Shown one piece after another: positions 1 to 64,000 of a stretch of DNA of 64,000 nucleotides. The translations under genes and the position numbers were made by a program. How positions within the stretch are numbered: position 1 is the first letter of the stretch; each line of letters starts with the position of its first letter. The notes beneath the pieces are model-generated. The model saw only the letters and a list, made by a program, of their open reading frames with translations, was not told the origin of the DNA and did no database searches. Origin of the DNA: Thermodesulfobacteriota bacterium (GTDB lineage: Bacteria; Desulfobacterota; Desulfobaccia; Desulfobaccales; 0-14-0-80-60-11); assembly GCA_040757175.1 (NCBI GenBank), contig JBFLXM010000080.1:213-64212 (forward strand). Direction: 5' to 3'.

Positions 1-79
1 TTCGCAGAGGTCTCGACTTGGTATTAGTCGCCCCGGCTCAAGACCGGGCCACCCGATAACTGGTATGGAAATAACCTGG

Positions 80-176
80 GAAGATTAAAGGAAGATTAAT
101 CGAAGATTAAGATGTTCTAATTTTTGAAAAAAACTTAAACATCCGGCGTCTTGCTTTGCGCCTTTGCGCCTTTGCG
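80..176. repeat. Two short-tandem-repeat blocks just downstream of the histidine-kinase stop: (GAAGATTAA+2 nt)x3 at 80-110 and (CTTTGCGC)x3 at 154-176
   Basis: Read directly: gaagattaa at 80, 91, 102 (period 11); ctttgcgc at 154, 162, 170 (period 8); non-coding. Confidence 0.8.
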
Positions 177-182
177 TGAAAC

Positions 183-1616
183 CTATCTTTTCGGCACCGG
201 AGGAATTGGGGCGGGGCAATCTGCGGGCAGGGAAACCGTGAAGGTGCTGCCCCGGCCCGGGGTGCTTTCCACTTCTATGCGGCCCCCATGGGCCACAGCC
301 AGGGATTGGGCGATGCTCAGCCCCAGACCGGCCCCGCCGCCGCTCTGGGTCCTGGCCCCGGCGGCCCGGTAAAACCGGTGGAAGATCTGCTTCTGCTCCT
401 CCTGGCTCAAACCCATGCCGGTGTCCGAGACCGCCAAATGGGCCGATTGGCCGTCACCGCGCAGGGAGAGGGTGACCCGGCCGCCCGGGGGGGTGTATTT
501 AATGGCGTTGTCGATCAGGTTCAACAGCAGCCTCTGGAAGTGCTCCCGGTCCCCCTGGATGACGGCAGGCTCCACCTTATCATAATCAAGGCTGACCCCG
601 TGGTTCTCCGCCAATAGCCGCATCTGCGCGGCCACCTCTTTAAGGAGTTCGTGCAACTCCAAGGGCTGTAAATCCAGCCGCAATACCCCCCGGTCCGCCC
701 GGGCCAGCAACAGGAGGCCGGCCACCAGGGCACTGATTCTATCGATCTCCTCCAGGCTGCTCAGGAGAACTTTCTTGTACTCCTCCGGACTGCGGGGGGA
801 GCGCAGGGCCACTTCCATTTCGCCCTTCAAGATGGTGAGGGGGGTTTGCAGTTCATGGGCCGCATCCGCGCTGAACCGGCGGATCTGGCCCAAGAAGTCA
901 TCCAGCCGGCCCAGCATGTCGTTCAGGGTCTGGGCCAGCCGGTCCAATTCATCCCCGGTGCCCGTCTCCTGGACCCGGCCCGCCAGATTCTCCCCGCTGA
1001 TGCGGCGGGCCGCCTGGGTCATCTCATCCACGGGTTTAAGGGCCCGCCGGGCCAAAACCCAGCCGCCCACGGACGCCAACAGCAACCCGAGAGGCAGAAG
1101 CGCGCCCATAATCAAGAGAAAGCGACGCCGGGTTTGGTACAAACTTTCCAGGGAGATGCCCACCTGCACCAGGTTGATCACCCGTCCGGCCTTAATCACC
1201 GGCATGGTCAGGACCCGGAAGGGGTAGGGGCCGGCGCCCTCCAGGGTCTCGAAGGTGGATACCCCCCGCAGGGCCTGCTCCAGGGTTTGGGGGCTGAGGG
1301 GGAGTTGGGCCGGGGAGCCGGGCCGGGATAAATCCCGCCGGCCCCGGGTGTCAAACAACTCCAGGGAAGGATTTAGCGGCGAGAAGCCGAAGAAGTGGCG
1401 AAAAAGCTCATCCACCCCCCGGGGCAAGAAGGCGCGGCCCTCGGCCCGGGCCTGCTCCGCCGACATCTTGGCCACCCCCTCCAAAGCCGCGTCCAAGTCG
1501 TGGGAGAGGCTGTAGGTTAAAAGACCATAGGCCGCCCCCCCCAAGACCAGGAGGATGACACAGAGAATGCCGGTGTACCAGCAAGTGAGGCGCGCCCCGA
1601 TGGACCTGATGCCCAT
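183..1616 (-). CDS. Heavy-metal-type (CusS/CopS-like) sensor histidine kinase
   Basis: 477-aa ORF; two TM segments plus HAMP; H-box 'AAHELQTPLT'; N-box 'LIDNAIKYT'; G-boxes 'DTGMGL' and 'GAGLGLSIA'; starts 4 nt after the response-regulator stop. Confidence 0.85.
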   Translation of the reverse strand: MGIRSIGARLTCWYTGILCVILLVLGGAAYGLLTYSLSHDLDAALEGVAKMSAEQARAEGRAFLPRGVDELFRHFFGFSPLNPSLELFDTRGRRDLSRPGSPAQLPLSPQTLEQALRGVSTFETLEGAGPYPFRVLTMPVIKAGRVINLVQVGISLESLYQTRRRFLLIMGALLPLGLLLASVGGWVLARRALKPVDEMTQAARRISGENLAGRVQETGTGDELDRLAQTLNDMLGRLDDFLGQIRRFSADAAHELQTPLTILKGEMEVALRSPRSPEEYKKVLLSSLEEIDRISALVAGLLLLARADRGVLRLDLQPLELHELLKEVAAQMRLLAENHGVSLDYDKVEPAVIQGDREHFQRLLLNLIDNAIKYTPPGGRVTLSLRGDGQSAHLAVSDTGMGLSQEEQKQIFHRFYRAAGARTQSGGGAGLGLSIAQSLAVAHGGRIEVESTPGRGSTFTVSLPADCPAPIPPVPKR

Positions 1617-1619
1617 GGG

Positions 1620-2291
1620 CTAGTCCCCTTGCAGCACGTAACCCACGCCCCGCACCGTCCGGAGCAATTTCCGCTCCCGGCCGGCGTCGATCTTCTTTCG
1701 CAGGTAGTTGACGTAAACGTCGATGATATTACTCATGGGATCGAAATCATAATCCCAGACATGTTCCCCGATCATGGTCCTGGTGAGCACCCGCCCGGGG
1801 TGGCGCATGAAGTAGTCCAGGAGGGCGAACTCCTTGGTGGACAGGTCTATTTTCTCGGGGCCCCTGGAGACCAGCCGCCGCGCGGGATCCAGGGTGAGGT
1901 CCGCCACCTGGAGCAGCGGCGACGCGGCCTCAACCCGCCTTCTCAACAAAGCCCTGATCCGGGCCAGGAGTTCCTGAAAGGAAAAGGGCTTGGTCAGGTA
2001 GTCGTCCGCGCCGGTATCCAAACCCAGCACCTTATCTTCGATGGCAGCCCGCACGGTGAGGAGCAGTACCGGGGTTTTACCCCGGTGTTGGCGGAACTCC
2101 CGGAGAACCCTGAGGCCGTCCATCTGCGGCAGGTTGAGGTCCAGGATGATCAGATCATAGACCCCATCCAGGGCCCGCAACAGGCCCTCCCGGCCGTCAA
2201 AGGCCACATCGATGGCATACCCCTCTTCCTCCAGCCCCTTCTTGATAAAGCCGGCCACTTTTTTCTCGTCTTCCACCACGAGAATGCGCAT
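1620..2291 (-). CDS. OmpR/CusR-family DNA-binding response regulator
   Basis: 223 aa; receiver 'MRILVVEDE...DLIILDLNLP'; winged-helix C-terminus 'LSTKEFALLDYF...RTVRGVGYVL'. Confidence 0.9.
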   Translation of the reverse strand: MRILVVEDEKKVAGFIKKGLEEEGYAIDVAFDGREGLLRALDGVYDLIILDLNLPQMDGLRVLREFRQHRGKTPVLLLTVRAAIEDKVLGLDTGADDYLTKPFSFQELLARIRALLRRRVEAASPLLQVADLTLDPARRLVSRGPEKIDLSTKEFALLDYFMRHPGRVLTRTMIGEHVWDYDFDPMSNIIDVYVNYLRKKIDAGRERKLLRTVRGVGYVLQGD

Positions 2292-2347
2292 CAGATGCGT
2301 CTCCCGGCAAGGGAACAGGAGATTAAGGGACGCCCCGGCAGTCCCGG

Positions 2348-4861
2348 CTAACGCCGCCTGCCCCCACCGCCACCGCCCCCACCGCCACCGCCCCGGCCGC
2401 CGCCGCCACCGCCCCGGGCGCCGCCACCACCCCCACCGGAGGGTCGGCTGACGCTGCCGCTGGGCCGGCCGCCGCCGCTGGGACGGGAGAAACTATGACT
2501 GGGCCGGGAGGCCGCGCTGGCCCGCTGGAAGTTCTGGGTGCGCATATCGCCTCGCTGCCGGGCCGCGAAGTCCCGATTCATTTGATTTCTGTTGAAGCTG
2601 GGCTGGGAGGCCGCGGCCGGGCGAGCCGAGGGGGTTGGCCGGGTGCTGGCCCCTGGCCGGGTTGCCGAAGCCGTCGCGGGTTGCCATTGGCCGCCCTGGC
2701 GCTGCTGGTAGTTGCCCTGGTGGTCCCGCTTGTAGACATTGCCGCTGCGGTCGGCCAGGACGTTATTCTTGCCCCCAGCGGGCCGCACTTGCGGTTGGGA
2801 TGGCCGGGGCTTGGCCGCCTGGGCCGGCCTGGTTGCGGGTCTGGATCCGCCCGCCTGGGAGGGTCCTCCCGGCCGGGCGCTGGGACGCTCTCCCGGGCCC
2901 TGACCGGGACGACTGGGACCGGCTCCGCTTCCCGGTCGGGCGCCAGGTTGGCCGGGCCGGGAAGCCAGCCGGTTCTCGTTCCCCGGGCGGTTATAGAGAT
3001 TGTTATGGGGACTGACCACCGGGTGGTGGATGGGCCGGCCGTTGGGACGATGATCCGGGCGCCGGTTGATCACGTTATTATGGATATTATTGATGTTGAC
3101 GTTGTTGTAGCCTCCGGCTCCCCACCAGCCGCCGCCGCCATAATAAGGCCCATGGCCCCACCAGGGGCTGGTGACCGCGCCCACGGCCATGCCCGCGGCA
3201 AAGCCCATCAGCCCGGGGACGAGCCAACTGGCCGGATTGTAATACGGGGTCTGATACCCCCAGGTCCCGGCGTAGGGGTTATAAGCCGCGGCGTAACCAT
3301 AAGTGGCCGGGGGCGGAATATAGGCCTCCGGGCTGGAATATCCCGCATAGCTGTAGCCGGTGCCATAGGCCACCGTGCCGTTGTCCACGTAGGAGCCGGT
3401 GTAGCCCGGGGTATAGCCCACGGTGACCGTGTCCTCCGTGGAATCATAGACCTTGACGTACTTGGCGTTGTAGCGGGGGTTGCTGGGGGGAATCTTGTTT
3501 ACTTCGGTGGGAGGATTCGCCGACACGGTCCAGGGGCCGTTGGGAGAATCGGCTTCGTACCATACCCCCTGGTCCACCGCGTAGTATTTGGTCCCTTCCT
3601 TGAAAACCGCGGCGCCGGTGTTTACCGCGTACTCCAGGTTGGTGTCGGCAATTTTCTCAAACTGGGGCTCCCCGGCGTATTCCACTTTGGTGGTGGCCTT
3701 TTTCCGGTCGATGACCGCGGTCTGGGGAATGGAGTTCTCCAGGACCGCCTCCTTGGCCTGGGGGGTGCCGGCGACGCTCACCAGGACCAAGCCCTTCACC
3801 GAGTTTTCCGGGATCTTGGCAAAGTCGGGGGGGAGTTGGGCCGGGGCCGCGTAGGTCCAGGGGCCCTCGGCCAGGGACTTGGTCTTGAACCAGCGGCCGG
3901 AAATAAGGGCATAATAATCCTGGGACGCGGTGTCCATGAAGATATTGCTCTCAGTATTGCTCAGGTACAGAAGGTTCGTGTCTTTAATGGGGGTGTATTG
4001 GGGCTCCCCAGCGGTGGCCAGAAGCTCCGCCGGCACGGTGCTGACGATGATCTCCGGCATCTTCCCCGCCTTGGCTTCCACTTTTTTCGGGGCGCCCTGG
4101 CCCGGGGCGGCTTTCTGAGCTGCCGCTTCCAAGGTTCTGATGGCCTCCGGGATCTGGTCCACGTCTCTCCAAGGACCCTGGAGATCCCCCGCGGCCAGCC
4201 AGGCTTCCCCACCCTTCAGGTAATAGGTCTTGGCCCCGGTATCATAAAGCATAAGGAAAGGCGTGTTCGCCACCCGCATGAGGGAGGATTTGGGCAGGGG
4301 GAGCAGCTTGGGGTCCCCGTCCAGGGGGACCAGCACTGCGGGATGGCTAACGAAGATGATCCGGGGAGGATCGTTGTTCAGACCCCGGTCTCCGGCCTGT
4401 TCCTTCTCCACCACCTCCAGGGCGGCCAGGAGCCGGTCCAGGGAGATGGGGAGGCTCAAATCCGCCATCTCGGTGTTCAGAAAGGTCTTCAATTTCTCCA
4501 CCTGCTCCGGCTTGGCGTCGGGAAACTTGGCCTCCGTGACCTTGACCTGGTCAATGGTGGCCATGCGGGTGTCCCGGTCGGTGAGGACCCGGCCCGAAAG
4601 CCAGACGGCCCCGAACAGCGGGGCCTTCATGCCCTTGGTCTGCACCGACACCGCGGCCCGGGCCGTGAGCTTGTCGTCCTTGAAGTCCTCCAATTGCGGC
4701 TGGTACATGACCACCGCGCCTTTGGGGTGTTGGAAACGCTTGGGCCATTTATCCTGGGCCGCCAGGACCGGCCGGCCCCCGGCCAGGACCAGGGCCAGAA
4801 CCGGCAGGATGGCCATTCCCATAAGCTTCCAGACCGAACGCTTTCTGTTCATGGCTGACAA
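2348..4861 (-). CDS. Secreted repeat protein of unknown function, with a Tyr/Gly-rich segment, one hydrophobic helix and a long Arg/Pro/Gly/Ser-rich tail ending in poly-Gly-RRR
   Basis: 837-aa ORF; signal peptide 'ILPVLALVLAGGRPVLA'; three YY..GxW..GPW..IP motif copies; tail '...SRPSGGGGGGARGGGGGGRGGGGGGGGGGGRRR'; same strand and 56 nt upstream of the RR gene. Confidence 0.75.
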   Translation of the reverse strand: MSAMNRKRSVWKLMGMAILPVLALVLAGGRPVLAAQDKWPKRFQHPKGAVVMYQPQLEDFKDDKLTARAAVSVQTKGMKAPLFGAVWLSGRVLTDRDTRMATIDQVKVTEAKFPDAKPEQVEKLKTFLNTEMADLSLPISLDRLLAALEVVEKEQAGDRGLNNDPPRIIFVSHPAVLVPLDGDPKLLPLPKSSLMRVANTPFLMLYDTGAKTYYLKGGEAWLAAGDLQGPWRDVDQIPEAIRTLEAAAQKAAPGQGAPKKVEAKAGKMPEIIVSTVPAELLATAGEPQYTPIKDTNLLYLSNTESNIFMDTASQDYYALISGRWFKTKSLAEGPWTYAAPAQLPPDFAKIPENSVKGLVLVSVAGTPQAKEAVLENSIPQTAVIDRKKATTKVEYAGEPQFEKIADTNLEYAVNTGAAVFKEGTKYYAVDQGVWYEADSPNGPWTVSANPPTEVNKIPPSNPRYNAKYVKVYDSTEDTVTVGYTPGYTGSYVDNGTVAYGTGYSYAGYSSPEAYIPPPATYGYAAAYNPYAGTWGYQTPYYNPASWLVPGLMGFAAGMAVGAVTSPWWGHGPYYGGGGWWGAGGYNNVNINNIHNNVINRRPDHRPNGRPIHHPVVSPHNNLYNRPGNENRLASRPGQPGARPGSGAGPSRPGQGPGERPSARPGGPSQAGGSRPATRPAQAAKPRPSQPQVRPAGGKNNVLADRSGNVYKRDHQGNYQQRQGGQWQPATASATRPGASTRPTPSARPAAASQPSFNRNQMNRDFAARQRGDMRTQNFQRASAASRPSHSFSRPSGGGRPSGSVSRPSGGGGGGARGGGGGGRGGGGGGGGGGGRRR

Positions 4862-4905
4862 CTCCTTAAGGGGACTTAAACTCTTTCATAATCACTCAGG
4901 GGCCA

Positions 4906-6183
4906 TTAATCCATCATGCCGATGCGCCGGTCCACCTGCTCCGTCACTTTGATCCCCTGGGCCTCAAGCTGGCGGCGGGCCAGGGGCGAAACCGCGCCCG
5001 TCACCCAGAGCTCAATCCTGGCCGGGCCGGCCCCCTGGCGGCGGGCCAAGGTCTTCTTCACCACCCCCTCGGCCCGCACGGTCCAGACCCCGTAGTCCAG
5101 GGGGAAGGGAATAAACACCGTGCCATCGGCCGTCCGGGCCAGGATGATCCCCGGCGCGGTGATGTCCCGGATGGGGGAGACCGTTTGCTGATAGGCCGCC
5201 AGGAGTTCGGCCATATTTTGCATAAAGTTGGCCGTGCCCTCGTCATGGGCCTGCAAGGCAAAATTGATAAACGCCTCCCGGCCCCGGGCCCCGGACAACT
5301 TTTCCAAGCTGGCCACGATCACGGTCTTATGGCGCGGGCTGAGCTGGGTGTGATTGAGGAATCTCTCCGTCAGGCTCCGGTCCACCCCCATGGCCTGGAG
5401 CTTGCGTTCATTGAGGTTGCGGAGGGAGCTGGGCGATTCATCCCGGAGCAGCCGGTTGACTTCCCCCGCGGTTTGGGACATCCGGCTGAGACCCACCACG
5501 GTCCCGCCGCCATAGGGGATAGCCGCGGAGAGACCCAGGGACCCCAGGGCCTGGGCCTTGCTCAGGCCGTCCAGTTCATTTTGCAGCACCCGGTTGCTGG
5601 AGTAGACGTCCACCCCCAGGTCATAGGCGATCTTCCGCTTGGCGTCGGAGACGTTCAAAAGCTGTTGGCGCACGCTGTCCCGCCGGGGCTCCCGGGGTTT
5701 CTGCAGGCCCGTGGCGATGTTGTCGAACAGCTTGGCCACCCCCTGGGGAACGCTGGCCAGGGTGGCGCCGGGATCATCAATGAGTTGGGCCCCAAACTCC
5801 AGGGTTTCCTGGGCCTTGCCCCTCACCCCTTCCACGAAGGCCTCGCCCTTACTCGTTTTTTTCAGCGCGGCAATAGCCTGAATTTCCTTGATGAGCTTGC
5901 GCAGGCCGTACTCGCCGGTGACCGTGAAGGTCCCGTAATCCGAATTGACCGTGAAGCGGAGCATGTAGCCGTCCGCGGCCACCCGGTCCTGCACCCGGAA
6001 GTGGGGGCCGGACCTCAGGTTAGAGGGCAACACTTCGGAGGCCCGCTTGGCGCTGGGCGCCTCGTACTTGGCCGCCGCCAGGGCCATCCCGGTGGAGACG
6101 ATTAATGCCAAGAGTATGGAGGTCAATACACCCGGGAAAAGGCCCTTTGCCGTTTTCCCTATCCCTTGAAACCAGTTCTTCAT
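4906..6183 (-). CDS. Hypothetical N-terminally membrane-anchored protein (function unknown)
   Basis: 425-aa ORF; single N-terminal hydrophobic helix 'VLTSILLALIVSTGMALAAA'; 44 nt upstream of the 837-aa gene on the same strand; high third-position GC. Confidence 0.7.
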   Translation of the reverse strand: MKNWFQGIGKTAKGLFPGVLTSILLALIVSTGMALAAAKYEAPSAKRASEVLPSNLRSGPHFRVQDRVAADGYMLRFTVNSDYGTFTVTGEYGLRKLIKEIQAIAALKKTSKGEAFVEGVRGKAQETLEFGAQLIDDPGATLASVPQGVAKLFDNIATGLQKPREPRRDSVRQQLLNVSDAKRKIAYDLGVDVYSSNRVLQNELDGLSKAQALGSLGLSAAIPYGGGTVVGLSRMSQTAGEVNRLLRDESPSSLRNLNERKLQAMGVDRSLTERFLNHTQLSPRHKTVIVASLEKLSGARGREAFINFALQAHDEGTANFMQNMAELLAAYQQTVSPIRDITAPGIILARTADGTVFIPFPLDYGVWTVRAEGVVKKTLARRQGAGPARIELWVTGAVSPLARRQLEAQGIKVTEQVDRRIGMMD

Positions 6184-6682
6184 CTGCTTTTCCCCTGTTA
6201 TCTGAGATTTTTATAGTTATCGGGGCAAACCGACCAGGATGACGGCCCTGGGCCACCCGCAATCTTCCCCGGCAGCTTTGAAGCCCACGGATATTCCCCT
6301 TCTCTGGATATACTGTCTGGGTAAGAGTAAAGTATAAAACGAGAACTAAAGTTTATAATAAATGTCTTACAGAAACTATCGAAAAGCTTGGCGCATCAAT
6401 GTTGCCTTGCCCCTCCCGGCAGGTATTCTCCGGGGACAATAATTTCCCTATCTGCTCTAGATAGGGGAAGTTTTCATGGTTTTAATAAGTTCTCCAGCCT
6501 GGCAGATCCCCGCAGATGGGATATCCTGGCGCAACACCGGGCCCCATCTCCTCTCCGGAGTTCCCCTATGCTCCGCGGTGGGGCAAACCGCTTACTCCTC
6601 AAGTCCCGAAACCCGTTAATCCCACATAACTTCAGGATCAGCCTCCAGGGGCAGGTCAATTATGGGGGGCATATTTGCGCCA

Positions 6683-7492
6683 TCACTTCTCCATCAGGCG
6701 GTCCAGCAGTTGCTCCACCAGAAAGAGCAGGGATTCCAGGTCCAGGAAGCCGCCCACGGTGGAGTCGAAGAGGAAGTGGGCCTGGGCCTGGAAGTCTTCT
6801 TCCGGCTCCGCATCCCAAAAGAGCAGGAGCACCGGCACCCGGGGCAACGGCCAAAAGACCCCCTGAAAATCCGCGTTTTCCGAAGCCTGGGCCGGCTGCG
6901 CGCCCAGGGCCGCGGCTTGGCTCTGCAGTTGGCCCAGGTGGCCGGCAAAATGTGCGGCCAACTCCTTCTCCAGACGGGCCAGGGTCTTGGCCTTGGAAAC
7001 GGAGTTAGGCAGGCTCTGGTAAGTGATCCAGGTGCCCGTGGGCAAAGCCTTACCCCGGGAGGCGATAAAATTGTAAAGCAAGATGGCATCCCAGGGATTC
7101 GGCGCGGCGCCGGGGGGGTAACGCACCTCGTCCGGGAAGACCAGGAGTTCTTGGCCGAAATAGGAAAACTTGAGGTACGGCCGCCCCTCCTCCTCCCCGT
7201 AGACCGCGCCCAATCCCGGGGCCAGGTCCCGGAAATGGAGAGGCGCGATCTTGGCGTGCATCACCTCCAGGGAAATGGCCAGGGATTCCCGGCGGCGCCC
7301 TTCGCCCTTCTCCTGCTGGCGGCCGATGGCCTCGGCCAGCTCTTGCGCGGCCGGGGGCAAATGGGGGCACCGGGACAGATCTTCCCCTTCCTTAATCACC
7401 CGGGTGGCAAAGGCCAGGCAGGTGGACTGCCCACAATCACCGCAGTTGGTGCGGGGCAGCGCCTTTAGCAATTCCAGTACGGTAAGGGCCAT
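6683..7492 (-). CDS. Putative Fe-S cluster domain protein (RnfB/corrinoid Fe-S protein-type N-terminal motif) with DUF3786-like remainder
   Basis: 269 aa; N-terminus 'LELLKALPRTNCGDCGQSTCLAFATRV...RCPHL' matches the putative Fe-S cluster motif. Confidence 0.65.
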   Translation of the reverse strand: MALTVLELLKALPRTNCGDCGQSTCLAFATRVIKEGEDLSRCPHLPPAAQELAEAIGRQQEKGEGRRRESLAISLEVMHAKIAPLHFRDLAPGLGAVYGEEEGRPYLKFSYFGQELLVFPDEVRYPPGAAPNPWDAILLYNFIASRGKALPTGTWITYQSLPNSVSKAKTLARLEKELAAHFAGHLGQLQSQAAALGAQPAQASENADFQGVFWPLPRVPVLLLFWDAEPEEDFQAQAHFLFDSTVGGFLDLESLLFLVEQLLDRLMEK

Positions 7493-7624
7493 AATCCTCT
7501 CTCGGCTAATAGAGCCAATTTCAACTCAGGCATCTCCTCTGCAAAAAATAGATTTTTAATTGCCTTTGGCAAGCTCCATCCCCAGATTTTTTAACCAAGC
7601 CATCAGCACACAGGCCCATAAAGT

Positions 7625-7669
7625 AATCAGAGATCCTGGCTAAGCTGTACGCCGCCAGGATCTCTGATT
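7625..7669. other. Perfect 16-bp stem / 13-nt loop hairpin between the multicopper oxidase and the Fe-S protein gene
   Basis: aatcagagatcctggc (7625-7640) pairs with gccaggatctctgatt (7654-7669); no flanking U-tract on either strand. Confidence 0.7.
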
Positions 7670-7761
7670 GTTACACCTATTGGGGCCGATCACCGGGGTT
7701 GGTTCCCTGGAAAACTTGCCCAAGTTTCAATCCCTAATCTTTCATTTTCGCGCTCCCGCCA

Positions 7762-10695
7762 TCAATTATTAATCAAGAGTACATCTAAAGTTCCAACATC
7801 CACAACTCCCCTTACCATCAGGGGCCGCATCATGTCATTCTCTTCGTGCCCCAGGATGTGGCAGTGCCACACGTACTCATGGCCGAAGTCGGTCGTGACG
7901 TTAACCGTAGGAGTTGTGGTAATGGGTTGTCCGGTTTTGGGGTTGATGTTGGTGAAACCCTCTGTGGAACCCAACGGCCGCGAGGGATTAAGAGGCCGAC
8001 GGCTGCGCGGGACTCCAAAGGGAAGGGTAGGCAAATCGGCCTTCTGGGCGATAAAGATGGATTCCAACGGGTTCATCCGGATGGTTTCCTTCCAGCCCCT
8101 CTCATAGGGCTCCGGGGGTTTGATCACCCCGTCCCAGCCAACCCGGTTGATAATCTGGGCATTGTTCAGATGGAGGTGAACGGGATGGGTGTCCACGCCA
8201 TTATGGGTAATCTTCCAAAGCTGGATCTCGCCTCTGAAAAATTTCTCTACGGGCGGATCGATGTAAGTGAAACCGATGCCGTTTGATCTGGCCGGATTCG
8301 CGGTGGGATCGAAGATTTCATAACCCAGGGTGGCATTCATCCGGCCATATGGCTCAAAAAGCTCAACTATGGCCTTCTGCCCCGCTTCCAGAGTTTTCGG
8401 CAAGGTGGTACCAAGCGGGAGGTAGGTTAGGGAAGTGTCATTGATATGAGCATGATAATCGACGGGGGAACTATAAGCCCCCGGATAATAGGTTTGCGGC
8501 ACGATGGGCGGTGGCTGGGACAGCACGTAAGCGTTGGGCAAGGCTGCTTCCAACGCAGCCAGATTATAGGGGGAGGCAGGAGTTCCATTTACCCGGAATT
8601 GCATGATGGTCCGGGTGTTGGGGCCGATCCCCACCTGGGTCTGGGGGGCGCCGCCCGTATCGGTCAGATCCGGGTTGCCCGTGTAGTAGTCGTAGCGGGG
8701 TTGGAAGCCCGGCACGGGCGCGGGGGCGTCGTTATAGAGAATAACGTTGGTGCCCGGCGCCACCCCGGAGAAGTCGACGATGACGTCGGCTCGCTCCGCA
8801 GGTCCCAAAAAGACCGTTACGCCTTTAATGGTGGGGTCTACTCCCTCTAAGTTCTGAACGTTCCCAAAGGTGGCGCTGCCCCGGTCATAGTCATAGTTAA
8901 CCGGCTGGTTTTCCCGCACCGTCACCGCCGGCAGGATGCCGCCTTCAGTGCCGATCTGGACAAAATTGGGTCCCCTGGTGGCCGGGTCCGGCACGCCGCC
9001 ATCCCTGCCGTCCTTCGGCCAAGTGGGAGGATAGCTCCCATTCGGGACCGCCTGAACCATACTGACTTCCGTAGTGGCGCCAATGGTGACGGTGGGAGCG
9101 GAGGTATAACCGCTGCCGGGGTTGGTAATGGTGATAGCGGTAACCTGCCCCCCTGAAATCGTGGCGTAAGCCATGGCCCCGAAACCGCCGCCGCCGGTGA
9201 TGTTGATCCCGGGAGGCCGGACAAAACGGGTGCCGCCGTTGGTAACCGTGATCGCCGAGAGATTTCCAGTCGGATTAACGGTGGCCGTGGCCGTAGCCCC
9301 GGAGCCGCCGCCCGAGGCGTCCAAATACATCTGCAGATTAACAAAGCGGTCGTTACAGGCATTGAGGATCCGGAACCGGTAGGCCTTGGGTTCCACGTTC
9401 AGGTGAGGGTAAACGGTGCCGTTGACCATCATGACGTCCATGAAGGATTCGGGCACGACGCTGGTGGGGTAATTCTGGGGGTTGTTCACGTCCGTCCCCG
9501 GCAGCGGTAAAGCGGCCTTCATCTGCGGAGCCTCTTCCAACGGAGCCAAGATGTTGGGCTGCACCCAGGGGCCAAAGTCCCAGCGGCCGTAGGCGTTCAT
9601 CCCGGAGGGGTCAGTCAGGCTCTGGTTCGGCTCATAGATGTGGGGGAAATAGAGATCGCCATACGTCCCCCAGGCTAAATTCCACTTGGTATCCTGGACG
9701 GTGGCCACGTCAAGGGGTACGAAGCTTTTATCCTGAATGATTAAAGGAATGCCCCATTTGTAAACCCCGCCGCCCTGATCAGGAATGATCTTGGCGAGAC
9801 CCGGATTGACGCCCGTATTATTGGTGCCGTCGATCAAATCATCCTCCACCGGGTCGTGGAGCAGGTAGCCCGCGGCCACGCCGGCATAGACCCCGAGGCG
9901 GGTGATCGCCAAGGCGTGCTCGTGGTAAAACATCAAGCGGCCGCTCTGTTGGTTCGTATAATAATAGGTCGCGCTCCCCGCACCAGGATTCGGCATGTCG
10001 GGGACCTGTTTAAAACTCGCGCCTGTGAGATAGGAGCTTGTTTCTCCCGCGGGGGTAAACCATTGGTGCGGCGTCCCATCACTGATCCAGGGAGTAAACG
10101 CGCCATGGAGATGGTTGGAGTGGCGGTTCTCGGTGTAATAACCTGCCGAGGGGCCAAGGGGCCCCTCCCCGGCCCCCAGGAGGGTGATGTCCACCGGGAG
10201 GGGGAGTTTGCCCGCAGCGCCAACACCCAGTTGGTTGGTGAGCTTGATCCGCACCGGCCGGTCGCGTTCGGCCACGATCACGGGTCCCAGATATTGCGGG
10301 TCCGCTGCCGCACCGGTGCCGAGGTCCACATAACCCCGGAATTGGGAGGCTTTGGGCAGGTCAGTATGCACCTTTTTCGTGTAACCAGTTATGCCGAGTT
10401 GGTAATAATCGCTACCCGGGTACGTGGTTGTATCCTTGACGGCAATGGGGATATATTGCCCCAGGTTGTTGGCGCCGGTTACGCCGCCATCTGCGGATAA
10501 ACCAGGCAGGGAGTCGACAAACTTCCGCAGTGCCGTTCCGGTGTTGCTGCCGAGTGGGCTGATGCCCGAGGGGCTATTGGCATAAAAAGTCGCTCCTGCC
10601 GGGCCGGTATTTGCGAAGGCCGGGTTGCCCCCCCATGGCAGTACAGCTACCATCAATGCCAACCCCATAACCAATAAAAATCTAGGCTTTCTCAT
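7762..10695 (-). CDS. Large multicopper oxidase (977 aa) with an internal tandem-repeat insert
   Basis: Cu-ligand motifs 'HSNHLHG', 'MFYHEHA', 'HPVHLHL', 'HCHILGHEENDMM'. Start moved to ATG 10695 ('MRKPRFLLVMGLALM', signal peptide), which is preceded by GGGAGGGG. The ORF track extends to 10746. Confidence 0.85.
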   Translation of the reverse strand: MRKPRFLLVMGLALMVAVLPWGGNPAFANTGPAGATFYANSPSGISPLGSNTGTALRKFVDSLPGLSADGGVTGANNLGQYIPIAVKDTTTYPGSDYYQLGITGYTKKVHTDLPKASQFRGYVDLGTGAAADPQYLGPVIVAERDRPVRIKLTNQLGVGAAGKLPLPVDITLLGAGEGPLGPSAGYYTENRHSNHLHGAFTPWISDGTPHQWFTPAGETSSYLTGASFKQVPDMPNPGAGSATYYYTNQQSGRLMFYHEHALAITRLGVYAGVAAGYLLHDPVEDDLIDGTNNTGVNPGLAKIIPDQGGGVYKWGIPLIIQDKSFVPLDVATVQDTKWNLAWGTYGDLYFPHIYEPNQSLTDPSGMNAYGRWDFGPWVQPNILAPLEEAPQMKAALPLPGTDVNNPQNYPTSVVPESFMDVMMVNGTVYPHLNVEPKAYRFRILNACNDRFVNLQMYLDASGGGSGATATATVNPTGNLSAITVTNGGTRFVRPPGINITGGGGFGAMAYATISGGQVTAITITNPGSGYTSAPTVTIGATTEVSMVQAVPNGSYPPTWPKDGRDGGVPDPATRGPNFVQIGTEGGILPAVTVRENQPVNYDYDRGSATFGNVQNLEGVDPTIKGVTVFLGPAERADVIVDFSGVAPGTNVILYNDAPAPVPGFQPRYDYYTGNPDLTDTGGAPQTQVGIGPNTRTIMQFRVNGTPASPYNLAALEAALPNAYVLSQPPPIVPQTYYPGAYSSPVDYHAHINDTSLTYLPLGTTLPKTLEAGQKAIVELFEPYGRMNATLGYEIFDPTANPARSNGIGFTYIDPPVEKFFRGEIQLWKITHNGVDTHPVHLHLNNAQIINRVGWDGVIKPPEPYERGWKETIRMNPLESIFIAQKADLPTLPFGVPRSRRPLNPSRPLGSTEGFTNINPKTGQPITTTPTVNVTTDFGHEYVWHCHILGHEENDMMRPLMVRGVVDVGTLDVLLINN

Positions 10696-10968
10696 TTTAT
10701 TCCCCTCCCTGAGGTCCGGGTAAATTATCCGCTTTGCGGCCACCACCGCAGTAAATGCCTTACCGAAACCTAATCTCCGCCTAGCCCATGTCCTTAAACG
10801 CCCAGACTCAAAGACTCAGGCAGCTTGGTCACCAACCAGCAGGAAGACCCGCAAAGGTCTCGATATGCCCTCACGCCCCTACTGATCCCCAGCAAATTTC
10901 TTCAAGTGGTAACTAAGGTAAAAGGTTCTGGGGGCAGAGGCAATTGGCGAAAACCCCTATTTATTACT

Positions 10969-10984
10969 AGGCAAAAATGCCTAT
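10969..10984. promoter_or_regulatory. Palindrome TAGGCA-AAAA-TGCCTA in the spacer upstream of the multicopper oxidase
   Basis: Read directly. Shares the word AAAAT(A/G)CCTATTT with the two direct repeats at 11720 and 11744. Confidence 0.3.
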
Positions 10985-11074
10985 TTTACCGGTTCGGTCC
11001 CGGCGCCTCGCCATGCCCCATTACCCTGAAAAACAAAACGAGTCGATCCCGGCACTATCCGGAATAACCCGGCA

Positions 11075-11515
11075 TTATCTGAGGTATGCCTCATTTGCTT
11101 CCCACGCCTTCCTCAAATCCGCCATGGCCTTATCCAGATCGGCTTTCTGCTGGCCCCAGGCCTTCTCGGAGGCCTTTTGCAGGGCGGTTAATTGGTTCCC
11201 GGCCGCGGTTTTTTGCATCTGCAGTCTGTTCGCCGACTGGATAAGCAGGCGTTTCATCTGCGGCGACCCGGTGGTGGCTTTAACTCTTAAGTCAGCAATT
11301 TTTTGCTGGATTGCCTCCAATTCCTGGGCCGTATTTTTCTCGTAGGACTGCCTTTCCGCGGGGGTGAAGCTTTTTGCCGTCCCCGCCGGTTCGCCCTTTA
11401 CTTCCGGGCTCTGGGACCGGGTGGCCGGCGGCTTATCTTTTTGCTGCTGCGCACTCCCGTAACCCGGAGCGATTGCCAGCAGCACGGCCATGAACATTAT
11501 TCCAAGCCATTGCAT
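11075..11515 (-). CDS. Periplasmic helical protein with an LTXXQ-type motif (Spy/CpxP/ZraP-like)
   Basis: 146 aa; signal peptide 'MFMAVLLAIAPGYGSA'; 'LTALQ' and 'FTPAERQ' motifs; Lys/Gln/Ala-rich helical sequence. Confidence 0.55.
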   Translation of the reverse strand: MQWLGIMFMAVLLAIAPGYGSAQQQKDKPPATRSQSPEVKGEPAGTAKSFTPAERQSYEKNTAQELEAIQQKIADLRVKATTGSPQMKRLLIQSANRLQMQKTAAGNQLTALQKASEKAWGQQKADLDKAMADLRKAWEANEAYLR

Positions 11516-11719
11516 CCGCGACGTTCTCCTTAATTAGGCCGTGCCAGAAAATCTGACCCCTGCCTTGATTAACTCTCCATCATCCTATTCGACGGATCGC
11601 CTTAAAAAAGTTTACCATTTTTACCCATCTGGGATATCAAAGAAGACTCTATTCTGACCATATAAAAATATGGATATGTACTTAGTAGGTTAAAGCAAAA
11701 AGCCGAAAAAGCTATCGGT

Positions 11720-11755
11720 GAAAATACCTATAATAAAATAGGCGAAAATACCTAT
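11720..11755. promoter_or_regulatory. Direct repeat GAAAATACCTAT x2 (24-nt spacing) in the divergent spacer
   Basis: gaaaatacctat at 11720-11731 and 11744-11755; lies between the minus-strand LTXXQ/MCO genes and the plus-strand NosL operon. Confidence 0.3.
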
Positions 11756-11880
11756 TTGTCTTAACCTGGCCCCACAGGCTCATACCTTTCTCCCTAAAGA
11801 ACCGGTTTTCCCGCCTTGATTTCTTCCATAAAAAACCTATGTTCTTAAACGTGTCGGCAGCAAAATTGGCTGCGGGCAGG

Positions 11881-11986
11881 TTATACCCTGTTCGCTTAGA
11901 AATGAAACAAACTAACACGCTTACATATTGACATCACTCGTAGGGGCGGGGTTGAAACCCGCCCCTACAATGCGAACATGGTATTA
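11881..11986. mobile_element. MITE-like 106-bp element, copy A
   Basis: Terminal inverted repeat ttataccCtgttcgc...gcgaacatggtatta; internal hairpin gtaggggcggggttgaaacccgcccctac; about 92% identical to 33119-33224. Confidence 0.55.
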
Positions 11987-12116
11987 CAGGCTTAATTTAT
12001 CCTGGTAAAATAATTGCCGTTTTCCAGTTCACCGGGGTAAACCAACGGCAAATCTGGCTCAACCTTTAGGGAGAACCGGTGATGGGGAAAAAAATCCACG
12101 ACCTCAGGAGGAAGCA

Positions 12117-12647
12117 ATGAAAAAGAGGATTTTGTGCGGGGTGCTGGCGGCGTTATTCTTATTAACCGGGGTAGTAGTTTATGCCGAAACCATGCCGGAT
12201 ATTCAAGCGCATAAGAACTGTAAATATTGTGGCATGGACCGGGAAAAATTTGGGCACAGCCGGATGCTGACGGAGTATGCCGATGGTTCCAGCTTTGGTT
12301 CATGCAGCATCCACTGCACGGCCATCGATCTGGCCCAAACCCTTGATAAGCAGCCGCAAGCCTTCCTGGTGGGGGATTACAATAAGAAGAATCTGATCGA
12401 TGCCGAAAAAGCCTACTGGGTCATCGGCGGCAACAAACCGGGGGTCATGACCAAAACGGCTAAATGGGCCTTTGCCGACAAGAAGGACGCCGAGGCCTTT
12501 ATTAAGGAAAATGGCGGCAAACTCGCCAATTTTGAAGACGCCATGAAGGCTGCTTACGAGGATATGTATAACGATACCAAGATGATCCGGGAAAAGCGGG
12601 CCAAAATGAAGCAGATGAAGCAGATGCACCATGAGGAAAAGAAGTAG
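12117..12647 (+). CDS. NosL-like copper chaperone family protein with a Met/His/Lys-rich C-terminus
   Basis: 176 aa; signal peptide; 'CKYCGMDREKF...SCSIHC'; tail 'KMKQMKQMHHEEKK'; strong RBS AGGAGGAAG before the ATG. Confidence 0.7.
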   Translation: MKKRILCGVLAALFLLTGVVVYAETMPDIQAHKNCKYCGMDREKFGHSRMLTEYADGSSFGSCSIHCTAIDLAQTLDKQPQAFLVGDYNKKNLIDAEKAYWVIGGNKPGVMTKTAKWAFADKKDAEAFIKENGGKLANFEDAMKAAYEDMYNDTKMIREKRAKMKQMKQMHHEEKK

Positions 12648-12745
12648 ATAGGTGGGAAACGGGCCGGTGCGAAACCGCAATTTCCCTGGAAATTTCCCAC
12701 TGGCCCTATCTCTGTATAAGGCGCGCTCGACGCCAGGGAGTGCTG

Positions 12746-13231
12746 ATGAAATCCTTTAAATTCTTTATTATCTTTAGTTTCCTGGTCTTATGCATAACCG
12801 GTCTCCTCTGGGGCGCAGAGGAGATAAAGCCCGCCAAGATTACCCAGGCGGATAAGTGCCCGGTTTGCGGCATGTTTGTGGCCAAATATCCTGATTTTGT
12901 GGCGCAGATCGTCTTTAAAGATGGCGCCAACGCCTTTTTTGATGGCGTTAAGGACATGATGAAGTATTACTTCAACCTGCCTAAATATAATCCCGGGAAA
13001 ACCCATAATGATATCGCCCTCATCTTGGTGACGGATTATTATAGTATGAAGCTGGTAAACGGCCTCCAGGCCCATTATGTCATCGGCAGCGACATTTACG
13101 GACCCATGGGCAAAGAGCTGATCCCTTTTCAAGATGCAGCCGCGGCCAAGGACTTTAACCTCGATCATAAGGGCAAGGAAATTTTGCAATTTAACAATAT
13201 AACCCCGGACATCATTAAGACCCTGAATTAA
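12746..13231 (+). CDS. NosL family protein
   Basis: 'DKCPVCGMFVAKYPDFVAQIVFKDG...FFDGVKDMMKYY'. ATG 12746 is preferred because AGGGAG lies 5 nt upstream; the ORF track starts at GTG 12740. Confidence 0.8.
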   Translation: MKSFKFFIIFSFLVLCITGLLWGAEEIKPAKITQADKCPVCGMFVAKYPDFVAQIVFKDGANAFFDGVKDMMKYYFNLPKYNPGKTHNDIALILVTDYYSMKLVNGLQAHYVIGSDIYGPMGKELIPFQDAAAAKDFNLDHKGKEILQFNNITPDIIKTLN

Positions 13232-13313
13232 TCAGGCTAACCCTTAGGGGTGGCAGCACTAAACCTGTTTGGCGGCGATCAGCCAGGTATTTGGCAATTA
13301 GCGGGATAAGGCC

Positions 13314-13613
13314 TTGCGAAAATCAGACGGATTCTTGCTCTTTATTGGGGCTTCCCTGGTGCTGCTGGCGTTCATCCTCATACAGGCGGGATACGTAGCC
13401 CAAGGCGACTTTGCCTTGCTCCGGCAAAAGGCCCAGGTGGTCAAGAACCTGGGGCTCACCGACCTCTGCCTGTCCACGGAAGCCCGATATACCCGGCACC
13501 CCTCCCAGGCTGATGGGCACACCGCGCGGCAAAGTCATCCCCTGGCCCTGGACCATTTCCCCAGCGGCTCGATTATCGGTCCTCCGGAAATCCTCCAGAA
13601 GCTCCATGATTAA
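13314..13613 (+). CDS. Small single-pass membrane protein (function unknown)
   Basis: 99-aa ORF with a TTG start; TM 'FLLFIGASLVLLAFILI'; high GC3; stop overlaps the permease ATG by 8 nt (ATGATTAA). Confidence 0.5.
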   Translation: MRKSDGFLLFIGASLVLLAFILIQAGYVAQGDFALLRQKAQVVKNLGLTDLCLSTEARYTRHPSQADGHTARQSHPLALDHFPSGSIIGPPEILQKLHD

Positions 13614-14742
13614 AGCCATCGACAAGCAGCGGTATATTCTGGACTTTACCCTTTCCTCCCTGTGGCGGCGCAAGGGCAAGAATCTGGCCTTGGTGCTGGT
13701 CTATACCCTGGTGGTCTTTATCCTGGGATCGGTCATGTTCTTTACCCAGGCCTTGAAAAACGAAGCGGCCGTGGTCTTAAGGGGGTCCCCGGAAATCATT
13801 GTCCAAAAGATAGTGGCCGGCAGACACGATCTCATCCCCGTGTCCTATGGCTCCCGGATCGGCAAAATCCGGGGGGTCAACGCGGTTAAGGCTCGTTTCT
13901 GGGGGTATTATTATGATCCGGTGGCCAAGGCCAATTATACCTTGATGGTGCCGGAGGATCTGCCTCTGAAAGATCAGGAGATCGTGGTGGGGGCCGGCAT
14001 TTCCCGGGTGCGCCGGGTCTTTCGAGGCAACAGCATCGTCTTCCGGACCTATGACGGCAAGCCCGCCACTTTTTTCCTTAAGGGAATTCTCAGCCCGGAA
14101 TCGGAATTACTGTCCTCTGACTTGATATTGATTTCCGCCCCGGGGTTCGCCTCCCTTTTCGGCATCCCTCCGGACCGGGCCACGGATTTGACCGTGCAAG
14201 TGGCAAACAAGAAAGAAATTCCCACCATTGCCGCCAAAATCGTCGACGCCCTGCCTGATACCCGGGCCATTACCCGGGAGGAAATCTTAAGGACTTATGA
14301 TGCGGTCTTCGATTGGCGGGGGGGCATCATGATCGCCATTCTTGCCGGCGCGGTCCTGGCCTTTCTGATCTTTGCCTGGGATAAAGCCGCGGGGTTGAGC
14401 GCCGAAGAGAAGCGGGAGATCGGCATCCTCAAGGCCATCGGCTGGGAAACCGCTGATGTCCTGCAGATGAAATTCTGGGAAGGCCTGGTGATCTCCCTGT
14501 CATCCTTCTTTCTGGGAATCATCTTGGCGTATTTCCACATCTTTTACGCCTCAGCCACCCTTTTCGAACCGGTGCTCAAAGGCTGGTCCGTTCTCTATCC
14601 GCATTTTAACCTGACCCCCTTTATCAGTGGCTATCAAATCGCCATCCTCTTCTTTATTACGGTTATTCCCTATACCGTGGCCACCATTATCCCCTCTTGG
14701 CGGGCGGCCACCATCGATCCCGATGCGGTTATGAGAACCTGA
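13606..14742 (+). CDS. ABC transporter permease, FtsX/MacB-like
   Basis: Start set at 'MIKAIDKQRYILDFTLSSLWRRKGKNL'; TM1, extracytoplasmic domain, then three C-terminal TMs ('EIGILKAIGW' FtsX signature). Confidence 0.85.
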   Translation: MIKAIDKQRYILDFTLSSLWRRKGKNLALVLVYTLVVFILGSVMFFTQALKNEAAVVLRGSPEIIVQKIVAGRHDLIPVSYGSRIGKIRGVNAVKARFWGYYYDPVAKANYTLMVPEDLPLKDQEIVVGAGISRVRRVFRGNSIVFRTYDGKPATFFLKGILSPESELLSSDLILISAPGFASLFGIPPDRATDLTVQVANKKEIPTIAAKIVDALPDTRAITREEILRTYDAVFDWRGGIMIAILAGAVLAFLIFAWDKAAGLSAEEKREIGILKAIGWETADVLQMKFWEGLVISLSSFFLGIILAYFHIFYASATLFEPVLKGWSVLYPHFNLTPFISGYQIAILFFITVIPYTVATIIPSWRAATIDPDAVMRT

Positions 14743-14749
14743 GGCCCTA

Positions 14750-15433
14750 ATGATCGAACTGCAGCACCTCAGAAAGGTTTTCAATGCGGGCTGGCCCAAT
14801 GAATATGTGGCCATTCACGACTTGAACCTGGAGATCGCCGCGCACCAGGTGACGGTGCTCACCGGCCCCAGCGGCTCGGGCAAGACCACCGTGTTGAGCC
14901 TTCTGGGCTGCATGGCCAGGCCCACGGCCGGCCGCATTATGCTCGGGGAGCGGGAAATTACCAGCCTGCCAGAGCGTTTTCTCACCCAAATCCGGCGCAC
15001 CACCTTTGGCTTCATCTTTCAGCAATTTAATCTGATCAGGGGCATCACCGTCCTGGAGAACGTCATGCTGCCGGCCTATCCCTTGGGTGAGCCGTTGGGG
15101 GGTCTGAAGAAGCGGGCTCTGAACCTGCTGGACCTGTTAAACCTGGCGTCCAAGGCGGCCGCCAAAGTGGAATGGCTTTCCGGGGGCGAAGCCCAGCGCA
15201 CCGCCATCGCCCGGGCCCTGGTGAACAATCCTGGGGTGATTATCGCCGACGAACCCACGGCCCACCTGGATACCGGGTTGTCCCGGGAGTTTCTGGACAT
15301 TATGCGCGATTTTAAAGGCCAGGGGAAAACCATCCTGATTGCCAGCCACGACCCCATGGTCCACGACTCCGAGATCGTGGACCGCGTGGTGCGGATGCGG
15401 GACGGCCGCATCATCGATGCCGGAGTATTCTGA
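14750..15433 (+). CDS. ABC transporter ATP-binding protein (MacB/LolD-like)
   Basis: Walker A 'GPSGSGKTT'; signature 'LSGGEAQR'; Walker B 'VIIADEPT'; H-loop 'ILIASHD'. Confidence 0.9.
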   Translation: MIELQHLRKVFNAGWPNEYVAIHDLNLEIAAHQVTVLTGPSGSGKTTVLSLLGCMARPTAGRIMLGEREITSLPERFLTQIRRTTFGFIFQQFNLIRGITVLENVMLPAYPLGEPLGGLKKRALNLLDLLNLASKAAAKVEWLSGGEAQRTAIARALVNNPGVIIADEPTAHLDTGLSREFLDIMRDFKGQGKTILIASHDPMVHDSEIVDRVVRMRDGRIIDAGVF

Positions 15434-16426
15434 GTGTTTTTTAAACCGGGAATTATTGCCCTCTTTCTCAGTTCCTTCCTGATAAGCGGCATGGTGCTGT
15501 ACGCCTCTTTCTCCGGCGCGCTGATTTTAAGGTATTGGGATATCCACAGCGGCAGCGAAACCCAGTTGCGGCTGGAGAGAAAGACTTACCTCATATCCAC
15601 GATTCTCGGTTATGCCTTTGTTTTCCAACTGTTTTCCTTCTTCTTGTTTATTTACACCGCGGACACTCTCCATCCCTTTTTTACCGGGGCCATGTGTGCG
15701 GTGGGCTCCCTCAACGTCAATCAATGGGGCTTCCCCCTCATAATGCTCAAAATAATTACCTTTCTCCTGGCAGGACTTTGGCTCATCATCAATTTTACGG
15801 ATAACCGGGGTTACGATTATCCCCTCATCAAAGCCAAATACCTTCTCCTTCTGGCCATGGCGCCCTTGATTCTGACCGAGGCCGTAATACAAGCCAAATA
15901 TTTCCTGGGGCTTAACCCGGAGGTCATCACCTCCTGCTGCGGTTCGCTGTTTACCGCGGACACCAAGGGGGTGCCTGCCGAGATTATCTCCTTGCCGCGC
16001 CCGGTCATGGAGATCATGTTTTATGGGGCTATGATCGGGACTCTAACTTTGGGCGGGGTGTTCTATCGCACCGGAACCATGGGTTACGCGTTTGCCGCTG
16101 CAGTTTTATTGACCTTGCTGGTATCCATCGCCTCCTTCATTTCGTTTATTTCCATTTATTTTTATGAACTGCCCACCCATCATTGCCCTTTCTGCATTTT
16201 ACAGAAGGAATACGGCTATATCGGCTATTGCCTCTATCTGCTGCTTTTGGTGGGAGGTTTGGCCGGCATGGGCGCGGGCCTCCTGATGCCCTTCCGGCAG
16301 ATTCCCAGCCTAAAAGAGACGTTGCCGTCCATGCAGAGGCATCTTACCTTGACCTCGATCATCTCCTATCTGTTATTTACCGGCATCGCCACCTACCAGA
16401 TCATCTTTTCCAATCTCAAAATGTAA
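15434..16426 (+). CDS. Polytopic Cys-rich membrane protein (function unknown), last gene of the NosL/ABC operon
   Basis: 330 aa; about 8 hydrophobic helices; 'SCCGSLF' and 'HHCPFCILQ' motifs; GTG start abuts the ATPase stop. Confidence 0.65.
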   Translation: MFFKPGIIALFLSSFLISGMVLYASFSGALILRYWDIHSGSETQLRLERKTYLISTILGYAFVFQLFSFFLFIYTADTLHPFFTGAMCAVGSLNVNQWGFPLIMLKIITFLLAGLWLIINFTDNRGYDYPLIKAKYLLLLAMAPLILTEAVIQAKYFLGLNPEVITSCCGSLFTADTKGVPAEIISLPRPVMEIMFYGAMIGTLTLGGVFYRTGTMGYAFAAAVLLTLLVSIASFISFISIYFYELPTHHCPFCILQKEYGYIGYCLYLLLLVGGLAGMGAGLLMPFRQIPSLKETLPSMQRHLTLTSIISYLLFTGIATYQIIFSNLKM

Positions 16427-19400
16427 TTCCTTTTTCACCTCGAAATTCCATTTCCAGATCTCGTAAATCGCCGGGTAGACCATCAGCTCCAATAGAAAAG
16501 AGGTGAAGATGCCGCCGATCATGGGCGCGGCGATGCGTTTCATGACGTCGGCCCCGGCTCCGGTGGACCACATGATGGGAATGAGCCCGAAGAGCAGGGT
16601 GGCCGCGGTCATGAACTTGGGCCGGATCCGCTTGGCGGCCCCCTCCACGATGGCGCCGTGCAATTGGGGCAGCGTCCGCAGCCGCCCCTCCTTTTTCGCC
16701 TGGTCATAGGCCAGGTCGAGATAAAGGAGCATGAAGATACCCGTTTCCGCATCCACTCCTAGAAGCGCGATCAAACCGACCCAGACCGCGATACTCAGGT
16801 TGTAGCCCAACAGATAGAGGAACCAGACGGCCCCCACCGCGGAAAAGGGCACCGCCAGAATGATGAGCATGGTCTTGGGGATGGACCGGGTATTCATATA
16901 TAGCAGCAGGAAGATGAGAAACAGGGTCAGGGGCACCACCACCAGCAAGCGCTGCTTCACCCGCTGCGCGGCTTCGTACTGGCCGCTCCATGAGATGGCG
17001 TAACCCGGCGGCAGCTTCATCTGCTCCTGGAGCACCCGGGCCGCTTCCTCCACATAGCCGTTGACATCCCGCCCGGCGATATCGATATACACATAGCCCG
17101 TCAGGAGACCGTCTTCATTGCGGATCATGGCCGGCCCGCTCACCACCTTGATGCTGGCCAACTGCCCCAGGGGGATTTGCCGCTTGCCGTCCGCAGCCGG
17201 CACCAGAATCCGTTCCAGGGCGCTGAAATCGGACCGGAAATCCCGCTGGTAGCGCACATTCACCGTGTACCGTTCCCGCCCTTCCACGGTGGTGGTGACG
17301 TTTTCCCCGCCGATGGCATTCTGCACCACGTCCTGGACTTCATCGATGCTCAGGCCATAGCGGGCCAATTGCTGCCGATGCCACTCAAAATCGAGGAAAT
17401 AGCCGGTGCCGGTGCGTTCGGCAAAGACATTCCGGGTCCCCTTGACCCGGGGCAGCAGGGATTCGATGCGGGAGCCGATTTCTTCGATGGTTTGGACATT
17501 GTCCCCGGAGATCTTGAGGCCCACGGGGGTCCGCAAACCGGTGCTCAACATCTCGATGCGGCCCTTGATGGGCATGGTCCAGGCGTTGGCCAGCCCCGGC
17601 AGGGTCAGGGCCTCGTTCATCTGGGCGATGAGCTTTTCCTGGGTCATCCCGGCGCGCCACTGGGGTTTGGGCTTCAGGGTGATCACCGTTTCCAGCATGG
17701 ACACCGGGGCCGGGTCCGTGGAGGTCTCGGCCCGGCCGGCCTTGCCCAGGACCCGGTCCACTTCGGGAAACTGCTTGATAATGCGATCCGTGACCTGGAG
17801 CACTTTTTGGGCTTCGCCGATGGAAATTCCCGGCATGGTGGAGGGCATGTAGAGAATGGACCCCTCCTCCAGGGGCGGCATAAATTCAGACCCCAGGTGC
17901 GTATACGCGGGGATCGTCAGGAGCATCAGGACCACGGCCCCGCCGATCACCCACCACTTCCGCCGCAGCGACCAGGTGACCAACGGTTCATAAAAGCGGA
18001 TCAGACGCCGGCTGATGGGGTGCTTCTCCTCGGCATGGATGGTGCCCACCAACATGGCGTTGGTCAACCGGCATAACCAGGGCGGCCGGAAATTGAAATT
18101 CTCCATGTGGGTGAACAACAGGCGCAGGGCCGGGTCCAGGGTAATGGCCAAGACCGCGGCCACCAGCATGGACAGGTTCTTGGTGTAGGCCAGGGGCTTG
18201 AACATCCGGCCTTCCACGGACTCCAGGCTGAGAACGGGCAGGAAGGCCACCGCGATCACCAGCAAGGCAAAGAAGCTGGGCCCCGCCACCTCCTTGACCG
18301 CGGCCACCACCTCCTCCTGGTAGTCTTGCAGCCGCCCCGTCTGGTGCCACTTCTCCAGCTTCTTGTGGACCTGCTCCACCATGACGATGGCCGCGTCCAC
18401 CAAGGCCCCCACCGCGATGATGATCCCCCCCAGGGACATGATGTTGGCCGTGACCCCCATCATCCGGAAGGGAATGAAAGAAATCAGCACCGCCACCGGG
18501 ATGGTGATCACCGGGATGATGGCGCTGGGGAAGTGCCACAGAAAGATGAGGATCACCAGGGAGACGGTGAGCAGCACTTCCACCAGGGTGGACTGCATGT
18601 TGCCGATGGCCCGCTGGATCAAGTCGGAGCGGTCATAAATGGGGACAATCTTGACGCCTTGGGGCAGCCCGGGTTCAATCTCCTTGATCTTGGCCTTGAC
18701 GCGCTCAATGACGTCCAGGGCATTTTGCCCCTGGCGCATGACCACGATCCCGGACACCACCTCCCCGGTTCCGTCCAGGTCGGTGACCCCCCTGCGGTAA
18801 TCCGGCCCTTTGACGACCTGGCCGATATCCTTGACGCGAATCGGCGTACCGTCCTCACTGGCAGTCAGCACGATATTTTCAAAATCCTGGAGGGACTTGG
18901 CGTAACCCCGGCCCCGCACCATGTACTCGGTGCCGCCGAATTCCAGCAGCCGCCCGCCCACTTCCCGGTTGCCGCCTTGCACCGCCTTGGCCACCTTGCT
19001 GATGGACAGGTTGTAAGTCTGCAGCCGGTTGGGGTCCACATTGACCTGGTATTGCCGCACGAACCCGCCCACCGGCGCCACCTCCGCGACCCCGTGGACT
19101 CCCTTCAGGTAATACCGGAGATACCAATCCTGGTAGGAGCGCAACTCCTCCAGGCTGTGCTTGCCGGTGGCGTCCACCAGGGCGTACTGAAAGACCCAGC
19201 CCAGGCCGGTGGCGTCAGGACCTAATTCCGTCTTGACGCCCGAGGGCAAAAGCGGCAACACCCCGGACAAATATTCCAAGGCCCGGGACCGGGCCCAGTA
19301 AATATCGGTGCCGTCTTCGAAAATTACATAGACATAAGAATAGCCGAAATCCGAAAAGCCGCGCACGGCTTTGACCTGGGGGGCGCCCAGCATGGCGGTG

Positions 19401-19606
19401 ACAATGGGGTAGGTCACCTGGTCTTCGATGATGTCCGGGCTGCGGTCCCACCGGGAGTAGATGATCACCTGGGTGTCGGTAAGGTCCGGCACCGCGTCCA
19501 GGGGTAAATGCCGCAGGGACCACCATCCCAGCAAACAGGCCGCAGCCACGATGATAAAGACGATGACCTTGTTGTTCACCGAAAAATCGATGATCCGGTT
19601 AATCAT
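16373..19606 (-). CDS. cusA: CusA/CzcA-family heavy-metal efflux RND permease
   Basis: Start set at 'MINRIIDFSVNNKVIVF' (ATG 19606, ATGATTAA overlap with the cusB stop). 12-TM RND architecture with CusA-like sequence throughout. The ORF-track Arg-rich N-extension is discounted. Confidence 0.9.
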   Translation of the reverse strand: MINRIIDFSVNNKVIVFIIVAAACLLGWWSLRHLPLDAVPDLTDTQVIIYSRWDRSPDIIEDQVTYPIVTAMLGAPQVKAVRGFSDFGYSYVYVIFEDGTDIYWARSRALEYLSGVLPLLPSGVKTELGPDATGLGWVFQYALVDATGKHSLEELRSYQDWYLRYYLKGVHGVAEVAPVGGFVRQYQVNVDPNRLQTYNLSISKVAKAVQGGNREVGGRLLEFGGTEYMVRGRGYAKSLQDFENIVLTASEDGTPIRVKDIGQVVKGPDYRRGVTDLDGTGEVVSGIVVMRQGQNALDVIERVKAKIKEIEPGLPQGVKIVPIYDRSDLIQRAIGNMQSTLVEVLLTVSLVILIFLWHFPSAIIPVITIPVAVLISFIPFRMMGVTANIMSLGGIIIAVGALVDAAIVMVEQVHKKLEKWHQTGRLQDYQEEVVAAVKEVAGPSFFALLVIAVAFLPVLSLESVEGRMFKPLAYTKNLSMLVAAVLAITLDPALRLLFTHMENFNFRPPWLCRLTNAMLVGTIHAEEKHPISRRLIRFYEPLVTWSLRRKWWVIGGAVVLMLLTIPAYTHLGSEFMPPLEEGSILYMPSTMPGISIGEAQKVLQVTDRIIKQFPEVDRVLGKAGRAETSTDPAPVSMLETVITLKPKPQWRAGMTQEKLIAQMNEALTLPGLANAWTMPIKGRIEMLSTGLRTPVGLKISGDNVQTIEEIGSRIESLLPRVKGTRNVFAERTGTGYFLDFEWHRQQLARYGLSIDEVQDVVQNAIGGENVTTTVEGRERYTVNVRYQRDFRSDFSALERILVPAADGKRQIPLGQLASIKVVSGPAMIRNEDGLLTGYVYIDIAGRDVNGYVEEAARVLQEQMKLPPGYAISWSGQYEAAQRVKQRLLVVVPLTLFLIFLLLYMNTRSIPKTMLIILAVPFSAVGAVWFLYLLGYNLSIAVWVGLIALLGVDAETGIFMLLYLDLAYDQAKKEGRLRTLPQLHGAIVEGAAKRIRPKFMTAATLLFGLIPIMWSTGAGADVMKRIAAPMIGGIFTSFLLELMVYPAIYEIWKWNFEVKKELHFEIGKDDLVGGDAGK

Positions 19607-21836
19607 GCCGGTGACCCCCAGCGCCTTGAGAGGAGGGCGATGGCGGTGGCGCCTGGGGCGGTGACGGCGGCGGCGACGCCTCTGGCGGATGGTACGGCTC
19701 AAATTGCGGCACCTGGGCCTGCGGCGTCGGAGATGGTTGCGCAGGTGGCTGCATATGCGGCATCGGTGGAGCCGCCGGCTTAGCCTGGGATTCCTGGGGC
19801 GGACCTCCCACCAGGGACTGGCCTTTCCCCGGAGGTATCGCCCGGATGGAATCCCGCCTCAACCTCAGCAACAAATCAGGAGTCGTGGGCACCTGGGGAT
19901 ACGTGAAAGTTGATTTGGCCTCTGAACTCCCGGATAAATAATGTTGGGGGTCTTTGTCAAACCTTTGTTTGCAGCCGTCGGTGTCAAAGTAATAAAGCTT
20001 TCCCTGGTATTCGCTGGTTCTGCCCGCCTGTTTGGCCGGTCCCGTGGCCACTGGCAAGCCGCACACCGGGTCCGGCGCGGTCTTGGCCACGGCCGGCGCC
20101 GGGGAACCGCCGCTCCCTTCTTGGGCTGCCGGTTGCAGGTAACGCTCCGGATCTTTATCAAACTCCTTATTGCAGCTATAGCTGCAAAAATAATAAGTTT
20201 TTCCTTGATAGACGCTGGTTAGACCTCCGGCCTGCGCCTGGGTTTCGTCCACTTCGTGGCCGCACACCGGGTCTTTGGCCTTGCCGGCCGGTGCGCCCTG
20301 TTTCTGGACCTCGGGCGCACCGGTGGCAGTCTTCTCGCCCCCCCCTGGTTTGGCGGCGTAGCGCCCGGGGTTTTTGTCAAAATGCTCTTTGCATCCCGGG
20401 GAGCAGAAATAATAGGTCTGGTTATTATAAGTGCTCTGGAAGCCGGCGGCCTTGGCCTTGCTGGCATCCACCTTCAGGCCGCAGACGGGATCCTTGGCGA
20501 CCTCGCCGAACATGCCCGCGGCCGCCAGCTTCATGCGGCTTTCAGAGTCGATGAGGAAATTGCCGGAGACCACGATGCGCTCGCCGGGAGCCAGACCCTC
20601 GATGATTTCCGTCCGTTCTCCCAGACGCCACCCGGTCTTAACCCGGCGCGGTTCGAAAAAACCTTGGTCCCGGTCGACGAATACGGTCTTCTTGAGCCCT
20701 GAATCCATGATGGCGTCCACCGGGACGTTGACCGTGGGAGGCATATTGATGGGAAACTCCACGTCCACAAACATCCCGGGCCTGAGGGCAAATTGCGGAT
20801 TGTCCACCTCCAGGCGCACTTTGACGGTGAGGGTCGCCGGGTCGAATTGGGGCAGAATTTCGCTCACCGTCGCCATATACGTCTCGTCTTGGCCGGCGAG
20901 CGTTACCTTAACCTTTTCTCCCGGCCGGACATACTTCGCTTCATCTTTAAATAAATCCGCCAGGATCCAGACCCGGCTCAAGTCCGCCAGCCGGTATAAT
21001 TCCTCACCACTAACGAATTTTTGGCCCGGGGTGAGGTTCCGAACCAGGACAAAACTGGTAGCCGGGGCATTGATAATAATCTCTTGAGTGATTTCCTTGC
21101 TGCGGATCAGGTCCCTGATCTGCTGCATACTCATGCCCAGGTTCATCAGGTTGTATTCAGCCGCGCGTTTCTGGGCTTCCAGATAGTGCTTCTGGGACGC
21201 GGGCAATTGCTGGCCCTGCGGCAGGTTCTCGATGGCATAGACCGCATAATAGTATGTCTGTAACGCGGTAAATAAATCCTTGCTGTAATACGTAGCCAGA
21301 GGCTCATCCCTCCTGACCAGACTGCCGGTGGAGTTGTTAAATACCTTCATGATAAAACCATCGCTGAAGGCATTCACCCGGTAGATGCGAGTCTCATCAG
21401 CGGCCACCTTGCCCACGGTTCTGAGGGTATAGGTCCAGGGGGACTTGGCCACCGTGGCCACCCGCACCCCGATAATCTGCTGTTTTTCAGGAGTAACCTT
21501 AACGGAACCGGGTGACAAGGCCGAGCCGGCTGCCTGGCCCTCCTCCTCGGCGTAGACCGGCTCCATCTTCATGCCGCAGGGAGCCAACCCCGGCTCAGGA
21601 GAGGTGTGGGCCGGATTCATGGGATCCACATAGTACAAAATGCGTCGGCTCCCGGCAGACGTTTGGGGGTCGGCTTTTCTTTGCCCGTACCAGGACCCCG
21701 CCAGAAATAATACTACCAAGAGCATTAAAAGGACTGGCACATACCAATATTTCTTTAATACTGCGTACAGTTGCCTATCCTCCGTACTAAGGTTCGGTTT
21801 TTCCATGTTCTTCCCCGATTCCGCCTTTAGCGCCAC
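19599..21836 (-). CDS. cusB: CusB-like RND periplasmic adaptor with three C-terminal YHS domains and a Pro-rich tail
   Basis: TM anchor; degenerate metal-binding 'YYVDPMNPAHTS...APCGMKMEP'; MFP core; 3x 'DPVCG...YYF(C/D)S..C...FDK(N/D)P..Y'; the start could be ATG 21806. Confidence 0.85.
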   Translation of the reverse strand: MALKAESGKNMEKPNLSTEDRQLYAVLKKYWYVPVLLMLLVVLFLAGSWYGQRKADPQTSAGSRRILYYVDPMNPAHTSPEPGLAPCGMKMEPVYAEEEGQAAGSALSPGSVKVTPEKQQIIGVRVATVAKSPWTYTLRTVGKVAADETRIYRVNAFSDGFIMKVFNNSTGSLVRRDEPLATYYSKDLFTALQTYYYAVYAIENLPQGQQLPASQKHYLEAQKRAAEYNLMNLGMSMQQIRDLIRSKEITQEIIINAPATSFVLVRNLTPGQKFVSGEELYRLADLSRVWILADLFKDEAKYVRPGEKVKVTLAGQDETYMATVSEILPQFDPATLTVKVRLEVDNPQFALRPGMFVDVEFPINMPPTVNVPVDAIMDSGLKKTVFVDRDQGFFEPRRVKTGWRLGERTEIIEGLAPGERIVVSGNFLIDSESRMKLAAAGMFGEVAKDPVCGLKVDASKAKAAGFQSTYNNQTYYFCSPGCKEHFDKNPGRYAAKPGGGEKTATGAPEVQKQGAPAGKAKDPVCGHEVDETQAQAGGLTSVYQGKTYYFCSYSCNKEFDKDPERYLQPAAQEGSGGSPAPAVAKTAPDPVCGLPVATGPAKQAGRTSEYQGKLYYFDTDGCKQRFDKDPQHYLSGSSEAKSTFTYPQVPTTPDLLLRLRRDSIRAIPPGKGQSLVGGPPQESQAKPAAPPMPHMQPPAQPSPTPQAQVPQFEPYHPPEASPPPSPPQAPPPSPSSQGAGGHRHD

Positions 21837-22257
21837 AGAATTAAATTCGGCCTGACGTATTTTTTAAAATTATGTCGCCATATAAGTCTAGTCAACCCCA
21901 AGATGAATGCCTGAGACTTGCTATTTTCGGAATTTGACCCCAAAACCGCACCATCATCCACCTGCCACCCTTTCCTGACCATTTAATCCTACATAATGGG
22001 GGTGCCTGATAGCTGCCTCCAAACTTTCTGCAGAGGCATCCGGCATCCGCACCAGCCGAATCCGGCCACTCAGTTGGGATAGTCTTCCACAGCCCCAAAT
22101 TCTACCTCTTGGTGCTACTGGAGTTAATTCAATACCACCATAGTATAGATTGGTTGGGCTTTCGATTGGACCCGGGATTAGCGAAATTTTTGTCAGGGCG
22201 GCCTGAAATCGGGGAAAAATTGATTTTTAATACCATCTTATGCTATAAATATAATTT

Positions 22258-22785
22258 ATGGCTTTATCTCAAAGGAGTTATCTAGTGGGCACAATAAAAA
22301 TTGGCAAGCTGATTAATGCAGTCGTTTGCCTGGTTATTTTTATTTCTGTGGTGAATTGTTATGGCGCTAAGGGAAAGGCTGAGGAATTTTATGAGCAAGG
22401 GAAAAAAGATTCCGCAGTTAAAAACGCTGATAGCGCAATTTTTAATTATAGCAAAGCTATTAAAATCAATCCCAAATTCGCGAAAGCTTATAACAATCGA
22501 GGGGTTGCCTATATTTGGAAAAGACAGTATTACCTCGCGATCGCAGATTTCGATAAGGCTATTAAATTGGACCCTAAAGACGGTAAGGCTTACAACAACC
22601 GGGCAATCGTGTATTCGTATTTAGGGGAAATTAATAAAGCGCGCCAGGATCTTCTTAAGGCCAAAAGTCTCGGCATTGAGGTTAATCCGGATTTTTTAAA
22701 ATATCTCGAGACACTCCCCTCTATCCCTGAACCAATATTTCATAAGCCGGCTCCACACCCCTCCAAAGCCCCCCAGCAGAAATGA
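22258..22785 (+). CDS. TPR-repeat protein (visibly AT-richer than its neighbours)
   Basis: 175 aa; repeated 'A..YN.RG.AY....Y..AI.DF.KAI.L(D/N)P' TPR units. Confidence 0.7.
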   Translation: MALSQRSYLVGTIKIGKLINAVVCLVIFISVVNCYGAKGKAEEFYEQGKKDSAVKNADSAIFNYSKAIKINPKFAKAYNNRGVAYIWKRQYYLAIADFDKAIKLDPKDGKAYNNRAIVYSYLGEINKARQDLLKAKSLGIEVNPDFLKYLETLPSIPEPIFHKPAPHPSKAPQQK

Positions 22786-22949
22786 TGGCCGCCATCTCCT
22801 CAAGACCTCCGGGCGAAACTTCCCTTTATCCCCCATTGGCGGCAATTCGCCAGGGACCGGCGCAAACAGTTAGTCCCCCTAACGACCATGCGTAACCAGC
22901 AGCCCGCACAATATCTTCCTTTTCATGGCGACCTCCTTGTGCCTGGCGG

Positions 22950-23447
22950 TTAATTTCTAGCACCCTTTTTGTCTCCGGGCAATGGCCCCTTACCGGGACC
23001 GCCTGCCCCTGGTGGCGGGGAGAACAGGGCTTCCAGGGCCTTTCTATCCATCTTGATCCCCAGACTTTCCGCTTTGTTGATATCTTTTTCGGCCTGGTCC
23101 CGTTTCCCTTGGTACCATAAGGTCACCGCGCGATTGTTATAGGCCTTCCCAAAATTGGGGTCGATCTTGATGGCCCGGCTGAAGTCGTCGACGGCTTTAT
23201 CGAGTTCCCCCTTCTGGCAGTAGGCAATGCCCCGATTATTAAAAGCTGTAGCGGATTGGGGATTCAGTTTAATGGCGGCCGTGAAGGCGTCGATGGCCTG
23301 GATATGTTTTCCGGCCTTTAAGAGCTCCTTTCCCTGGGTAATGTAGTCCTCGGCCTTCTTCCCGGCGCCGCAAGCCGAGAAAGATACACCAAGCAGCAAT
23401 ATGCCCGCCACCAGCCAGGTCATTCCCTTAATCTTGCCGGCCCCCAT
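22950..23447 (-). CDS. TPR-repeat lipoprotein-like protein
   Basis: 165 aa; 'LLLGVSFSAC' lipobox-like signal; three TPR units ('AFNNRGIAYCQKG', 'AYNNRAVTLWYQG'). Confidence 0.75.
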   Translation of the reverse strand: MGAGKIKGMTWLVAGILLLGVSFSACGAGKKAEDYITQGKELLKAGKHIQAIDAFTAAIKLNPQSATAFNNRGIAYCQKGELDKAVDDFSRAIKIDPNFGKAYNNRAVTLWYQGKRDQAEKDINKAESLGIKMDRKALEALFSPPPGAGGPGKGPLPGDKKGARN

Positions 23448-23562
23448 TTCTCCCTCCTCGGTTTTTTCTCTTTGGACCTGACCCTATGGTTATTCTGCCA
23501 GACCCAGGTTGATAAGAATTTAACTATTCTTATAGTTGCGGTTCTGCCGGGGGGATCGCGGC

Positions 23563-23919
23563 TTAAAAGGTGAATACCTTTGCTTGTTCGGCAAGGTCTA
23601 TTAAGGTTACCCCGGTGCCGATCTTCGCCCCGGGGGGCAGGTCGTCTTCTCCCACCATCCTGGTCTCGGCGCAGGGTTTGCAGACCAGGATGCTAGCGCC
23701 GTGGTCCACCAGGAACCTCCAGTAGGTGATGAGGTCGTCGCCGGTGGGCGCCTTAACCCGCTCCGCCAGGGCCAGGTTGGTGAAATACGCGGCGTCATCC
23801 ACCAGGAAGACCGTCACCTCGTGCCCCTTTTCTCTGGCAATCTTGGCGAACTGAAAACACCTCACCGCCCGGGTGGGATCCTCCGGACCCCGGGTTAATA
23901 CGAATAAGAATTTACTCAT
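23563..23919 (-). CDS. DsrE/DsrF-like family protein
   Basis: 118 aa; 'KFLFVLTRGPED...VTVFLVDDAAY...LVCKPC'. Confidence 0.7.
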   Translation of the reverse strand: MSKFLFVLTRGPEDPTRAVRCFQFAKIAREKGHEVTVFLVDDAAYFTNLALAERVKAPTGDDLITYWRFLVDHGASILVCKPCAETRMVGEDDLPPGAKIGTGVTLIDLAEQAKVFTF

Positions 23920-24095
23920 CTGCTCCTCCTGAAAATTGTCCTGGATTTATTAATGGGGGAGAGTATAGCGCGGTTGCATCAAAAATTAAAGGGCCGGGCC
24001 AGGTTCCCTGGGGGAATATCCTTTCCCCCAGGCAGGAAAAAAAGATGTTTGCTGGCGAATTGAGATTATATAAGGGGTTCCCGCCTGAACCTTTA

Positions 24096-27000
24096 TTATT
24101 CAGCGGCTGGTGATCGGCCCGTTTTCCGGCCGGCCTGGAGGTAAAAGATCACCGGCACCACCACCAGGGAAAAGAGCGTGGACGCGAACAGGCCGAAGAT
24201 GAAGGACCAGGCCAGGCCCGAGAAGATGGGGTCCAGGGTGATGACCCAGGAGCCGAACATGGCCGCCAGCGCGGTGAGGAGGATGGGCCGGAAACGCACC
24301 GCGCCGGAGCGCAGCACCGCGTCTTCCAGAGCATAGCCCCGCTCCAGATGGTGGTGGATGAAGTCGATGAGGATGATGGAGTTGCGGACCACGATGCCCG
24401 CCAGGGCGATCATGCCGATCATGGCGGTGGCCGTGAAATAGATGGGGTTGGCGAAACCCGCCACCGGCCGGGTAAAGAGGAGATTCAGCAGGGCGAAGCC
24501 GGGCATCACCCCGATCATGGTCAGGGGGATGGCCACCATGATCACCAGGGGCATGGTAAAGGACGCGGTCTGGAGCACCAGGAGGATGTAGATGCCGATG
24601 AGCGCGCCCGCGAACGCGATCCCCAGGTCCCGGAAGACCTCCACCGTCACCTTCCACTCCCCCTCCCCCCCATAATTCACCCGGAAGCCGGGTGGCGGCG
24701 GCTCCCGTTTGCTGTCGGCCATGAGGTCCAGGACCGCGTTCACCGGGGAGAGGCCCGCGGTGTCCCCGGTGACCAACACCAGTCTCTCCAGGTTTTTCCG
24801 CATGATGGGCTGGGGGGCCAGGTCTTGCTGAAAATGGCCCAGTTCCTGGAGGGGCGCGAGCTGGCCTCCGGGGGTTTTAAAATAGAGTTGCCCCAGGCTC
24901 AGGGTGGAGGAGCGCAGGGCCTGGGGCCAGCGCAGGAAGATGGGCAGGGGCTCCCGTTCCGGGTCCGCGTGCACCCGGCCCACCACCTCCCCGGCCTGGG
25001 CCACGGCCACCCCCTTGGCGATCTGGGCCTGGCTCAAACCGCTCAAGGCCGCCTTCTGCCGGTCCACCAGGAAGCGGTAGCGGGGCTGGTCCGTATTCCC
25101 GGAAGTGTCCACGTCCACCACGCCCTTGGTCTTCAGGAAAAACTCCTGCACCCGGCCCGCTTCCCGCATGATGCTGGCGTACCCGGCCCCGGGGGGGCCG
25201 TAGACCTCCCCCACCAAGGTCTGCAAATTTGGCGGCCCCGGGGGCACCTCCACGATCTTCAGCCGGACCCGGTGCTTCCGGGCAATCTCCTCCAGGGCCG
25301 GCCTCACCCTGAGGCAGATGGCATGGGAGTCCGCGACCCGCCGCTCCTTCTCCGCCAGGTTGACCCGGATCTGCCCCACCCAGGGACCCTGCATCAGGTA
25401 ATAATGGCGCACCAGGCCGTTGAAGTCCATGGGTGCGTTTACCCCTGCATAAGTCACCACATTGTCCACTTCCGCGACCGTGGAGAGATAACCCCCGAAT
25501 TCCTGGAGGGCCGCCTCGGTGCCTTCCAAAGGCGTAGCGTTGGGCAGGTCCGCGACCACTAGAAAATCGTTCTTGTTATCAAAGGGCAACATCTTCAGGG
25601 GCACCAGCCCCACCACCGGCAGAAGCACGGAAATGCAAAAAAGCCCCACCACCGTCAGGAGGAACAGGCGGCTTTTCCGGCGGCTTTCTAGAAGAGGCGT
25701 CATGATGCGGGTGTAGACGCGATAGACCCAGGTGTCTTCCAATACGAAGGTCTTTTCTTCCTTGCCGTATTCCTTTTTGAGAAAGTGATAAGTGGCCCAG
25801 GGGGTGACGGTGAAGGCAATGGCCAGGCTCATGAGCATGGCCAAAGGCACGTTCAGGGGCATGGGCCGCATATACGGCCCCATCATGCCGGTGACGAAGA
25901 ACATGGGCAGGAAGCTGATGATCACCGTGAAGGTGGCCAGGATGGTGGGGCTCCGCACTTCGTCCACGGCCACCAGGGTGGCTTCCAGGGGTGGGTGCTG
26001 GCGCAGTTGAAAGTGGCGGTGGATGTTCTCCACGTCGATGATGGGGTCGTCCACCAGGAGGCCCAGGGAGAGGATCAGGGCAAAAAGGGTCACCCGGTTG
26101 ATGGTGTAGCCGAACATCATGTTGCCCATCAGGGTGATGGCCAGGGTCAGGGGCACGGCCAGGGCGACGATGAGGGCCTCCCGCCACCCCAGGAAGAGGG
26201 TCAGCAGCACGGTGATGGAGAGCACCGCGATGAGGAGTTCCCGGATGAGTTCGTTCACCTTCTCATTGGCGGTCCGGCCGTAGTCCCGGGTGACCTTGAT
26301 ATGGATGTTCGGGGGGATGATCTCCTTTTGCAGTTCTCCTACTTTTTCCAGCAGCCCCGCGGCCACGGTCACCGCGTTGGTGCCCAGGCGCTTGGCAAAG
26401 GCCATGGTCACTGCGGCATAAAATTCTCCGCGGCTCAGGCCGGACTCCATTTCCGCCGCGGGCCCGAACGCGATGCGGCTCAGCTCCACCGGCTCTTCCG
26501 GGCCGTCGATGATTTGGGCCACGTCCCGGAGATACACCGGTTTCCCCTGGTGCAGGCCCACCAGCAGGTTGGCCACCTCCTCCGCGGACTTGAGAAAAGG
26601 CCCGGCCTCCACCAGGTATTCCTTTTCCCGGCGGGAGAAGTGGCCCGCGGGCAGATTGACGTTGCTTACTTCAATGGCCTGGGCCACCGCGGCCAGGTCC
26701 AGGCCGTGGCCCGCCAGGCGGGCCGGGTCCGCCACCACCCGCACCTGGCGCTTGCGCCCCGCGACCACGTAGGAGCGGGCCGTGTCCGGAATGTTTTGCA
26801 GGCGGTGCAGCAGTTCGTCCGCCACCCGCCTGAGTTCGTAATCATCGGCGCTATCGCTGTAGAGAGTCAGGGTGACGATGGGCACGTCGTTGATGTTCAT
26901 GGGCTTGACCACCCAGCCCGCCACCCCGGAAGGCACCTGGTCGATGTTGGACCAGACCTGGTTGTAGACCTTAAAAAGGCTGGTCTCCAGGTTTTCCCCC

Positions 27001-27326
27001 ACCCGGAACTTGGCGGTGACCACCGCAAAGCCGGAGTCGGCCCGGGCATAGAGGTCCTCCAGGCCCTCCATCTCCCAGAGCTTTTTCTCCAGGTTGATGA
27101 CCACCAGGTTTTCCACTTCCTCCGGTGACGCGCCGGGGAAGCGGATAAGGATGTCCACCATGGGCACCTTGATCTGGGGGTCTTCTTCCCGGGGAGTATA
27201 GAGCAGGGCCGCGGCCCCGGCCAGCAGGCAGACCAGGATGATGATGGTGGGGAGCTTGGACAGCAGAAAAACCTTGACCAGGCGGGCGGTGAGGCCGAGA
27301 TGGAGGTTATTGGGGGGTTGGTCCAT
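24096..27326 (-). CDS. RND efflux transporter permease (AcrB/AcrD/AcrF family)
   Basis: 1076 aa; duplicated 6-TM plus large periplasmic loop architecture; follows the MFP and TolC genes. Confidence 0.9.
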   Translation of the reverse strand: MDQPPNNLHLGLTARLVKVFLLSKLPTIIILVCLLAGAAALLYTPREEDPQIKVPMVDILIRFPGASPEEVENLVVINLEKKLWEMEGLEDLYARADSGFAVVTAKFRVGENLETSLFKVYNQVWSNIDQVPSGVAGWVVKPMNINDVPIVTLTLYSDSADDYELRRVADELLHRLQNIPDTARSYVVAGRKRQVRVVADPARLAGHGLDLAAVAQAIEVSNVNLPAGHFSRREKEYLVEAGPFLKSAEEVANLLVGLHQGKPVYLRDVAQIIDGPEEPVELSRIAFGPAAEMESGLSRGEFYAAVTMAFAKRLGTNAVTVAAGLLEKVGELQKEIIPPNIHIKVTRDYGRTANEKVNELIRELLIAVLSITVLLTLFLGWREALIVALAVPLTLAITLMGNMMFGYTINRVTLFALILSLGLLVDDPIIDVENIHRHFQLRQHPPLEATLVAVDEVRSPTILATFTVIISFLPMFFVTGMMGPYMRPMPLNVPLAMLMSLAIAFTVTPWATYHFLKKEYGKEEKTFVLEDTWVYRVYTRIMTPLLESRRKSRLFLLTVVGLFCISVLLPVVGLVPLKMLPFDNKNDFLVVADLPNATPLEGTEAALQEFGGYLSTVAEVDNVVTYAGVNAPMDFNGLVRHYYLMQGPWVGQIRVNLAEKERRVADSHAICLRVRPALEEIARKHRVRLKIVEVPPGPPNLQTLVGEVYGPPGAGYASIMREAGRVQEFFLKTKGVVDVDTSGNTDQPRYRFLVDRQKAALSGLSQAQIAKGVAVAQAGEVVGRVHADPEREPLPIFLRWPQALRSSTLSLGQLYFKTPGGQLAPLQELGHFQQDLAPQPIMRKNLERLVLVTGDTAGLSPVNAVLDLMADSKREPPPPGFRVNYGGEGEWKVTVEVFRDLGIAFAGALIGIYILLVLQTASFTMPLVIMVAIPLTMIGVMPGFALLNLLFTRPVAGFANPIYFTATAMIGMIALAGIVVRNSIILIDFIHHHLERGYALEDAVLRSGAVRFRPILLTALAAMFGSWVITLDPIFSGLAWSFIFGLFASTLFSLVVVPVIFYLQAGRKTGRSPAAE

Positions 27327-27360
27327 AGATTTAACCGGTCAGGCTAAGTACATAACTTTG

Positions 27361-27595
27361 CTTTGAAAAGTTCAAAGTTCAAGGTTCAAAGTTTTTTTCC
27401 TCGTTCCCAAGTTGCACTTGGGAACGAAAATGGAGGCCAAGCTCAGCTTGGCCACTATTGCGTTCCCAAGCACAGCTTGGGAACGAGTAAAAAACCCTCT
27501 GGTGGGGCGGGCCTCCGTGCCCGCCGAGCAACAGGCGGCCAGAGACGGCCGCCCCACCAACTTGGAACCTGGAACTTGGAACTTGGAACTATTCT
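27361..27595. repeat. Mosaic intergenic element: octamer STR block, three REP-like hairpins, a nested GC hairpin, then a second octamer STR block
   Basis: (GTTCAA(A/G)G)x3 at 27369-27392; cgttcccaag-N5-cttgggaacg at 27401-27427 and 27461-27485; ggccaagctcagcttggcc at 27435-27453; ggtggggcgg...ccgccccacc at 27501-27558; (CTTGGAAC-type octamers)x4 at 27559-27590. Confidence 0.85.
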
Positions 27596-27611
27596 AACCA
27601 AATAACGCCCT

Positions 27612-28625
27612 TTATTCAGGCAGCATTATTTTATCCCCCGCCTGCAACCCCGCCAGCACCTCCACCTGCTCCCCCACCTGCCGTCCCAGCTTCACCTGGC
27701 GCCGGGTGGAACGGCCCTCCACCACCGCCTCCACCATGCTTAGCTGCCCCACCTGGCGCACCGCGGACCTAGGGATAAGAATACCCCGGGCCGGGGCCAA
27801 ACCCAGTTCCAGGCGGGCGAACATGCCCGGCACCAGTTCCGGGTTTTGGAGCAGGGCGGTGCGCACCTTGAAGGTGCGGCTCCCCGCCTGGCTGATGGGG
27901 AAGATTTCCGTCAGGGGCAGGTCCGCCTGCCATTGCAGCGCGGGCACGCTGACCCGGACCGTTTCCCCCAACTTGACCTGTTGCCGGTAACTGTCGTTGA
28001 CCTCCCCTTCGATCTGGAGCTTGCCGGGGTTATAGAGAATTACCAAAGGCTGGCCCGGCTGGGCCAGGTCTCCCACCGCGGTTTTGCGCTCCGCCACCAC
28101 CCCGGCCTCCGGGGCCTTCACCAGGGTATAGCCGCTCATGGTGGCGGCTTCCGCCGCCTGGGCCCGGGCTGTCTGGTAGCGGGCCTCCATGGCCCCGAAC
28201 TCCTGGGGGCTGACGGCCTCTTCCTTCAGGAGGCGCTGGTAGCGCTGATAGTCGGCCCCGGCCTGTTTAAGCTGCGCCTGGGCCTGGTTCAGCCGGGCCT
28301 GGTATTCCGCCGCGGCCAGGCCCACCAGGGGGTCGCCGGCCTTAACCCGGGAGCCCGCGTCCACCCAAACCTTGGCCACCCGCCCGGGGACCTGGGAGGA
28401 GACCTGGGCCAGACTGGCGGACATGACACTCCCCAGGACGGTGAGTTCCTGGGGGATGGCCGCTTCCTGGACGGTTATCACCCGGCCTGGAGTAGGCGGG
28501 GTCTTCAAAGCTAACGTGCCCGGCGTGATCTTGCCGAAATGCAGCAGCCCGGCCAGCCAGAGCATGAAGACCAGTACCCCGAGCACCAAAACTGCAAATC
28601 CGTAGAGTTTCTTTTTGGCCATCAT
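27612..28625 (-). CDS. Efflux RND periplasmic adaptor (MFP/HlyD family)
   Basis: 337 aa; N-terminal anchor; lipoyl/barrel motifs; coiled-coil 'ARLNQAQAQLKQAGADYQRYQRL'. Confidence 0.9.
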   Translation of the reverse strand: MMAKKKLYGFAVLVLGVLVFMLWLAGLLHFGKITPGTLALKTPPTPGRVITVQEAAIPQELTVLGSVMSASLAQVSSQVPGRVAKVWVDAGSRVKAGDPLVGLAAAEYQARLNQAQAQLKQAGADYQRYQRLLKEEAVSPQEFGAMEARYQTARAQAAEAATMSGYTLVKAPEAGVVAERKTAVGDLAQPGQPLVILYNPGKLQIEGEVNDSYRQQVKLGETVRVSVPALQWQADLPLTEIFPISQAGSRTFKVRTALLQNPELVPGMFARLELGLAPARGILIPRSAVRQVGQLSMVEAVVEGRSTRRQVKLGRQVGEQVEVLAGLQAGDKIMLPE

Positions 28626-28649
28626 AAGGGCGGAACCAACCCTAATGTA

Positions 28650-28726
28650 GTTTTCCGTTTTCCGTTTTCCGTAAAAGATTAAGAAAAACCTGCCACTTTC
28701 TTAAAGCTGATAGCTGATAGCTGACC
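28650..28726. repeat. Heptamer STR blocks (GTTTTCC)x3 and (GCTGATA)x3 in the TolC-MFP spacer
   Basis: gttttcc at 28650, 28657, 28664; gctgata/gctgacc at 28706, 28713, 28720, ending 1 nt before the TolC stop codon. Confidence 0.85.
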
Positions 28727-28727
28727 G

Positions 28728-30089
28728 CTATTTTTTCTTTTCCTCCGCCACCGGGCCGGAGATAGTGCCCAGGGCCAGGTCCAGGCCGGCCTGGGCCAGG
28801 TAGGTGTCGAACAGGGCCGTTACCTGCCCCAACTCCGCGTTTTTCAAGGCGTCTTCCGCGGTCAGGAGGTCCACCAGGATGGTGAGGCCCTCCTCATAGC
28901 GCAGGCGGATGAGGCGCAGGCTCTCCCGGGCGTGGGCGACCGCGGCCCGGGCCACCTGCAGGCGTTCATGGGCCGTCTTCAGGTTGAGGATGGACTCCGT
29001 CACCTGGTGCCGCACCCGGTCCTCCAACTCCCGCTTGAACTCCCGGGCCTGGGTCTCTTTGGCCCGGGTCTCCCGGACCCGGGCCAGGTCGGCCAGGCCG
29101 TTGAAGAGGTTGAGGTTGAGGAGGGCCATGACCGTGTAGCTGTCCGCGCTGCTGCCGAAGAGGCGGCGCTGGTCCACGTCGTATTCCGCCACCACCTTTA
29201 ACCGGGGGAGATAATTGAGGCGCGCCTTCTGGTATTCCTGTTGGGCCACCCGGGCCGCCAGCTCCAGGCGCTTCAGGTCCGGCCGCTTCTCCTGGGCCTT
29301 TTGCTGCAGGTCCGCGAGCTGCGGGGGCAGGGGCGCTGGTTCCCGGGGGGCCGGGGCCAGGTCCCGGTTACCCTCCCCGGGCCGGCCCAGCACCGTGCCC
29401 AGGGCGCTCTGGGCGATCTGCACCTGGCTGGCCGCGCTCAATTCTTCCTGGGTGAGGCGGGCCAGTTGCACCTCCGCGGAAAGGACGTCGGCCTTGATCA
29501 CCGAACCATCCCGGAAGCGGGCCTGGGCGATCTTCAGATGCCGGGCCGCGGTCTCCTTGGCCTGCCGTCTCACCCTAAAGCTCTCCCGGGCCAGTTGCAG
29601 GCCGAAATAGGCCTGGGTCACCTGGAAGAGCACCTGTTGGCGGACGCTGAGGACATAGGCCCCGGCCATCTCCTGGCCCAGGCGGGCCTGCCGGTACCCC
29701 AGATAGGCCTCCCCCGCCTGAAACAGGGGCTGGAACATGGACACCCCGGCCCGAAAATTACCGAAGGGCTTGGGGTTATTCAGATTATTGATGAGGAAAT
29801 CCTGCTGGGTAAAAACCCGCTGGTTCAACTTGCTCATGAACACCTGGGTGGGACTGTCGGAAAAGGTGTAGCCTTCGGTAAAGTTGACCTGGGGCAGAAA
29901 CCGGGCCCGGGCCTTGGCCAGGTCGGCCTCCGCGGTTTCCACCGACATGCCCGCGGCCTGAAGCCCCGGGTTGTGCTTCAGGGCCAGGAGCATGGCCTCC
30001 CCCAGGGTCAGGGACGGGGACGCGGCCGGGGCCATGCCCGTCCCCCAGCAGAAGAAAACTACTATGCAGATGGCGGCTAATTGGCGCAT
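28728..30089 (-). CDS. TolC-family outer membrane efflux protein
   Basis: 453 aa; signal peptide; two OEP repeats with typical coiled-coil heptads. Confidence 0.9.
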   Translation of the reverse strand: MRQLAAICIVVFFCWGTGMAPAASPSLTLGEAMLLALKHNPGLQAAGMSVETAEADLAKARARFLPQVNFTEGYTFSDSPTQVFMSKLNQRVFTQQDFLINNLNNPKPFGNFRAGVSMFQPLFQAGEAYLGYRQARLGQEMAGAYVLSVRQQVLFQVTQAYFGLQLARESFRVRRQAKETAARHLKIAQARFRDGSVIKADVLSAEVQLARLTQEELSAASQVQIAQSALGTVLGRPGEGNRDLAPAPREPAPLPPQLADLQQKAQEKRPDLKRLELAARVAQQEYQKARLNYLPRLKVVAEYDVDQRRLFGSSADSYTVMALLNLNLFNGLADLARVRETRAKETQAREFKRELEDRVRHQVTESILNLKTAHERLQVARAAVAHARESLRLIRLRYEEGLTILVDLLTAEDALKNAELGQVTALFDTYLAQAGLDLALGTISGPVAEEKKK

Positions 30090-30517
30090 AAAACCGCGGC
30101 CCCGGAGATTTTCCCTAAGATTTATTCACCATAGATTAAAACTTTAAACCCAAATGTCCAGTCCAAAGAGACGTAACCTGAGTTCTCTTTGGCTTTGTAA
30201 TGCCGCGGGGACGGCCCTGGTTTCTTAAGTCTGTGGCCTGCCTGTCTTTTTCACCCTAGTAATGCCACCAGTTTTTGCCCCAGCAATTTAATTTTTATAT
30301 TTTTATTAAAGAAATTTCGTTTATATTTGGTGGGATAGCTATTTTTGCACTCTCTTTTCTTCTCCCTCTATGAAATTCAACGGAAATGCCAGAAAAAAGG
30401 AGATTGGCAGCAGACCCGGAGAATTCCTGAAACTTCCCAAACCCCGGCCACTTATGGTTATGAACCTGAAATCATTAAATTATTGCTTCTGCCTGTAAAC
30501 CCAAGCCAGCACTAGCC

Positions 30518-31210
30518 TTGAAGGGCTCCGGCCAAGTGCCTGGAGGAAGGGTGAGTAATCTCAATCTGGCTTCACTCCCTTTGACCTGGAAGCTACCTAA
30601 AATTAATATGCCACTTCAGAATGCAAACCCCGCCATTTATTTCCATCCCCTGCGCAAAATCAGCGGACTTAGCCCTTGCAAGGACCATGGCAGGGCTGAC
30701 GGCGGCGCCTTAACATCCAGGGACGGTAAAAACCTACGGAGAGCTGACGTGGCTGCGGAGCGTTCCTTTGGGTCCTCTGATGCCAAAGGGCATTTGAGGG
30801 TTACCGGCAAGAAGGCCAAGACTGTTCTATCCCGCAAGTTCAGGGAGCACATTCTCATTATTGATGATGAGAAGAGGATGGTCCAAAACGGGCGGGAAGT
30901 CTTGGAAAACCTGGGCTATCGGGTCACCGGCCACACTTCCAGCAGGGAAGCCTTGGAAATGGTGCGGCGGCAACCCGGGAAATTCGACCTGGTTATCACT
31001 GATTTTATCATGCCGCAAATGAACGGCATCGAACTGGCCCAGGAATTGAGCCGATTGCGGCCGGATATGCCCATCATCCTTTATACGGCCATCAGTAAGG
31101 CGGTGTCCGCGGAAAAAGCCAAGCTCTTGGGAATTAAAGACTATTTGCTGAAACCCGTCACCGCCGGGGAATTGGGGCGGGCTATCCGCCGGGTGTTGGA
31201 TTCCAGATAG
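30518..31210 (+). CDS. CheY-like receiver-domain response regulator (start uncertain; possibly TTG 30794)
   Basis: C-terminal 125 aa 'HILIIDDE...DLVITDFIMPQMNG...LLKP' form a complete REC domain; the N-terminal ~95 aa of the ORF have no recognisable features. Confidence 0.6.
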   Translation: MKGSGQVPGGRVSNLNLASLPLTWKLPKINMPLQNANPAIYFHPLRKISGLSPCKDHGRADGGALTSRDGKNLRRADVAAERSFGSSDAKGHLRVTGKKAKTVLSRKFREHILIIDDEKRMVQNGREVLENLGYRVTGHTSSREALEMVRRQPGKFDLVITDFIMPQMNGIELAQELSRLRPDMPIILYTAISKAVSAEKAKLLGIKDYLLKPVTAGELGRAIRRVLDSR

Positions 31211-31393
31211 CTGGGAGGGGGTACTGATAGGCCGATAACCCAAGGGAGAGTAGGCCGTTTCTCTGCGGGGGGAGCAAAAGATTTAACGAATTGCTAATTA
31301 AAGATTAATGCTATCCCCGGAGGCGCCCGATAACTATCATAAGTTTCATGACCCCTCCAAGAAGGCCTGGGTTTCTCCGGAAACCCGGGCCGT

Positions 31394-31588
31394 TTATTTT
31401 TTGGCCCACATGAGCATCAGCCCCACCAGGATGAGACCGTAAGCCACCCCGTGCATCCAGCGCTGCTCCCGGAAAAATTTGGGGGTGGACGCTTGCCCCG
31501 ATTTCCGGGCCTGCTGGCGGCGCATGCCGGTCAACAGGAGGACCACCATGCCCACCAGGGCCAAGATCTGTCCTAATTCCACACCCAC
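31394..31588 (-). CDS. Possible small two-TM membrane protein
   Basis: 64-aa ORF with two hydrophobic helices separated by 'RRQQARKSGQ'; no homology recognised. Confidence 0.35.
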   Translation of the reverse strand: MGVELGQILALVGMVVLLLTGMRRQQARKSGQASTPKFFREQRWMHGVAYGLILVGLMLMWAKK

Positions 31589-31654
31589 TGGCGAATGATT
31601 CTCCCCTATTTACGGCTGATTTAATACCAGGTCGCGGCCAAACGTATATATTTT

Positions 31655-31713
31655 CGTAGGGGCGAATCTTGTATTCGCCCGGAGTGTGGGGGAACACAAG
31701 GTTCGCCCCTACA
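31655..31713. repeat. REP-like 59-bp palindromic element (GTAGGGGCGAA...TTCGCCCCTAC family), copy 1
   Basis: cgtaggggcgaatcttgtattcgccc...gaacacaaggttcgcccctacag; same architecture and orientation as 47506-47564. Confidence 0.8.
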
Positions 31714-31789
31714 GTTTAATGCCTTTTGATTGCGAATATGGCATTAAAAGCAGGATAGATCGACGCCCTTCAGGCCGGTTCCTGAAAGA

Positions 31790-31881
31790 CTGGCGGAGAG
31801 AGAGGGATTCGAACCCTCGGTGGAAGTTTCCCCCCACACTCGCTTAGCAGGCGAGCACCTTCGGCCTCTCGGTCATCTCTC
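31790..31881 (-). tRNA. tRNA-Ser(GCT)
   Basis: Reverse complement GGAGAGATGACCGAGAGGCCGAAGGTGCTCGCCTGCTAAGCGAG...long variable arm...GGTTCGAATCCCTCTCTCTCCGCCA; anticodon loop CTGCTAA; CCA encoded. Confidence 0.9.
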
Positions 31882-32027
31882 CGCTGGGCTTAAAAGAGCT
31901 TTGGATCAACTCCCCCGCGGCAGTAGTTTAAACTCTCCGGCCCGGCTCTGCAAGTACTTAGGGGCCAGTAGCGTTACATAAAAAAGGCCTTCCTTTGCAG
32001 AAAAGCCTCTAATTACTTGAACATACC

Positions 32028-32114
32028 TGGCGGAGGGAGAGAGATTCGAACTCCCGGACCTCATCGGTCTGCGGTTTTCAAGACCGCCGCCTTAAACCAC
32101 TCGGCCATCCCTCC
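32028..32114 (-). tRNA. tRNA-Ser(TGA)
   Basis: Reverse complement GGAGGGATGGCCGAGTGGTTTAAGGCGGCGGTCTTGAAAACCGC...GGAGTTCGAATCTCTCTCCCTCCGCCA; anticodon loop CTTGAAA; closely parallels E. coli serT. Confidence 0.9.
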
Positions 32115-32147
32115 GCGCTTCATTTTTAGCATCGGGGCCGGTGGCTG

Positions 32148-32945
32148 TCAATCTTGGGCCCCTAAGGCTTTCTTCAAGGTCTCCTTGAACTCCTGCACCT
32201 CCTCCTGGACTCCCGCCAGGATCTCCTTATAGCGGTAAAAGTCCAGGACCCGGATATTGGTCAACGCGGGTTTGACATAGATGGTAGGCGGCGAAAGCCT
32301 CTTTTTGGCGGCCACGATGGAGGCCTGCATAATCTGGAAGGTGGAAAGGATGCTTTCCACCATATTGGGAACCGGGTTCTGGGGGGCATAAGTCTTCTCC
32401 CCGGAAGCATCGAGGGCGATGGTCAGATCGCACTCCTGGCGGATGATATCATAAGGCAGGGGATTCACCGCGCCGCCGTCGATGAGCACCTTGCCGTCCC
32501 ACCGCACCGGTTCGAACAGCGCGGGCATGGCCATGGAAGCCCGGATGGCGGTGATCAGGCTGCCGCTGCTGAATACCACTTCCTGGCGGTTCCAGAAATC
32601 CGTGGCCACCACCTTCAAGGGGATCTCCATCTCTTCGAAGGTCCGGGCCGGAATCTCCCGGGAGAGAAACTCTTCCACGCCTTTGCCCTTGTAAATCGCG
32701 GAATTGCTGAGAATGGAGAAATCCAGGACCATCTTGTAGAGGTCCTTGAAGCCCAGGTCCTTGACCAGTTGCTCCAATTGCCTCCCGGAGACCCCCGCGG
32801 CATAAAACCCGCCGATGATGGCGCCGATGCTGGTGCCGGCGATGACCGCGGGCCGCACCCCCAGTTCATCCAGGGCCTGGAGAAAGGCGATATAGCTGAG
32901 TCCCTTGGCGCCGCCGCCGCCCAACGCCAGCCCTACCCTTGTCAT
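32148..32945 (-). CDS. Patatin-like phospholipase
   Basis: 'GGGAKG' oxyanion motif, 'GTSIG' (GxSxG) and 'DGG' catalytic Asp motif. Confidence 0.85.
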   Translation of the reverse strand: MTRVGLALGGGGAKGLSYIAFLQALDELGVRPAVIAGTSIGAIIGGFYAAGVSGRQLEQLVKDLGFKDLYKMVLDFSILSNSAIYKGKGVEEFLSREIPARTFEEMEIPLKVVATDFWNRQEVVFSSGSLITAIRASMAMPALFEPVRWDGKVLIDGGAVNPLPYDIIRQECDLTIALDASGEKTYAPQNPVPNMVESILSTFQIMQASIVAAKKRLSPPTIYVKPALTNIRVLDFYRYKEILAGVQEEVQEFKETLKKALGAQD

Positions 32946-33008
32946 AATCTCCCCGAACCTCCAGACAAGTTTAGAAGCTATGGTAAAACCTCGATTTAAA
33001 AATAAATT

Positions 33009-33078
33009 GTCATTCTGAGCGAAGCGAAGAATCTTGTCTTTTCAGATACCTAGACCCTTCGCTGCGCTCAGGGTGACA
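33009..33078. repeat. 70-bp inverted-repeat element (TGTCATTCTGAGCGAAGCGAAG ... CTTCGCTGCGCTCAGGGTGACA)
   Basis: 22-bp imperfect terminal inverted repeats (19/22) read directly; non-coding. Confidence 0.7.
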
Positions 33079-33118
33079 GAACAAAGGGTTTGGCAACAGC
33101 TTCCAGCAATTAACAGAG

Positions 33119-33224
33119 TTATACCATGTTCGCTTTGAAATGAAACAAACTAACGTGCTAACATATTGATATCACTCGTAGGGGCGGGTTTAAAACCCGC
33201 CCCTACAATGCGAACATGGTATTA
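33119..33224. mobile_element. MITE-like 106-bp element, copy B
   Basis: Perfect 13-bp TIR ataccatgttcgc/gcgaacatggtat; internal hairpin gtaggggcgggtttaaaacccgcccctac; about 92% identical to 11881-11986, same orientation. Confidence 0.55.
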
Positions 33225-33326
33225 TCTGTCAGAAAAACTACATTCCGTTAATTCGGATAATTCAATATAATATTAGCAGGAACATTCCCCGCTGAGAATC
33301 GGTTCTAGGAGCACTTCCCGAAAATT

Positions 33327-34310
33327 ATGAGCAAACATATACGCGGCCTGGGTCTCTTTTCCGGGGGGCTGGACAGCATGTTGGCGGCCACGGTCCTCCG
33401 GGCCCAGGGTCTGGACGTCACCGGCATTTTTTTCGTTACCCCCTTCTTTGGTCCGGACCGGGCCCGGCAGTCCGCGGCCCACCTGCAGCTTCCTCTGCTG
33501 GTAGTGGATATCACAGACAAATTCTTTCCCCTGATCTACGCCCCGCCCCACGGCTTCGGCCGGGGCCACAACCCTTGCATCGACTGCCATCTGCTGATGC
33601 TCCGGGAAGCCGCGGCTCTGATGGAGCCCGAGGGTTTCCATTTCCTGTTCACCGGCGAGGTCCTGGGCCAGCGGCCCATGAGCCAGCACCGGAATTCCTT
33701 GAACCTCATCGCCCGGCAATCCGGGGTCCAGGAGTTGCTGCTGCGGCCCTTGAGCGCCAAACTGCTGGCCCCTACCCGTCCGGAACTCCTGGGCTGGGTG
33801 GACCGGGAAAGGCTGCTGGACTTGAACGGCCGCAGCCGCAAGCCGCAGATAGCCCTGGCCGCGGCGTACGGCATTACCAATTATCCCGCGCCCGCGGGGG
33901 GGTGCCTCCTCACCGATCCGGGCTACGCCGCCCGTCTCCAGGAGACTCTGCGCCATCAAGGGGAGGTGTCCCGCCGGGACCTGGAATTACTGAAATGGGG
34001 GCGGCACTTTCGCCTGCCCGGAGGGGCCAAGGCCGTGGTGGGGCGCACGCAGCGGGATAATGAGGCCATGGAGAAACTGATCGAGCCCGGTGACAGGGTT
34101 CTCAAGGTCAGGGGCTATCCCGGCCCCCTGGTCCTGGTGACCGGCCAGACCCCGGCTGCCGATTTGGAGGTGGCCGCGGGCCTGGCCGCGGCTTACAGCG
34201 ACGCGCGTGCAGAAACCCCGGTGGACGTAACTGTCCAGGCCGGGGCGGAGACCGGCCTCATCCATCTGACCACCGCGCCCAAGGCGCGGTTTAAGGAGTG
34301 GCTGGTCTAA
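33327..34310 (+). CDS. PP-loop ATP pyrophosphatase, ThiI/MnmA-related (tRNA thiolation-type enzyme)
   Basis: 327 aa; PP-loop 'LFSGGLDS'; 'NPCIDCH' Cys motif. Confidence 0.7.
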   Translation: MSKHIRGLGLFSGGLDSMLAATVLRAQGLDVTGIFFVTPFFGPDRARQSAAHLQLPLLVVDITDKFFPLIYAPPHGFGRGHNPCIDCHLLMLREAAALMEPEGFHFLFTGEVLGQRPMSQHRNSLNLIARQSGVQELLLRPLSAKLLAPTRPELLGWVDRERLLDLNGRSRKPQIALAAAYGITNYPAPAGGCLLTDPGYAARLQETLRHQGEVSRRDLELLKWGRHFRLPGGAKAVVGRTQRDNEAMEKLIEPGDRVLKVRGYPGPLVLVTGQTPAADLEVAAGLAAAYSDARAETPVDVTVQAGAETGLIHLTTAPKARFKEWLV

Positions 34311-34313
34311 AGA

Positions 34314-34464
34314 GTTCAAGGTTCAAAGTTCAAAGTTCAAAGTTACATATACTGCTCTTGACGGTTGGTCATGATTCATGGGTTAAGCCGCTAAGCTAAG
34401 GTACTGTTGAACCATGCCCCCGCCTACACTAACCTTGAACCTTGAACTTTGAACTTTAAACTTT
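34314..34464. repeat. Inverted octamer-repeat arms (GTTCAAAG)x4 / (CTTTGAAC)x4 enclosing an ~86-nt core
   Basis: Left arm 34314-34344, right arm 34431-34464 (reverse complement); the right arm overlaps the last codons and stop of mpl. Confidence 0.85.
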
Positions 34465-35874
34465 CTCCCCACCCAAAGCCTCGCACAACCGCGGCAACAG
34501 GTGGTCGAAGTCGCCGTTGGACATGATCAGGGCCACGTCTCCGGGCCGCAATTTTGCCAACAACCCCTCCAGCAGTTGATCGGTATCCGGAAAGTAGAGA
34601 GCCTCCTGGCCCTGGGCCGTGAGGTCGGCGATGAGTTGCCGGGAGGAGAATTGCTCCTCCGGTTCCACCTTCCACAGATCCGGGGGCTCCCGCACCATGA
34701 TCAGGTCCGCGTCTTTAAAGGCCCGGGCGTAGGGCTCCTGGAAGACCCGGCGCCGGGAGGTGTTGGTGCGGGGCTCAAAGACCGCCACCAGGCGCCGGTC
34801 CGGATAGCCCTGGCGCACCGCCTCCAGGGTGGCGGCTACCGCGGTGGGATGGTGGGCAAAGTCCTCCAACACCAGTACGCCCCGGTGTTCCCCCGCGGCC
34901 TCCAGGCGGCGCTTCACCCCCCGGAAGCCCGCCAGGGTTTTTTGTAAGCGCTGCGGATTCTCCCCCAACTCAGCCAATGTGGCCACCGCGGCCAGGGAGT
35001 TCAAGACGTTGTGGGTGCCCAGGAGGGGGGTGAAAAACCTGCCCCACCTCCTCCCGTCCCGCCAGACGGTGAAATCCATGCCCCCGGAGGCAGGCTCAAT
35101 CTCCACGGCCCGCCAGGTGGCGGCCTCCTGCAGGCCGTAAAAAGCTACTGCCGCCGCCGCCCCCCGGCAGACCTGCCGCACCAGGGCCGCGTCCCCCCAG
35201 GCCAGCAGGGTGCCGCCCTCCCCAACCTGCTGCACGAACCCCTGGAAGGCCTGGATTATCCGGTCCAGGTCGGGGTAGATGTCCGCGTGGTCGTACTCAA
35301 TGGAGGTGAGGACCGCCAGATGGGGCCGGAAGTGCAGAAACTTGGGGCGCTTATCAAAGAACGCGGTGTCGTATTCATCCCCTTCCAGGACCACATAGTC
35401 CCCCTGGCCGGTGCGGTAATTGGCGTGGAAATTACGGGCGATCCCCCCCACCATGAATCCCGGGTCCCGGCCCGCGGCCTGGAGCAGCCAGGCAATGAGC
35501 GCGGTGGTGGTGCTCTTGCCGTGGGTGCCGGCCACCACGATGCTCCGCCGCTCCCCTACCAGGAAGCGGTTCAGGGCCTCGGGCAGGGACAGCCGGGGGA
35601 GATTGCGGGCCAGGACCGCCTGGGCCTCGGGGTTCTCCCGGCGGATGACGTTCCCCACCACCACCAGGTCCGGCGCGGGCTCCAGGTTCTCCGGCTGATA
35701 GCCGTTCAGCACCTTGATCCCCAGCCCCTCCAGGAAGGTGCTCATGGGGGGATAGGCATGCTCGTCGGAGCCGGTGACCCAAAAACCCTGCTCCTTCAGG
35801 ATGCCCGCCAGCGCGGCCATGCCCGTGCCGCAGATGCCCAGGAGGTGGATGTGTTTATATTTATTATTCTTCAT
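34456..35874 (-). CDS. mpl: UDP-N-acetylmuramate:L-alanyl-gamma-D-glutamyl-meso-diaminopimelate ligase
   Basis: 472 aa; 'HLLGICGTGMAALAGIL...GSDEHAYPPMSTFLE...AGTHGKSTT' is collinear with E. coli Mpl. Confidence 0.85.
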   Translation of the reverse strand: MKNNKYKHIHLLGICGTGMAALAGILKEQGFWVTGSDEHAYPPMSTFLEGLGIKVLNGYQPENLEPAPDLVVVGNVIRRENPEAQAVLARNLPRLSLPEALNRFLVGERRSIVVAGTHGKSTTTALIAWLLQAAGRDPGFMVGGIARNFHANYRTGQGDYVVLEGDEYDTAFFDKRPKFLHFRPHLAVLTSIEYDHADIYPDLDRIIQAFQGFVQQVGEGGTLLAWGDAALVRQVCRGAAAAVAFYGLQEAATWRAVEIEPASGGMDFTVWRDGRRWGRFFTPLLGTHNVLNSLAAVATLAELGENPQRLQKTLAGFRGVKRRLEAAGEHRGVLVLEDFAHHPTAVAATLEAVRQGYPDRRLVAVFEPRTNTSRRRVFQEPYARAFKDADLIMVREPPDLWKVEPEEQFSSRQLIADLTAQGQEALYFPDTDQLLEGLLAKLRPGDVALIMSNGDFDHLLPRLCEALGGEKV

Positions 35875-37535
35875 TTTGTTTGAATTAAGTTAATAACTTC
35901 GTTTATAAATTTTTTAGAAAAATTTAAATCATCGTATGATATCCCTTTATTAACTATGGCATTACATTTATTTTTCATCTCACCAATATCATCTTTCGCT
36001 ATTTTACAGATACCTTCTTGAGTCCATGCAATCTGGGCACCCAATTGTTCAGCCTCTAATATTATTCTATCTGAGAAAAACCGTTCAATTCCTTTAAACG
36101 ATTTGTCAAGTTTTGGATTGCATCCCTCTTCATTCCAAATCAATACTTTTATAGGGTCCGCAGAAACAAAATATTTTTCAATTTCCGTTTTTTTCCCTTT
36201 CGCATCAGAATCAAATATCACTATTAATGGTGCATTTTTTGGCCGCGCTTTAATAGTAGTCTTATGTGCTTTTACGTATTTTACAATCTCGTCCTTTCCT
36301 CCAGTAATATCTCCGGCCTCAAGGATTCCAAGATATGAGATTCTAATATTCAGATTAGGTCTTATTAGTTTTACAGCTTGGTTCATAAAATCATAGTCAT
36401 ATTTACCTTCTACCAAAATAACTGGGTCAAGTGGAAAATAGAGTATTGGATGTACCCACCTTGAGACGCCTGTAGATGCAAGTTTCTGTAAAGCTGCTGT
36501 TTTATCACTACCTAGTTCAACCTGCGTACCATCAGCCTTTTTGGTTACAATTCCAATAGCATTTGCATATTGAATCATAAGATCAGAGTGAGTTGTGGCT
36601 ATTATCTGCAAACGACTGTCTTTCTCATTAGATATCTCAGATAAATATGATGCAACATGAGCTTCTAGGTCAGCATGTAATGAGGATTCTGGCTCCTCAA
36701 CCGCCCATATTGCAGCTTGACGCCACCCAAACTGTTGGAAATAATCCCGATCAATTAATGAAAGCGTATTAAACATCAATAAGCTTTGAATTCCAGAACC
36801 TTGTAATGTGTCGTCAAGCTCAACTTTATTCTCTAAAATACGATAGCCTAATGCAAATATCATCTCGGCCCATGAATCTGGGGTTTTTAGACGAACCTCA
36901 GCTTCAGGAAAAGATTTTACAAAGTCATTTGTCATTTTCCTTATCAATTTCGAGGAAGAATCCCTAATTGCCTCGAATAGTTCTTTTCTTTGAGCCTCTT
37001 TTTTCCCAAAACGCCTTACCAATGCATTGCGTAAAGCTGCATGCTCTTCTTTTATTAAATCAAGAGGCAAAACACGATTGGGGATATACCTAAACGATAT
37101 CATAGAAAGGAACTGGTCAATTGCTTCAATTGTCTTAGTGTCAATTTGTTCGGTTTGGTCATTTATATAATAATTAGGATCATAATTAAGACGTTCCCAC
37201 TCTTTAGTAATTTTAATCTCATTTCCACCAAATAATGCTTTAACATTCTCAAGTCCTTTCCTGAACCGGAAATTTGGTGGGATCGTAAATGTTATTGAAA
37301 TTCTTATTTTCTTTTTTTTACTGTATTTTTTCTCTGAAATATAAAAATCATCATCAACATATATCCACGATTCGGGATCGGTATAACCTGTAAAAAATGC
37401 GTTTAATGCTCTGAGAATATTTGACTTTCCTGAATTATTTAATCCAGCTAATACGGTAAAATCATTTATATCTTTTAATTCTATGTCCTTAATTGAGCGA
37501 AACCTAGATATCTTAATTCTGGAAATAAGCCTCAT
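35871..37535 (-). CDS. OLD-family nuclease (ABC-type ATPase plus TOPRIM), single-gene class
   Basis: 554 aa; Walker A 'GLNNSGKSN'; signature-like 'LQGSGIQSL'; Walker B 'IWAVEEPESSLH'; 'IIATTHS'; TOPRIM 'VILVEGKYD' and 'VIFDSDAKG'; strongly AT-rich relative to its flanks. Confidence 0.8.
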   Translation of the reverse strand: MRLISRIKISRFRSIKDIELKDINDFTVLAGLNNSGKSNILRALNAFFTGYTDPESWIYVDDDFYISEKKYSKKKKIRISITFTIPPNFRFRKGLENVKALFGGNEIKITKEWERLNYDPNYYINDQTEQIDTKTIEAIDQFLSMISFRYIPNRVLPLDLIKEEHAALRNALVRRFGKKEAQRKELFEAIRDSSSKLIRKMTNDFVKSFPEAEVRLKTPDSWAEMIFALGYRILENKVELDDTLQGSGIQSLLMFNTLSLIDRDYFQQFGWRQAAIWAVEEPESSLHADLEAHVASYLSEISNEKDSRLQIIATTHSDLMIQYANAIGIVTKKADGTQVELGSDKTAALQKLASTGVSRWVHPILYFPLDPVILVEGKYDYDFMNQAVKLIRPNLNIRISYLGILEAGDITGGKDEIVKYVKAHKTTIKARPKNAPLIVIFDSDAKGKKTEIEKYFVSADPIKVLIWNEEGCNPKLDKSFKGIERFFSDRIILEAEQLGAQIAWTQEGICKIAKDDIGEMKNKCNAIVNKGISYDDLNFSKKFINEVINLIQTK

Positions 37536-37571
37536 TTTTCTTTCCTTTCATAATATAAAAAAACATAAAAA

Positions 37572-38699
37572 TCATTGTCTAAACCTAATGCCAAATCCCA
37601 GAGCCTTCGACGCCGCTTCGTGGAACCGGGGCCTAAAGCTCTGGATTTTGCTCTTGTCGTCCCGGCCCAGATGTACTCTGTTAGTGAGCAAGATTACCAT
37701 CTGCCCCGATTCCAGGTCCAGCCAAAAAGAGGCGCCGGTAAAACCCAGGTGGCCCACACTCCGGGGGGAGAAGTAACGGCCCGGGCTGCTTTGGGAGTGA
37801 TTGGGGCCGGGCGTGTCAAACCCCAAAGTGCGGCTGCCGCCGGGGACGGGGGTAAGGAAGAGACGCACCATTGCCGGAGAGAAAGGCCCGGTTTCCTCCC
37901 CCAGATAAGCCCGGTAAAGCGCGGCCAAAAGTTGCCACACCTCCCCGGCGGCGCCGAAGAGTCCGGCGTGCCCGGCCACTCCCCCCCCGGCCCAGGCGTT
38001 TTCGTCGTGAACTTCCCCAAAGATATTACGGCCAGGGATGAGGCCCTCTTCGCTGGCCGCAAAGGTTAAAGAGTCGCCTCCGGGCTGCTGGCGAGGGCAA
38101 AAACCCAGGAGCGGCAGCCCCAGGGGCCGGTAAATTTCCCGGCGGCAGAAGGAATCCAAATCAAGGCCCGCCGCGGTCTTCACCACGGCCTGGAGGAGCA
38201 TATAGCCCAGATCGCTGTACAGGGTTTGGGCGCCGGCAGGATACTCCAAAGGCTCGACCGCAGCCAACCGGGCAGCCAGACCGGGACGGTCAGGCTGAGG
38301 CGCGGCCAGGATCTGCTCATAAAAGGGCCGCCAGGCCGGCAGCCCGGCCTGATGGGCCAGGAGGCTGCGGAGGCTGAGGCCGCGCTTGTCCGGGGGCAGC
38401 CATTCCTCCTGGAGGACCTCCCCCAGGGTGGTCTCCGGGGTGAACTTCCCCCGGGCCGTCAAAAGCATCAGGGCCAGGGCCGTGGCCAGGGGTTTGGTGA
38501 GGGAAGCCAGGTCGAAGACCGTGGCCAGGGTGGCGGCCGCAGCCTCCGGGTCCAGGGAGACCCGGCCCGCTGCGGCCTCCCAGAGCTTCTCTCTCCCCAA
38601 GCCCACTACGGCCGTGGCCGCGGTATAGACGCCTTGTTGAAAACCTTCTTCCAGAAGGCGATTAAGAGGAGACCAGAGGCCAGACGCATTATCGCTCAT
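37572..38699 (-). CDS. Serine hydrolase of the beta-lactamase/PBP4* family
   Basis: 'SLTKPLAT' (SxxK) and 'YSDLGY' motifs. Start set at 'MSDNASGLW' (ATG 38699); the ORF-track extension runs into the repeat arm. Confidence 0.8.
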   Translation of the reverse strand: MSDNASGLWSPLNRLLEEGFQQGVYTAATAVVGLGREKLWEAAAGRVSLDPEAAAATLATVFDLASLTKPLATALALMLLTARGKFTPETTLGEVLQEEWLPPDKRGLSLRSLLAHQAGLPAWRPFYEQILAAPQPDRPGLAARLAAVEPLEYPAGAQTLYSDLGYMLLQAVVKTAAGLDLDSFCRREIYRPLGLPLLGFCPRQQPGGDSLTFAASEEGLIPGRNIFGEVHDENAWAGGGVAGHAGLFGAAGEVWQLLAALYRAYLGEETGPFSPAMVRLFLTPVPGGSRTLGFDTPGPNHSQSSPGRYFSPRSVGHLGFTGASFWLDLESGQMVILLTNRVHLGRDDKSKIQSFRPRFHEAASKALGFGIRFRQ

Positions 38700-38713
38700 G
38701 GCTGACCAAAGAA

Positions 38714-38847
38714 TTAACCACCAAGACACCAAGAACACCAAGATTCACCAAGATTCACCAAGGAATAATTATGAGCGTCCTGGCTTTCCAGGACGCTCAT
38801 AAAATTTTTCTTTGTGCTCCTTGGTGTCTTGGTGTCTTGGTGGTTAA
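38714..38847. repeat. Perfect 21-bp inverted arms built from CACCAAGA octamers
   Basis: ttaaccaccaagacaccaaga (38714-38734) is the exact reverse complement of tcttggtgtcttggtggttaa (38827-38847); the left block continues as (CACCAAGA-like)x5 to 38763. Confidence 0.9.
38769..38812. terminator. Rho-independent-type hairpin (15-bp perfect stem, CTTT loop) downstream of ddl
   Basis: ttatgagcgtcctgg-cttt-ccaggacgctcataa at 38769-38802; T-rich run aatttttcttt on the plus strand and ttattcc on the minus strand. Confidence 0.6.
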
Positions 38848-38874
38848 TGTATTTCCTCAACCCCTCTGGCGTTC

Positions 38875-39807
38875 TCAAGGCTTTTCCAGCGCCAATTCAA
38901 TCAGGCGGTCCAACAATTCCGGAAACTCGATGCCCGCGGCCTGGGCCCCCTGGGGAAAGAGGCTGGTGGCGGTCATGCCCGGAATGGTGTTGGTCTCCAA
39001 GACATAGACCTGCCCGTCGCGGATTCTCATGTCCGTGCGGCTGTAGCCCCGGCAGCCCAGGGCCTGGTGGGCGGTGACGGCGCATTTTTGCGCGGCCGCG
39101 GTGAGTTCCGGGTCCAGGCGGGCCGGGCAGATCTCCGTGGTGGCTCCGGGCAGGTATTTGGCCTCATAGGAGAAAAACGTGTACGAAGCGGAGGGCAAAA
39201 TCTCCACCAGGGGCAGGGCCTGGAGTTGGGCGTTGCCCAGGACCCCCCCGGTCACTTCCGTGCCGTCGATGAATTCCTCCACCAGCACCCGGTAATCGTA
39301 TTTAAAGGCCGCAGCCAGGCCCTCTGCCAATTCCTTTGGGCTCCGGGCGATGGTAATACCTATGCTGGAGCCTTCATTCACGGGCTTGATGACCGCGGGC
39401 AGCCCCAGGGTTTCCTCGATCTCCCGGGGGCTGGGGGCCTTATTCTGGGTGAAAACCAGGGCGTGGGGCACCCTGAGGCCCGCCTGGAGATAGAGGATTT
39501 TGCTCAGTTCCTTGTTCATTCCCAAGGCTGAACCCAGGACCCCCGACCCCTGGTAGGGGACTTCCAGGAGGTCCAACATCCCCTGAAGGGTGCCGTCTTC
39601 TCCCCCCCGGCCATGCATGATGATCAGGGCCACATCCAGTTCCGGCGCGTCCCGCACCAGGCGCTCCAGATCATTTAAGGGGTCGTAGCGCCGGATGTCG
39701 TATTTATCTTTGTTCAGGGCCTGATAGACCTGCTCGCCGCTCTTCAAGGAGACTTCCCGCTCCGCGGATTTGCCCCCGGCAATGAGGGCCACGCGCATCT
39801 TTTTCAT
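38875..39807 (-). CDS. ddl: D-alanine--D-alanine ligase
   Basis: 310 aa; 'GGKSAEREVSL', 'HGRGGEDGTLQG', 'EIN/LETNTIPGMT' Ddl signatures. Confidence 0.9.
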   Translation of the reverse strand: MKKMRVALIAGGKSAEREVSLKSGEQVYQALNKDKYDIRRYDPLNDLERLVRDAPELDVALIIMHGRGGEDGTLQGMLDLLEVPYQGSGVLGSALGMNKELSKILYLQAGLRVPHALVFTQNKAPSPREIEETLGLPAVIKPVNEGSSIGITIARSPKELAEGLAAAFKYDYRVLVEEFIDGTEVTGGVLGNAQLQALPLVEILPSASYTFFSYEAKYLPGATTEICPARLDPELTAAAQKCAVTAHQALGCRGYSRTDMRIRDGQVYVLETNTIPGMTATSLFPQGAQAAGIEFPELLDRLIELALEKP

Positions 39808-40406
39808 TGATCCCTCCGAAGGTTAAGTTGCAGGAGATCCACTGGGTTTAGATCAAGGGGGTTGAATATCTTGTCCTCCAGGACTTGGAACTTGGTCTCC
39901 AGGGCCGCCAGCCGCGCCCGGGCCTCCGGGGTGCGCCCATAGCGCTCCATGATGTCGGCAAAGCGCTGGGAGAGCGACACCACCCGGGTATGGAGCACCC
40001 GCTTGTCCGCGTAATTGACTATCTCCGCTTCCCCGGGGGGCTGTGGGGAGGCGGGGTCCGCGGCCAGATAGACGTGTTCCTTGACGATCCGGGCCACTTC
40101 CGGATAGCCCATCTCCATCAGCACGGCTGCGCCCCACTCCGCGTGTTTCTGCCCATTTTGCAAACAAGGGGTCTTTCCCAGGTCGTGGAGCAGGGCCCCG
40201 GCTTCGATCAGGGGCAGGTGCAAAGGCAGACCGGCCGCGGCCAGGGCCTCCCCCAAAAAGAGAGCCACCTGGGTCACCCGGAAACTGTGCTCCCGGATAT
40301 TAGGCAACATGCCGTGGGCGTCCCACAGGGCCAGGCATTGGCCCCGTGAGGGCAAAACCAGACCACCAGGTTCTGTTGCAGAGAAAAAAATAGTGTCATG
40401 TTTCAT
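39804..40406 (-). CDS. HD-domain (HDIG-type) phosphohydrolase
   Basis: 200 aa; 'REHSFRV...LLHDLGK'; 4-nt overlap with the ddl start. Confidence 0.8.
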   Translation of the reverse strand: MKHDTIFFSATEPGGLVLPSRGQCLALWDAHGMLPNIREHSFRVTQVALFLGEALAAAGLPLHLPLIEAGALLHDLGKTPCLQNGQKHAEWGAAVLMEMGYPEVARIVKEHVYLAADPASPQPPGEAEIVNYADKRVLHTRVVSLSQRFADIMERYGRTPEARARLAALETKFQVLEDKIFNPLDLNPVDLLQLNLRRDQ

Positions 40407-40539
40407 AAATCGTATTACAATTATTCTTTCCGCAGTAATTAGTAATGATAATTTACGTCTATATTATTTTAAGACAATTATACAACTTACAACAAAATTA
40501 ATTATAATCGCTTAAATCAATCCCACCAACTTTAACTAT

Positions 40540-41118
40540 TTAGTCTGCATCAGCATCAACTCCTATAATTAAAACCGGGATGTCAATATCAGCAACACCC
40601 CTTTTTTCCAAGTCCCAAATAAACTGTTCAAAATAAGATACTCCAGTTGACATTTCATCGGCAAATTGTTTTATAGGAACTATCTCAATACCAGTATCTA
40701 TAAAACTCATTTTGTTAAAAATGGTCATCTTTGCGCATACGTTATAAACCATAAAAGCATATTTGCCAAATTGCACTTCAATGCCTAACTTCTCTTTTAC
40801 AAAATCCATTTCTCTAAATGCACCTTTATTTAAATCTTTAGGTATATAATCTTCTGAGTAATAGTGAGTAGGATAATTGCATTTAACCTTTATATTTTTC
40901 CAGTTAAGCTCATAGAATAATTTCTTAAATGCATTATTTAAAGCTATTGGACTGAATAACATTCTCCCAGGCATGGTTTTCTCTTTACTTTTTTTGGTCT
41001 TGCATTTTTTGGACTTTACTAAACTAATTACTTTTTCCACTTCCTTCAAAAGATGCGAATATTTATTTTGAACAACTTCGGCCCCGTTGTTAAATGAATA
41101 CCTGCCAGCAATTATCAT
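40540..41118 (-). CDS. Type II restriction endonuclease, BglII/BstYI-like
   Basis: 192 aa, AT-rich; 'EMDFVKEKLGIEVQFGK' gives Asp-X8-Glu-Val-Gln, the spacing of the BglII catalytic residues; 4-nt overlap with the upstream methyltransferase. Confidence 0.6.
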   Translation of the reverse strand: MIIAGRYSFNNGAEVVQNKYSHLLKEVEKVISLVKSKKCKTKKSKEKTMPGRMLFSPIALNNAFKKLFYELNWKNIKVKCNYPTHYYSEDYIPKDLNKGAFREMDFVKEKLGIEVQFGKYAFMVYNVCAKMTIFNKMSFIDTGIEIVPIKQFADEMSTGVSYFEQFIWDLEKRGVADIDIPVLIIGVDADAD

Positions 41119-42068
41119 TTATTTTCCTTGGTTTTCCATTCTTCGGGAATTTGAGAAACCTTTTCCCGACCAGTTGGCATAAAAATTTCCTTACCTAATG
41201 GTCTAATTCTCAGCTTGCATTGATAGAAATCATTTATTCTTTGCTTGGCTATTTCAATATATTCTTTTTCCTTATCACACCCGACAACCTTGCGGCCATG
41301 CTTTAGTCCTGCTATTAGAGCGGAACCCACCCCGCAATAGGGATCAATCACATAATCGCTCTCATCAGTCAAGGCCAACACGCAGCGTTCAACAAGCTCA
41401 ACCGGGAATTGGCAAGGATGAATCGTTTTTTCGGGATGGTTTGATTTTACATTCGGAATGTTCCAAAATTCGTTATCCCAATCCCTTTTCAGGATTTCCC
41501 AGATATCGGAAGGGTTTTTTCCGAGAGGATTGCCAGAGGGTTTCCCAATATTCGGTCCTTTGTAATGTCTCTTGCCCGGATATTTCCCTGGTATCCGCAC
41601 AGCATCGAGGTTGAATTTATATTTATCCTCTTTAGTGAACCACAGGATTGTTTCATATCGGCCTGAAAAGCGTTTAGAGGCGTGCAAGCCGTGCCCAAAA
41701 TGCCAGATAATGCGATTTCTTAGGTGAAGACCTTTGTCCTTGAAAATTTTATAAAAATAGATGTCCAGAGGGTAGATTTCACCATTGTCCACATGATTTC
41801 CCACTTCCCAACAGATACTTCCGTCATCAGCCAAGATTCTCACAAGTTCATTAATCACGATTTCTTGTTCAATTAGGTATTCTTCAATACTTTTACGGGT
41901 TTCGTAACTTTTCCCGATATTGTAAGGAGGAGAGGTTATTATTAGGGTGGCCAAATTAGAGGGTAATTCCTTAAAAAATTCATAAGAGTCCCCACAGTGA
42001 AGAATTATATTGAACTGGGGATCGTATTCTTCTCTTATTGTTGGCTTAGAAAGCAGAGATAGCTGCAT
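41115..42068 (-). CDS. Beta-class N4-cytosine/N6-adenine DNA methyltransferase (cognate M subunit)
   Basis: 317 aa; motif IV 'ITSPPYNIG' precedes motif I 'VIDPYCGVGSA'; AT-rich. Confidence 0.85.
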   Translation of the reverse strand: MQLSLLSKPTIREEYDPQFNIILHCGDSYEFFKELPSNLATLIITSPPYNIGKSYETRKSIEEYLIEQEIVINELVRILADDGSICWEVGNHVDNGEIYPLDIYFYKIFKDKGLHLRNRIIWHFGHGLHASKRFSGRYETILWFTKEDKYKFNLDAVRIPGKYPGKRHYKGPNIGKPSGNPLGKNPSDIWEILKRDWDNEFWNIPNVKSNHPEKTIHPCQFPVELVERCVLALTDESDYVIDPYCGVGSALIAGLKHGRKVVGCDKEKEYIEIAKQRINDFYQCKLRIRPLGKEIFMPTGREKVSQIPEEWKTKENK

Positions 42069-42191
42069 CGTTCCTTCTTTGTGCTTTTAGATAGGGGGAT
42101 TATTAGGAGGTCATTATCATCCTTCCTGGCCCCATTTAAAGAAGGGAGGAAATTAATGACCCCTTCAGGTAACTTACCGATGGATTAGTAG

Positions 42192-42665
42192 TCATATTTT
42201 CTCCACCAACACCACCGCGTACGCGGCAATGCCCTCCCCTTTCCCGGCAAAGCCCATCTGTTCGGTGGTGGTGGCCTTCAAATTGAGGTCTTCCGGGGAA
42301 AGGCCCAGAACCGGCGCCAGGTTGGCGATCATCCCGGGGAAGTGGGGCGCCAGCCGGGGGGCTTCGGCAACGATGACCGCGTCCACGTTCACCGGCTTAA
42401 AACCTTTAGCCTTCACCACCTCCATGATTTTTACCAGGAGGATCAGGCTGGAGATATTCTTATAAGCCGGATCACTGTCCGGAAAATGGCGGCCCAGGTC
42501 CCCCGCGGCCACCGCGCCCAGCAGGGCGTCGCCGATGGCATGGGCCAGGACGTCGGCGTCGGAGTGGCCCGCCAGACCCAGATGGTAGGGGATTTCCACG
42601 CCTCCCAGGATCAGGGGGCGTCCGGCCGCCAGGCGGTGGGCGTCATAGCCCAGGCCGACCCTCAT
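42192..42665 (-). CDS. ispF: 2-C-methyl-D-erythritol 2,4-cyclodiphosphate synthase
   Basis: 157 aa; 'RVGLGYDAHRL...GHSDADVLAHA' canonical IspF. Confidence 0.95.
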   Translation of the reverse strand: MRVGLGYDAHRLAAGRPLILGGVEIPYHLGLAGHSDADVLAHAIGDALLGAVAAGDLGRHFPDSDPAYKNISSLILLVKIMEVVKAKGFKPVNVDAVIVAEAPRLAPHFPGMIANLAPVLGLSPEDLNLKATTTEQMGFAGKGEGIAAYAVVLVEKI

Positions 42666-43369
42666 GTCTCCCGGCTCCGGAGCCAGGGAAGGAGAGCCTC
42701 CGCCATTTGCAGATCTTCCGGGGTGGTGATCTTCAGGTTGCGGAGATCGCCTGGAATGACCGCCACCTGGTGCCCCATCTCCTCCAGCAGGGAGGCCTCA
42801 TCAGTGCCGTAAAAGTTGCGGCTGTAGGCCTCGATAAAGGCCCGCCAGAGCAAATCGAGTTGAAAACCCTGGGGGGTCTGAATCTGCCAGATGTCCTTGC
42901 GGTCCAGGGTGTGGATCACCTTCCCCTGGGGGTTGACCCTTTTCAGAGTGTCCTGGGCCGGCACCCCCAGGATAGCCCCGCCGTGGCTGCGCGCACCCTT
43001 GATGACCCGGCGGATCTGCTCCGGATGCACGAAGGGGCGCACCCCGTCGTGGACCAGGATAATATCCAGGCCATCTTCCTGTTTCAGGGCCTTCAAGGCG
43101 TGGTAGACGCTGTCCTGCCGCTCTTTTCCCCCCGGCACCAGGCGGAGCACCTTTTTGAACCCGTACCGGGCGATCACCTCTTCCCGGCAATATTCCAGGT
43201 CATCGGGGTGGGCCACCACCGTGACTTCCTGGACTTCCCGCACGTTTTCAAAAACCTCCAGGGTGTGGGCCAAAATGGGTTTACCGGCCAGCAGCAGATA
43301 AGGCTTGGCCACCTGGCTCTGCATGCGCAGGCCCACGCCCGCGGCGGCAATGATGGCGGCCACCCTCAT
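42662..43369 (-). CDS. ispD: 2-C-methyl-D-erythritol 4-phosphate cytidylyltransferase
   Basis: 235 aa; 'AIIAAAGVGLRM...KPYL'; 'VHDGVRPF'. Confidence 0.9.
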   Translation of the reverse strand: MRVAAIIAAAGVGLRMQSQVAKPYLLLAGKPILAHTLEVFENVREVQEVTVVAHPDDLEYCREEVIARYGFKKVLRLVPGGKERQDSVYHALKALKQEDGLDIILVHDGVRPFVHPEQIRRVIKGARSHGGAILGVPAQDTLKRVNPQGKVIHTLDRKDIWQIQTPQGFQLDLLWRAFIEAYSRNFYGTDEASLLEEMGHQVAVIPGDLRNLKITTPEDLQMAEALLPWLRSRET

Positions 43370-44289
43370 GGTTGAGCCTCCAGGGGCCCCTGGCAGGAAA
43401 CCCTCCCGGCCCGGCCGGGCAAGCGCCCCTGCCTGACGCCGGCCGCGGGAATCTTCTCCGGCTCCTGTAAGAGTTTCCGGGCCCAGTCCTCCAAGCGGAA
43501 GAACTCCACCCCCTGGTCCTGGCAGCGGTCCAGCAAATTCGCAAACTCCTGGCCCAAAGGCCCTCCTTCCACCTCCGCATGCACCGTCAATACCTGGGGA
43601 AGATCAGCCTTGGCCAGACGCCCCAAAACCAGGGCGGCAAAATCCTCAGGCCGGCACCCATTAAAACCCAGCAACTCATCCAGCGTGGGCAGGGTGGTGG
43701 GAATTTCCAACACGGGATTTATCTGTCCCCCAAAGCAAGGGAAATAGGGGGCATAGCCCCGGGTGTCGCTGCCGTACAAAAAACCGCCCGCGGCCAACAC
43801 GGCCCGGCTGGCCGCGCTGCACTGCCATCCCGGCGCGGCAAAGGCCCGGGCGGTATGCCCCAGAAAAGACCTGTACCTACTCTGGGCCTGGCTCAATTCC
43901 CGGGTTACCTCTTCCAGGTTCATGGACAAAAGATGATCGTGCCAATGCACGTGATCATAGCCGTGCAGCCCCACCTCATGGCCCGCCGCGGTCAAGGCCC
44001 CTAAAATCTCCCCTGCCCCCTTGCCGATCAAAGGGGCTGGCAACAGGGTACCATAGAACATGGTCCGGAGTCCATAAATCGCAGGGGCCCGGGTGCGCCA
44101 CATTTTTTCCAGAAAACCTTGCTGCCGAAAGACCCGGAAGACGGCCCGCCCGGAATTGTCCGGCCCCAGGGCCACAAAAAAGGAGGCTTTGATGCCACGC
44201 GCGGCCAATATCTCCAGAAGGGCCGGAACTCCCTGCCGAAACCCCTCCAGGGTGTCCACGTCCACTTTTAATCCCAACCGCGGCGACAC
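43366..44289 (-). CDS. arnD: 4-deoxy-4-formamido-L-arabinose-phosphoundecaprenol deformylase (polysaccharide deacetylase family)
   Basis: 307 aa; 'LGLKVDVDTLEGFRQGVPALLEIL...ASFFVALGPDN...HAEVEG' is collinear with E. coli ArnD; GTG start. Confidence 0.85.
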   Translation of the reverse strand: MSPRLGLKVDVDTLEGFRQGVPALLEILAARGIKASFFVALGPDNSGRAVFRVFRQQGFLEKMWRTRAPAIYGLRTMFYGTLLPAPLIGKGAGEILGALTAAGHEVGLHGYDHVHWHDHLLSMNLEEVTRELSQAQSRYRSFLGHTARAFAAPGWQCSAASRAVLAAGGFLYGSDTRGYAPYFPCFGGQINPVLEIPTTLPTLDELLGFNGCRPEDFAALVLGRLAKADLPQVLTVHAEVEGGPLGQEFANLLDRCQDQGVEFFRLEDWARKLLQEPEKIPAAGVRQGRLPGRAGRVSCQGPLEAQP

Positions 44290-44304
44290 ATCGACTCCAT
44301 CTAT

Positions 44305-44444
44305 CAGTAGCCAGTAGTCAGTGGTCAGTTTTCAGTTTTTGGTTTTTGGTTTTTGTGACACTGATCACTGATTACTGATCACTGATTACTGATTACTTAT
44401 CCCTAACCACTGGCCACTGACCACTGACCACTGACCACTGGCCC
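44305..44444. repeat. Array of 20 consecutive heptads in unbroken 7-nt register
   Basis: CAGTAGC CAGTAGT CAGTGGT CAGTTTT CAGTTTT TGGTTTT TGGTTTT TGTGACA CTGATCA CTGATTA CTGATCA CTGATTA CTGATTA CTTATCC CTAACCA CTGGCCA CTGACCA CTGACCA CTGACCA CTGGCCC; ends 1 nt before the stop of the upstream gene. Confidence 0.9.
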
Positions 44445-45491
44445 CTAAACCCCTCCCCCAAATTTCTCTTCCCCCCTGGCCTCTTCCAGGAAGGAATCCA
44501 GGGTAATTTTCAGGGAGGTCTTGAGGTCCGTTTTCGGCTGCCAGCCCAGGAGTTGTTTAGCTTTGGCGATGGAGGGCTTGCGGCTGGTGATGTCCTGGTA
44601 GCCCTGGCCGTAGTAGGCCTCGTGGGGGGTCTCCACAATCTCCGAGTAAACCCCGTCGCCTTTATGGTCCGGGTGTTCTTTAAAAAGGTCCCGGAGCATA
44701 TGGGCCAATTCTTTTACTGAGGCCTCGTTATCCGGGTTGCCGATGTTGAAGATCTGGCTGTCGGCCGCGCCCCCGGGATTCTCAATGATCTGCATCAGGC
44801 AGTCGATACCGTCTTCCACATAAGTGAAGCAGCGTTTCTGGAAGCCGCCGTCCACCAGGCGGATGGGACTGCGCTCCAGCAAGTTCAGGATGAATTGGGT
44901 CACCACCCGGGAGCTCCCTTCCTTGGCCGCGTAGAGGTCGTCCAGCTTGGGGCCGATCCAGTTGAAGGGGCGGATCATGGAAAACTGCAATTTCCCCTCC
45001 TGGCCGTAGGCCCAAATGACCCGGTCCAGGAGCTGCTTGGAGCAACTGTAGATCCAGCGCTGCTTGTTAATGGGGCCCAGCACCAGGGTGCTTTCATCCT
45101 CGCTGAATTCCCCGTCCGGGCACATGCCGTAGACTTCCGAAGTGGAGGGGAAGATGATCCGGGTTTGATACTGCACGCATTGGCGGACGATGCGCAGGTT
45201 CTCTTCAAAATCCAGTTCAAAGACCCGGAGGGGGTTCTTGACGTAGACCATGGGGGTGGCGATGGCCACCAGGGGCAGGGCCACGTCGCACTTCTTGATA
45301 TGGTACTCGATCCACTCCTTGTTGATGCCGATATCCCCTTCCAGGAAGTGGAAGCGGGGGTGGTCCAGGGACTCTTCCAGTTTGTTGGAGTAGAGGTCCA
45401 TGCCGAAGACTTCCCAGTCCCTGGTGTTAAGAATGCGCCGGGTGAGGGCGTTGCCGATGAAGCCGTTGACGCCTAGAATTAGAATTTTCAT
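44445..45491 (-). CDS. arnA: UDP-glucuronate oxidative decarboxylase (homolog of the ArnA C-terminal domain)
   Basis: 348 aa; '[12 protein letters not shown]...HFLEGDI...[21 protein letters not shown]...STSEVYGMC...[15 protein letters not shown]' is near-collinear with E. coli ArnA residues ~315-660. Confidence 0.9.
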
Positions 45492-45551
45492 AATTTTTTA
45501 TTATCACCTTTTCGAATTCAGAGGTCATTTTACCAGGAAAAAAGAAAAAAA

Positions 45552-45634
45552 GGGGAAGAGGGGAAAAGGGGAAAAGGGGAAATGCCAAAAATTAGCATTC
45601 TTCTTCCCCTTTTCCCCTTTTAACCTTTTCCCCC
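45552..45634. repeat. Imperfect hairpin whose arms are (GGGGAAAA)n / (TTTTCCCC)n octamer repeats
   Basis: ggggaagaggggaaaaggggaaaaggggaaatgc - caaaaatta - gcattcttcttccccttttccccttttaaccttttccccc. Confidence 0.85.
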
Positions 45635-45661
45635 ATTATTTATAGAGATCCAATTATCGAT

Positions 45662-46606
45662 TTAAGCTCCCAATTTCTCACCTACTAACTTCTCCCAGGT
45701 GGCGATGACCGGCCCCCAAAACTCCGGCTCCCCTTCCCATTGGGCTTGGGTGATGAGGAAATTGCCGTGGCCGGTGGCCACCAGGAGTCCTTCGGCGGGC
45801 AGGGAGGCCGTGATTTGGCCGGGCTCTCCCTGCTCCCCGGCCCCGGCGGCCAACACCCGGCCCCACCAGATGAAGAGCTTGCGGCCCTGGAGCATGGTGA
45901 AGGCCCCGGGGTAGGGATGGGTCACGGCCCGCACCAGATTATATATCTCCTGGGATGATTTTTGCCAGTTAATCAAGCCGTCCTGGGGGCCCCGCCCGCC
46001 GAAATATGAAGCCTGACCCTGATCCTGGGCAATCCTGGGGGCCGTCCCCTCCCGTAAGGCCGGATAAATTTCCGCCATCAAGGCCCCGGCCGCCGCGGTC
46101 ATGCGTGCGAAGAGAGTGAGAGCGCTGTCCTCCGGGGTGATGGGCACCCGCTTCTGGGCCACCATCTCCCCTTTGTCGGGTTTTTCCACCATATAATGGA
46201 GGGTCACCCCGGTTTCCGTCTCCCCGTGGACTAAAACCCAGTTCACCGGACAGCGGCCCCGGTAGCGGGGCAGCAGGCTGCCGTGGAGGTTCAGCGCGCC
46301 CAGGGGGGGCAGGTCCAACAGGGGCTTTTTCAGCATGTGCCGGTAATAGCAGGAAAACAAAAAATCCGGTTTAAGCTTCGCCATGGCCGCCACAAAGGCC
46401 GGATCATTGGGGTCCTGGGGCTGATACACCGGCAAATAATTTTTGAAAGCCAGGTCCCGCACGGAGGAGAACCAGATATTCTCCCGGGGGTCGTCGGCAT
46501 GGGTGACCACGGCCGCGATCTCGTCCCCCAAATTACGGCAATGCTCCATCAGGGCTTCGAGACAGACGCAGCCGATATTGTGGTAACCCATGAAGATGAG
46601 GCGCAT
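45662..46606 (-). CDS. arnA: UDP-4-amino-4-deoxy-L-arabinose formyltransferase (homolog of the ArnA N-terminal domain)
   Basis: Start set at '[12 protein letters not shown]' (ATG 46606). '[32 protein letters not shown]' matches E. coli ArnA '[32 protein letters not shown]'. The ORF-track N-extension lies in repeats. Confidence 0.9.
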   Translation of the reverse strand: [314 protein letters not shown]

Positions 46607-46612
46607 AAAAGA

Positions 46613-46705
46613 CGGTTTTCGGTTTTCGGTTTTCGGTTTCTGATTCTGATTCTGGTTCCCAAGCTGTGCTTGGGAACCCCTTTGGCCGCAAAGCTGAGCT
46701 TTGCG
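46613..46705. repeat. Mosaic element: (CGGTTTT)x4, (TGATTC)x2, then two REP-like hairpins
   Basis: Heptads from 46613; ggttcccaagctgtgcttgggaacc at 46654-46678; cgcaaagctgagctttgcg at 46687-46705. Confidence 0.85.
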
Positions 46706-46745
46706 AATAAGGCCAATATCAGGCGACGTATTACCCAAGTGCTCC

Positions 46746-47126
46746 TTATTGGAGAAACGCTTCGGTCTTCTTAATGAATTGTTCTGCTCTTTCCTGCAAA
46801 TCCGTCACTTCAGATTCGGATATGCCGCTCAGATATTCATAATCGCTGACCTGGCGCTTTTCAAAGGCCCGATGTAGAGACTGATGCATTTCTTTTGGCA
46901 ATAGTCCGGATTTGATAAAGTGTTCGCCAAATGCGGCGATTGCCGCCCGATGGCTCGAAAAAGTCTTTCCTTGACTGAGCAACAGGGCCTCGGCGCCATA
47001 AAACATGGCATAATAAAGGCGTGAGACGGCAGAGTCAAAATCGGCGTTTTGCCGCAAAAGTTCGGCAGATGCCAGATAACGGCGAGCCTTGGCCAGCATC
47101 TGTTTAATTTCTTCCGCCACCGTCAA
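46746..47126 (-). CDS. HEPN-domain protein (putative toxin of a HEPN/MNT pair)
   Basis: 126 aa; 'FDSAVSRLYYAMFYGAEALL...SHRAAIAAFGEHF...RQVSDYE'; 4-nt overlap with the upstream MNT gene. Confidence 0.8.
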   Translation of the reverse strand: MTVAEEIKQMLAKARRYLASAELLRQNADFDSAVSRLYYAMFYGAEALLLSQGKTFSSHRAAIAAFGEHFIKSGLLPKEMHQSLHRAFEKRQVSDYEYLSGISESEVTDLQERAEQFIKKTEAFLQ

Positions 47127-47458
47127 AGCCGTACCCCTTCCCGCCGCACGTTTTCAAAAAGGGGGCTCTTTCTCACCTCAAGCCATTCCTCCGGCACAGG
47201 ATAGGTAGCGATGAGCACGTTGTGCTCCAGGCAGATGTCAGCCACCCCATCCCCGATCCGGTCAATTTCTTGGCTTGGTTTGACCTCTCCCTCCAAGGCA
47301 ATGAGCACATCCACATCCGAGTCCGCATGAAAATCTCCCCGGGCAAAGGAACCGTACAGATAAACGCCGCGCAGTCGATCCCCATAAATCTCAGCCAAAT
47401 AATCCTGCAATTCTTTTAAGGCCTGTTGGACGGCTCCGGGAATTTGGCGGCCGGACAT
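47123..47458 (-). CDS. Minimal nucleotidyltransferase (MNT) domain protein (putative antitoxin)
   Basis: 111 aa; 'GVYLYGSFARGDFHADSDVDVLIAL' (GS-X9-11-DxD) signature. Confidence 0.85.
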   Translation of the reverse strand: MSGRQIPGAVQQALKELQDYLAEIYGDRLRGVYLYGSFARGDFHADSDVDVLIALEGEVKPSQEIDRIGDGVADICLEHNVLIATYPVPEEWLEVRKSPLFENVRREGVRL

Positions 47459-47505
47459 GGGTTACTTATCCTCTAAACCAATTCGCTCTTAAAGGGATAT
47501 TTTTT

Positions 47506-47564
47506 CGTAGGGGAGGACCTTGTGTTCGCCCCGAATGATGGGCGAACACAAGGTTCGCCCTACA
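47506..47564. repeat. REP-like 59-bp palindromic element, copy 2
   Basis: cgtaggggaggaccttgtgttcgccccgaatgatgggcgaacacaaggttcgccctacaa; compare 31655-31713. Confidence 0.8.
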
Positions 47565-47655
47565 ATTAAAACTCTTCTCAAAGACAACTCAGTTAAGAGA
47601 AAGATATTCTCTTATTAGATATACCTGCTGCACTTGAACATTCAACGGAGCAAGA

Positions 47656-48657
47656 CTACGACTCCTGGCCCCTGGCCCCTGGCCCCTGGCCTTCTCCCCC
47701 CAACTCCTGCCGGATGACAAACCGCGGCCTGCCCCGCACCTCCCGGTAGATGCGGCCCACGTACTCCCCCACCAGGGCCAGGGCAAAGGTGTTCAGCCCC
47801 ACGAAGACAAAGAGGATGGCAAAAAGGGTAAAGACCCCCTCCACTTCCGGGCCCACGAAGAGCCGGCGCAGAAAGAGAAAAGCCCCGAAGCCCAGGCCCA
47901 ACAGGGCGATGCAGATGCCCATGACTCCCACCATGTGGATGGGAAAGTTGGAGAACCCGGTCATGAAGTCCACATTGAGGCGCAGCAATTTGATGAGGCT
48001 GTATTTCGACTGGCCCCGCTCCCTCTCCGCATGGCCCACCGGGATTTCCGCCACCCGCCGGGAAAAGAGATTGGCCAGGGCCGGAATGAAGCTGGAGGTC
48101 TCATGGCACTGGTTGATGCTGTCCACCACCTCCCGGCGGTAGGCCCGGAGCATGCAGCCGTAGTCCCGGAGCTTGACCCCGGTGACCCGGGACATTACCT
48201 GGTTGATGAGGAAAGAGGGAAATTTGCGGAATAAGGAGTCTTGCCGGTTTTCCCGCCAGCCTCCCACGGTATCAAAGCCTTCCTCGATCTTGGCCACCAG
48301 CCTGGGGATCTCTTCCGGGGGGTTTTGCAGGTCCGCGTCCAGGGTGACCAGCACCTGGCCCCGGGCGGCCTGGAAACCCGCGAAAATGGCCTGGTGCTGG
48401 CCGAAGTTGCGGTGAAACTGGAGGGCCCGGATGACCTGGGGATGCTGCCGGTGGAGTTGGCTCAACAGATCCCAGGAGCGGTCAGAAGAGCCGTCATCCA
48501 CAAAGATGATCTCGTAGGGACGGTTCATGCCCCCGAGGGTGCGGACCAGGCGCTCCCCCAGTTCCTCCAGGTTTTCATCTTCGTTGTAAACGGGAATAAC
48601 GACTGATATGTAAGGTTGGGGGGACGCGAGGTTTAAGGACATGACCTGGTTAGCCAT
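47656..48657 (-). CDS. arnC: Undecaprenyl-phosphate 4-deoxy-4-formamido-L-arabinose transferase (GT2)
   Basis: 333 aa; 'ISVVIPVYNE' and 'LDADLQNPPEEIPRLVAKIEEGFD' are nearly identical to E. coli ArnC; the last ~12 codons are encoded by (CTGGCCC)x4 heptads. Confidence 0.9.
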   Translation of the reverse strand: MANQVMSLNLASPQPYISVVIPVYNEDENLEELGERLVRTLGGMNRPYEIIFVDDGSSDRSWDLLSQLHRQHPQVIRALQFHRNFGQHQAIFAGFQAARGQVLVTLDADLQNPPEEIPRLVAKIEEGFDTVGGWRENRQDSLFRKFPSFLINQVMSRVTGVKLRDYGCMLRAYRREVVDSINQCHETSSFIPALANLFSRRVAEIPVGHAERERGQSKYSLIKLLRLNVDFMTGFSNFPIHMVGVMGICIALLGLGFGAFLFLRRLFVGPEVEGVFTLFAILFVFVGLNTFALALVGEYVGRIYREVRGRPRFVIRQELGGEGQGPGARGQES

Positions 48658-49576
48658 AATTTTTACTCTCGGGGAGACTTATAAGAAACAGAGGTTCGAA
48701 TAGATATCCGGGAATATCAATAGCAGAATTTTCGGCAATGCGCCGACGGCATTCTTCAACGAATTGCTCGTGAATTTCAAATCCCGCCGCCTTGCGTCCC
48801 AGGCGACGGGCAACAACAATGGTAGTCCCGCCGCCGGCAAATGGGTCTATCACTATTCCACCCACAGGGCAGGCGATCTTAATAAAGAATTCGGCTAATC
48901 CCTCCGGCATTGCCGCGGTGTGGGCAACGCCTCGATACTGGTTGTAGGTCTGAGGAACAATCACCACATTCCCTGGATCAGCTCCTCCTCGTAGATACGT
49001 CTTCGTGCGGTCACGGCCAAAACCAGCCTCTGTATTTCGTCTGCCCAGTCTGTCCAATTTTCTCCTGGCGATCTCGGCGAAGTCCGCTTTATAAGGAACT
49101 CTGACAGCATCCAAGTCAAAATATGGTTTCAGGCCACGGGCAAAGTGATAAACATATTCAAAACTATCCTTGGTCCGTGGGCCAAACTTGCCTGGAACTG
49201 CATTTGATTTCGCCCAGATGTAAGTCTCAATCCAACGCCAACCCATCCGCTGGAGGGAAAGAACTAGCTCATAAACATATGGGTGCCTCTGCCCTTTTAG
49301 TGGACCCTGTTTTGCCACCCGATTCTTGATATTAAGGATGAGGCTCCCACTCTGACTCGCAGCGTTAAACATCTCTTGGGCAAATGGTAGGAACCACTCA
49401 ACATAATGGTCTGGGTGTATCCGGCTATATGCCCGGGCATCGGCATAAGGAGGACTCATGAAGAAAAGGTCGATGCTGCCTTGGGGAAGGAGTGGCAACA
49501 AATCCAAAGCATCGCCAAGTGTTATCCCATCATCGAGAAACTGAGCTAATGCTTGAGTGCCACCTCTGATCTGCAC
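48650..49576 (-). CDS. Orphan beta-class N4-cytosine/N6-adenine DNA methyltransferase
   Basis: Motif IV 'FFMSPPYADA' precedes motif I 'VIDPFAGGGTT'. Start proposed at GTG 49576 (GGAG upstream), because the ORF-track N-terminus runs into RNase P RNA. The stop overlaps the arnC ATG (ATGGCTAA). Confidence 0.75.
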   Translation of the reverse strand: MQIRGGTQALAQFLDDGITLGDALDLLPLLPQGSIDLFFMSPPYADARAYSRIHPDHYVEWFLPFAQEMFNAASQSGSLILNIKNRVAKQGPLKGQRHPYVYELVLSLQRMGWRWIETYIWAKSNAVPGKFGPRTKDSFEYVYHFARGLKPYFDLDAVRVPYKADFAEIARRKLDRLGRRNTEAGFGRDRTKTYLRGGADPGNVVIVPQTYNQYRGVAHTAAMPEGLAEFFIKIACPVGGIVIDPFAGGGTTIVVARRLGRKAAGFEIHEQFVEECRRRIAENSAIDIPGYLFEPLFLISLPESKNYG

Positions 49577-49652
49577 GCTGCATCTCCACAAGCTGCACGC
49601 ATGTAAGTTTATGGGGGACTGCCGCTTGTAGTGGCCGGTGGACCCAAAGAAG

Positions 49653-50021
49653 CCGCGGAGCAGGCCGTAAGCCGAGTTCTGTACCGGAAAAGCTCCGGCG
49701 ATGATCATTCCTCTGGGACCCCGGTTGCCCGGGGCCTCTAGCGGCCTACCCGGGAGCTTTGGGCGGGCCACCCTCAAGCGCTCCCCTATTTGGCCTTGCT
49801 CCGGGTGGGGTTTTCCAAGCCGGCAATGTCGCCACTGCCGCTGGTGAGCTCTTACCTCACCTTTTCACCCTTACCGTGGACGTACCACGGCGGTCTGGTC
49901 TCTGAGGCACTTTCCCTGGGGTTGCCCCCGCTGGGCGTTACCCAGCACCCTGCCCTGTGGAGCTCGGACTTTCCTCCGGCCGCCCGGAAAGCAGCCGGCG
50001 ATCATCTGGCCTACTCCGCGG
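49653..50021 (-). ncRNA. rnpB: RNase P RNA, bacterial type A
   Basis: Reverse complement contains 'GGAGGAAAGTCCGAGCTCCACAGGGCAGGGTGCTGGGTAACGCCCAG', 'GGTAAGGGTGAAAAGGTGAGGTAAGAGCTCACC', 'CCACCCGGAGCAAGGCCAAATAGGGG' and 'ACAGAACTCGGCTTA'. P1 pairs CCGCGGAGTAGGCC with GGCCTGCTCCGCGG. Ends are good to about 5 nt. Confidence 0.85.
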
Positions 50022-50085
50022 TTCCTGTGGGCATCTTTAGGGAGATTGGCCGACTCTGGGATGCGCCAATCTGCCTAAATTTATT

Positions 50086-50526
50086 TTAACTGGATTCTGA
50101 CCGGCGGTCAATGGCTTGGCGGGCCAGACGGTCGGCCTCTTGATTCCCGGCCCGGCCCAGGTGGGAGATAGCATAGGCCTCGAAGTTTTGCAACTCCTTT
50201 TTGGCCTGTTGCCAGAGGGGCAGGAGGTGGGGGCTCTTGACCCGGTAGGAGCCGGTGAGTTGCTCCACCACCAGTTGGGAATCAGCCAGGACTTGGACGC
50301 GGTGCGCGCCCTGCTCCCGGGCCAGTTGCAGTCCCAGGATCAGGGCCTGGTATTCCGCCACGTTGTTGGTGGTTTCGCCGAGATAGCGGCTCAGTTGGCC
50401 TTTGAGCGCGCCCCCGGGGTCGTAGAGAATGGCCCCGGCTCCGGCCGGGCCGGGGTTGCCCCGGGAGGCGCCGTCGCAATAAAGCCGCCAGAAGCCGGTC
50501 TCCCGGCGGCGGTAGGCGTCGGCCAC
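50086..50526 (-). CDS. Ribonuclease HI-family protein
   Basis: 146 aa; 'LYCDGASRGNPGPAGAGA...NNVAEYQAL...ADSQLVV...NQEADRLA' (DEDD residues). Confidence 0.85.
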   Translation of the reverse strand: MADAYRRRETGFWRLYCDGASRGNPGPAGAGAILYDPGGALKGQLSRYLGETTNNVAEYQALILGLQLAREQGAHRVQVLADSQLVVEQLTGSYRVKSPHLLPLWQQAKKELQNFEAYAISHLGRAGNQEADRLARQAIDRRSESS

Positions 50527-50654
50527 CTTCTGAAAGAGGTCCTGGAGCTCCTCCCTGGTGATCTGGAACTTATCCAGGACCCGGGGAATCTCCAGTCCAT
50601 GGGCCAGGGCCTCGAAGATGGCGGCCCGGGAAAGGGGGGGCCGGTCCCCCCGGC

Positions 50655-51401
50655 TCAGGAGGCACCCCGGGAGAGGTCTCCCTCCAGGGCCTCCTCCTCA
50701 TCTTGCCAGTAAAGGATGCGCTGGCAGTGGGGGCACTGGAGAATCTCCTCCCCTTTCTGCAGATCAATGAACTGCTGGGGGAGGATATTCATGTGGCAGC
50801 CGAAGCAAACCCCTTCATGCACCGGGGAGATGGCCGTGCCGTTGCGGCGCTCGCGGATGAACTCATAGCGCTTCAAGAGGGGTGCGGAGACGCCTTTGCG
50901 CAGTACCTTGCGCTGCTTCTCCAGGCCTGCGAGTTCGGCTTTCAGCTTGCCAACCTCGACCTCCACTTCCTTTCTGCGGCTCTCGACCAGCTCTCCCTGT
51001 TCCTGGAGACCCTGGTCCTGCTCGGCAATGGATCGCTTCTGGGCCTCCATCAACTCCAGCAATTCGAGCAACCGGGTCTCTTTATGATCCCGCTGGTCCT
51101 CTTTGAAGGCGATCTCCTTGAGCATGGCCTTGTATTCGATGTTGCTCTTGATTTCCATCAGGCGCTGGCGGCTGGTCTTGATGCCTTCCTCCATTTCGGC
51201 CACTTCTTTTTCCGTCTCCAGCCGCTGCTTCTGCAGACTCTCCAGTTCCTGGGCCTGGGCCTCGCGCTCAGCCTGCATCTCCTCCAGGACCGCGTTGGCC
51301 GCCTGTAGCTCTTCCGGCAGTCTTTCCAGGTCCTGGGTGACTCCCCTGATTATCTTGTCCAACTCCTGTAAATCCACCAACCACTTTAACTCCGGTAACA
51401 A
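50655..51401 (-). CDS. Coiled-coil protein with a C4 zinc ribbon (COG1579-type)
   Basis: 248 aa; long heptad coiled coil then 'CFGCHMNI...QCPHCQRILY'. Confidence 0.75.
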   Translation of the reverse strand: MLPELKWLVDLQELDKIIRGVTQDLERLPEELQAANAVLEEMQAEREAQAQELESLQKQRLETEKEVAEMEEGIKTSRQRLMEIKSNIEYKAMLKEIAFKEDQRDHKETRLLELLELMEAQKRSIAEQDQGLQEQGELVESRRKEVEVEVGKLKAELAGLEKQRKVLRKGVSAPLLKRYEFIRERRNGTAISPVHEGVCFGCHMNILPQQFIDLQKGEEILQCPHCQRILYWQDEEEALEGDLSRGAS

Positions 51402-51493
51402 AGTTTCCCCTCCATGTTCCGCGGTTTTTCTTGGATATATCCGGCTACAGGCACCGGACCCTTATCGGGCCTGAGCCTCCCGTTTACTTTCCC

Positions 51494-52609
51494 TCACAGA
51501 TAACTAAAAGGGGCCTCCTCCCGGGCCACCTCCACCCGGACCTGCAGCCCCCCGTCTTGGAAATGGCGGCGCAGTTGCCGGGCCCACTCCGGCATAAACA
51601 ATACCTCGCTGGCGAAATGCCCCACCTCCAGGACGGCAAAGCCGTCCGGGGGCCCCGGGGTGGCCTGATGGTGCCGCACTTCGCCGGTGAGATAGACCTG
51701 GGCCCCCCGCTCCCTGGCCGCGGCGATGAGGTCGCCGCCGCTGCCGCTGCACAGGGCCAGCCGTCCCACCTCTTCCGGAGGACGGCCCCAGATTCTCACC
51801 TGGCCGACCCGAAAAATTTCCTTCACCCGCCGGACCACCTGGCTGAAGGGCCGGGGCTTAGGCCAATTGCCGATACGACCCAGTCCCAAAGGCGCGCCCG
51901 GCTTTTTCACGGGATAAACGTCGTACGCCGGCTCTTCATAGGGATGCGCGGCCTTCAGGCGTGCGAGGGCGGCTTTCACGCGGCTTTCCGGCACCAGCAC
52001 CTCCAGGCGGGATTCCGCGGCCCGGGAGAGCGCGGCCACCTGTCCCAGGAAGGGCTGGGCTCCCTCTAGAGGAATATAAGTACCCTGGCCTTTGGATGCA
52101 AAGGTACAATGTGAATAACGCCCGATAACCCCCACCCGGTCATCGGCCAGGGCTTCACGCACCCGGTCCTCATAACCCACGGGCACGAACACCGTGAGCT
52201 TGTACCATTGCTCCCGGCTGGTTTCCTGGAGCACCTCCGCGTCTTTCAGTTCCAGAAGCCGGGCCAGGAAGTCGTTCACCCCCTCCGGAGCCACATCCAG
52301 ATTGGTGTGGCAGGCCGCCAGGGCCATCCCCCCCCGGATCAGGGCGGCCAGCAAGCCGCCGTGGGGACTGTCCTCCCGCACCGCGGCCAGAGGCTGGTAG
52401 ATGAGGGGATGATGGGTCAACAGCAACTGCACCCCCCGGTCTTGGGCTTCGGCCACCACCGGGGCGCTGGCTTCCAGGGCCACCAGCACCACTTCCACCG
52501 GGTTTTGGGGATGGCCCACCATCAGGCCCACCCGGTCTCCCGCCACCGCCCAACTGCAGGGCCAATGGATGTCCAACCGGTCGATGATCTCTTGCAGCAA
52601 TGTGCTCAT
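51494..52609 (-). CDS. Nif3-like dinuclear metal centre protein (GTP cyclohydrolase 1 type 2 homolog)
   Basis: 371 aa; 'DRVGLMVG...LLLTHHPLIYQPL' and 'GEVRHH'; contains the mid-protein insert typical of long NIF3 forms. Confidence 0.85.
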   Translation of the reverse strand: MSTLLQEIIDRLDIHWPCSWAVAGDRVGLMVGHPQNPVEVVLVALEASAPVVAEAQDRGVQLLLTHHPLIYQPLAAVREDSPHGGLLAALIRGGMALAACHTNLDVAPEGVNDFLARLLELKDAEVLQETSREQWYKLTVFVPVGYEDRVREALADDRVGVIGRYSHCTFASKGQGTYIPLEGAQPFLGQVAALSRAAESRLEVLVPESRVKAALARLKAAHPYEEPAYDVYPVKKPGAPLGLGRIGNWPKPRPFSQVVRRVKEIFRVGQVRIWGRPPEEVGRLALCSGSGGDLIAAARERGAQVYLTGEVRHHQATPGPPDGFAVLEVGHFASEVLFMPEWARQLRRHFQDGGLQVRVEVAREEAPFSYL

Positions 52610-52613
52610 GGGA

Positions 52614-52645
52614 CATAAAAAAGGGGTGCGCAGAGAGCACCCCTT
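52614..52645 (-). terminator. Rho-independent terminator after tRNA-Met
   Basis: Minus strand: AAGGGGTGC-tctctgc-GCACCCCTT followed by TTTTTTAT. Confidence 0.7.
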
Positions 52646-52717
52646 GGGGTTAGACCCCTATATTTGCAGAGCTTGCGTATCGTTCTCGGGAGATGTGCGA
52701 TCCTCCGGCCATCCAAG

Positions 52718-52790
52718 TGGGCCCACCTGGATTTGAACCAGGGACCGTCCGGTTATGAGCCGGTTGCTCTGACCTCTGAGCTATGGGCCC
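52718..52790 (-). tRNA. tRNA with CAT anticodon (elongator Met or lysidine-modified Ile2); CCA not encoded
   Basis: Reverse complement GGGCCCATAGCTCAGAGGTCAGAGCAACCGGCTCATAACCGGACGGTCCCTGGTTCAAATCCAGGTGGGCCCA; G1-C72 pair, so not an initiator. Confidence 0.85.
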
Positions 52791-52938
52791 GTAAGTTGTT
52801 ATCATATACCGAATTTATTTTAATTAATATCTCCCTCTAATTCAAGGGGGGTTAATAAGATGTTTCGTTTAAGTATTCCCAGGTCCCACAGACCGGCCTG
52901 GCGCATTTTGTCTGGGCGGGAGCCCTTTTGGGTTATCC

Positions 52939-54666
<1,728 letters not shown>

Positions 54667-54694
54667 CCATCTCCTCCTTTTGCTGCAGACTATA

Positions 54695-56446
54695 CTAATG
54701 TTTAAGGTCCTGCAGTTGCTGTTCGATTGCCAATTTCTGCACCTGCAAAGCCAATAGCTCCTCGCCTCCGGGAACGGCGGCGGCCTTTGCCAATTCCTCC
54801 TTGATTTGCGCCAGGGCCTTCTTAAGCCGCTGCATCTGGCGGGCCCGGCGCCATTCTTCCGCCAAAACCTCCGTGGACGGTTCCCCCTTTCCTAAAGTCA
54901 GGGCGCAGATCTGCTGCCGCAGATGCTCCTCTTCCACCCTTTGAATCAACAGGCTGTGGTCCAGCGCGCCGTCTTCCTTAAGACTTCTGATGACCAACTC
55001 CAGCAAATTCTTCAATTCCTGGTCCTGGAACTCCTGGGCCCACTCCTCCAATTCTTCCAGGGGCACGATCCCGGGGTGGTGGAGCACCCATTTGAGCAGC
55101 CTTTCCTCCGGATTGTTGAGCAGGCAACGGCCCGGGGCCAGGCGCTGGGCCGCCACCGGGGCTTGGGAGGAAAGACTCCGGCGCAGCGCAGATTCCTCCA
55201 CCCCCAGGCGCTCCCCGGTGAACCGCAGCCACAAGCCCTGCTCCACCGGGTCGCTCAGGGCCTGAAAATAAGGGCGCAGCTCCGCGGCGATGCGCACCCG
55301 GCCTTCCACCTCCAAGCCGTGGGCGGCCACCAGTTCCTCCACCAGAAAGGCGAACCAGGGTTGGGCCTTTTCCCAGGGGGACTGGAAGAGCTCCACCCCG
55401 TGTTGAAACGCGTAAGTGTCCGGGTCCAGGCCCGGGGGCAGCGGCAGCACCCGCACCGCCAGCCCTTCCGCGGCAAAAATAGGAAAAGCCCGGCGCATGG
55501 CCCGGGCTCCCGCAGCATCCCCGTCAAAGACCAATACTGCTTTGGCTACCTGGTTTTTTAGGACCCGCACCTGCTCTTTGGTGAGAGCCGTGCCCAGGGT
55601 GGCCACCACGTTGGCGATGCCGTGCACCCTGAGGGCCAACAGGTCCATGTAGCCTTCCACCACCAGCGCCACGCCGGTGAGCCGCAGGGCCTCCTGGGCC
55701 TGAGGCAGGCCGTAGAGGGTGCGGCCTTTGGAATACAAGGGACTCTCCGGGGAATTGAGGTACTTGGGCTCACCAACGCCGATGATCCGGCCCCCGAACG
55801 CGATCACCCGTTCCTGCCGGTCCAGGATGGGGAACATGAGCCGGTCCCGGAAGCGGTCGTAATACCCCCCCTGCTGCCGGGGCAGGAGCAGGCCCACCTC
55901 CTGGGCCGCGTCCAGGGAAATCCCTTTATTCTGCAAATGCTTCCGCAGCCCGTCCCATTCCTCGGGGGCATAGCCGATATGAAAGTCCCGGACTACCTCT
56001 TTGGTCAGACCCCGCTTTTGGATATACTCCCGGGCCTTCCCGCCCTTGGGCCCGGCCAGGCAGGATTGATAGAAGGCCGCGGCCTCCTTGTTGATCTCCT
56101 GCATCAGTTGCCGCTTCTTGGCCTGGCGGCCCCCTTCAGGGCCCAGGTCCTTCATGGTGATGGTGATGCCGTAGCGCCGGGCCAGCTCCTGCACCGCCTC
56201 CGGGAAAGAAAGGCGCTGGTGCTGCATCAAGAAGGAAAAAACGTTCCCCCCCGCGCCGCAGCCGAAGCAATGAAAGATGCCCTTGTCCGGGGACACCGTG
56301 AAGGAAGGCGCGGTGTCCGGGTGGAAGGGGCAGAGGCCCAGAAGGTTCTTGCCTCTCTGGGTCAACTGGACGTACTGGCCCACCACCTCTTCGATGCGGG
56401 CCGCGTCTTTGATCTCCAGGAGCTTGTCTTCGGGGATAAAAGCCAT
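54695..56446 (-). CDS. dnaG: DNA primase
   Basis: 583 aa; zinc finger '[30 protein letters not shown]'; TOPRIM '[10 protein letters not shown]' and 'VFDGDAAG'. Confidence 0.95.
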
Positions 56447-56453
56447 TTAGAGA

Positions 56454-56790
56454 CGGTTTTCTGTTTTCGGTTTTCGGTTAAAAGATTTCCAGGTAGGGCG
56501 GGCCTCTGTGCCCGCCATCCTTATGCCGGTGACCCGGGCTTTTCAGCTCCGGCGGCAGTGGGGCGGGCCGCGGCGCCTGCCATCATGGCGGCAGGGTGTC
56601 TTCTCCATCTATTCTCTATTTCGGAGAAGAGCGCCCCCCACATTAATTTGGTGTTAACCGCACATTAGTTTGATGTTTCTTCTCGTTCCCAAGTTGTACT
56701 TGGGAACGTCTTTTGTCTTGCCAAGCTGTGCTTGGCCTGCGGCGGGACGGGCCTCTGCGACCGCCGCCCTCATGGTGGGCCATGCCCACC
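56454..56790. repeat. Repeat-dense 350-bp spacer: (CGGTTTT-type heptads)x4 plus at least six GC-rich REP-like hairpins
   Basis: Heptads 56454-56481; ggcgggcctctgtgcccgcc 56497-56516; cgttcccaagttgtacttgggaacg 56684-56708; gccaagctgtgcttggc 56720-56736; gcggcgg...ccgccgc 56739-56767; ggtgggccatgcccacc 56774-56790. Confidence 0.85.
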
Positions 56791-56798
56791 CTACACTC

Positions 56799-59147
56799 CT
56801 ACTCCCTCAACTCCACCACCGTCACTCCGGGGTTGTCGTCCCCGTGCACGGCCTTCACGGCCCGGTGGCGCTTCAGGTGGTCCCAGACCGCGCGTTTAAG
56901 CCGCCCCGTGCCCACCCCGTGGATGATGTCCACCTTCTCGGTGCCGTGGAGCATGGCCTGGTCGATGAGCCGGTCCACCAGGGGCAGGGCTTCGTCCACC
57001 CGCAGGCCCACCACGTTCAGGCTGGGCAGCCACTCCGGGGGCAGATGGCGGCCCCGGGAAAACGCGCCCGCCGCCGGACCCTCCGCCTCCCCGGTCAGGG
57101 GCGTGATCTCCTCCGGGAGCACCCGGAGCTTAACCTTTCGCACCTGTACTTCCAAGCGCCCGGCCCGGCCCGGGGCGGCCAAGACCTTGCCGCTCAGGCC
57201 CAGGGCCGGCAAGAATACTTTTTGGCCCGGCCCGTATGCGGGCGCCTCTGTTTTCGCGGGCCTGGCCTTGGGTGTCAAGTCCTGGAGGAGCTTAGCCTGC
57301 TCTGCGGAAAACTCCTGGCGCAGGCGGCCCCAGGATTCCTGCCCTTCCTGCAAGCGCCGGACTATCTCCTTAAATTCGGCTTCCGCCCGGCGAATGCGTT
57401 CCTGGGCCTGGGCCTGGGCCTCCTGCCGCCAGCGTTCCTGCTCGTCTTGCAAAACCTGCAATTCTTTTTGCAGTTCCTGTCTCTCCCGCGTCAATTCCTC
57501 TTCCCGCCGGGCCAGCTTCTCCCTTTCCCAGGTCAATTGCTCCCGGGCCTCCTCCACTTCCGCCAGCAGGCGGTAGGCCCGGAGTTCCTCCTGGTCCAGG
57601 TAGCTCTCCGCCTGTTCCAGAATCTCCGAAGAAAGGCCCAGTTCCCGGGCGATCTTCAGGGCGTTGGACGCGCCCACCACCCCGTAGGCCAGGCGGTAGG
57701 TGGGTCTCCGGGTCTCTTCGTCAAAGATCACCGCCACGTTGGCAAAACCGGGCTGGCGCAAGGCAAAAGACTTGATCAGGGGAATATGGGTGGTGGCTGC
57801 GCCGTAGGCCCCCCGGCTATCAAAGGCCTGGAGCAGGGCCAGGGCCAGGGCCCCCCCTTCCGTGGGGTCGGTGGCCGTGCCCAACTCATCCAGGAGCACC
57901 AGGGGCCGGGGGGGAAGGTGGGCCAGCATCTCCAGGGCCCTTTTTAAGTGCGCGGAAAAGGTGCTCAGGTCCTGGTGCAGGTCCTGGGGGTCGCCGATGT
58001 CCGCAAAGACTTGGTCAAAGGGGTGGAACTCGCTCCCTTCCGCCACTGGGATGGGGATGCCGCTCTGGACCATGAGGGTGAGGAGCCCCAGGGTCTTCAG
58101 GGCCACGGTCTTGCCCCCGGCGTTGGCCCCGGAGATGATGAGGAAGCGTTGCTCCGGGGTGAGCTTCAGGTCAATGGGCACCACTGCCGGCTGCTGCGGA
58201 TTTTCCCAGCGCCGGTGCACCAGCAAAGGATGCCGGGCCTGGCGCAGGTCCACCCCCGGCTGCGACCGCCAGATGGGTTCCCGGGCCTTAAAATTCCGGG
58301 CAAAGCGCACCTTGGCCTGGAGCCCGTCCACTTCCGCCAGCGCGGCCAGAATCTCCCGGATTTCCTCCAGGTGGTTCCGCACCAGGTCCGTGAGCCGCCG
58401 CAGCACCGCCTCTTCCTCCCGTTTTTCCCGGTTGGCCAGGAGATTGAGCTGGTTGTTCTGCTCGACGATGGCCAGGGGTTCCAGAAAGAAAGTGGCCCGG
58501 GTCTGGGACTGGTCGTGGATGATGCCCGGAATCGCGCCCTTGTGATCGGCCTTGACGGGGATGACGTAGCGGCCGTGGCGCTGGGAGATGGTGGGGGTCT
58601 GGAGAGCGTCTTGATACTGGGCCCCGAAGAAGTTCTGCTTGATCTGCCGGTTGAGGCCCTCCCGGGTGGCGGCTATTTCCCGGCGCACCGCGGCCAACTC
58701 CGGGGAGGCCTGATCCAGGATGAAGTTGTGGGGGCTGATGCACTGCTTGATGGCCGTGCGTAAAGAAGCTAAATCATGCAGGCCGCCGGCCAGGGCGTAG
58801 AGATGGGGGTAGGCCTCTCCTTGGAAGAGGTATTGCCGGCACTGCCGGGAGAGGCGCAGGACCAGCAAGATATCGTTAAAGGCCGGGGCCGGCAGGAGGC
58901 TGCCCCGCACCAGGGCCTTGGCCAGCCAGGGGGAGAGATCGGGAAAATCGGAGAGCGGCAGCTCCCCCTCCCGGCTTTCAAGGTCTTGTAATTCGTGGAT
59001 TTCCTGGAATTTAGCCCGGATGCTCGAGAGATTGTCAACCGGCCGCAGGGACGCTAGGAAGTTCCGGCCCAGGGCGGAGGTGGCATATTCCTGCACCACC
59101 CCCAAGACCCCGGGAAATTCCAGGGCGGTCAAGGTTTGCTCCGGCAT
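56799..59147 (-). CDS. mutS2: Endonuclease MutS2 (MutS domain V ATPase plus C-terminal Smr)
   Basis: 782 aa; Walker A 'GANAGGKT'; 'DELGTATDP'; Smr 'LNVVGLRVDEAL...IIHGVGTGRLK'. Confidence 0.9.
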   Translation of the reverse strand: MPEQTLTALEFPGVLGVVQEYATSALGRNFLASLRPVDNLSSIRAKFQEIHELQDLESREGELPLSDFPDLSPWLAKALVRGSLLPAPAFNDILLVLRLSRQCRQYLFQGEAYPHLYALAGGLHDLASLRTAIKQCISPHNFILDQASPELAAVRREIAATREGLNRQIKQNFFGAQYQDALQTPTISQRHGRYVIPVKADHKGAIPGIIHDQSQTRATFFLEPLAIVEQNNQLNLLANREKREEEAVLRRLTDLVRNHLEEIREILAALAEVDGLQAKVRFARNFKAREPIWRSQPGVDLRQARHPLLVHRRWENPQQPAVVPIDLKLTPEQRFLIISGANAGGKTVALKTLGLLTLMVQSGIPIPVAEGSEFHPFDQVFADIGDPQDLHQDLSTFSAHLKRALEMLAHLPPRPLVLLDELGTATDPTEGGALALALLQAFDSRGAYGAATTHIPLIKSFALRQPGFANVAVIFDEETRRPTYRLAYGVVGASNALKIARELGLSSEILEQAESYLDQEELRAYRLLAEVEEAREQLTWEREKLARREEELTRERQELQKELQVLQDEQERWRQEAQAQAQERIRRAEAEFKEIVRRLQEGQESWGRLRQEFSAEQAKLLQDLTPKARPAKTEAPAYGPGQKVFLPALGLSGKVLAAPGRAGRLEVQVRKVKLRVLPEEITPLTGEAEGPAAGAFSRGRHLPPEWLPSLNVVGLRVDEALPLVDRLIDQAMLHGTEKVDIIHGVGTGRLKRAVWDHLKRHRAVKAVHGDDNPGVTVVELRE

Positions 59148-59181
59148 GCCCCTCCAGATGTCCTGGTAAAGGGGGGAAGGA

Positions 59182-59631
59182 TCAGGAGCCTAGACGCCGC
59201 CGCACCATCTCCTGGACCACCTTCCCGTCAGCCCGGCCTGCCAACGCGGCCATGGCGCTCTTCATTACCTTACCCAGATCTTTGGGGCTTGAAGCCCCCA
59301 CCTCCTGGATGATCCGGGACACCTCCGCCTCTACTTCCTCTGGAGAAAGTTGGGGCGGCAAAAAAGAGAGGAGGACGCTAAGCTCCTCCTCTTCTTTGTG
59401 GGCCAGGTCGGGCCGCCCGGCTTTAGTGTATTCACTGATGGCCTCCCGCCGCTGTTTGACCTGCGTGTTGATTACAGCCTGCAACTCTGCTTCGGTCACC
59501 TGGCGCTTTAGATCCACTTCCCGATGGCGGATGGCGCTTTTCAGCATCCGCAAAGTGGATAACGCCACGGCTTGTCTATCTCTGAGAGCCTCCTTGAAGG
59601 CCTGATCCAGCCGCTGAGAAAGGGAGGTCAT
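59182..59631 (-). CDS. GatB/YqeY domain-containing protein
   Basis: 149 aa; 'LKEALRDRQ...[11 protein letters not shown]' typical YqeY; 4-nt overlap with rpsU. Confidence 0.85.
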
Positions 59632-59828
59632 GAACCCTCAATCTTGCGGAGCTTTTTCAAAGCCCGTTTTTTGGCCGCCAATATTTTCTTCTTACGCTTA
59701 ATGCTGGGTTTTTCGTAATGCTCCCGTTTGCGGATTTCCGAGAGGATTCCCGCTTTTTCGCACTGTTTTTTAAAGCGTTTTAGGGCGACCTCGAAGGGCT
59801 CGTTGGGCTTCACCCTGACGCCCGGCAT
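59628..59828 (-). CDS. rpsU: 30S ribosomal protein S21
   Basis: Start set at '[42 protein letters not shown]' (ATG 59828). Confidence 0.9.
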
Positions 59829-60130
59829 GCATTTCAACCCCCTCCCTGCCGTCAAATCCCCCCTCCCGCCCGGCAGTTCCCCCCGGCAGCCTGGCCGCAG
59901 GCGGTAATGGCGGGAAGAGGTGCTATATCCTCAAACGAATATTTTTTATCACCTATTTCGAATCTGTCAAGGGGTTTTTTCTTCCGGACCCTCCCTTTCC
60001 CGGGTACCAGGGAGTATTTGTCCCCATGACCTGAATATGTTATGCTTTAACACAAAATTTCTGACCCTTTCTGGGCCCAAGGCGCCGCGGGGTTGTTAAT
60101 ACACCAGCAATTTAGTTATCTTAAATAATC

Positions 60131-60889
60131 ATGATCCCCCCAAAAAAGTTAATCATTGCGGTCCTGATCCTCCTGTTCCTGATCCCCGGTTTGAGCGCCG
60201 CGGCCGACCAGGTGGCGGAGGCCGATAGTATCCTCAAGAATCCAGCCCTGGATCTTTCTGGTGCCTTCAGGGCCCTGGATCTTTATACCCTGAACCTGGC
60301 TAAGGCCAACCCCTGCGAGGTGCCGCTGCTGATCCGCCTGACCCGCACCTGTTTCCTGATCGGCGAACTGACCGTAGCCAGCCAACGGCAGAAATATTAC
60401 GAAAAGGGCCAAACCTATGCGGAGATGCTCCTGAAGGAAGCGCCTGACCGGGTGGAGGGCCATTACTGGCTGGCCCTGCATCTTTGCGGCCTGGCGGATA
60501 CGGGTGGGGCCATGCAGGGCCAGCGGCTGCTGCCCCGCATTATGGAAGAGTTGGAGAAGGCCCGGACTATTGACGACGCCTATGAGCAGGCGGGCAGCCA
60601 CCGGGTATTAGGGCGCATCTACTTTGAGGCCCCGGCCTGGCCCTTTTCCGTGGGCGACCTCCAGAAATCCCTGCAGCACCTGACCCGGGCCGTGCGCCTG
60701 GCCCCGGAGAACAGCACCAACCATCTCTATCTGGCGGAAACCCTGATCAAACTGCAACGGCAGGCGCAGGCGCACCAGGAACTGGAGCAGGTGCTTAAGG
60801 CTCCGGAGCATGCCTTGCTGCCCCGGGGCCTGGAGGAAGACCGGCGGGAAGCCCGGCGCTTGCTAAAGGATGCCGACGCTTTAGAATAA
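60131..60889 (+). CDS. Secreted TPR-like helical-repeat protein (TatT-like)
   Basis: 252 aa; signal peptide 'LILLFLIPGLSAAA'; helical repeats 'GHYWLALHL', 'HRVLGRIYFEAP', 'NHLYLAETL'. Confidence 0.55.
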   Translation: MIPPKKLIIAVLILLFLIPGLSAAADQVAEADSILKNPALDLSGAFRALDLYTLNLAKANPCEVPLLIRLTRTCFLIGELTVASQRQKYYEKGQTYAEMLLKEAPDRVEGHYWLALHLCGLADTGGAMQGQRLLPRIMEELEKARTIDDAYEQAGSHRVLGRIYFEAPAWPFSVGDLQKSLQHLTRAVRLAPENSTNHLYLAETLIKLQRQAQAHQELEQVLKAPEHALLPRGLEEDRREARRLLKDADALE

Positions 60890-60952
60890 ATAATCTCACT
60901 CCAGGCCATTCCCAGTCCCTCCAAGGGAGGTAGGCGCCGGTCCGGAGGTTTT

Positions 60953-61891
60953 ATGGATCTTCCCAAGGTTTGCCGTCGGGTTTTCACCATGCTACTCCTG
61001 GTGTGGCTGGCCGGGTGCGTCACCGTCAAGGTGGACCTCTTTGAAGAGCAAAAGCCCCTGAAGGAAAAGGTGATCTCCGGTTACGGCCGGGACAAGGTCC
61101 TGCTGGTGGACATCTCCGGGGTGATTATGGAGACCCGCCACCGCAGTCTTTTGGGTCTGGGCGCGGTGACCACCCCCGGTTATGTCAAAGAAGTATTGGA
61201 TAAAGCAGCCAAAGATAAACGCATCAAGGCCCTGGTCCTCAAGATCAATTCCCCGGGGGGTACGGTCAGCGCCTCGGACATCATCCACCACGAGCTTCAG
61301 AATTATAAGAAGGAAACAGGCGTGCCGGTGGTGGCCTGCCTCATGGGCCTGGCCACTTCCGGGGGTTATTATCTGGCCCAGGCGGGGGACGCCATCGTCG
61401 CCCATCCCAGCGGCATCACCGGCTCCATCGGCGTGATAGCCATGAAGCTGAATATCAAGGGTTTGATGGACAAGGTGGGGGTGGACAGCGACCTGGTGAA
61501 AAGCGGCCAATGGAAGGACTTCTGGTCTCCCTTCCGGCCCGCCACCCCGGAAGAAAAGCAGATGATGCAGGAAGTGATCAACAATTACTACCAGAGCTTT
61601 GTGGACGTGGTGGCCCAGGGCCGGAAGATGAATGCCCGGGAGGTGCGGCAGGTGGCGGACGGCCGCATCTATACCGCCATCCAGGCTAAAGATCTGGGCT
61701 TGGTGGATAGTTTGGGATATCTGGATGACGCCATCAAGATCGCCCGGAAACAGGCCGGCCTGGAAGAAGCAAAAGTGGTGCGCTACCATCGCCCCGATAG
61801 CTACCGGCCCAATATCTATTCCCAGATCCCGGACTTCTCCTGGATGGTAACCCCCCAATTTCTTTACATGTGGTGGCCGGGGGAACTATGA
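60953..61891 (+). CDS. sppA: Signal peptide peptidase SppA (36K type, S49 family)
   Basis: 312 aa; 'LKINSPGGTVSASD', 'ATSGGYYLA', 'TGSIGV', 'GRIYTA..A...GLVD'. Confidence 0.85.
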   Translation: MDLPKVCRRVFTMLLLVWLAGCVTVKVDLFEEQKPLKEKVISGYGRDKVLLVDISGVIMETRHRSLLGLGAVTTPGYVKEVLDKAAKDKRIKALVLKINSPGGTVSASDIIHHELQNYKKETGVPVVACLMGLATSGGYYLAQAGDAIVAHPSGITGSIGVIAMKLNIKGLMDKVGVDSDLVKSGQWKDFWSPFRPATPEEKQMMQEVINNYYQSFVDVVAQGRKMNAREVRQVADGRIYTAIQAKDLGLVDSLGYLDDAIKIARKQAGLEEAKVVRYHRPDSYRPNIYSQIPDFSWMVTPQFLYMWWPGEL

Positions 61892-61922
61892 AGAGAATTT
61901 TTTTTAGGTATTTCCCCGCCTA

Positions 61923-61930
61923 GCCGATAA
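61923..61930 (+). promoter_or_regulatory. GCCGATAA (sigma-28/FliA -10 consensus) about 215 nt upstream of flgM
   Basis: Exact octamer read at 61923-61930; no good TAAA -35 element at the expected spacing. Confidence 0.25.
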
Positions 61931-62144
61931 GCTATTTAAGAGGCGGGAATCTGCCTGCTTTCTCACATCAAGGATGGGTGAGGAAGTCCTTTAAGTACCC
62001 GGAATCCCTTGTAATTAATGGATTTCCCGGGAGATGAGGGCTTGCCTTCCCTCTGTATTTTTTGGGTCGAGGAACCTTGCCTGAGGCAAGGGAAGGCAGG
62101 TTGACTTAACGGAATCAAGTGAATAATTTAAATCAAGGGCATTT

Positions 62145-62444
62145 ATGAAAATCACCGACATTCAAGGAACTGGCGTCAGCCAGTTACAGGGCGAACAGAC
62201 GGCGACGGTAGGGTCGCGGACAGGCAAAACTTCTACAGATAACCTGAGCGCCGGGACTGATAACATATTTGTGTCCCAGGAAGCCCGTCTGATGCAAAAG
62301 GCGGCAGAGGCCGTGGCCCAGACTCCGGAGGTGCGGCAAGACAAAGTGGACGCTTTGCAGCAGTCCGTGAATCAGGGCACCTATTCTGCCGATACACAAA
62401 AAGTGGCCAACAGTATGATCGCCAATATGCTCATGGAGCGGTAA
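62145..62444 (+). CDS. flgM: Anti-sigma-28 factor FlgM
   Basis: 99 aa; C-terminal 'VRQDKVDALQQSVNQGTYSADTQKVANSMIANML' typical of FlgM. Confidence 0.8.
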   Translation: MKITDIQGTGVSQLQGEQTATVGSRTGKTSTDNLSAGTDNIFVSQEARLMQKAAEAVAQTPEVRQDKVDALQQSVNQGTYSADTQKVANSMIANMLMER

Positions 62445-62477
62445 GACTCTAATCGAAAGAAAAAGAGGGTATTGGGG

Positions 62478-62517
62478 GAAGGGGCGCCCCGGGGGGGGGC
62501 GCCCCTTCATTTTTTTT
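62478..62517 (+). terminator. Rho-independent terminator of flgM
   Basis: gaaggggcgcccc-gggggg-ggggcgccccttc followed by attttttttc. Confidence 0.85.
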
Positions 62518-62712
62518 CGGAGGAATTCCTCCTGGGCCTTTAGTCCACCCGTAAATCATGAAAAATCGTAGGCGGGCGTCCTCGCCCGCCTCGTTAATCC
62601 GCACAAGCTGGAAAGCCTGTGCCACCACTTCTTAGATTATTTCCGAACGGTTCTTTGTGGGCGTGCTTGGCCCACCCGTAACTTATTCAAAGCTCTCATG
62701 ATTCACAGTCTT

Positions 62713-62747
62713 AACTTTGAATTTTGAACCTTGAACTTTGAACTTTG
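62713..62747. repeat. (CTTTGAAC-type octamers)x4 downstream of the cysteine desulfurase gene
   Basis: aactttgaattttgaaccttgaactttgaactttg; same word family as 27369, 34314 and 34431. Confidence 0.85.
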
Positions 62748-62783
62748 CAGGGGTGCGTGTGGCCCTGAGCCATTCCCCAAGAA

Positions 62784-63923
62784 TCACTTGCGTAGAACCC
62801 CCATCCTGTCCAACAACAGACCCGCGGCCTCCTCCACTTCCCCGGCGGTGGTGGGCCGCCCCACACTCAGGCGCACTGCCCCCCGGGCCACTTCCGGGGC
62901 CACCCCCATGGCCGCCAGCACCGGAGAGATGCTTTCCTCCCCGCTGTGGCAGGCCGCGCCCAGGGACGCGGCCAACTCCGGAATCCCCCCCAGGATGTCG
63001 CTGCCGGACACCCCCGGGAGAGAAACGTTCAGGGTGTTGGGAAGCCGTTCTCTCTCCGGGCCGTTCAGCGCCAGCCCCGGAACCCCCGCCAGTAGCCGCG
63101 CATGTAACAGGTCCCGCAGGCGCTGGAGGTGCGGGCCATCCCCGGCCAGTCGCTCCCGGGCCAGACGGCAGGCTTCTCCCAGGGCCACCAGATACGGCAC
63201 GTTTTCCGTGCCCGGCCGGCGCCCCCCTTCCTGTCCGGCCCCGTGGAGCAGGGGGCTAAATTGGCAGCCCGTCCGCACATACAAGGCCCCCACGCCTTTG
63301 GGCGCGTAAAATTTGTGGCCCGCCAGGGTGAGGAAATCCACTTGCAGCTCCCCCACCTTAACCGGGATCTTCCCCACGCTTTGGGCCGCGTCGGTGTGAA
63401 ACCAGACCCCCGCGGCCCGGGCCACGTCCCCTATCTCGCTGATAGGCTGGAGCGCGCCGGTTTCATTGTTGGCGTGCATGACGCTGATAAGAATGGTCTT
63501 GGGGGTGAGGGCCCGGCGCACCGCGTCCGGGTCCACCAGGCCCCGGGAGTCCACGGGGAGGATGGTGACCTCAAACCCCTGGCCCTGGAGGTCCCGGCAG
63601 GGGGCCAGCACCGCGGGATGCTCGATGGCGGTGGTGATGATCCGCCCCTGGCCGAAGTGGCGGGCCACCCCTTTGAGTACGGTGTTGTTGGCCTCCGTGG
63701 CCCCGCTGGTGAAGACGATCTCTGGGGGGCGGCAGGAAAGAAGAGCCGCCACCCGGCTCCGGGCCTCCGCCACCGCCTCCTTGGCCCTGAGCCCCAAAAG
63801 ATAATCGCTGCTGGGGTTGCCGAATTCCTGCTCCAGATAGGGCCGCATGGCCTGGAAGACCTCCGGCGCGATGGGGGTGGTGGCGTTGTAGTCGAGGTAG
63901 ATCATGGGATTTCTACTTTCCAT
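62784..63923 (-). CDS. Cysteine desulfurase (NifS/IscS-type class V aminotransferase)
   Basis: 379 aa; 'IYLDYNATTP', 'HANNETG', PLP-Lys 'LAGHKFYAPKGVGALY', active-site Cys 'GAACHSGE'. Confidence 0.9.
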   Translation of the reverse strand: MESRNPMIYLDYNATTPIAPEVFQAMRPYLEQEFGNPSSDYLLGLRAKEAVAEARSRVAALLSCRPPEIVFTSGATEANNTVLKGVARHFGQGRIITTAIEHPAVLAPCRDLQGQGFEVTILPVDSRGLVDPDAVRRALTPKTILISVMHANNETGALQPISEIGDVARAAGVWFHTDAAQSVGKIPVKVGELQVDFLTLAGHKFYAPKGVGALYVRTGCQFSPLLHGAGQEGGRRPGTENVPYLVALGEACRLARERLAGDGPHLQRLRDLLHARLLAGVPGLALNGPERERLPNTLNVSLPGVSGSDILGGIPELAASLGAACHSGEESISPVLAAMGVAPEVARGAVRLSVGRPTTAGEVEEAAGLLLDRMGVLRK

Positions 63924-64000
63924 ACCATTTATGATAAGGCTTTCCCTTTGTTTAAGGCAACCCTCTTGGCCAACAAGCTTTTTTTCTTTTTAGCAAATTT

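Follow-up and report, generated by a model that had tools for sequence, protein, structure and literature searches.

Cyanobacterial STRR repeats draw on a limited vocabulary common to related strains, with CCCCAGT, TTGGTCA and CAACAGT as canonical words. They were reportedly described by Mazel et al. in 1990 (via PMC4692102) as tandem heptamer families in non-coding DNA. The LSSR5-11 class (Mrazek, Guo and Shah 2007, via PMC4679880 and PMC4692102) is summarised as consisting of tandem 5-11-nt units, most commonly heptamers, which are intergenic, occur across phyla with strong lineage differences, vary in copy number, and are attributed to a propensity for slippage-driven expansion. The paired "global regulator binding sites" of Geobacter metallireducens, comprising GTTGCTYN x4 (24 pairs), TCTCCGTS[Y] x3 (21) and MTYCTGA x5 (8), were read as IHF/HU or regulator sites without a test, and no comparative copy number, inversion or polarity data were given (Aklujkar et al. 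2009, PMC2700814). The heptamers GGGAATC of Xanthomonas and GGGGA(T/C)T of Nostoc are intergenic and lie mostly 0-50 bp from an ORF; some form inverted stem-loop pairs, and their positions are conserved between species while length and sequence vary (Rehm et al. 2015, PMC4692102). TAACTGA repeats of marine Beggiatoaceae, Cyanobacteria and Bacteroidetes are direct and sense-oriented, have 2-6 copies and stand just a few nucleotides ahead of start codons with no canonical Shine-Dalgarno sequence; the genome of the orange Guaymas filament (BOGUAY) has 169 direct sets and a single inverted one (MacGregor 2015, PMC4679880).

The DNA analysed here, referred to as the window, is a 64-kb stretch of a Thermodesulfobacteriota MAG from an uncultured bacterium of the sulfate-reducer type. 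The original prediction held that at least eleven of its spacers carry tandem blocks with 7-8-nt periods that abut gene ends. Tandem Repeats Finder located near-perfect arrays at every site named, with two corrections: the array at 47664-47691 lies inside an ORF, in its last ~11 codons, and CTGGCCC at 44438 is a single copy ending a CACTGRC array and not a tandem block. The periods are not confined to 7-8 nt but range from 6 to 11. For some of the arms listed below the array called by the program is a little shorter, at 34313-34344, 34431-34464, 38719-38762, 38820-38842, 45548-45582 and 45604-45633. At least 10 different array words occur within the 64 kb, mostly A/T-richer than the genome and none of them G4-prone. 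The features are listed below, with the strand where one is assigned.

79-110: (GGAAGATTAAA)x2.9, period 11; unpaired, in the spacer downstream of a histidine-kinase gene, which folds no better than shuffles (z -1.2/-2.6)
154-176: (CTTTGCGC)x2.9, period 8; 6 nt from the stop codon of 183-1616(-)
27367-27393: (GTTCAAR)x3.9, period 7; 5' arm of a composite hairpin of 224 nt that separates the MFP gene from the RND-permease gene, forming the outer stem with 27559-27590 (z -11/-13.5)
27403-27559: core of the composite hairpin, with four hairpins (two of GTTCCCAAG-N5-CTTGGGAAC, one of GGCCAAGC-TCA-GCTTGGCC and one GC-rich)
27559-27590: (AACTTGG)x4.6, period 7; 3' arm, complement GTTCCAA, with one mismatch per unit to the 5' arm
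28650-28672, minus strand: (GGAAAAC)x3.3 on the sense strand, period 7; unpaired, 24 nt upstream of the MFP start codon
28705-28724, minus strand: (ATCAGCT)x2.9 on the sense strand, period 7; unpaired, 3 nt past the stop codon of the TolC-like gene
34313-34345: (GTTCAAR)x4.6, period 7; 5' arm, beginning 2 nt past the stop of 33327-34310(+)
34346-34429: 84-nt loop or core between the GTTCAAR-type arms
34430-34464: (YTTGAAC)x4.9, period 7; 3' arm, overlapping the mpl 3' end and covering the last codons and TAA stop of mpl, 34456-35874(-)
38713-38762: (CACCAAGAN)x4.8, period 9-10; 5' arm, outer stem of the 38.7-kb element, whose 22-nt arms are 100% complementary (z -10.4/-12.1)
38769-38802: central 15-bp terminator-like hairpin, whose orientation varies among relatives
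38820-38848: (CTTGGTGT)x2.9, period 8; 3' arm, pairing with 38713-38762
44304-44440: near-continuous heptamer run filling most of its spacer, in order (TCAGTRG)3, (TCAGTTT)2, (TTGGTTT)2, (YACTGAT)6 and (CACTGRC)5; the outer arrays pair (z -6.9/-7.9)
45545-45582: (AAAAGGGG)x4.4, period 8; 5' arm of a hairpin with 45604-45640
45604-45640: (TTCCCCTT)x3.8, period 8; 3' arm of the hairpin with 45545-45582
46613-46658, minus strand: leader arrays (CAGAAT)x3.5 then (AAAACCG)x3.9 in sense (period 7 at 46613-46639, period 6 at 46638-46658), predicted single-stranded; they stop 6 nt short of the ATG of 45662-46606(-), a formyltransferase gene
47664-47691, minus strand: (CCTGGCC)x4, period 7; within the 3'-terminal codons of ORF 47656-48657(-)
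56454-56479, minus strand: (AAAACCG)x3.7 in sense, period 7; ends 7 nt before the ATG of 54695-56446(-)
62713-62747: (AACTTTG)x5, period 7; solitary, with no partner arm found, 36 nt downstream of the stop of 62784-63923(-)

As had been proposed, the tandem blocks are genuine, depart from chance and cluster at gene boundaries. With a curated gene list, 15 of the 18 strong blocks of period 6-11 are intergenic, while intergenic DNA makes up 12.9% of the window (p=2.5e-11); 200 dinucleotide shuffles of the spacers gave a mean of 0.01 blocks, compared to the 15 observed. The normalised distance from a block to the nearest spacer edge averages 0.33 in the window, against 0.5 for uniform placement (P=0.009). 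Enrichment was tested on the window and 238 other loci. In the convergent spacers of these 239 loci, which have exact stop codons on both edges, 29 of 63 blocks lie at most 9 nt from a stop (mean 0.35, P<1e-5).

Roughly one array in two pairs with a complementary partner as an arm of an intergenic hairpin, and many others are unpaired. In the window, five spacers each hold two mutually reverse-complementary blocks, which pair as the outer stem of a long hairpin (z between -4.5 and -13.5, for either strand), and over all loci same-word pairs are inverted in 53 cases and direct in 11. Bracketing of REP-like or terminator-like hairpins, which had been put forward for these blocks, is clear only in the 27.3-kb and 38.7-kb spacers; in the remaining ones plain loops are bracketed or the arrays are unpaired. 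The recurrences reported for GTTCAAAG, CGGTTTT and GTTTTCC are present. However, since paired blocks are reverse complements, part of the apparent recurrence of one word at unlinked sites dissolves: 27369/27559 and 34314/34431 are arm pairs of single hairpins and not independent sites. The GTTCAAN words do behave as a coherent family, because their arms keep a fixed head-to-head polarity, 5'-(GTTCAAN)n...(NTTGAAC)n-3', in 46 versus 1 cases at 37 loci from many phyla.

The hairpins show no sign of selection on RNA structure in strand energies, arm covariation or spacer context. Folding energies of sense and antisense RNA do not differ (11 versus 10 elements, mean difference 0.0), the two arms, aligned in hairpin register, show no covariation of unit variants (19/29 versus 23/29), and codirectional, convergent and divergent spacers carry hairpins at background proportions. 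Together, this strand symmetry, the lack of arm covariation and the background contexts argue for a mutational origin at the DNA level and not for selected RNA. In Rfam 15, only RNase P RNA and tRNAs pass the gathering score in the window; spacer matches are all sub-threshold and fall, with few exceptions, on generic models of long hairpins (miRNA precursors). Separate REP-like hairpins, some beginning with GTAG, are also present in the window and, as the original prediction recognised, such classical REP/BIME hairpins do not account for the periodic blocks. Dispersed xCAAGC-N3-5-GCTTGx hairpins occur there too, with stems that resemble array words (e.g., GTTCCAAG versus GTTCCCAAG).

Comparison with relatives shows that the supposedly genome-specific grammar is shared by an entire clade of Desulfobaccales-like Thermodesulfobacteriota. 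The same words are found at the same spacers in relatives with Mpl identities of 73-88%, and across that range the GTTCAAR word is kept at the mpl spacer, which may need selection or repeated homogenisation. Beyond the clade, (GTTCAAR)3 is found in at least 120 loci from many phyla. Block density is 0.27-0.28 per kb in the clade (18 blocks in the 64-kb window; 39 blocks in 144.5 kb, or 0.27 per kb, in 14 related loci), compared to approximately 0.016 per kb in 68 distant mpl loci (13 blocks in 814.5 kb, 5 of them in the single locus L032). Period 7 accounts for 226 of 271 arrays. The original prediction took word recurrence as an argument against slippage, and orthologous arrays contradict this. 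The TolC-to-MFP spacer has (GGAAAAC)x3 in the window and ~13 units in the L001 ortholog, where the (ATCAGCT) array at 28705-28724 is also conserved; the left arms of L005 and L013, whose Mpl proteins are 93% identical, have 2 and 4 units. Single substitutions run through all units of orthologous arrays (CCGAAAA versus CAGAAAA, GGAAAAC versus AGAAAAC), and L002 carries (CAGAAAA)x4 where the window has the 46613-46658 leader array. These copy-number differences and unit-wide substitutions point to in-place slippage with concerted evolution.

Presence/absence polymorphism, suggested earlier as something to look for among relatives, does exist: the (AAAAGGGG) hairpin is wholly missing from the orthologous spacer of L002, and L001 lacks the MFP-to-RND arrays. 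L001 has a different word, ATCAGCN, in place of both arms. Loops also change orientation. With respect to its neighbouring genes, the 84-nt core at 34346-34429 runs opposite to its counterparts in L002 and L003, and the 38769-38802 hairpin occurs in one state in the window and L005, with its U-rich tail on the antisense strand, and in the other in L002, L004 and L006, with the tail on the sense strand. The minimum is two inversion events at the Ddl-to-beta-lactamase spacer and one at the mpl spacer.

Set against the described systems, the arrays are not unique to this genome; they are a real case, in a new lineage, of a long-known kind of bacterial repeat, for which the G. metallireducens paired sites, the Xanthomonas GGGAATC repeats and the Beggiatoaceae TAACTGA repeats are the nearest precedents. 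They share with LSSR5-11, as far as that survey is summarised, tandem arrangement of 5-11-nt units beyond chance, intergenic location, richness in heptamers, lineage bias and variable copy number. The summaries of the survey, which predates the genomes of this lineage, mention neither inverted pairs nor flipped loops, and neither arrays flush with gene ends nor a polarity of the words. The architecture of the G. metallireducens paired sites, and only the architecture, recurs in the window: 3-5 tandem 7-9-nt units in opposite-strand pairs at variable distance, intergenic, with several word classes per genome, and in what is also a former deltaproteobacterium. The Geobacter words GTTGCTYN, TCTCCGTS[Y] and MTYCTGA themselves form no array in the window, the closest likeness being CYACTGA, the complement of TCAGTRG, which matches MTYCTGA at 6/7 positions. 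With the Xanthomonas and Nostoc repeats the window shares intergenic heptamers near ORFs, inverted pairs, conserved positions and variable length; those repeats are G-rich and quadruplex-capable, with one dominant word per genome, whereas the window has many words. No TAACTGA arrays occur in the window, so it is not part of that network; the (TTACTGA/TCACTGA)n array at 44359-44400 is one base away but mid-spacer, and about half of the window arrays are in inverted pairs, compared to the one BOGUAY set.

The canonical STRR words are likewise absent from the window, whose host belongs to another phylum, and the nearest likeness is TGACCAC versus TGACCAA (6/7 only). The ccactgactactgac arrays of PCC 7120 resemble the CACTGAC array of the window (PMC2408588). 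REP/BIME elements and REPINs are similarly intergenic, dispersed and hairpin-forming, often between codirectional or convergent genes. REPs, however, are single imperfect palindromes of fixed sequence and ~20-40 nt, often with GTAG in front and with a RAYT transposase in the same genome, whereas the window blocks are tandem 7-nt units of variable copy number, and the window has no RAYT, so REP/REPIN-RAYT membership was rejected. Integron attC sites are imperfect palindromes, 5'-RYYYAAC...GTTRRRY-3', that follow cassette genes and go with an IntI integrase; here the order is reversed (5'-GTTCAAR...YTTGAAC-3'), the arms are tandem arrays, and no integrase is present in the window. CRISPR arrays, with 23-50-nt repeats and unique spacers of similar length, differ from these contiguous 6-11-nt units.

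On balance, we think the blocks are probably heptanucleotide repeats of the LSSR5-11/STRR type, made by slippage, made symmetrical by template switching and spread clade-wide. Replication slippage, favouring 7-nt units in certain lineages, would make and resize the arrays. Slippage alone adds length and does not place arrays against gene ends. An array arising in one arm of a palindrome, such as a REP-like or terminator stem, could be copied to the other by intrastrand template switching, which would overwrite the flanking spacer until it meets sequence under selection, leaving arms flush with stop and start codons, and which might occasionally flip the hairpin loop; the overwriting step is suggested by the loop inversions and the arm symmetry. 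Paired arrays would yield long stem-loops, located between cistrons or at 3' ends, and unpaired A-rich arrays unstructured leaders. Any function is probably secondary. A purely mutational model does not predict the near-absolute head-to-head polarity of the GTTCAAN and GTTTCAA arms (6:1 for the latter).

That polarity also favours the idea, close to the dispersed family or templated process of the original prediction, that the blocks are mobile elements (MITE, REPIN or foldback) with tandem-heptamer terminal inverted repeats, whose heptamer ends would be the target of a transposase or RAYT-like enzyme from another part of the genome and whose arm length alone would be tuned by slippage. Presence/absence among relatives, the exchange of both arms for ATCAGCN in L001, the viral-contig hairpins described below and the likeness of array words to the dispersed xCAAGC-N3-5-GCTTGx stems all agree with mobility. 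We nevertheless regard it as unlikely: copies of a word have neither target-site duplications nor flanks in common, loops differ from site to site within the clade, the 64 kb contain at least 10 different words, many arrays are unpaired, orthologous arrays evolve in place, and the window encodes no reverse transcriptase, transposase, RAYT or other templating enzyme. Arrays of many composition-matched A/T-run control heptamers are common as well in a large collection, GTTCAAA being only ~2x as frequent as its reversed word. A protein that binds one short unit per subunit could likewise explain fixed polarity, symmetric on both strands, with head-to-head arrays nucleating a nucleoprotein complex; the binder might be a nucleoid-associated protein, a global regulator or a member of the ribbon-helix-helix family like omega repressor, which binds 7-bp heptads, or MetJ, which binds 8-bp metboxes. 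The 3-5 contiguous 7-8-bp units, direct and head-to-head, fit such an architecture. The word conserved at orthologous sites and the lack of RNA-level strand asymmetry point the same way, as does the equivalent proposal for the analogous G. metallireducens sites (PMC2700814). Yet the unrelated words are too many for one or a few proteins and drift between relatives, copy number ranges from 3 to 13, many arrays lie between convergent stop codons with nothing obvious to regulate, and no candidate binding protein is encoded beside the arrays in the window, all of which makes this quite improbable to us.

We give similarly little credence to a functional grammar in which selection acts on the RNA: paired arrays would be long stem-loops that terminate transcription in both directions, stabilise 3' ends or serve as RNase III sites, and unpaired A-rich arrays would be translational leaders. 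The predicted hairpins are very stable, a canonical terminator-like hairpin centres the 38.7-kb element, and the (AAAACCG)n leaders parallel the Beggiatoaceae TAACTGA repeats (PMC4679880). However, stability is equal on sense and antisense strands, compensatory covariation and enrichment in convergent or 3' contexts are lacking, most hairpins have no U-tract, the GTTTCAA polarity runs opposite to the U-tract requirement, and Rfam yields no family match. The directional core could also be flipped as a programmed invertible switch, for example of a terminator. Among relatives, inverted repeats with the segment in both orientations are indeed found at two independent spacers, with recurrent inversion of the core and the U-rich tail at 38.7 kb on either strand. 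For recombinase synapsis, loops of 60-90 bp are short, no recombinase is encoded nearby in the window, a terminator scan scores both orientations as terminator-like, and the inversions are separated by evolutionary distances so large that they may be rare by-products of template switching; we consider a programmed switch very improbable.

Template switching and slippage as the preferred origin leave room for function in one class. In the window as well as in L009, L014, L103 and L201, unpaired A-rich (AAAACCG)n arrays in sense orientation precede start codons by 5-17 nt, sharing the placement of the TAACTGA repeats with a different word. This word-specific placement suggests a function for that class at least. 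Finally, hairpins on some viral contigs share a conserved loop, with at least three per contig.

Near-perfect arrays were recovered at each of the sites listed by the original prediction, both by Tandem Repeats Finder and by direct reading of the sequences. The period is 7 or 8 in most window arrays and 6, 9-10 or 11 in a few. We defined a strong array as one with a period of 6-11, at least 2.8 copies and at least 85% matches, and curated the window gene list from ORF tables, family hits and synteny. With this list, 15 of 18 strong arrays fall within the 12.9% of the window that is intergenic (p = 2.5e-11), compared to 0.01 strong arrays per set in dinucleotide shuffles of the spacers. Two of the 3 genic strong arrays are in-frame hexamers; the third (47664-47691), previously taken for a spacer block, occupies the last approximately 11 codons of an ORF and lies outside any spacer. 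Arrays are also closer to spacer edges than expected for uniform placement, with a mean normalised distance of 0.33 in the window (P = 0.009). Outside the window, genes were called crudely as longest ORFs, which fixes the stop codons exactly but not the starts. In the convergent spacers of 239 loci, both edges of which are exact stop codons, 29 of 63 arrays are at most 9 nt from a stop codon (mean 0.35, P < 1e-5). The blocks are thus real, largely intergenic and near gene ends, as had been proposed, with small corrections. Such arrays lengthen or shorten ORF ends and mislead start-codon calls.

Many of the blocks are paired as mutual reverse complements, a point absent from the original prediction.

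Paired arrays in the window (coordinates of both arms)
34313-34345 and 34430-34462: 33 nt, 88% complementary
38713-38734 and 38827-38848: 22 nt, 100% complementary
44305-44336 and 44409-44440: 32 nt, 81% complementary
45545-45581 and 45604-45640: 37 nt, 84% complementary
27367-27393 and 27559-27590: one mismatch per unit

In folding calculations, the paired arrays form the outer stems of long predicted hairpins on both strands (z -4.5 to -13.5), whereas in 3 further spacers (at 0.1, 28.6 and 46.6 kb) the arrays are unpaired and predicted single-stranded (z -0.2 to -2.6). The predictions therefore divide the arrays into 2 classes, hairpin arms and solitary arrays. The claimed recurrence of identical words at unlinked sites stands only in part: some of it represents the 2 arms of a single hairpin, and CTGGCCC is present at 44438 as a single copy. 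The idea that blocks bracket REP-like hairpins holds for only 2 spacers, with REP-like or terminator-like hairpins, and not for the remaining ones.

We next consider whether these repeats are specific to the genome. In a homology search, the Mpl protein of the window (34456-35874, minus strand) was 100% identical to one from a MAG labelled Thermodesulfobacteriota, and close homologues were labelled Desulfobaccales or Deltaproteobacteria. Array density was compared between the window, syntenic loci of close relatives (L001-L014; Mpl identity 73-88%) and control loci with Mpl identity of at most 49%.

Array density in the window, in close relatives and in distant loci
Window: 18 blocks in 64 kb, 0.28 per kb
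14 close relatives: 39 blocks in 144.5 kb, 0.27 per kb
68 distant loci: 13 blocks (5 in locus L032 alone) in 814.5 kb, 0.016 per kb

The clade has a common vocabulary that includes GTTCAAR, AACCGAA, GGAAAAC, CACCAAGA, TTTCCCCT and CAGTGAG, among others; L201, from a MAG labelled Desulfobacca acetoxidans, shares these words. When GTDB genomes, one for each species, were scanned with GTTCAARGTTCAARGTTCAAR, at least 120 loci matched, with approximately 2 expected at uniform base composition; among the matches listed are Acidobacteriota, Bacteroidota, Verrucomicrobiota, Desulfobacterota, Cyanobacteria, Planctomycetota, Nitrospirota, Chloroflexota and more. The listed loci contain 145 further arrays made of other words, and 226 of their 271 arrays have period 7, for a set of loci chosen by this one word. 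Given the cross-phylum loci and the other-word arrays within them, the repeat grammar is a syndrome of some lineages and not, as had been claimed, of the window's genome. L032, a control locus whose Mpl is 47% identical to that of the window, belongs to an unrelated lineage with the same syndrome and has the inverted heptamer pairs GCAGTAG/CTACTGC and AGTGATG/TCACGCA. An assembly artefact was rejected given the presence of the same arrays in independent assemblies; moreover, array arms are presumably shorter than the sequencing reads.

Tracking the same spacers over relatives of 73-93% protein identity provides a clean comparative series. In the TolC-to-MFP spacer, (GGAAAAC)x3 in the window corresponds to approximately 13 units, mostly AGAAAAC, in L001, with the flanks, including a second array (ATCAGCN), kept between the two. 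In the spacer upstream of the formyltransferase gene, (CAGAAT)3(AAAACCG)4 in the window corresponds to (CAGAAAA)4 in L002, with one substitution throughout all units. In L005, L007 and L008, the convergent mpl/thiI-like spacer holds a simple hairpin in which (GTTCAAR)2-5 and (YTTGAAC)2-5 enclose a loop of approximately 15-30 nt; in the window, L002 and L003, the loop holds a core of 70-90 nt. L006 has (AAAAACC)n in place of one arm, and L001 has (ATCAGCN)n in place of both. Between L005 and L013 (Mpl 93% identical), one arm differs by 2 versus 4 units. The right heptamer arm of the L013 hairpin also carries a MITE-like insertion of approximately 130 nt (about 11490-11620) that has terminal inverted repeats (TGGCACTGTAAAAAGTC... 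/ ...GACTTTTTACCAGGCCA) and AACTTTGA on both flanks. Whole elements can be absent, as is the (AAAAGGGG) hairpin from L002 and the MFP-to-RND arrays from L001. Arrays overlap ORF ends. A variant repeat unit serves as the stop codon of mpl, and it is not the same unit in the window as in L002.

The cores within the hairpins change orientation. Relative to the flanking genes, the mpl hairpin core is inverted between the window and L002: the plus strands of the 2 cores align at 27 of 34 positions even though the mpl genes are on opposite strands. By eye, L003 has a partial core in the L002 orientation. In the window and L005, the core of the Ddl-to-beta-lactamase hairpin points one way; in L002, L004 and L006 it points the other way, a pattern that requires at least 2 inversions on a neighbour-joining tree of Mpl. 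As this core is a terminator-like hairpin with a U-rich tail, the change in orientation means that the tail switches strand. In metagenome-assembled genomes, small inversions may be concentrated at such arrays.

Selection on the hairpins at the RNA level is not supported. For 21 codirectional hairpins there is no strand-specific RNA stability, the sense strand being more stable in 11 and the antisense strand in 10 (mean difference 0.0 kcal/mol). The A/G variants of the units show no compensatory covariation from one arm to the other (19/29 matches in hairpin register versus 23/29 in parallel order), and no Rfam family accounts for the spacers at gathering or permissive thresholds. The hairpins are distributed over codirectional, convergent and divergent spacers as 22:6:6, versus a background of 85:30:32. 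We rejected the notion that each convergent gene provides its own sense-oriented 3' array, as the fraction of hairpins between convergent genes (6/34) equals background; with the crude gene calls, GTTCAAR blocks show only a moderate excess right after sense stop codons. One class does have gene-related placement: sense-oriented (AAAACCG)n arrays end 5-17 nt upstream of a start codon in the window (46613, 56454), in L009 and L014, and in the further loci L103 and L201, and a Shine-Dalgarno sequence is usually missing at these starts. This is the arrangement that MacGregor reported for the TAACTGA repeats upstream of start codons, described in Beggiatoaceae (PMC4679880).

The GTTCAAN word has a strict polarity. 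Counting nearest-neighbour arms at most 250 nt apart, the order 5'-(GTTCAAN)n...(NTTGAAC)n-3' occurs in 46 pairs from 37 loci and the reverse order in one pair; for the related word GTTTCAA the ratio is 6:1. This head-to-head arrangement is identical on both strands, so that neither transcription nor replication direction explains the polarity. Two general rules were rejected. The first, a purine-rich 5' arm, fits 21 of the 24 distinct words from cellular loci but fails in viral contigs. The second combines an open 5' arm with a 3' arm that contains stops (12 versus 7 distinct words, p = 0.36), and only the GTTCAA superfamily follows it. Composition-matched controls in viral contigs show that the preference for GTTCAAA is modest and not unique, arguing against a uniquely favoured word.

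Loci matched in the viral-contig scan
(GTTCAAA)3: 43 loci
(AAACTTG)3, reversed word: 21 loci
(GTATCAA)3, permutation: 7 loci
(GACTTAA)3, permutation: 1 locus
(AAAACCG)3: 18 loci
(GCCAAAA)3, reversed word: 15 loci

Dispersed hairpins of the form xCAAGC-N3-5-GCTTGx are found in the window at 27403-27484, 46655-46704 and 56685-56737, all intergenic. Their outer stems vary yet stay complementary (GTTCCCAAG, GGCCAAGC, GCAAAGC). They have the same polarity as the GTTCAAN arms, and the stems GTTCCCAAG and GGCCAAGC resemble GTTCAAG, GTTCCAAG and CACCAAGA. Judged from these sequences, the arrays may be expanded stems of similar palindromes, with inherited polarity. Four IMG/VR contigs (L206, L233, L213 and L220) each have at least 3 GTTCAAN hairpins with a common conserved loop, AAANCCTCTCTTTCCCC, and these constitute a true dispersed hairpin family. 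In an Acidobacteriota MAG (L132, 2300-2790), 4 tandem modules of approximately 100 nt, each comprising (GTTCAAA)3-4 and a conserved 70-nt segment, are terminated by an inverted (AACTTTG)n array, and the adjoining 378-aa gene has arrays at both ends. We did not find (GTTCAAA)2 strings in a comparable context in the literature searched.

Slippage in place, concerted drift of the unit, symmetric arms, arrays flush with gene ends, repeated loop inversion and the lack of any sign of RNA selection point to a DNA-level, self-symmetrising process. The most likely mechanism, which we rate at somewhat better than even, is slippage with template switching between arms. Replication slippage would make and resize arrays, with heptamers as the preferred unit, as proposed for LSSRs (long simple-sequence repeats); an array in one arm of a palindrome would then be copied onto the other by intrastrand template switching, an established mechanism of quasipalindrome correction. 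Copying would overwrite the flanks as far as sequence under selection, which would explain the flush gene boundaries, and template switching would sometimes flip the loop. Stem-loop or unstructured-leader functions are probably secondary. The observations behind this are changes by whole units, concerted drift in place, arms that are symmetric without fine covariation, loop inversion, the absence of a strand-specific signal and a trait limited to certain lineages. Strict word polarity is not predicted by a purely mutational model.

That polarity is the main point in favour of a MITE/REPIN-like family with heptad terminal repeats, together with the conserved loops in some viral contigs, but we consider such a family unlikely. 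A little less probable still are arrays serving as sites for a heptad-binding protein, an idea of the Geobacter authors, and, to the same degree, arrays as selected RNA elements. Programmed invertons would account for the hairpins only with very low probability. The templated process proposed originally was rejected, with no reverse transcriptase or similar enzyme present within the window. Integron attC sites and CRISPR arrays were rejected. More speculatively, and in our view unlikely, the GTTCAAN hairpins could be a coherent cross-phylum class of DNA elements that owes its 46:1 polarity to a partner acting in trans and dedicated to the hairpins, whether a protein that binds heptads or a horizontally spread, hairpin-specific transposase/recombinase. 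Arrays would then be flip-flop intergenic modules that tune read-through from one gene to the next by the orientation of the loop and the length of the arms. If true, the flip-flop reading would give a concrete, testable handle on the decades-old question of STRR (cyanobacterial heptamer repeats)/LSSR function, and a polarity reflecting a trans-acting factor would be the first mechanistic handle on the heptamer repeat class.

Heptanucleotide tandem repeats (STRR) have reportedly been known in bacteria since 1990. A 2007 survey, as summarised in PMC4679880, found them to be the most abundant class of long simple repeats; according to PMC4692102, no detailed literature on them exists. LSSR5-11 and STRR are established categories, so the repeat class is already known, and the window arrays have the defining features of LSSRs. 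Their architecture is like that of the paired tandem 7-9-nt sites of G. metallireducens (PMC2700814), and the Xanthomonas GGGAATC repeats are likewise near ORFs, some as inverted pairs (PMC4692102); the window words, however, are unlike those of any described family. We have not seen earlier descriptions of comparative evidence that arrays evolve in concert and in place, of loops that invert repeatedly, of the absent RNA-level signal or of the strict GTTCAAN polarity.

The window has several other features. Three AT-rich islets (approximately 41% GC in a 58% GC window) at 35871-37535, 40540-42068 and 46746-47458, all on the minus strand, encode an AAA_15/OLD-like ATPase, a BglII-like endonuclease with an N6/N4 methylase, and a HEPN-nucleotidyltransferase pair. 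The islets are missing from the syntenic loci L001 and L002 and so look like defence or toxin-antitoxin islets inserted in repeat-rich spacers. GC-rich REP-like palindromes are located at 27500-27559, 31656-31712, 47508-47562, 56493-56516 and 62568-62590, several preceded by GTAG (e.g., GTAGGGGCGAATCTTGTATTCGCCC), a hallmark of RAYT-associated REPs; no RAYT gene is present within the window. An 837-aa ORF (2348-4861, minus strand) without a Pfam or NCBIfam match has GC-rich coding repeats (CCACCG and related) at 2352-2438, and its gene call is uncertain because a 787-aa ORF overlaps it on the opposite strand. The longest-ORF call for a DNA methylase (48650-49777, minus strand) overlaps the RNase P RNA gene (49653-50017, minus strand) by approximately 125 nt, so the true methylase start must be further downstream. 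Finally, metal and drug efflux genes dominate the first half of the window (1-30100), with a CusS-like sensor kinase, a multicopper oxidase, CusA/CzcA-type and multidrug RND pumps that have MFP and TolC-like partners, and an MFP carrying YHS domains.

Follow-up and report, generated by a model that had tools for sequence, protein, structure and literature searches.

Six co-oriented genes located at positions 12117–16426 on the plus strand of the window, by which we mean the entire 64-kb stretch of DNA analysed, constitute a conserved operon-like cassette found again in hundreds of bacterial genomes, mostly of anaerobes, and hardly ever next to the genes for N2O reductase. The cassette encodes two NosL-family proteins, a small single-pass membrane protein, an FtsX/MacB-type permease, an ABC ATPase and an unannotated protein with eight transmembrane (TM) helices, and probably represents an undescribed ATP-powered system for copper(I) handling outside the cytoplasm; no description of it was found in the searchable literature. 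All six open reading frames (ORFs) proposed in the initial annotation were borne out in position and orientation, and so was the notion of a distinct NosL-based cassette in which a permease of the FtsX/MacB type takes the place of NosDFY. The genes are tightly spaced, with an 8-nt overlap between the small-protein and permease genes, a 7-nt gap between the permease and ATPase genes, and a gap of 0 nt between the latter and the 8-TM gene. A search for a conserved regulatory motif upstream of the cassette returned none.

Both chaperone genes match PF05573 in Pfam, in agreement with their assignment to the NosL family, and encode secreted NosL-family Cu(I) chaperones, NosL1 (12117..12647; 176 aa; E 6.8e-17) and NosL2 (12740..13231; 163 aa; E 1.2e-32). 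The site of NosL1 consists of C35-x2-C38-G-M40 and C63-x3-C67, a four-Cys, TRASH-like arrangement, along with M111, which falls on the Met145 loop in the alignment with the NosL of S. denitrificans (7og7). NosL2, the copy that is most constant across related loci, aligns over 131 residues with P. stutzeri NosL (7osf; E 7e-08) and contains C40-x2-C43-G-M45 and M123, the Zn ligand equivalent to Cys88 being missing. Mutagenesis has demonstrated that Cys62, Met64 and Met145 of NosL are essential for Cu(I) transfer (PMC8457098). The three Cu(I) ligands are intact in both NosL1 and NosL2, and neither protein is a lipoprotein, the signal peptide of NosL1 being of the SPase-I type, without a lipobox. 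In two loci (L081 and L084), a single fused gene encodes a double-NosL protein in place of the two separate ones, suggesting that NosL1 and NosL2 act together.

The permease (13606..14742; 378 aa; PF02687) belongs to the FtsX/MacB/LolC type (type VII ABC), with four TM helices and a periplasmic domain of ~175 aa between TM1 and TM2. Its start was placed at ATG 13606 rather than at TTG 13411 because the homologues are all 378 aa long; the MacB_PCD domain (PF12704) was found in these homologues. The best Foldseek matches of its AF2 model (pLDDT 78) are LolE, LolC, MacB, HrtB, YbbP and BceB (E down to 7e-14), so that the model, along with the PF02687 match, supports the original designation of this protein as a MacB/FtsX-type permease, not NosY. 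The automatic JGI name for the permease is ‘ABC-type lipoprotein release transport system permease’. Given that there is a single permease gene, the protein presumably forms a homodimer. The next gene (14750..15433; 227 aa) encodes, as anticipated, an ABC ATPase (PF00005, E 8e-29) of the LolD/FtsE/MacB-NBD type, for which the best NCBIfam matches, FtsE, DevA, LolD and MacB, are all below the respective equivalog cutoffs. Type VII ABC proteins operate by mechanotransmission.

The remaining two components are membrane proteins for which neither Pfam nor NCBIfam has a matching family. The 99-aa single-pass protein (13314..13613) was correctly predicted to be a real gene: members of this family, ~100 aa in length, are encoded directly upstream of the FtsX gene in 52 of the 55 genome loci with enough upstream sequence, share the alignment-derived motif LTDLCLFTEARYTRHPSxADLxTPFQDHPxSLEHFPSGS and match 5784 database proteins (E<=0.001), all unnamed or ‘hypothetical’. 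The 330-aa protein (15434..16426) indeed contains the SCCG and HHCPFC motifs noted previously, and its AF2 model (pLDDT 94, pTM 0.92) consists of eight TM helices; there was neither a sequence match in the PDB nor a PDB fold match to the model (best E 0.087). It has at least 4886 homologues, which fall into 960 clusters at 50% identity. Among 42 diverse homologues, C88, C168, C169 and C251 are invariant, and the full set of invariant residues, M87-C88, C168-C169 and H249-H250-C251-P-F-C/D254, are located in the loops following TM2, TM4 and TM6, respectively. These loops are poor in Lys and Arg (0.7, 1.9 and 1.0 residues), compared with 2.5–3.2 in the alternate loops, and are thus predicted, by the positive-inside rule alone, to be periplasmic. 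At position 254, 34 of the 42 homologues have Cys and 7 have Asp, a pattern that fits metal coordination rather than a redox CxxC. The conserved Met, Cys and His residues are hence predicted to be soft-metal ligands facing the periplasm; Ag, Hg, Cd and Zn are likewise bound by Cys-rich sites.

Relatives of the 8-TM protein are present in at least 589 species genomes, and most of the cassette hosts belong to Desulfobacterota, Geobacterales and Nitrospirota, lineages that include Hg methylators. The gene order small protein-FtsX-ABC-8TM is kept in 52–53 of the 55 genome loci with room upstream and is nearly always accompanied by one or two NosL genes (43 of 46 loci have at least one NosL-domain gene no more than 6 kb away). 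The same arrangement was seen when 80 metagenome loci were sampled in turn, and is still present in divergent lineages with 30%–37% identity.

In the window, the cassette is part of what appears to be a copper/silver stress island. Divergently from it is encoded a 994-aa multicopper oxidase (MCO; 7762..10746, minus strand; PF07731, with weak PhsA/CueO NCBIfam matches), which in this island could be either a copper client or an oxidase for Cu(I). Convergent with the cassette are the genes for a CusA-type heavy-metal RND pump (16373..19702, minus strand; PF00873; TIGR00914, 1091 bits vs the cutoff of 701; true start likely Met at about 19606) and for a CusB-type membrane-fusion protein (19599..21836, minus strand; PF16576; best NCBIfam match CusB, below cutoff), which carries three C-terminal TRASH-like YHS domains (PF04945) that bind metals. 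Thus, the neighbours named in the initial annotation, an MCO and cusBA, are indeed there. The TM4 motif of CusA, AVG..VDAAIVMVE, is one that we take to be of the Cu/Ag type in the Nies classification. At the edge of the island lies a heavy-metal two-component system of the CopS/CusS-CopR/CusR type (183..2291, minus strand), with the sensor kinase scoring 302 bits against TIGR01386 (cutoff 292.6) and the regulator 265 bits against its best match, TIGR01387 (cutoff 279). No ORF encoding NosZ, NosD, NosY or NosR was detected in Pfam scans of every ORF of at least 200 aa on the likely coding strand of the 64-kb window, in line with the reported absence of nosZ, nosD and nosR.

The independence of the cassette from N2O reductase, also proposed originally, holds well beyond the window. 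Tblastn searches with one nosD and one nosY query, both from locus L082, yielded no homologues within 10 kb of the cassette in 80 genome loci (E<1e-6), in the window or in metagenome loci of at least 6 kb (E<1e-5 for the latter), and ORFs with the CuA motif were found neither in the window nor in the 80 genome loci. Within 10 kb of the cassette in the 41 genome loci with full flanks, the most common neighbours were cusA (20 loci), cusB (14), a TlpA-like redoxin (9), YtkA (8), MCO (6), Sco1 (5) and a fusion of NosL with an outer-membrane barrel (3), with neither nosD nor nosY in any of them. In 14 loci, cusA is located upstream on the cassette strand, usually with cusB in front of it; cus genes are absent nearby in about half of the loci. 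FtrD-like genes (PF10080) flank the cassette in L086, L087 and L091 as well as in 5 of the 80 genome loci. The earlier proposal of a distinct, uncharacterised copper-trafficking ABC system is thus supported as far as its distinctness, undescribed status and strong copper context are concerned; loading of the adjacent oxidase as its general role is not, given that an MCO accompanies only a minority of cassettes, 6 of 41, compared with 20 of 41 for cusA. Sco1, TlpA, CuA proteins and the nosDFY genes of L082 are cuproenzyme-assembly factors, and favour supply over disposal.

We assign about even odds (roughly 0.5) to the cassette being a copper(I) relay that faces the periplasm, draws its power from the cytoplasm and is neither an N2O-reductase maturation system nor a conventional transmembrane pump. 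Copper as the putative substrate is suggested by two lines of evidence only, NosL homology and gene neighbourhood, and we infer the physical association of the parts, the direction of transfer and the client. In the proposed mechanism, the two secreted, non-lipidated NosL proteins would bind Cu(I) at their Cys-x-x-Cys-Gly-Met and distal Met sites, whereas the 8-TM protein would provide a membrane Cu(I) station, its Met/Cys/His cluster being exposed on the periplasmic side of the inner membrane. The LolC/MacB-type homodimer with its LolD/FtsE-like ATPase would carry no metal across the membrane; instead, ATP hydrolysis could be converted by mechanotransmission into periplasmic movement that forces Cu(I) transfer between the membrane station and NosL, with the ~100-aa single-pass protein possibly acting as an adaptor of the ABC/8-TM complex. 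Considering that the island contains a CopRS-like system, an MCO and CusBA without CusF, the likeliest output would be Cu(I) for the MCO as well as for CusB/CusA, which would expel it. In copper-hungry methanotrophs (L041, L048, L051 and L055), where the cassettes carry the NosL-outer-membrane fusion, the system could equally mean uptake.

A possible, albeit doubtful, alternative is that the cassette metallates cuproenzymes, supplying Cu(I) not to efflux but to secreted enzymes, namely, the MCO here and CuA proteins, or NosZ via NosD, elsewhere. Copper delivery for enzyme assembly is the only established role of NosL (PMC8457098; PMC7558416), and the context of some cassettes points the same way: in L082, from a divergent lineage, the cassette comes directly after nosD-nosF-nosL-nosY and a TlpA-like redoxin, whereas in another such lineage (L086, L087 and L091) genes for azurin-like, CuA-NapH fusion and CuA-cytochrome c proteins are interspersed among those of the cassette, which implies a role in cuproenzyme supply somewhere in the cassette family. 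Sco1 and TlpA-like genes recur as neighbours, and the window MCO lacks a twin-arginine motif in its sequence, so that its copper would be needed in the periplasm. Nevertheless, only a minority of cassettes have an MCO nearby (6 of the 41 full-flank genome loci and 2 of those metagenome loci that span at least 6 kb), nosD/nosY adjoin the cassette in a single lineage, many loci lack a copper enzyme within 10 kb, and the dominant neighbour is cusBA, with cusA located upstream on the cassette strand in 14 loci.

An unlikely reading is that the substrate of this machinery is not copper but a different thiophilic metal (Ag(I), Hg(II), Cd(II) or Zn(II)). All-sulfur and His ligands lack copper specificity, NosL1 has a four-Cys site, TIGR00914 and TIGR01386 span Cu, Ag, Zn and Cd systems, and Hg methylators are found among the host lineages; furthermore, the NosL fold is common to MerB and TRASH domains, and the NosL of S. 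denitrificans also binds Zn (PMC10114901; PMC8457098). However, the Cu(I) ligand triad is preserved in both NosL proteins, the recurrent neighbours (MCO, Sco1, YtkA, CuA proteins and nosDFY) are copper-specific, the TM4 motif of CusA presumably denotes Cu/Ag, and mer genes were seen in none of the flanks.

Very little probability can be assigned to a thiol-disulfide module, in which the 8-TM protein would be a DsbD/CcdA-like transmembrane reductase maintaining the Cys residues of NosL and TlpA-like proteins in the reduced state and the ABC transporter would export thiol or sulfur species. The 8-TM protein contains 4–5 conserved Cys, including those of CPFC (CxxC), DsbD-beta likewise spans the membrane with 8 TM helices, and a TlpA-like redoxin immediately adjoins the cassette in 18 of the 80 genome loci, as it does in several of those from metagenomes. 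Yet, the protein resembles CcdA, DsbD, DsbB and VKOR neither in sequence nor in fold, the replacement of the second Cys of CPFC by Asp rules out an obligatory dithiol, the Cys loops are all on one membrane face, so that an electron path across the membrane is not evident, and type VII ABC proteins are not known to export small thiols. Finally, Lol-like lipoprotein release or MacB-like export of non-metal substrates, with the NosL genes merely adjacent, hardly merits credence despite the JGI name and the nearest permease folds, LolE and LolC: the permease is not LolCE itself because it scores 34 bits against the lolCE equivalog cutoff of 362, a MacA-type adaptor is missing, NosL genes stay with the cassette across phyla, down to 30% identity, and, of 81 NosL proteins encoded in cassettes, just 2 carry a lipobox-like motif, the others having SPase-I signals, which leaves no lipoprotein cargo and largely refutes lipoprotein release.

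The relay that we favour resembles several known systems without coinciding with any of them. As in CusCFBA, small secreted Cu(I) chaperones are encoded beside the pump genes, and in many genomes CusB and CusA are adjacent on the cassette strand, but neither CusF nor CusC genes were found beside the window cusBA, the chaperones have the NosL fold, not the CusF OB-fold, and an ATP-driven module is added. The Ftr1-P19 iron/copper uptake loci of Campylobacter and Brucella, which, besides FtsX-like ABC permeases, encode periplasmic thioredoxins and an FtrD-like protein, share with the cassette loci an FtsX-type ABC, thioredoxin-like and FtrD-like (PF10080) proteins and a periplasmic metal-binding protein; in the cassette, however, Ftr1 and P19 are lacking, NosL replaces P19 and the 8-TM protein is unrelated. 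The NosDFYL system for N2O reductase of P. stutzeri and S. denitrificans also includes a NosL with the Cys-x-x-Cys-Gly-Met and Met ligands, whose gene likewise adjoins those for an ABC ATPase and its permease; as we propose for the cassette, this pair works on the periplasmic side and does not pump metal across. By contrast, the cassette lacks NosD, NosZ and the ABC-2 permease NosY (6 TM helices), its own permease, of the FtsX/MacB type, combining 4 TM helices with a periplasmic domain; its NosLs are two soluble, non-lipoprotein paralogues, its Cys-rich 8-TM and ~100-aa membrane proteins have no counterpart, and its usual neighbour is cusBA. With LolCDE, MacAB-TolC, FtsEX and HrtBA, the cassette shares the permease fold (Foldseek E 7e-14 to 1e-9), the NBD type and, presumably, the common logic whereby cytoplasmic ATP hydrolysis drives periplasmic or outer-leaflet work. 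It differs from MacAB-TolC and LolCDE by the lack of a MacA adaptor and of lipoprotein cargo, from LolCE, MacB and FtsE by scores far below the equivalog cutoffs, and from type VII ABC systems by its constant partners, namely metallochaperones, a small single-pass protein and an unrelated 8-TM protein. LolCDE relies on mechanotransmission to pass lipoproteins to LolA, as does NosDFY to take copper from NosL; the delivery of cargo by LolCDE to a soluble periplasmic chaperone is a close analogy to the NosL hand-over envisaged for the cassette.

The six genes grouped into one operon by the initial annotation form a genuine cassette: ORF calls on the window place them at 12117-16426 on the forward strand, all co-oriented and closely packed. 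The two leading genes, encoding NosL1 (12117-12647) and NosL2 (12740-13231), match the Pfam NosL family (PF05573) with 62.5 and 113.4 bits, respectively, against a cutoff of 24. They are followed by an ORF for a 99-aa protein with an N-terminal hydrophobic helix (13314-13613), which overlaps by 8 nt the gene for a permease carrying the FtsX C-terminal domain (PF02687). The permease ORF opens with a TTG codon at 13411, and all close homologues are 378 aa long and start at the equivalent of the ATG at 13606. Next comes the gene for an ABC ATPase (14750-15433), closest to FtsE, DevA, LolD and the MacB NBD, and right after its stop codon begins the gene for the 330-aa 8-TM protein (15434-16426), which has no match in Pfam or NCBIfam. 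The reported absence of nosZ, nosD and nosR was confirmed and extends to NosY (Pfam scan of window ORFs of at least 200 aa on the likely coding strand); PF05048, ABC2_membrane and NosZ were matched by none of the large window ORFs in Pfam.

The 600-bp intergenic region 5' of nosL1 contains a hairpin with a perfect 11-bp stem at 11940-11968 (GTAGGGGCGGG-gttgaaa-CCCGCCCCTAC), which is followed by no T-run on either strand. A TGG-N8-TTGC element at ~12022, also 5' of nosL1, resembled a sigma-54 promoter and was rejected as such, the strict consensus being found in 0 of 67 upstream regions (the window and 66 loci). No recurrent gapped palindrome or enriched 8-mer that could represent a shared regulator box was detected in 60 upstream regions, and a promoter and terminator scan of 11400-16700 gave counts at or below the shuffle expectation.

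The cassette is a conserved unit rather than a chance juxtaposition. A set of 5.8 billion proteins contains more than 4886 homologues of the 8-TM protein, an exhaustive search gave 960 clusters at 50% identity, and a scan with one genome per species found a relative in at least 589 genomes, with hosts among Desulfobacterota, Nitrospirota/Thermodesulfovibrionales, Geobacterales, Syntrophales and Methylococcales, and including one Marinimicrobia MAG. When relatives of each window protein were mapped by tblastn in the best 80 genome loci, the ATPase gene immediately preceded the 8-TM gene in the same orientation in 53 of the 55 loci with enough upstream sequence, the FtsX permease and the small protein in 52 each. 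Where there was room on both sides (46 loci), one or more NosL-domain genes lay within 6 kb in 43 loci, including 28 with at least two. The same pattern emerged from metagenome contigs scanned separately with divergent seeds, and the cassette is kept even around 8-TM relatives that are just 30-37% identical to the window protein. Two loci, L081 (6783-7910) and L084 (6685-7845), have a single gene for a ~380-aa protein with two NosL domains in place of the NosL pair, and NosL1 and NosL2 of the window can therefore be expected to act together; the fused protein joins NosL1-type and NosL2-type functions. The 8-TM protein had no tblastn match in a collection of known plasmids, and there is thus no sign that the cassette travels on these.

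We propose, with a probability of roughly 0.5, that the cassette carries out an ATP-driven hand-over of Cu(I) between a membrane station, composed of the 8-TM protein with the small protein as adaptor, and the soluble NosLs, with delivery favoured to CusB/CusA and the multicopper oxidase (MCO). Copper would be the substrate, the cassette proteins would physically associate, and a type VII ABC transporter would convert ATP hydrolysis into movement on the periplasmic side; this movement would drive the transfer between station and NosLs, in a direction that we infer. These recipients are favoured because the cassette lies in a copper/silver stress island that comprises a CopRS-like sensor, the MCO and CusBA and lacks CusF.

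The giant MCO and cusBA were recovered as neighbours by Pfam and NCBIfam matches, as originally noted. The MCO (7762-10746, reverse strand) is unusually long (994 aa), with a signal peptide devoid of a twin-arginine motif and a Gly/Thr-rich repeated insert (…TVTNGGTRFVRPPGINITGGGGFG…ITITNPGSGYTSAPTV…); FG-GAP repeats are present at the C terminus of its relatives in loci L027 and L035. CusA, encoded beside the cassette, scores above the TIGR00914 cutoff, and the first 32 residues of its ORF, an Arg-rich extension, are probably untranslated (likely start ~19606). CusB (19599-21836, reverse strand), whose best NCBIfam match is below the cutoff, ends in three tandem YHS (TRASH-like) domains. Encoded at 183-2291 are a heavy-metal sensor kinase, which exceeds the TIGR01386 cutoff, and its response regulator. 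No CusF or OEP/CusC gene adjoins the window cusBA, the nearest OEP gene (28728-30089) being part of a second, complete RND efflux operon (pump, membrane-fusion protein and outer-membrane factor) at 24096-30089 on the reverse strand, 2.3 kb beyond cusB. Ahead of that operon lie a DsrE-family gene (23563-23919) and genes for two TPR proteins.

Elsewhere in the window, two large ORFs, 2348-4861 (837 aa) and 4906-6183 (425 aa), both on the reverse strand, lie between the two-component system and a DUF3786/Fe-S protein gene; neither has a Pfam or NCBIfam match or a tblastn relative in the 80 genome loci, and the coding strand of the former is uncertain, as a 787-aa ORF overlaps it on the opposite strand. 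Two low-GC patches (35871-37535 and 41115-42068; GC ~0.41 vs ~0.6 elsewhere in the window) encode an AAA_15/AAA_21 (OLD/AbiEii-like) ATPase and an N6/N4 DNA methylase. These genes and that of another methylase at 48650-49777 probably represent defence or restriction functions gained by horizontal transfer.

In other genomes, the recurrent partners of the cassette are, without exception, copper proteins or factors in copper handling. Among 41 genome loci with full flanks, in which neighbours within 10 kb were identified by Pfam, cusA occurred in 20 and cusB in 14, followed by a TlpA-like redoxin (9), a YtkA-like protein (8), an MCO (6), Sco1 (5), a NosL fused to an outer-membrane barrel (PF13557; 3) and an FtrD-like protein (3), with nosD and nosY in none; metagenome loci of at least 6 kb yielded cusA 9 times, Sco1 8, TlpA 7, YtkA 3 and MCO 2, with neither nosD nor nosY, and all these frequencies describe the surroundings (±10 kb per homologue) of the best matches to the query in two samples, not rates for the whole family. 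In 14 of the 80 loci, cusA precedes the cassette in the same orientation, usually with cusB ahead of it, and in 7, counting the window, it is convergent and downstream of the cassette. No CuA motif was found in the window ORFs or in the 80 genome loci.

The only locus that joins the cassette to a nos-type cluster is L082 (1-12075), a Logan contig (SRR8439172) that ends 148 nt upstream of nosD. Its first part consists of nosD-nosF-nosL-nosY, a TlpA-like redoxin, a NosL-cytochrome c fusion, a NosL and a NosL-outer-membrane-barrel fusion, and its second part of genes for the small protein, FtsX permease, ABC ATPase and 8-TM protein and an FGE-sulfatase-family gene. Searches with the NosD and NosY of L082 retrieved no relative in the window, the 80 genome loci or the metagenome loci. 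Four additional genes interrupt the cassette in three further loci, L086 (7244-19449), L087 and L091; their products are a ~490-aa unannotated protein, an azurin-like cupredoxin, a 643-aa protein joining a CuA (ba3 CoxB-like) domain to a NapH-like Fer4_5 polyferredoxin, and a CuA-cytochrome c protein. This variant, which may represent an undescribed copper-dependent respiratory module, is followed by an FtrD-like gene and, in L086 and L087, by a TonB-dependent receptor gene, the L091 contig ending at that point. Proteins of ~470 aa in which an N-terminal NosL domain precedes a Phenol_MetA_deg-family (PF13557) outer-membrane beta-barrel are encoded in seven loci (L051:2458-3879, L041, L048, L055, L006, L042 and L078). 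In the first four, from methanotroph MAGs of Methylococcales, the cassette is immediately followed by a TlpA-like redoxin gene and then by the fusion gene, and the fusion may act as an outer-membrane copper gate.

These surroundings bear on the suggestion of the initial annotation that the system loads the adjacent MCO and, more broadly, on the explanation that it supplies cuproenzymes. Such a role agrees with what is known of NosL and with the L082 and L086 variants; however, an MCO is found in a minority of loci and cusBA is the dominant partner, and we regard cuproenzyme supply as a possible, if doubtful, alternative to the hand-over model.

The PDB matches of the two window NosLs, to which the hand-over model assigns Cu(I), are the NosL structures 7osf, 7og7 and 2hpu. 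Mutagenesis of S. denitrificans NosL identified Cys62, Met64 and Met145 as essential and strictly conserved Cu(I) ligands, whereas the structural Zn(II) site (Cys59, Cys88 and Asp92) is variable by the same account (PMC8457098). Alignment to the solved NosLs shows that the Cu(I) ligands are kept in NosL1 (C38-G-M40 and M111) as well as in NosL2 (C43-G-M45 and M123). At the Zn-site positions NosL1 has Cys throughout (C35, C63 and C67), resulting in a four-Cys C-x2-C...C-x3-C variant, while NosL2 retains C40 and lacks the second Cys, with Phe/Asp aligned at the Cys88 position. Handling of another thiophilic metal in place of copper seems improbable to us. Unlike canonical NosL, both proteins lack a lipobox ([LVI][ASTVI][GAS]C) at a suitable position and are, as judged from their sequences, not lipoproteins; among 81 cassette NosLs from the 80 genome loci, just 2 had a lipobox-like motif, the others having SPase-I-type signals.

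The 8-TM protein yielded a confident AF2 model (pLDDT 94, pTM 0.92), which Foldseek matched to PDB folds at chance level only (GPCRs, Cox3; best E 0.087); a family profile search of the PDB gave no match, and neither did Pfam for 42 family members at E<=1. In these 42 members, which are 30-50% identical, C88, C168, C169 and C251 are invariant, M87 is conserved in 41, H249 in 40 and H250 in 35, and position 254 is Cys in 34 and Asp in 7. The Cys, His and Met residues lie in the loops after TM2, TM4 and TM6, which contain on average 0.7, 1.9 and 1.0 Lys+Arg vs 2.5-3.2 in the alternate loops, and the cluster is therefore predicted, by the positive-inside rule, to face the periplasm. Two longer members, P0121 and P0124, have just low-complexity or frameshift-like extensions and no domain fusion. 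The small protein belongs to a family of ~100-aa proteins with 5784 database members, all unnamed, and combines one TM helix with a strongly conserved tail (LTDLCLFTEARYTRHPSxADLxTPFQDHPxSLEHFPSGS). Alternatively, the 8-TM protein might be a DsbD analogue in a thiol-redox module, but the protein shows no sequence or fold likeness to DsbD, CcdA, DsbB or VKOR, all its Cys loops are on one face, and the occurrence of either Cys or Asp at position 254 is as expected for a metal ligand, not for an obligatory redox CxxC, leaving the redox alternative with a quite slim probability.

For the permease, AF2 (pLDDT 78) predicted TM1, a mixed alpha/beta periplasmic domain of ~175 residues (60-235) and three further TM helices, and Foldseek matched the model to LolE, LolC, MacB, HrtB, YbbP, BceB and FtsX (probability 1.00, E down to 7e-14). 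This four-TM fold and its structural matches place the permease in the type VII ABC (MacB/LolCE/FtsX) superfamily, and since there is one permease gene, the protein is presumably a homodimer. Permease and ATPase score far under the LolCE, MacB and FtsE equivalog cutoffs (TIGR02212 for LolC/E, 34 bits vs 362; TIGR02211 for LolD, 169 vs 308). Membership in MacAB-TolC was rejected as well, the NBD being a separate gene and the cassette containing no MFP gene; the sole MFP nearby is CusB, the partner of CusA. Lol-like lipoprotein release or export by an unrelated exporter is the least credible explanation: the equivalog scores and the lipobox test both speak against it, and Lol-like release was rejected on the latter.

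Type VII ABC systems, such as LolCDE (which serves LolA), MacB, FtsEX and HrtBA, are not known to move their substrate across the membrane, their ATP-driven movement being passed to the periplasmic side. The metal-binding parts of the cassette, namely, the secreted NosLs and, as we infer, the Cys cluster of the 8-TM protein, lie outside the cytoplasm, the sole cytoplasmic part being the ATPase. Hand-over of Cu(I) on the periplasmic side is thus the most economical model. More tentatively, the cassette could be a general, hitherto unrecognised extracytoplasmic Cu(I) mover, mainly of anaerobes, in which the type VII ABC transporter would use ATP for loading or unloading soluble NosLs at a station of a new type, made up of the 8-TM protein, whose Met/Cys/His cluster would face the periplasm, and the small adaptor. 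It would then do the job of CusF in efflux and that of NosD/NosY in enzyme assembly, for clients differing by genome, including CusBA, MCO, CuA proteins, NosZ and, perhaps, pMMO.

If the hand-over model is correct, periplasmic copper trafficking gains an energy-driven step, and the model would explain how CusBA is fed in organisms lacking CusF and how Sec-exported copper enzymes obtain their metal in anaerobes, in which copper is present as Cu(I) and sulfide is a competitor for it; the model would also provide functional names for genes labelled 'lipoprotein release permease' and 'hypothetical'. The broader reading, if true, addresses the source of NosL's copper. The cassette is open to direct testing, as two of its carriers, Pelotalea chapellei DSM 13688 (L018) and Geobacter sp. 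OR-1 (L073), are in culture.

Reviews treat NosL as a dedicated N2O-reductase factor (PMC7558416; PMC6769254), and the nearest remark in the literature concerns a Parageobacillus nosLDFY locus without nosZ (PMC13068155). No description of the present gene set was found in literature on NosL in FtsX, ABC, Geobacter, methanotroph, CusA or sulfate-reducing contexts, and the view of a distinct, uncharacterised ABC system, FtsX-type and without NosD or NosY, is borne out. A large NosL lineage thus works without NosZ, NosD and NosY, using another ABC class, and two conserved cassette proteins represent unannotated families with thousands of members, the 8-TM one without a structural relative in the PDB. 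Taken together, the cassette is widespread, coherent and unannotated, and its predicted function, a metallochaperone-plus-ABC relay, is of the known kind, the novelty residing in the different ABC class and the two unannotated families. NosDFY uses ATP to take copper from NosL, and membership of the cassette in NosDFYL was rejected, given that no NosD, NosY (ABC-2) or NosZ is encoded beside it in the window; assignment to LolCDE fails on the equivalog scores and on chaperones that are not lipoproteins. The cassette would work like NosDFYL and LolCDE-LolA but belongs to neither.

Follow-up and report, generated by a model that had tools for sequence, protein, structure and literature searches.

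Short repeats arranged as pairs between genes have been catalogued in Geobacter. For G. bemidjiensis, Table S6 of Aklujkar et al. 2010 (PMC2996986) lists 'Nonanucleotide repeats' of the form TTT[WCCTCTGTGR0-1Y0-1]nGTGAG (Gbem_R9001-R9068) and 'Octanucleotide repeats' of the form YTT[TCTTTGCG]3TGAGG (Gbem_R8001-R8034), most of them in pairs placed between the 3' end of one gene and the 5' end of the following one (PMC2996986). Paired octamers and heptamers of G. metallireducens were termed class 1-3 'global regulator sites', and regulators of the IHF/HU type were proposed for them (PMC2700814). G. uraniireducens carries the MITE Chunjie, which has 21-bp terminal inverted repeats and 9-bp direct repeats (PMC3184786). 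As to proteins, a 2012 survey of the PD-(D/E)XK fold entered PF13366 as 'Unknown' and noted 'multiple transfers' between bacteria and archaea; we found no description in the literature of repeats flanking GxxExxY/PF13366 genes.

The element considered here lies in a window of 64,000 nucleotides from a Thermodesulfobacteriota bacterium: a composite palindrome in the spacer between ddl and the gene for a beta-lactamase-fold protein, both genes being on the minus strand (Table 1). Most likely it represents a selfish element, barely described so far, in a form that lacks the gene, and is not a regulatory structure peculiar to this site. In particular, comparison of sequences gives good reason to regard the ddl element as a REPIN-like, gene-less relative of a cassette encoding a GxxExxY protein, with a central hairpin that probably acts as a terminator too. 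The repeat family has already been catalogued and has never been explained: the link to GxxExxY genes is the addition made here.

Table 1. Features of the ddl element, its neighboring genes and the GxxExxY locus of the same genome (window positions, except for contig C54).
Feature	Position	Strand	Description
Left outer edge, ddl element	38708..38718		AAAGAATTAAC; family consensus AAAAGATTNAC (column consensus, 56 copies, both ends)
Left arm, ddl element	38719..38762		five CACCAAG cores; spacers of 1, 2, 3 and 3 nt
Centre, ddl element	38763..38809		A/T-rich linker, GC-rich 15-bp hairpin and T-rich linker; terminator-like on both strands by sequence
Loop of central hairpin, ddl element	38784-38787		CTTT, within perfect 15-bp stem
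Right arm, ddl element	38810..38842		CTTTGTG and three CTTGGTG cores; spacers of 3, 1 and 1 nt
Right outer edge, ddl element	38843..38853		GTTAATGTATT; family consensus GTNAATCTTTT
ddl (D-Ala-D-Ala ligase)	38875..39807	-	upstream gene; Pfam PF07478 (2.9e-55), PF01820
Beta-lactamase-fold serine hydrolase	37572..38699	-	downstream gene; Pfam PF00144 (2.5e-34)
Only PF13366 gene of this genome	C54:31798-32145		flanked on either side by a complete family-A element, both having the same centre

A repeat search of the window returned outer arms of 22 nt (38713-38734 and 38827-38848), 100% complementary, and an inner hairpin of 15 bp (38769-38783 and 38788-38802), again 100% complementary and closed by a 4-nt loop. 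This agrees with the initial annotation of the stretch, which had described perfect inverted arms (of 21 bp) enclosing a perfect 15-bp stem with a CTTT loop at 38769-38802, a hairpin within a hairpin. Its count of about five units on the left also holds; on the right, where it had counted about three, there are four cores, and the right arm mirrors the left with one unit fewer. The location between ddl and the serine-hydrolase gene was given correctly, and the distance of 15 nt from the ATG of the latter needs a small correction: the TTAAC edge of the element is 14 nt from that codon (38699-38697). No Shine-Dalgarno sequence is visible at this start on the minus strand. On the opposite side 26 nt separate the ddl stop codon from the 22-nt arm. 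The centre is a 47-nt hairpin segment without an ORF, in line with the claim that the element has no coding capacity, and a search of Rfam with the element gave only sub-threshold chance matches to miRNA-type hairpins, none near the gathering score. The 16-mer CACCAAGACACCAAGA has three matches in the window at up to two mismatches (0.01 are expected from shuffles). In form – inverted terminal repeats, small size and the lack of an ORF – the ddl element is MITE-like.

A census of the whole genome by regular expression (4.12 Mb, 85 contigs) recovered 56 elements built alike and a further one in which an arm is degenerate, about 57 in total (family A). The initial annotation had named uniqueness of the 21-mer in the genome, together with read-through transcription lacking structure-dependent 3' ends, as grounds for giving up its reading; since related copies are plentiful, those grounds fall away. 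Each element consists of a AAAGATTNAC edge, three to five CAC[A/C][A/G]AG cores phased at 8, 9 and 10 nt, a variable GC hairpin and a mirror arm. Nearly all copies have four units on either side. Lengths are about 104-127 nt, except in a 78-nt copy with a short centre and a 210-nt nested copy (C9:18204-18413); in the latter a second palindrome, belonging to the CGCCAAG family, is nested in the loop of the central hairpin. The dominant core in the genome is CACAGAG, the ddl copy being of a CACCAAG/CACAAAG sub-type, and mixed copies with CACCAAG, CACAAAG and CACAGAG units tie the sub-types together. The arm consensus over 56 copies and both ends is aAAAAGATTNAC-CACAGAG-R-CACAGAG-RR-CACAGAG-NTN-CACAGAG-AA, from which it follows that conservation reaches about 12 nt past the first core. 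The start of the left arm at ddl (AACCACCAAGACACCAAG...) matches the family arms. The letters TTAA, taken by the initial annotation for a terminus, are situated inside the left outer edge: the edge of the family is TT[A/C/T]AC, and conservation extends outward to AAAAGATTNAC.

In family A each arm is a direct array of CAC[A/C][A/G]AG cores without self-complementarity. Spacers of 1, 2 and 3 nt, corresponding to periods of 8, 9 and 10 nt, follow one another in fixed order in most copies. In 35 of 47 parsable copies the two arms differ at the second spacer, one having GA and the other AG, and in a single copy they match; the stem thus has a fixed mismatch (G-T and A-C) and the element an intrinsic polarity, which is unrelated to the direction of transcription (9 vs 9). 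At the centres stand A/T-flanked hairpins, near-perfect over 12-20 bp, of which several classes recur; many of them are textbook bidirectional terminators by sequence. Only two or three solo arms were found in the whole genome. Arm pairs more than 250 nt apart, or enclosing a transposase, are absent from the genome, which means that it holds no autonomous transposon with the same arms. A second family, B (CGCAAAG/CGCCAAG), accounts for about 50 arrays, and arrays with a short period (7-10 nt), mostly heptamers, number more than 1,200 in the genome.

According to crude gene calls the copies of family A nearly fill the spacers they occupy, and the distance between the upstream stop codon and the edge is usually 0-12 nt. 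The same calls place 35 of the 56 copies in co-directional, 16 in convergent and five in divergent spacers; convergent spacers are enriched 2.4-fold (16 vs 6.7 expected, p = 6e-4). Target-site duplications were sought in the 56 copies at offsets of 2-19: a repeat of 4 nt is seen in at most two copies, one of 5-6 nt in at most one, and one of 8-9 nt in none. The duplication of TTAA that the initial annotation had proposed to look for is therefore not found, there being no direct repeat of 4 nt or more family-wide at any boundary offset. Its likening of the structure to a MITE or foldback element stands as far as a dispersed, non-coding foldback repeat (about 57 copies) is concerned, and fails for target duplication and a transposase parent.

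The history of the ddl element can be followed through the genus. The element is present at this site in all eight congeners, that is, in all nine species, and the site is gene-less in every one of them; as judged from these orthologous spacers, the comparison shows that the element has been inherited vertically throughout the genus. In the congeners the cores are CACCAAG/CACAAAG, each arm has three to five of them, and the centre is homologous (TATGGGCGTCCTGG..CCAGGACGCCCATA). Across the nine species 93% of the hairpin is paired, and in three pairs both bases have changed: one from G:C to A:U in this genome, another from G:C to A:U in G004 as well as G007, and a third from U:A to A:U in G004. 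The covariation score was reached by only five of 500 shuffles. At the site in G003 an insertion of about 300 nt stands in place of the left arm, the hairpin and right arm being kept.

Four further sites, all on contig C36, contain an element in nearly all species. At one and the same site the type of core varies with the species (CACAGAG, CGCAGAG, CACCAAG); some species have unrelated heptamer palindromes in place of the centre or of the element in its entirety; and the central hairpin tends to remain locus-specific. One of these orthologous sites is empty in G005. Together with the ddl site, these comparisons indicate that the elements have long been in place, with arms and centres behaving as exchangeable modules. 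Because orthologous sites are mostly stable across the genus, the comparison does not show recent mobility at them, and the ddl element itself would be an old and now immobile resident.

Folding of the whole ddl spacer is predicted to be very stable, both as RNA (-89.5 kcal/mol, z = -10.8) and as DNA (-52 kcal/mol, z = -12). The terminator-like character that the initial annotation had ascribed to the centre was borne out, as far as a simple terminator scan can tell, on both strands: eight of the 15 pairs in the stem are G-C, and the tails are TTATTCCTTG (minus) and AATTTTTCTT (plus), with a U tract that is weak on the gene strand. These features suggest that the central hairpin probably doubles as a bidirectional intrinsic terminator or as a stabiliser of the 3' end after ddl. 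Were transcription to read through the hairpin, the arms would close into a stem of about 130 nt just before the next start, the one without a Shine-Dalgarno sequence.

The same arms are also found around a gene. In a Rhodocyclaceae and a Rhodospirillales locus (L136 and L085) they enclose a GxxExxY ORF of about 125 aa in place of the hairpin. Among loci selected by their arms, ten GxxExxY matches occur in 0.83 Mb, six of them abutting arms; the corresponding figure for the panel of relatives is about 49 in about 190 Mb. The association holds when approached from the protein: inverted phased repeats flank 20 of 20 PF13366 loci fetched from relatives, and arms of the AACCACCAAG type accompany all six homologues chosen by protein similarity alone (from Planctomycetales, BRC1, Terriglobia and others). 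In each of these six the 5' arm is AACCACCAAGnCACnAAGnCACCAAG, which often encodes the N-terminus MNHQDTK.PR, and the 3' arm, CTTGGTGnCTTGGTGnCTTGGTGGTGA, comes right after the stop codon. Comparison of the loci thus shows the same arms bracketing, across many phyla, a gene of about 130 aa of the GxxExxY family (PF13366, predicted PD-(D/E)XK). Each arm of the ddl element matches arms found beside GxxExxY genes of unrelated bacteria (L241, L239) at 25 of 27 positions, and both ends carry what defines a cassette arm, AACCAC[A/C][A/G]AG repeated three or more times; because its centre has no GxxExxY ORF, the ddl element is classed as a gene-less derivative and not as a cassette.

Four types of arm were distinguished: A (CAC..AG), B (CGC.AAG), D (CGCCGAT) and E (CACGAAT). 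On a tree of 24 proteins the distribution of types requires a minimum of three changes, while shuffled labels require 10.5 on average and none of 200 shuffles gave so low a value; paralogues within one genome each retain their own type. By this test arm type is shown to track the clade of the putative nuclease. Beside its arrays, about 57 of type A and about 50 of type B, this genome has one GxxExxY gene and no B-type gene, and A-type copies are kept in G001, G002 and G005 without an intact A-type gene. Copies thus persist without the enzyme, which tells against kinship with the cassette.

The single PF13366 gene of this genome sits between two full copies of family A, an arrangement with a chance of about 4e-4. 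The orthologous spacer contains the gene in this genome (G000), G004, G003 (where it is inverted) and G009, a member of another genus; it contains a single gene-less element in G002, G006, G007 and G008, and in G001 a single gene-less element with a replaced centre. Comparison of the locus shows, therefore, that element-gene-element and single gene-less element are alternative states of one spacer. One route would be deletion or flipping of the gene through recombination of the copies on its two sides; the other would be integration of a unit of gene plus element into an element already resident. Of the two, deletion is the more economical, given that the gene is also present in the other genus. 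Since the gene lies between whole elements and not between the arms of one, the simple picture in which hairpin and gene replace each other is incomplete.

The GxxExxY homologue of this genome matches TIGR04256 at 2.6e-43. Under the sole name 'GxxExxY protein' the family comprises at least 8,000 clusters. Positions without variation include the E of the GxxExxY motif, an Asp and the E of an ELK motif, the K of which is nearly invariant, and these residues together are predicted to form a PD-(D/E)XK site; the D...ELK motif is intact in the protein of this genome. An AlphaFold2 model (pLDDT 92.6) was used for a fold search, in which the best matches, to Cas4 SSO0001 (4ic1) and lambda exonuclease, are weak (E about 2e-3, TM about 0.5), as are further matches of the model to the nuclease domains of AddAB and MGME1. 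A sequence search of the PDB with the putative nuclease returned no match and hence no solved homologue.

Among 61 related genomes the arm pattern is found in nine of nine of the genus and in four other genera of the family; in the other families it is found in none of 24 genomes. Further afield, a scan for the exact pattern (34 nt, fixed spacing, one genome per species) recovered it from more than 116 contigs, the carriers including Acidobacteriota, Beta- and Alphaproteobacteria, Planctomycetota, Bacteroidota, Chlamydiota, KSB1, Cloacimonadota, other Desulfobacterota and Methanothrix. Copies of the family are also present on MAG contigs assigned to Desulfobacca acetoxidans. So patchy a spread of a 34-nt pattern with fixed spacing, across domains, points to horizontal movement. 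One genome, G019, has about 17 near-identical copies; these lie within a larger composite repeat of 225 nt, for which reason we do not accept them as proof of recent mobility of the arms, and a search of Rfam with the composite repeat found nothing.

A mechanism can be sketched on these grounds. The element would be the gene-less counterpart, REPIN- or MITE-like, of the small GxxExxY cassette, and the nuclease would recognise its array of phased cores; arms and the content between them would then be spread, converted or deleted, whether by this enzyme or by recombination from copy to copy. That the nuclease acts on the arms we infer from the association of gene and repeat. A wider proposal, which we put forward tentatively and hold at somewhat below an even chance, is that GxxExxY proteins are the enzymes of an undescribed class of minimal selfish elements, or of long-term REPIN-like genomic symbionts, in bacterial phyla and some archaea: a Cas4/lambda-exo-like nuclease of about 130 aa would recognise the phased 7-nt cores in their inverted arms and spread or convert them by cleavage and repair or by integration of circles (whence element-gene-element as against single element), dozens of gene-less palindromes would be left behind and reused by hosts as terminators between the genes of operons, and the ddl element would be a domesticated relic.

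Two explanations see in the ddl element an RNA structure or a regulatory site, and both seem to us unlikely. A locally evolved RNA element of the ddl operon – a compound terminator, an attenuator or an mRNA-stabilising hairpin, with no mobile history – would account for the site just past a stop codon, for a central hairpin that is terminator-like on both strands and kept with compensatory changes in nine species, for the very stable RNA fold, and for the preference of family copies for the 3' ends of genes. It would not account for identical arms with the same 1/2/3 spacing at about 57 loci, in many phyla and in archaea, a dispersal that excludes a purely local origin. Nor does folding favor the sense strand: in the 35 co-directional copies the sense RNA is the more stable in 17 and the antisense in 18 (p = 0.92), and G-U pairs number 115 in sense and 111 in antisense, so that neither measure points to selection on one transcribed strand. 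Moreover the arms carry the fixed GA/AG mismatch, the A/C differences between paired units are not wobble-compatible, and G003 kept the hairpin yet lost the left arm. That cores are conserved as sequence even where the arms are unpaired, that they are phased at 8/9/10 nt and that no strand is favored would all be expected of the other candidate function, paired arrays bound by a nucleoid-associated or global regulatory protein (IHF/HU-like), as hypothesised by Aklujkar et al. 2009 (PMC2700814). However, species carry different cores (CACAGAG, CGCAGAG, CACCAAG), or heptamer palindromes, at one orthologous spacer, and many cognate regulators would then be needed; arm type instead follows the clade of the adjacent GxxExxY gene, and the family crosses phyla and domains, unlike a lineage-specific regulon.

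To two further explanations, one of movement by an enzyme already known and one of neutral growth, we give very little credence. The terminal inverted arms, small size, A/T-rich edges, many copies and the one empty orthologous site (in G005) are what a classical transposase-moved MITE with TTAA termini and duplication, or a REP/REPIN moved by a RAYT, would present; yet target duplications of 4-9 nt are at most sporadic at any offset in the 56 copies, the edge is TT[ACT]AC and not TTAA, solo arms are few, and no arm pair surrounds a transposase in the genome. As for RAYTs, Y1/RAYT genes (PF01797) are present in 47 of 61 genomes irrespective of arms. Partnership with a RAYT was accordingly rejected for want of a phyletic link, and also because the RAYT-like gene examined (G000:C28:17494-17730) is flanked by a different REP, GTTCCCAAGC..GCTTGGGAAC, of which there are 81 copies. 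A neutral by-product of replication slippage and hairpin template-switching in a repeat-rich genome, akin to STRR-like microsatellites, would fit a genome with more than 1,200 arrays of 7-10-nt period, most of them heptamers, and a unit number that varies from three to five between species at the ddl site; slippage, however, should produce a uniform period, and it explains neither the fixed series of 1, 2 and 3 nt, the outer edge and the GA/AG asymmetry, nor identical arms in other phyla, nor the coupling to one gene family. It is a gene-less relative of the GxxExxY cassette that best agrees with these features.

Where only the ddl locus is concerned the result is modest: a repeat copy that is old and fixed and probably has a second use as a terminator. 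Should the GxxExxY nuclease have the arms as its substrate, a very large protein family annotated without a function would gain a role, and an origin would be provided for repeats of Geobacter, Desulfobaccales, Acidobacteriota, Betaproteobacteria, Planctomycetota and Methanothrix. It would also be a second case, beside REPIN/RAYT, in which gene-less palindromes form a population around a single-copy enzyme, here one with another catalytic fold, and the unit, at about 450-500 bp, may rank among the smallest autonomous ones known. There is a consequence for annotation as well: the elements fill operon spacers, give terminator-like hairpins, overlap stop and start codons, and create spurious ORFs.

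The repeats of Geobacter are among the closest of those described. The consensus of this genome, CTCTGTGnnnCTCTGTGnnCTCTGTGnCTCTGTGGTNAA, matches the published nonanucleotide consensus of G. bemidjiensis, and the likeness extends to the core (CTCTGTG / CACAGAG), the spacers of 1-3 nt, the ...GTGGTGA end, and the arrangement in inverted pairs, which take up the spacer from the 3' end of one gene to the 5' end of its neighbor; the octamer family [TCTTTGCG]3TGAGG is likewise present in this genome, as family B. The ddl copy differs in having CTTGGTG cores (the CACCAAG variant) and in residing in a genome of Desulfobaccales type. The Geobacter papers differ from the present account in that they catalogue the repeats and suggest binding of a regulator, and mention neither an associated gene nor a link to GxxExxY. 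With the MITEs Chunjie (G. uraniireducens), Nezha and Correia the family shares small size, A/T-richness, intergenic position and inverted ends, together with very stable predicted RNA hairpins that are tolerated inside operons. Chunjie was nevertheless rejected as the identity of family A, since it has 9-bp direct repeats and family A shows no target duplication; and unlike bacterial MITEs, family A has a centre that is variable and locus-specific, and no transposase parent. The STRR and heptanucleotide repeats of cyanobacteria are similarly of short period, placed in spacers and often folded into hairpins between the genes of operons; family A, however, is not a head-to-tail array of a single period, and has a fixed number of cores, a fixed series of spacers, defined edges and a defined partner gene.

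The REPIN/RAYT system (PMC3116915, PMC3337134) offers a further parallel, with a different enzyme fold and design of arm. The REPIN/RAYT enzyme is an HUH Y1 transposase, whereas the one here is a predicted PD-(D/E)XK protein of about 130 aa (Cas4 / lambda-exo-like). REPs are hairpins of 20-25 nt, each half of a REPIN being a short REP hairpin with a conserved tetranucleotide head; the arms of family A are not so built, but are phased arrays of 7-nt cores, and RAYT genes here are associated with a different REP. The two systems are alike in that many short, gene-less palindromes are distributed over spacers, copies of the repeat stand on both sides of the one or few vertically inherited enzyme genes, the type of repeat changes with the clade of the enzyme, and the copies are long-lived at fixed sites.

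The arms of family A, the composite palindromes with CAC[A/C][A/G]AG cores, carry a conserved mismatch and are polar: in 35 of the 47 copies compared genome-wide in the source genome the second spacer reads GA in one arm and AG in the other, while it is matched in a single copy. This polarity bears no relation to the direction of transcription.

In all nine species of the genus (window 38683-38713 plus the orthologous spacers L028-L036) the ATG of the beta-lactamase-fold gene lies 14-20 nt past the T-rich edge of the element, and no Shine-Dalgarno sequence is recognisable for this gene. In simple arm-gene-arm cassettes (loci L241, L239, L240, L236 and, from genome G055, L208) the annotated ORF of the GxxExxY nuclease gene contains the 5' arm, which encodes the N-terminus (MNHQDTKAPR, MNHRDTETQR, ..PQRHGVTEK..): the repeat therefore serves also as coding sequence and start region.

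The existence of a nested element (see table) indicates that palindromes are able to enter or replace one another's centres, and an orthologous spacer can hold a heptamer palindrome in one species and a family-A element in another. In the related genome G003 (L036, orthologous to window 38700-38770) an insertion of ~300 nt stands in place of the left arm; it carries CCCCCTCTCCCC..GGGGGGAGAGGG-type palindromes, a different repeat family. Tandem arrays with a period of 7-10 nt number more than 1,200 in the whole source genome, many of them arranged in inverted pairs; heptamers predominate, among them AAAACCG (~100 arrays) and ACTGCTC (~85). A further related genome, G019, contains at least 17 copies (~95% identity; L213-L229, L233) of a 225-nt composite repeat; within it a direct repeat of ~30 nt (..AAGCCGGAACCAAAA..) flanks a CACCAAG/CACAAAG element with a short centre.

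Coordinates of repeat features in the window, the source genome (G000) and G019
Feature	Location
CGCCAAG/CGCAAAG palindrome within central-hairpin loop of CACCAAG-type element	G000:C9:18204-18413
Tandem arrays, 7-10-nt period	window 34314-34464, 44290-44444, 45540-45630
Inverted 225-nt copies around ModE-like regulator gene	G019 L233:1608-1832, 2353-2577
GTTCCCAAGC-N3-GCTTGGGAAC REP copies	window 27462-27484, 46655-46677
RAYT-like Y1 transposase gene flanked by this REP	gene G000:C28:17494-17730; region G000:C28:17340-18036
Solo family-B arm, CTTTGCGcCTTTGCGcCTTTGCG	window 154-176

The REP family GTTCCCAAGC-N3-GCTTGGGAAC, with 81 copies in the source genome, is distinct from family A; together with the RAYT-like gene it is a conventional REP/RAYT pair residing in the same genome.

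Arrays of family B, the companion octamer family with CGCAAAG/CGCCAAG cores, number ~50 in the source genome, many being solo arms. Despite these, that genome has no B-type GxxExxY gene; such a gene, flanked by B arms, is present in the relatives G002, G009, G010 and G013. The family-B arm in the window agrees with the G. bemidjiensis octamer consensus [TCTTTGCG]3TGAGG.
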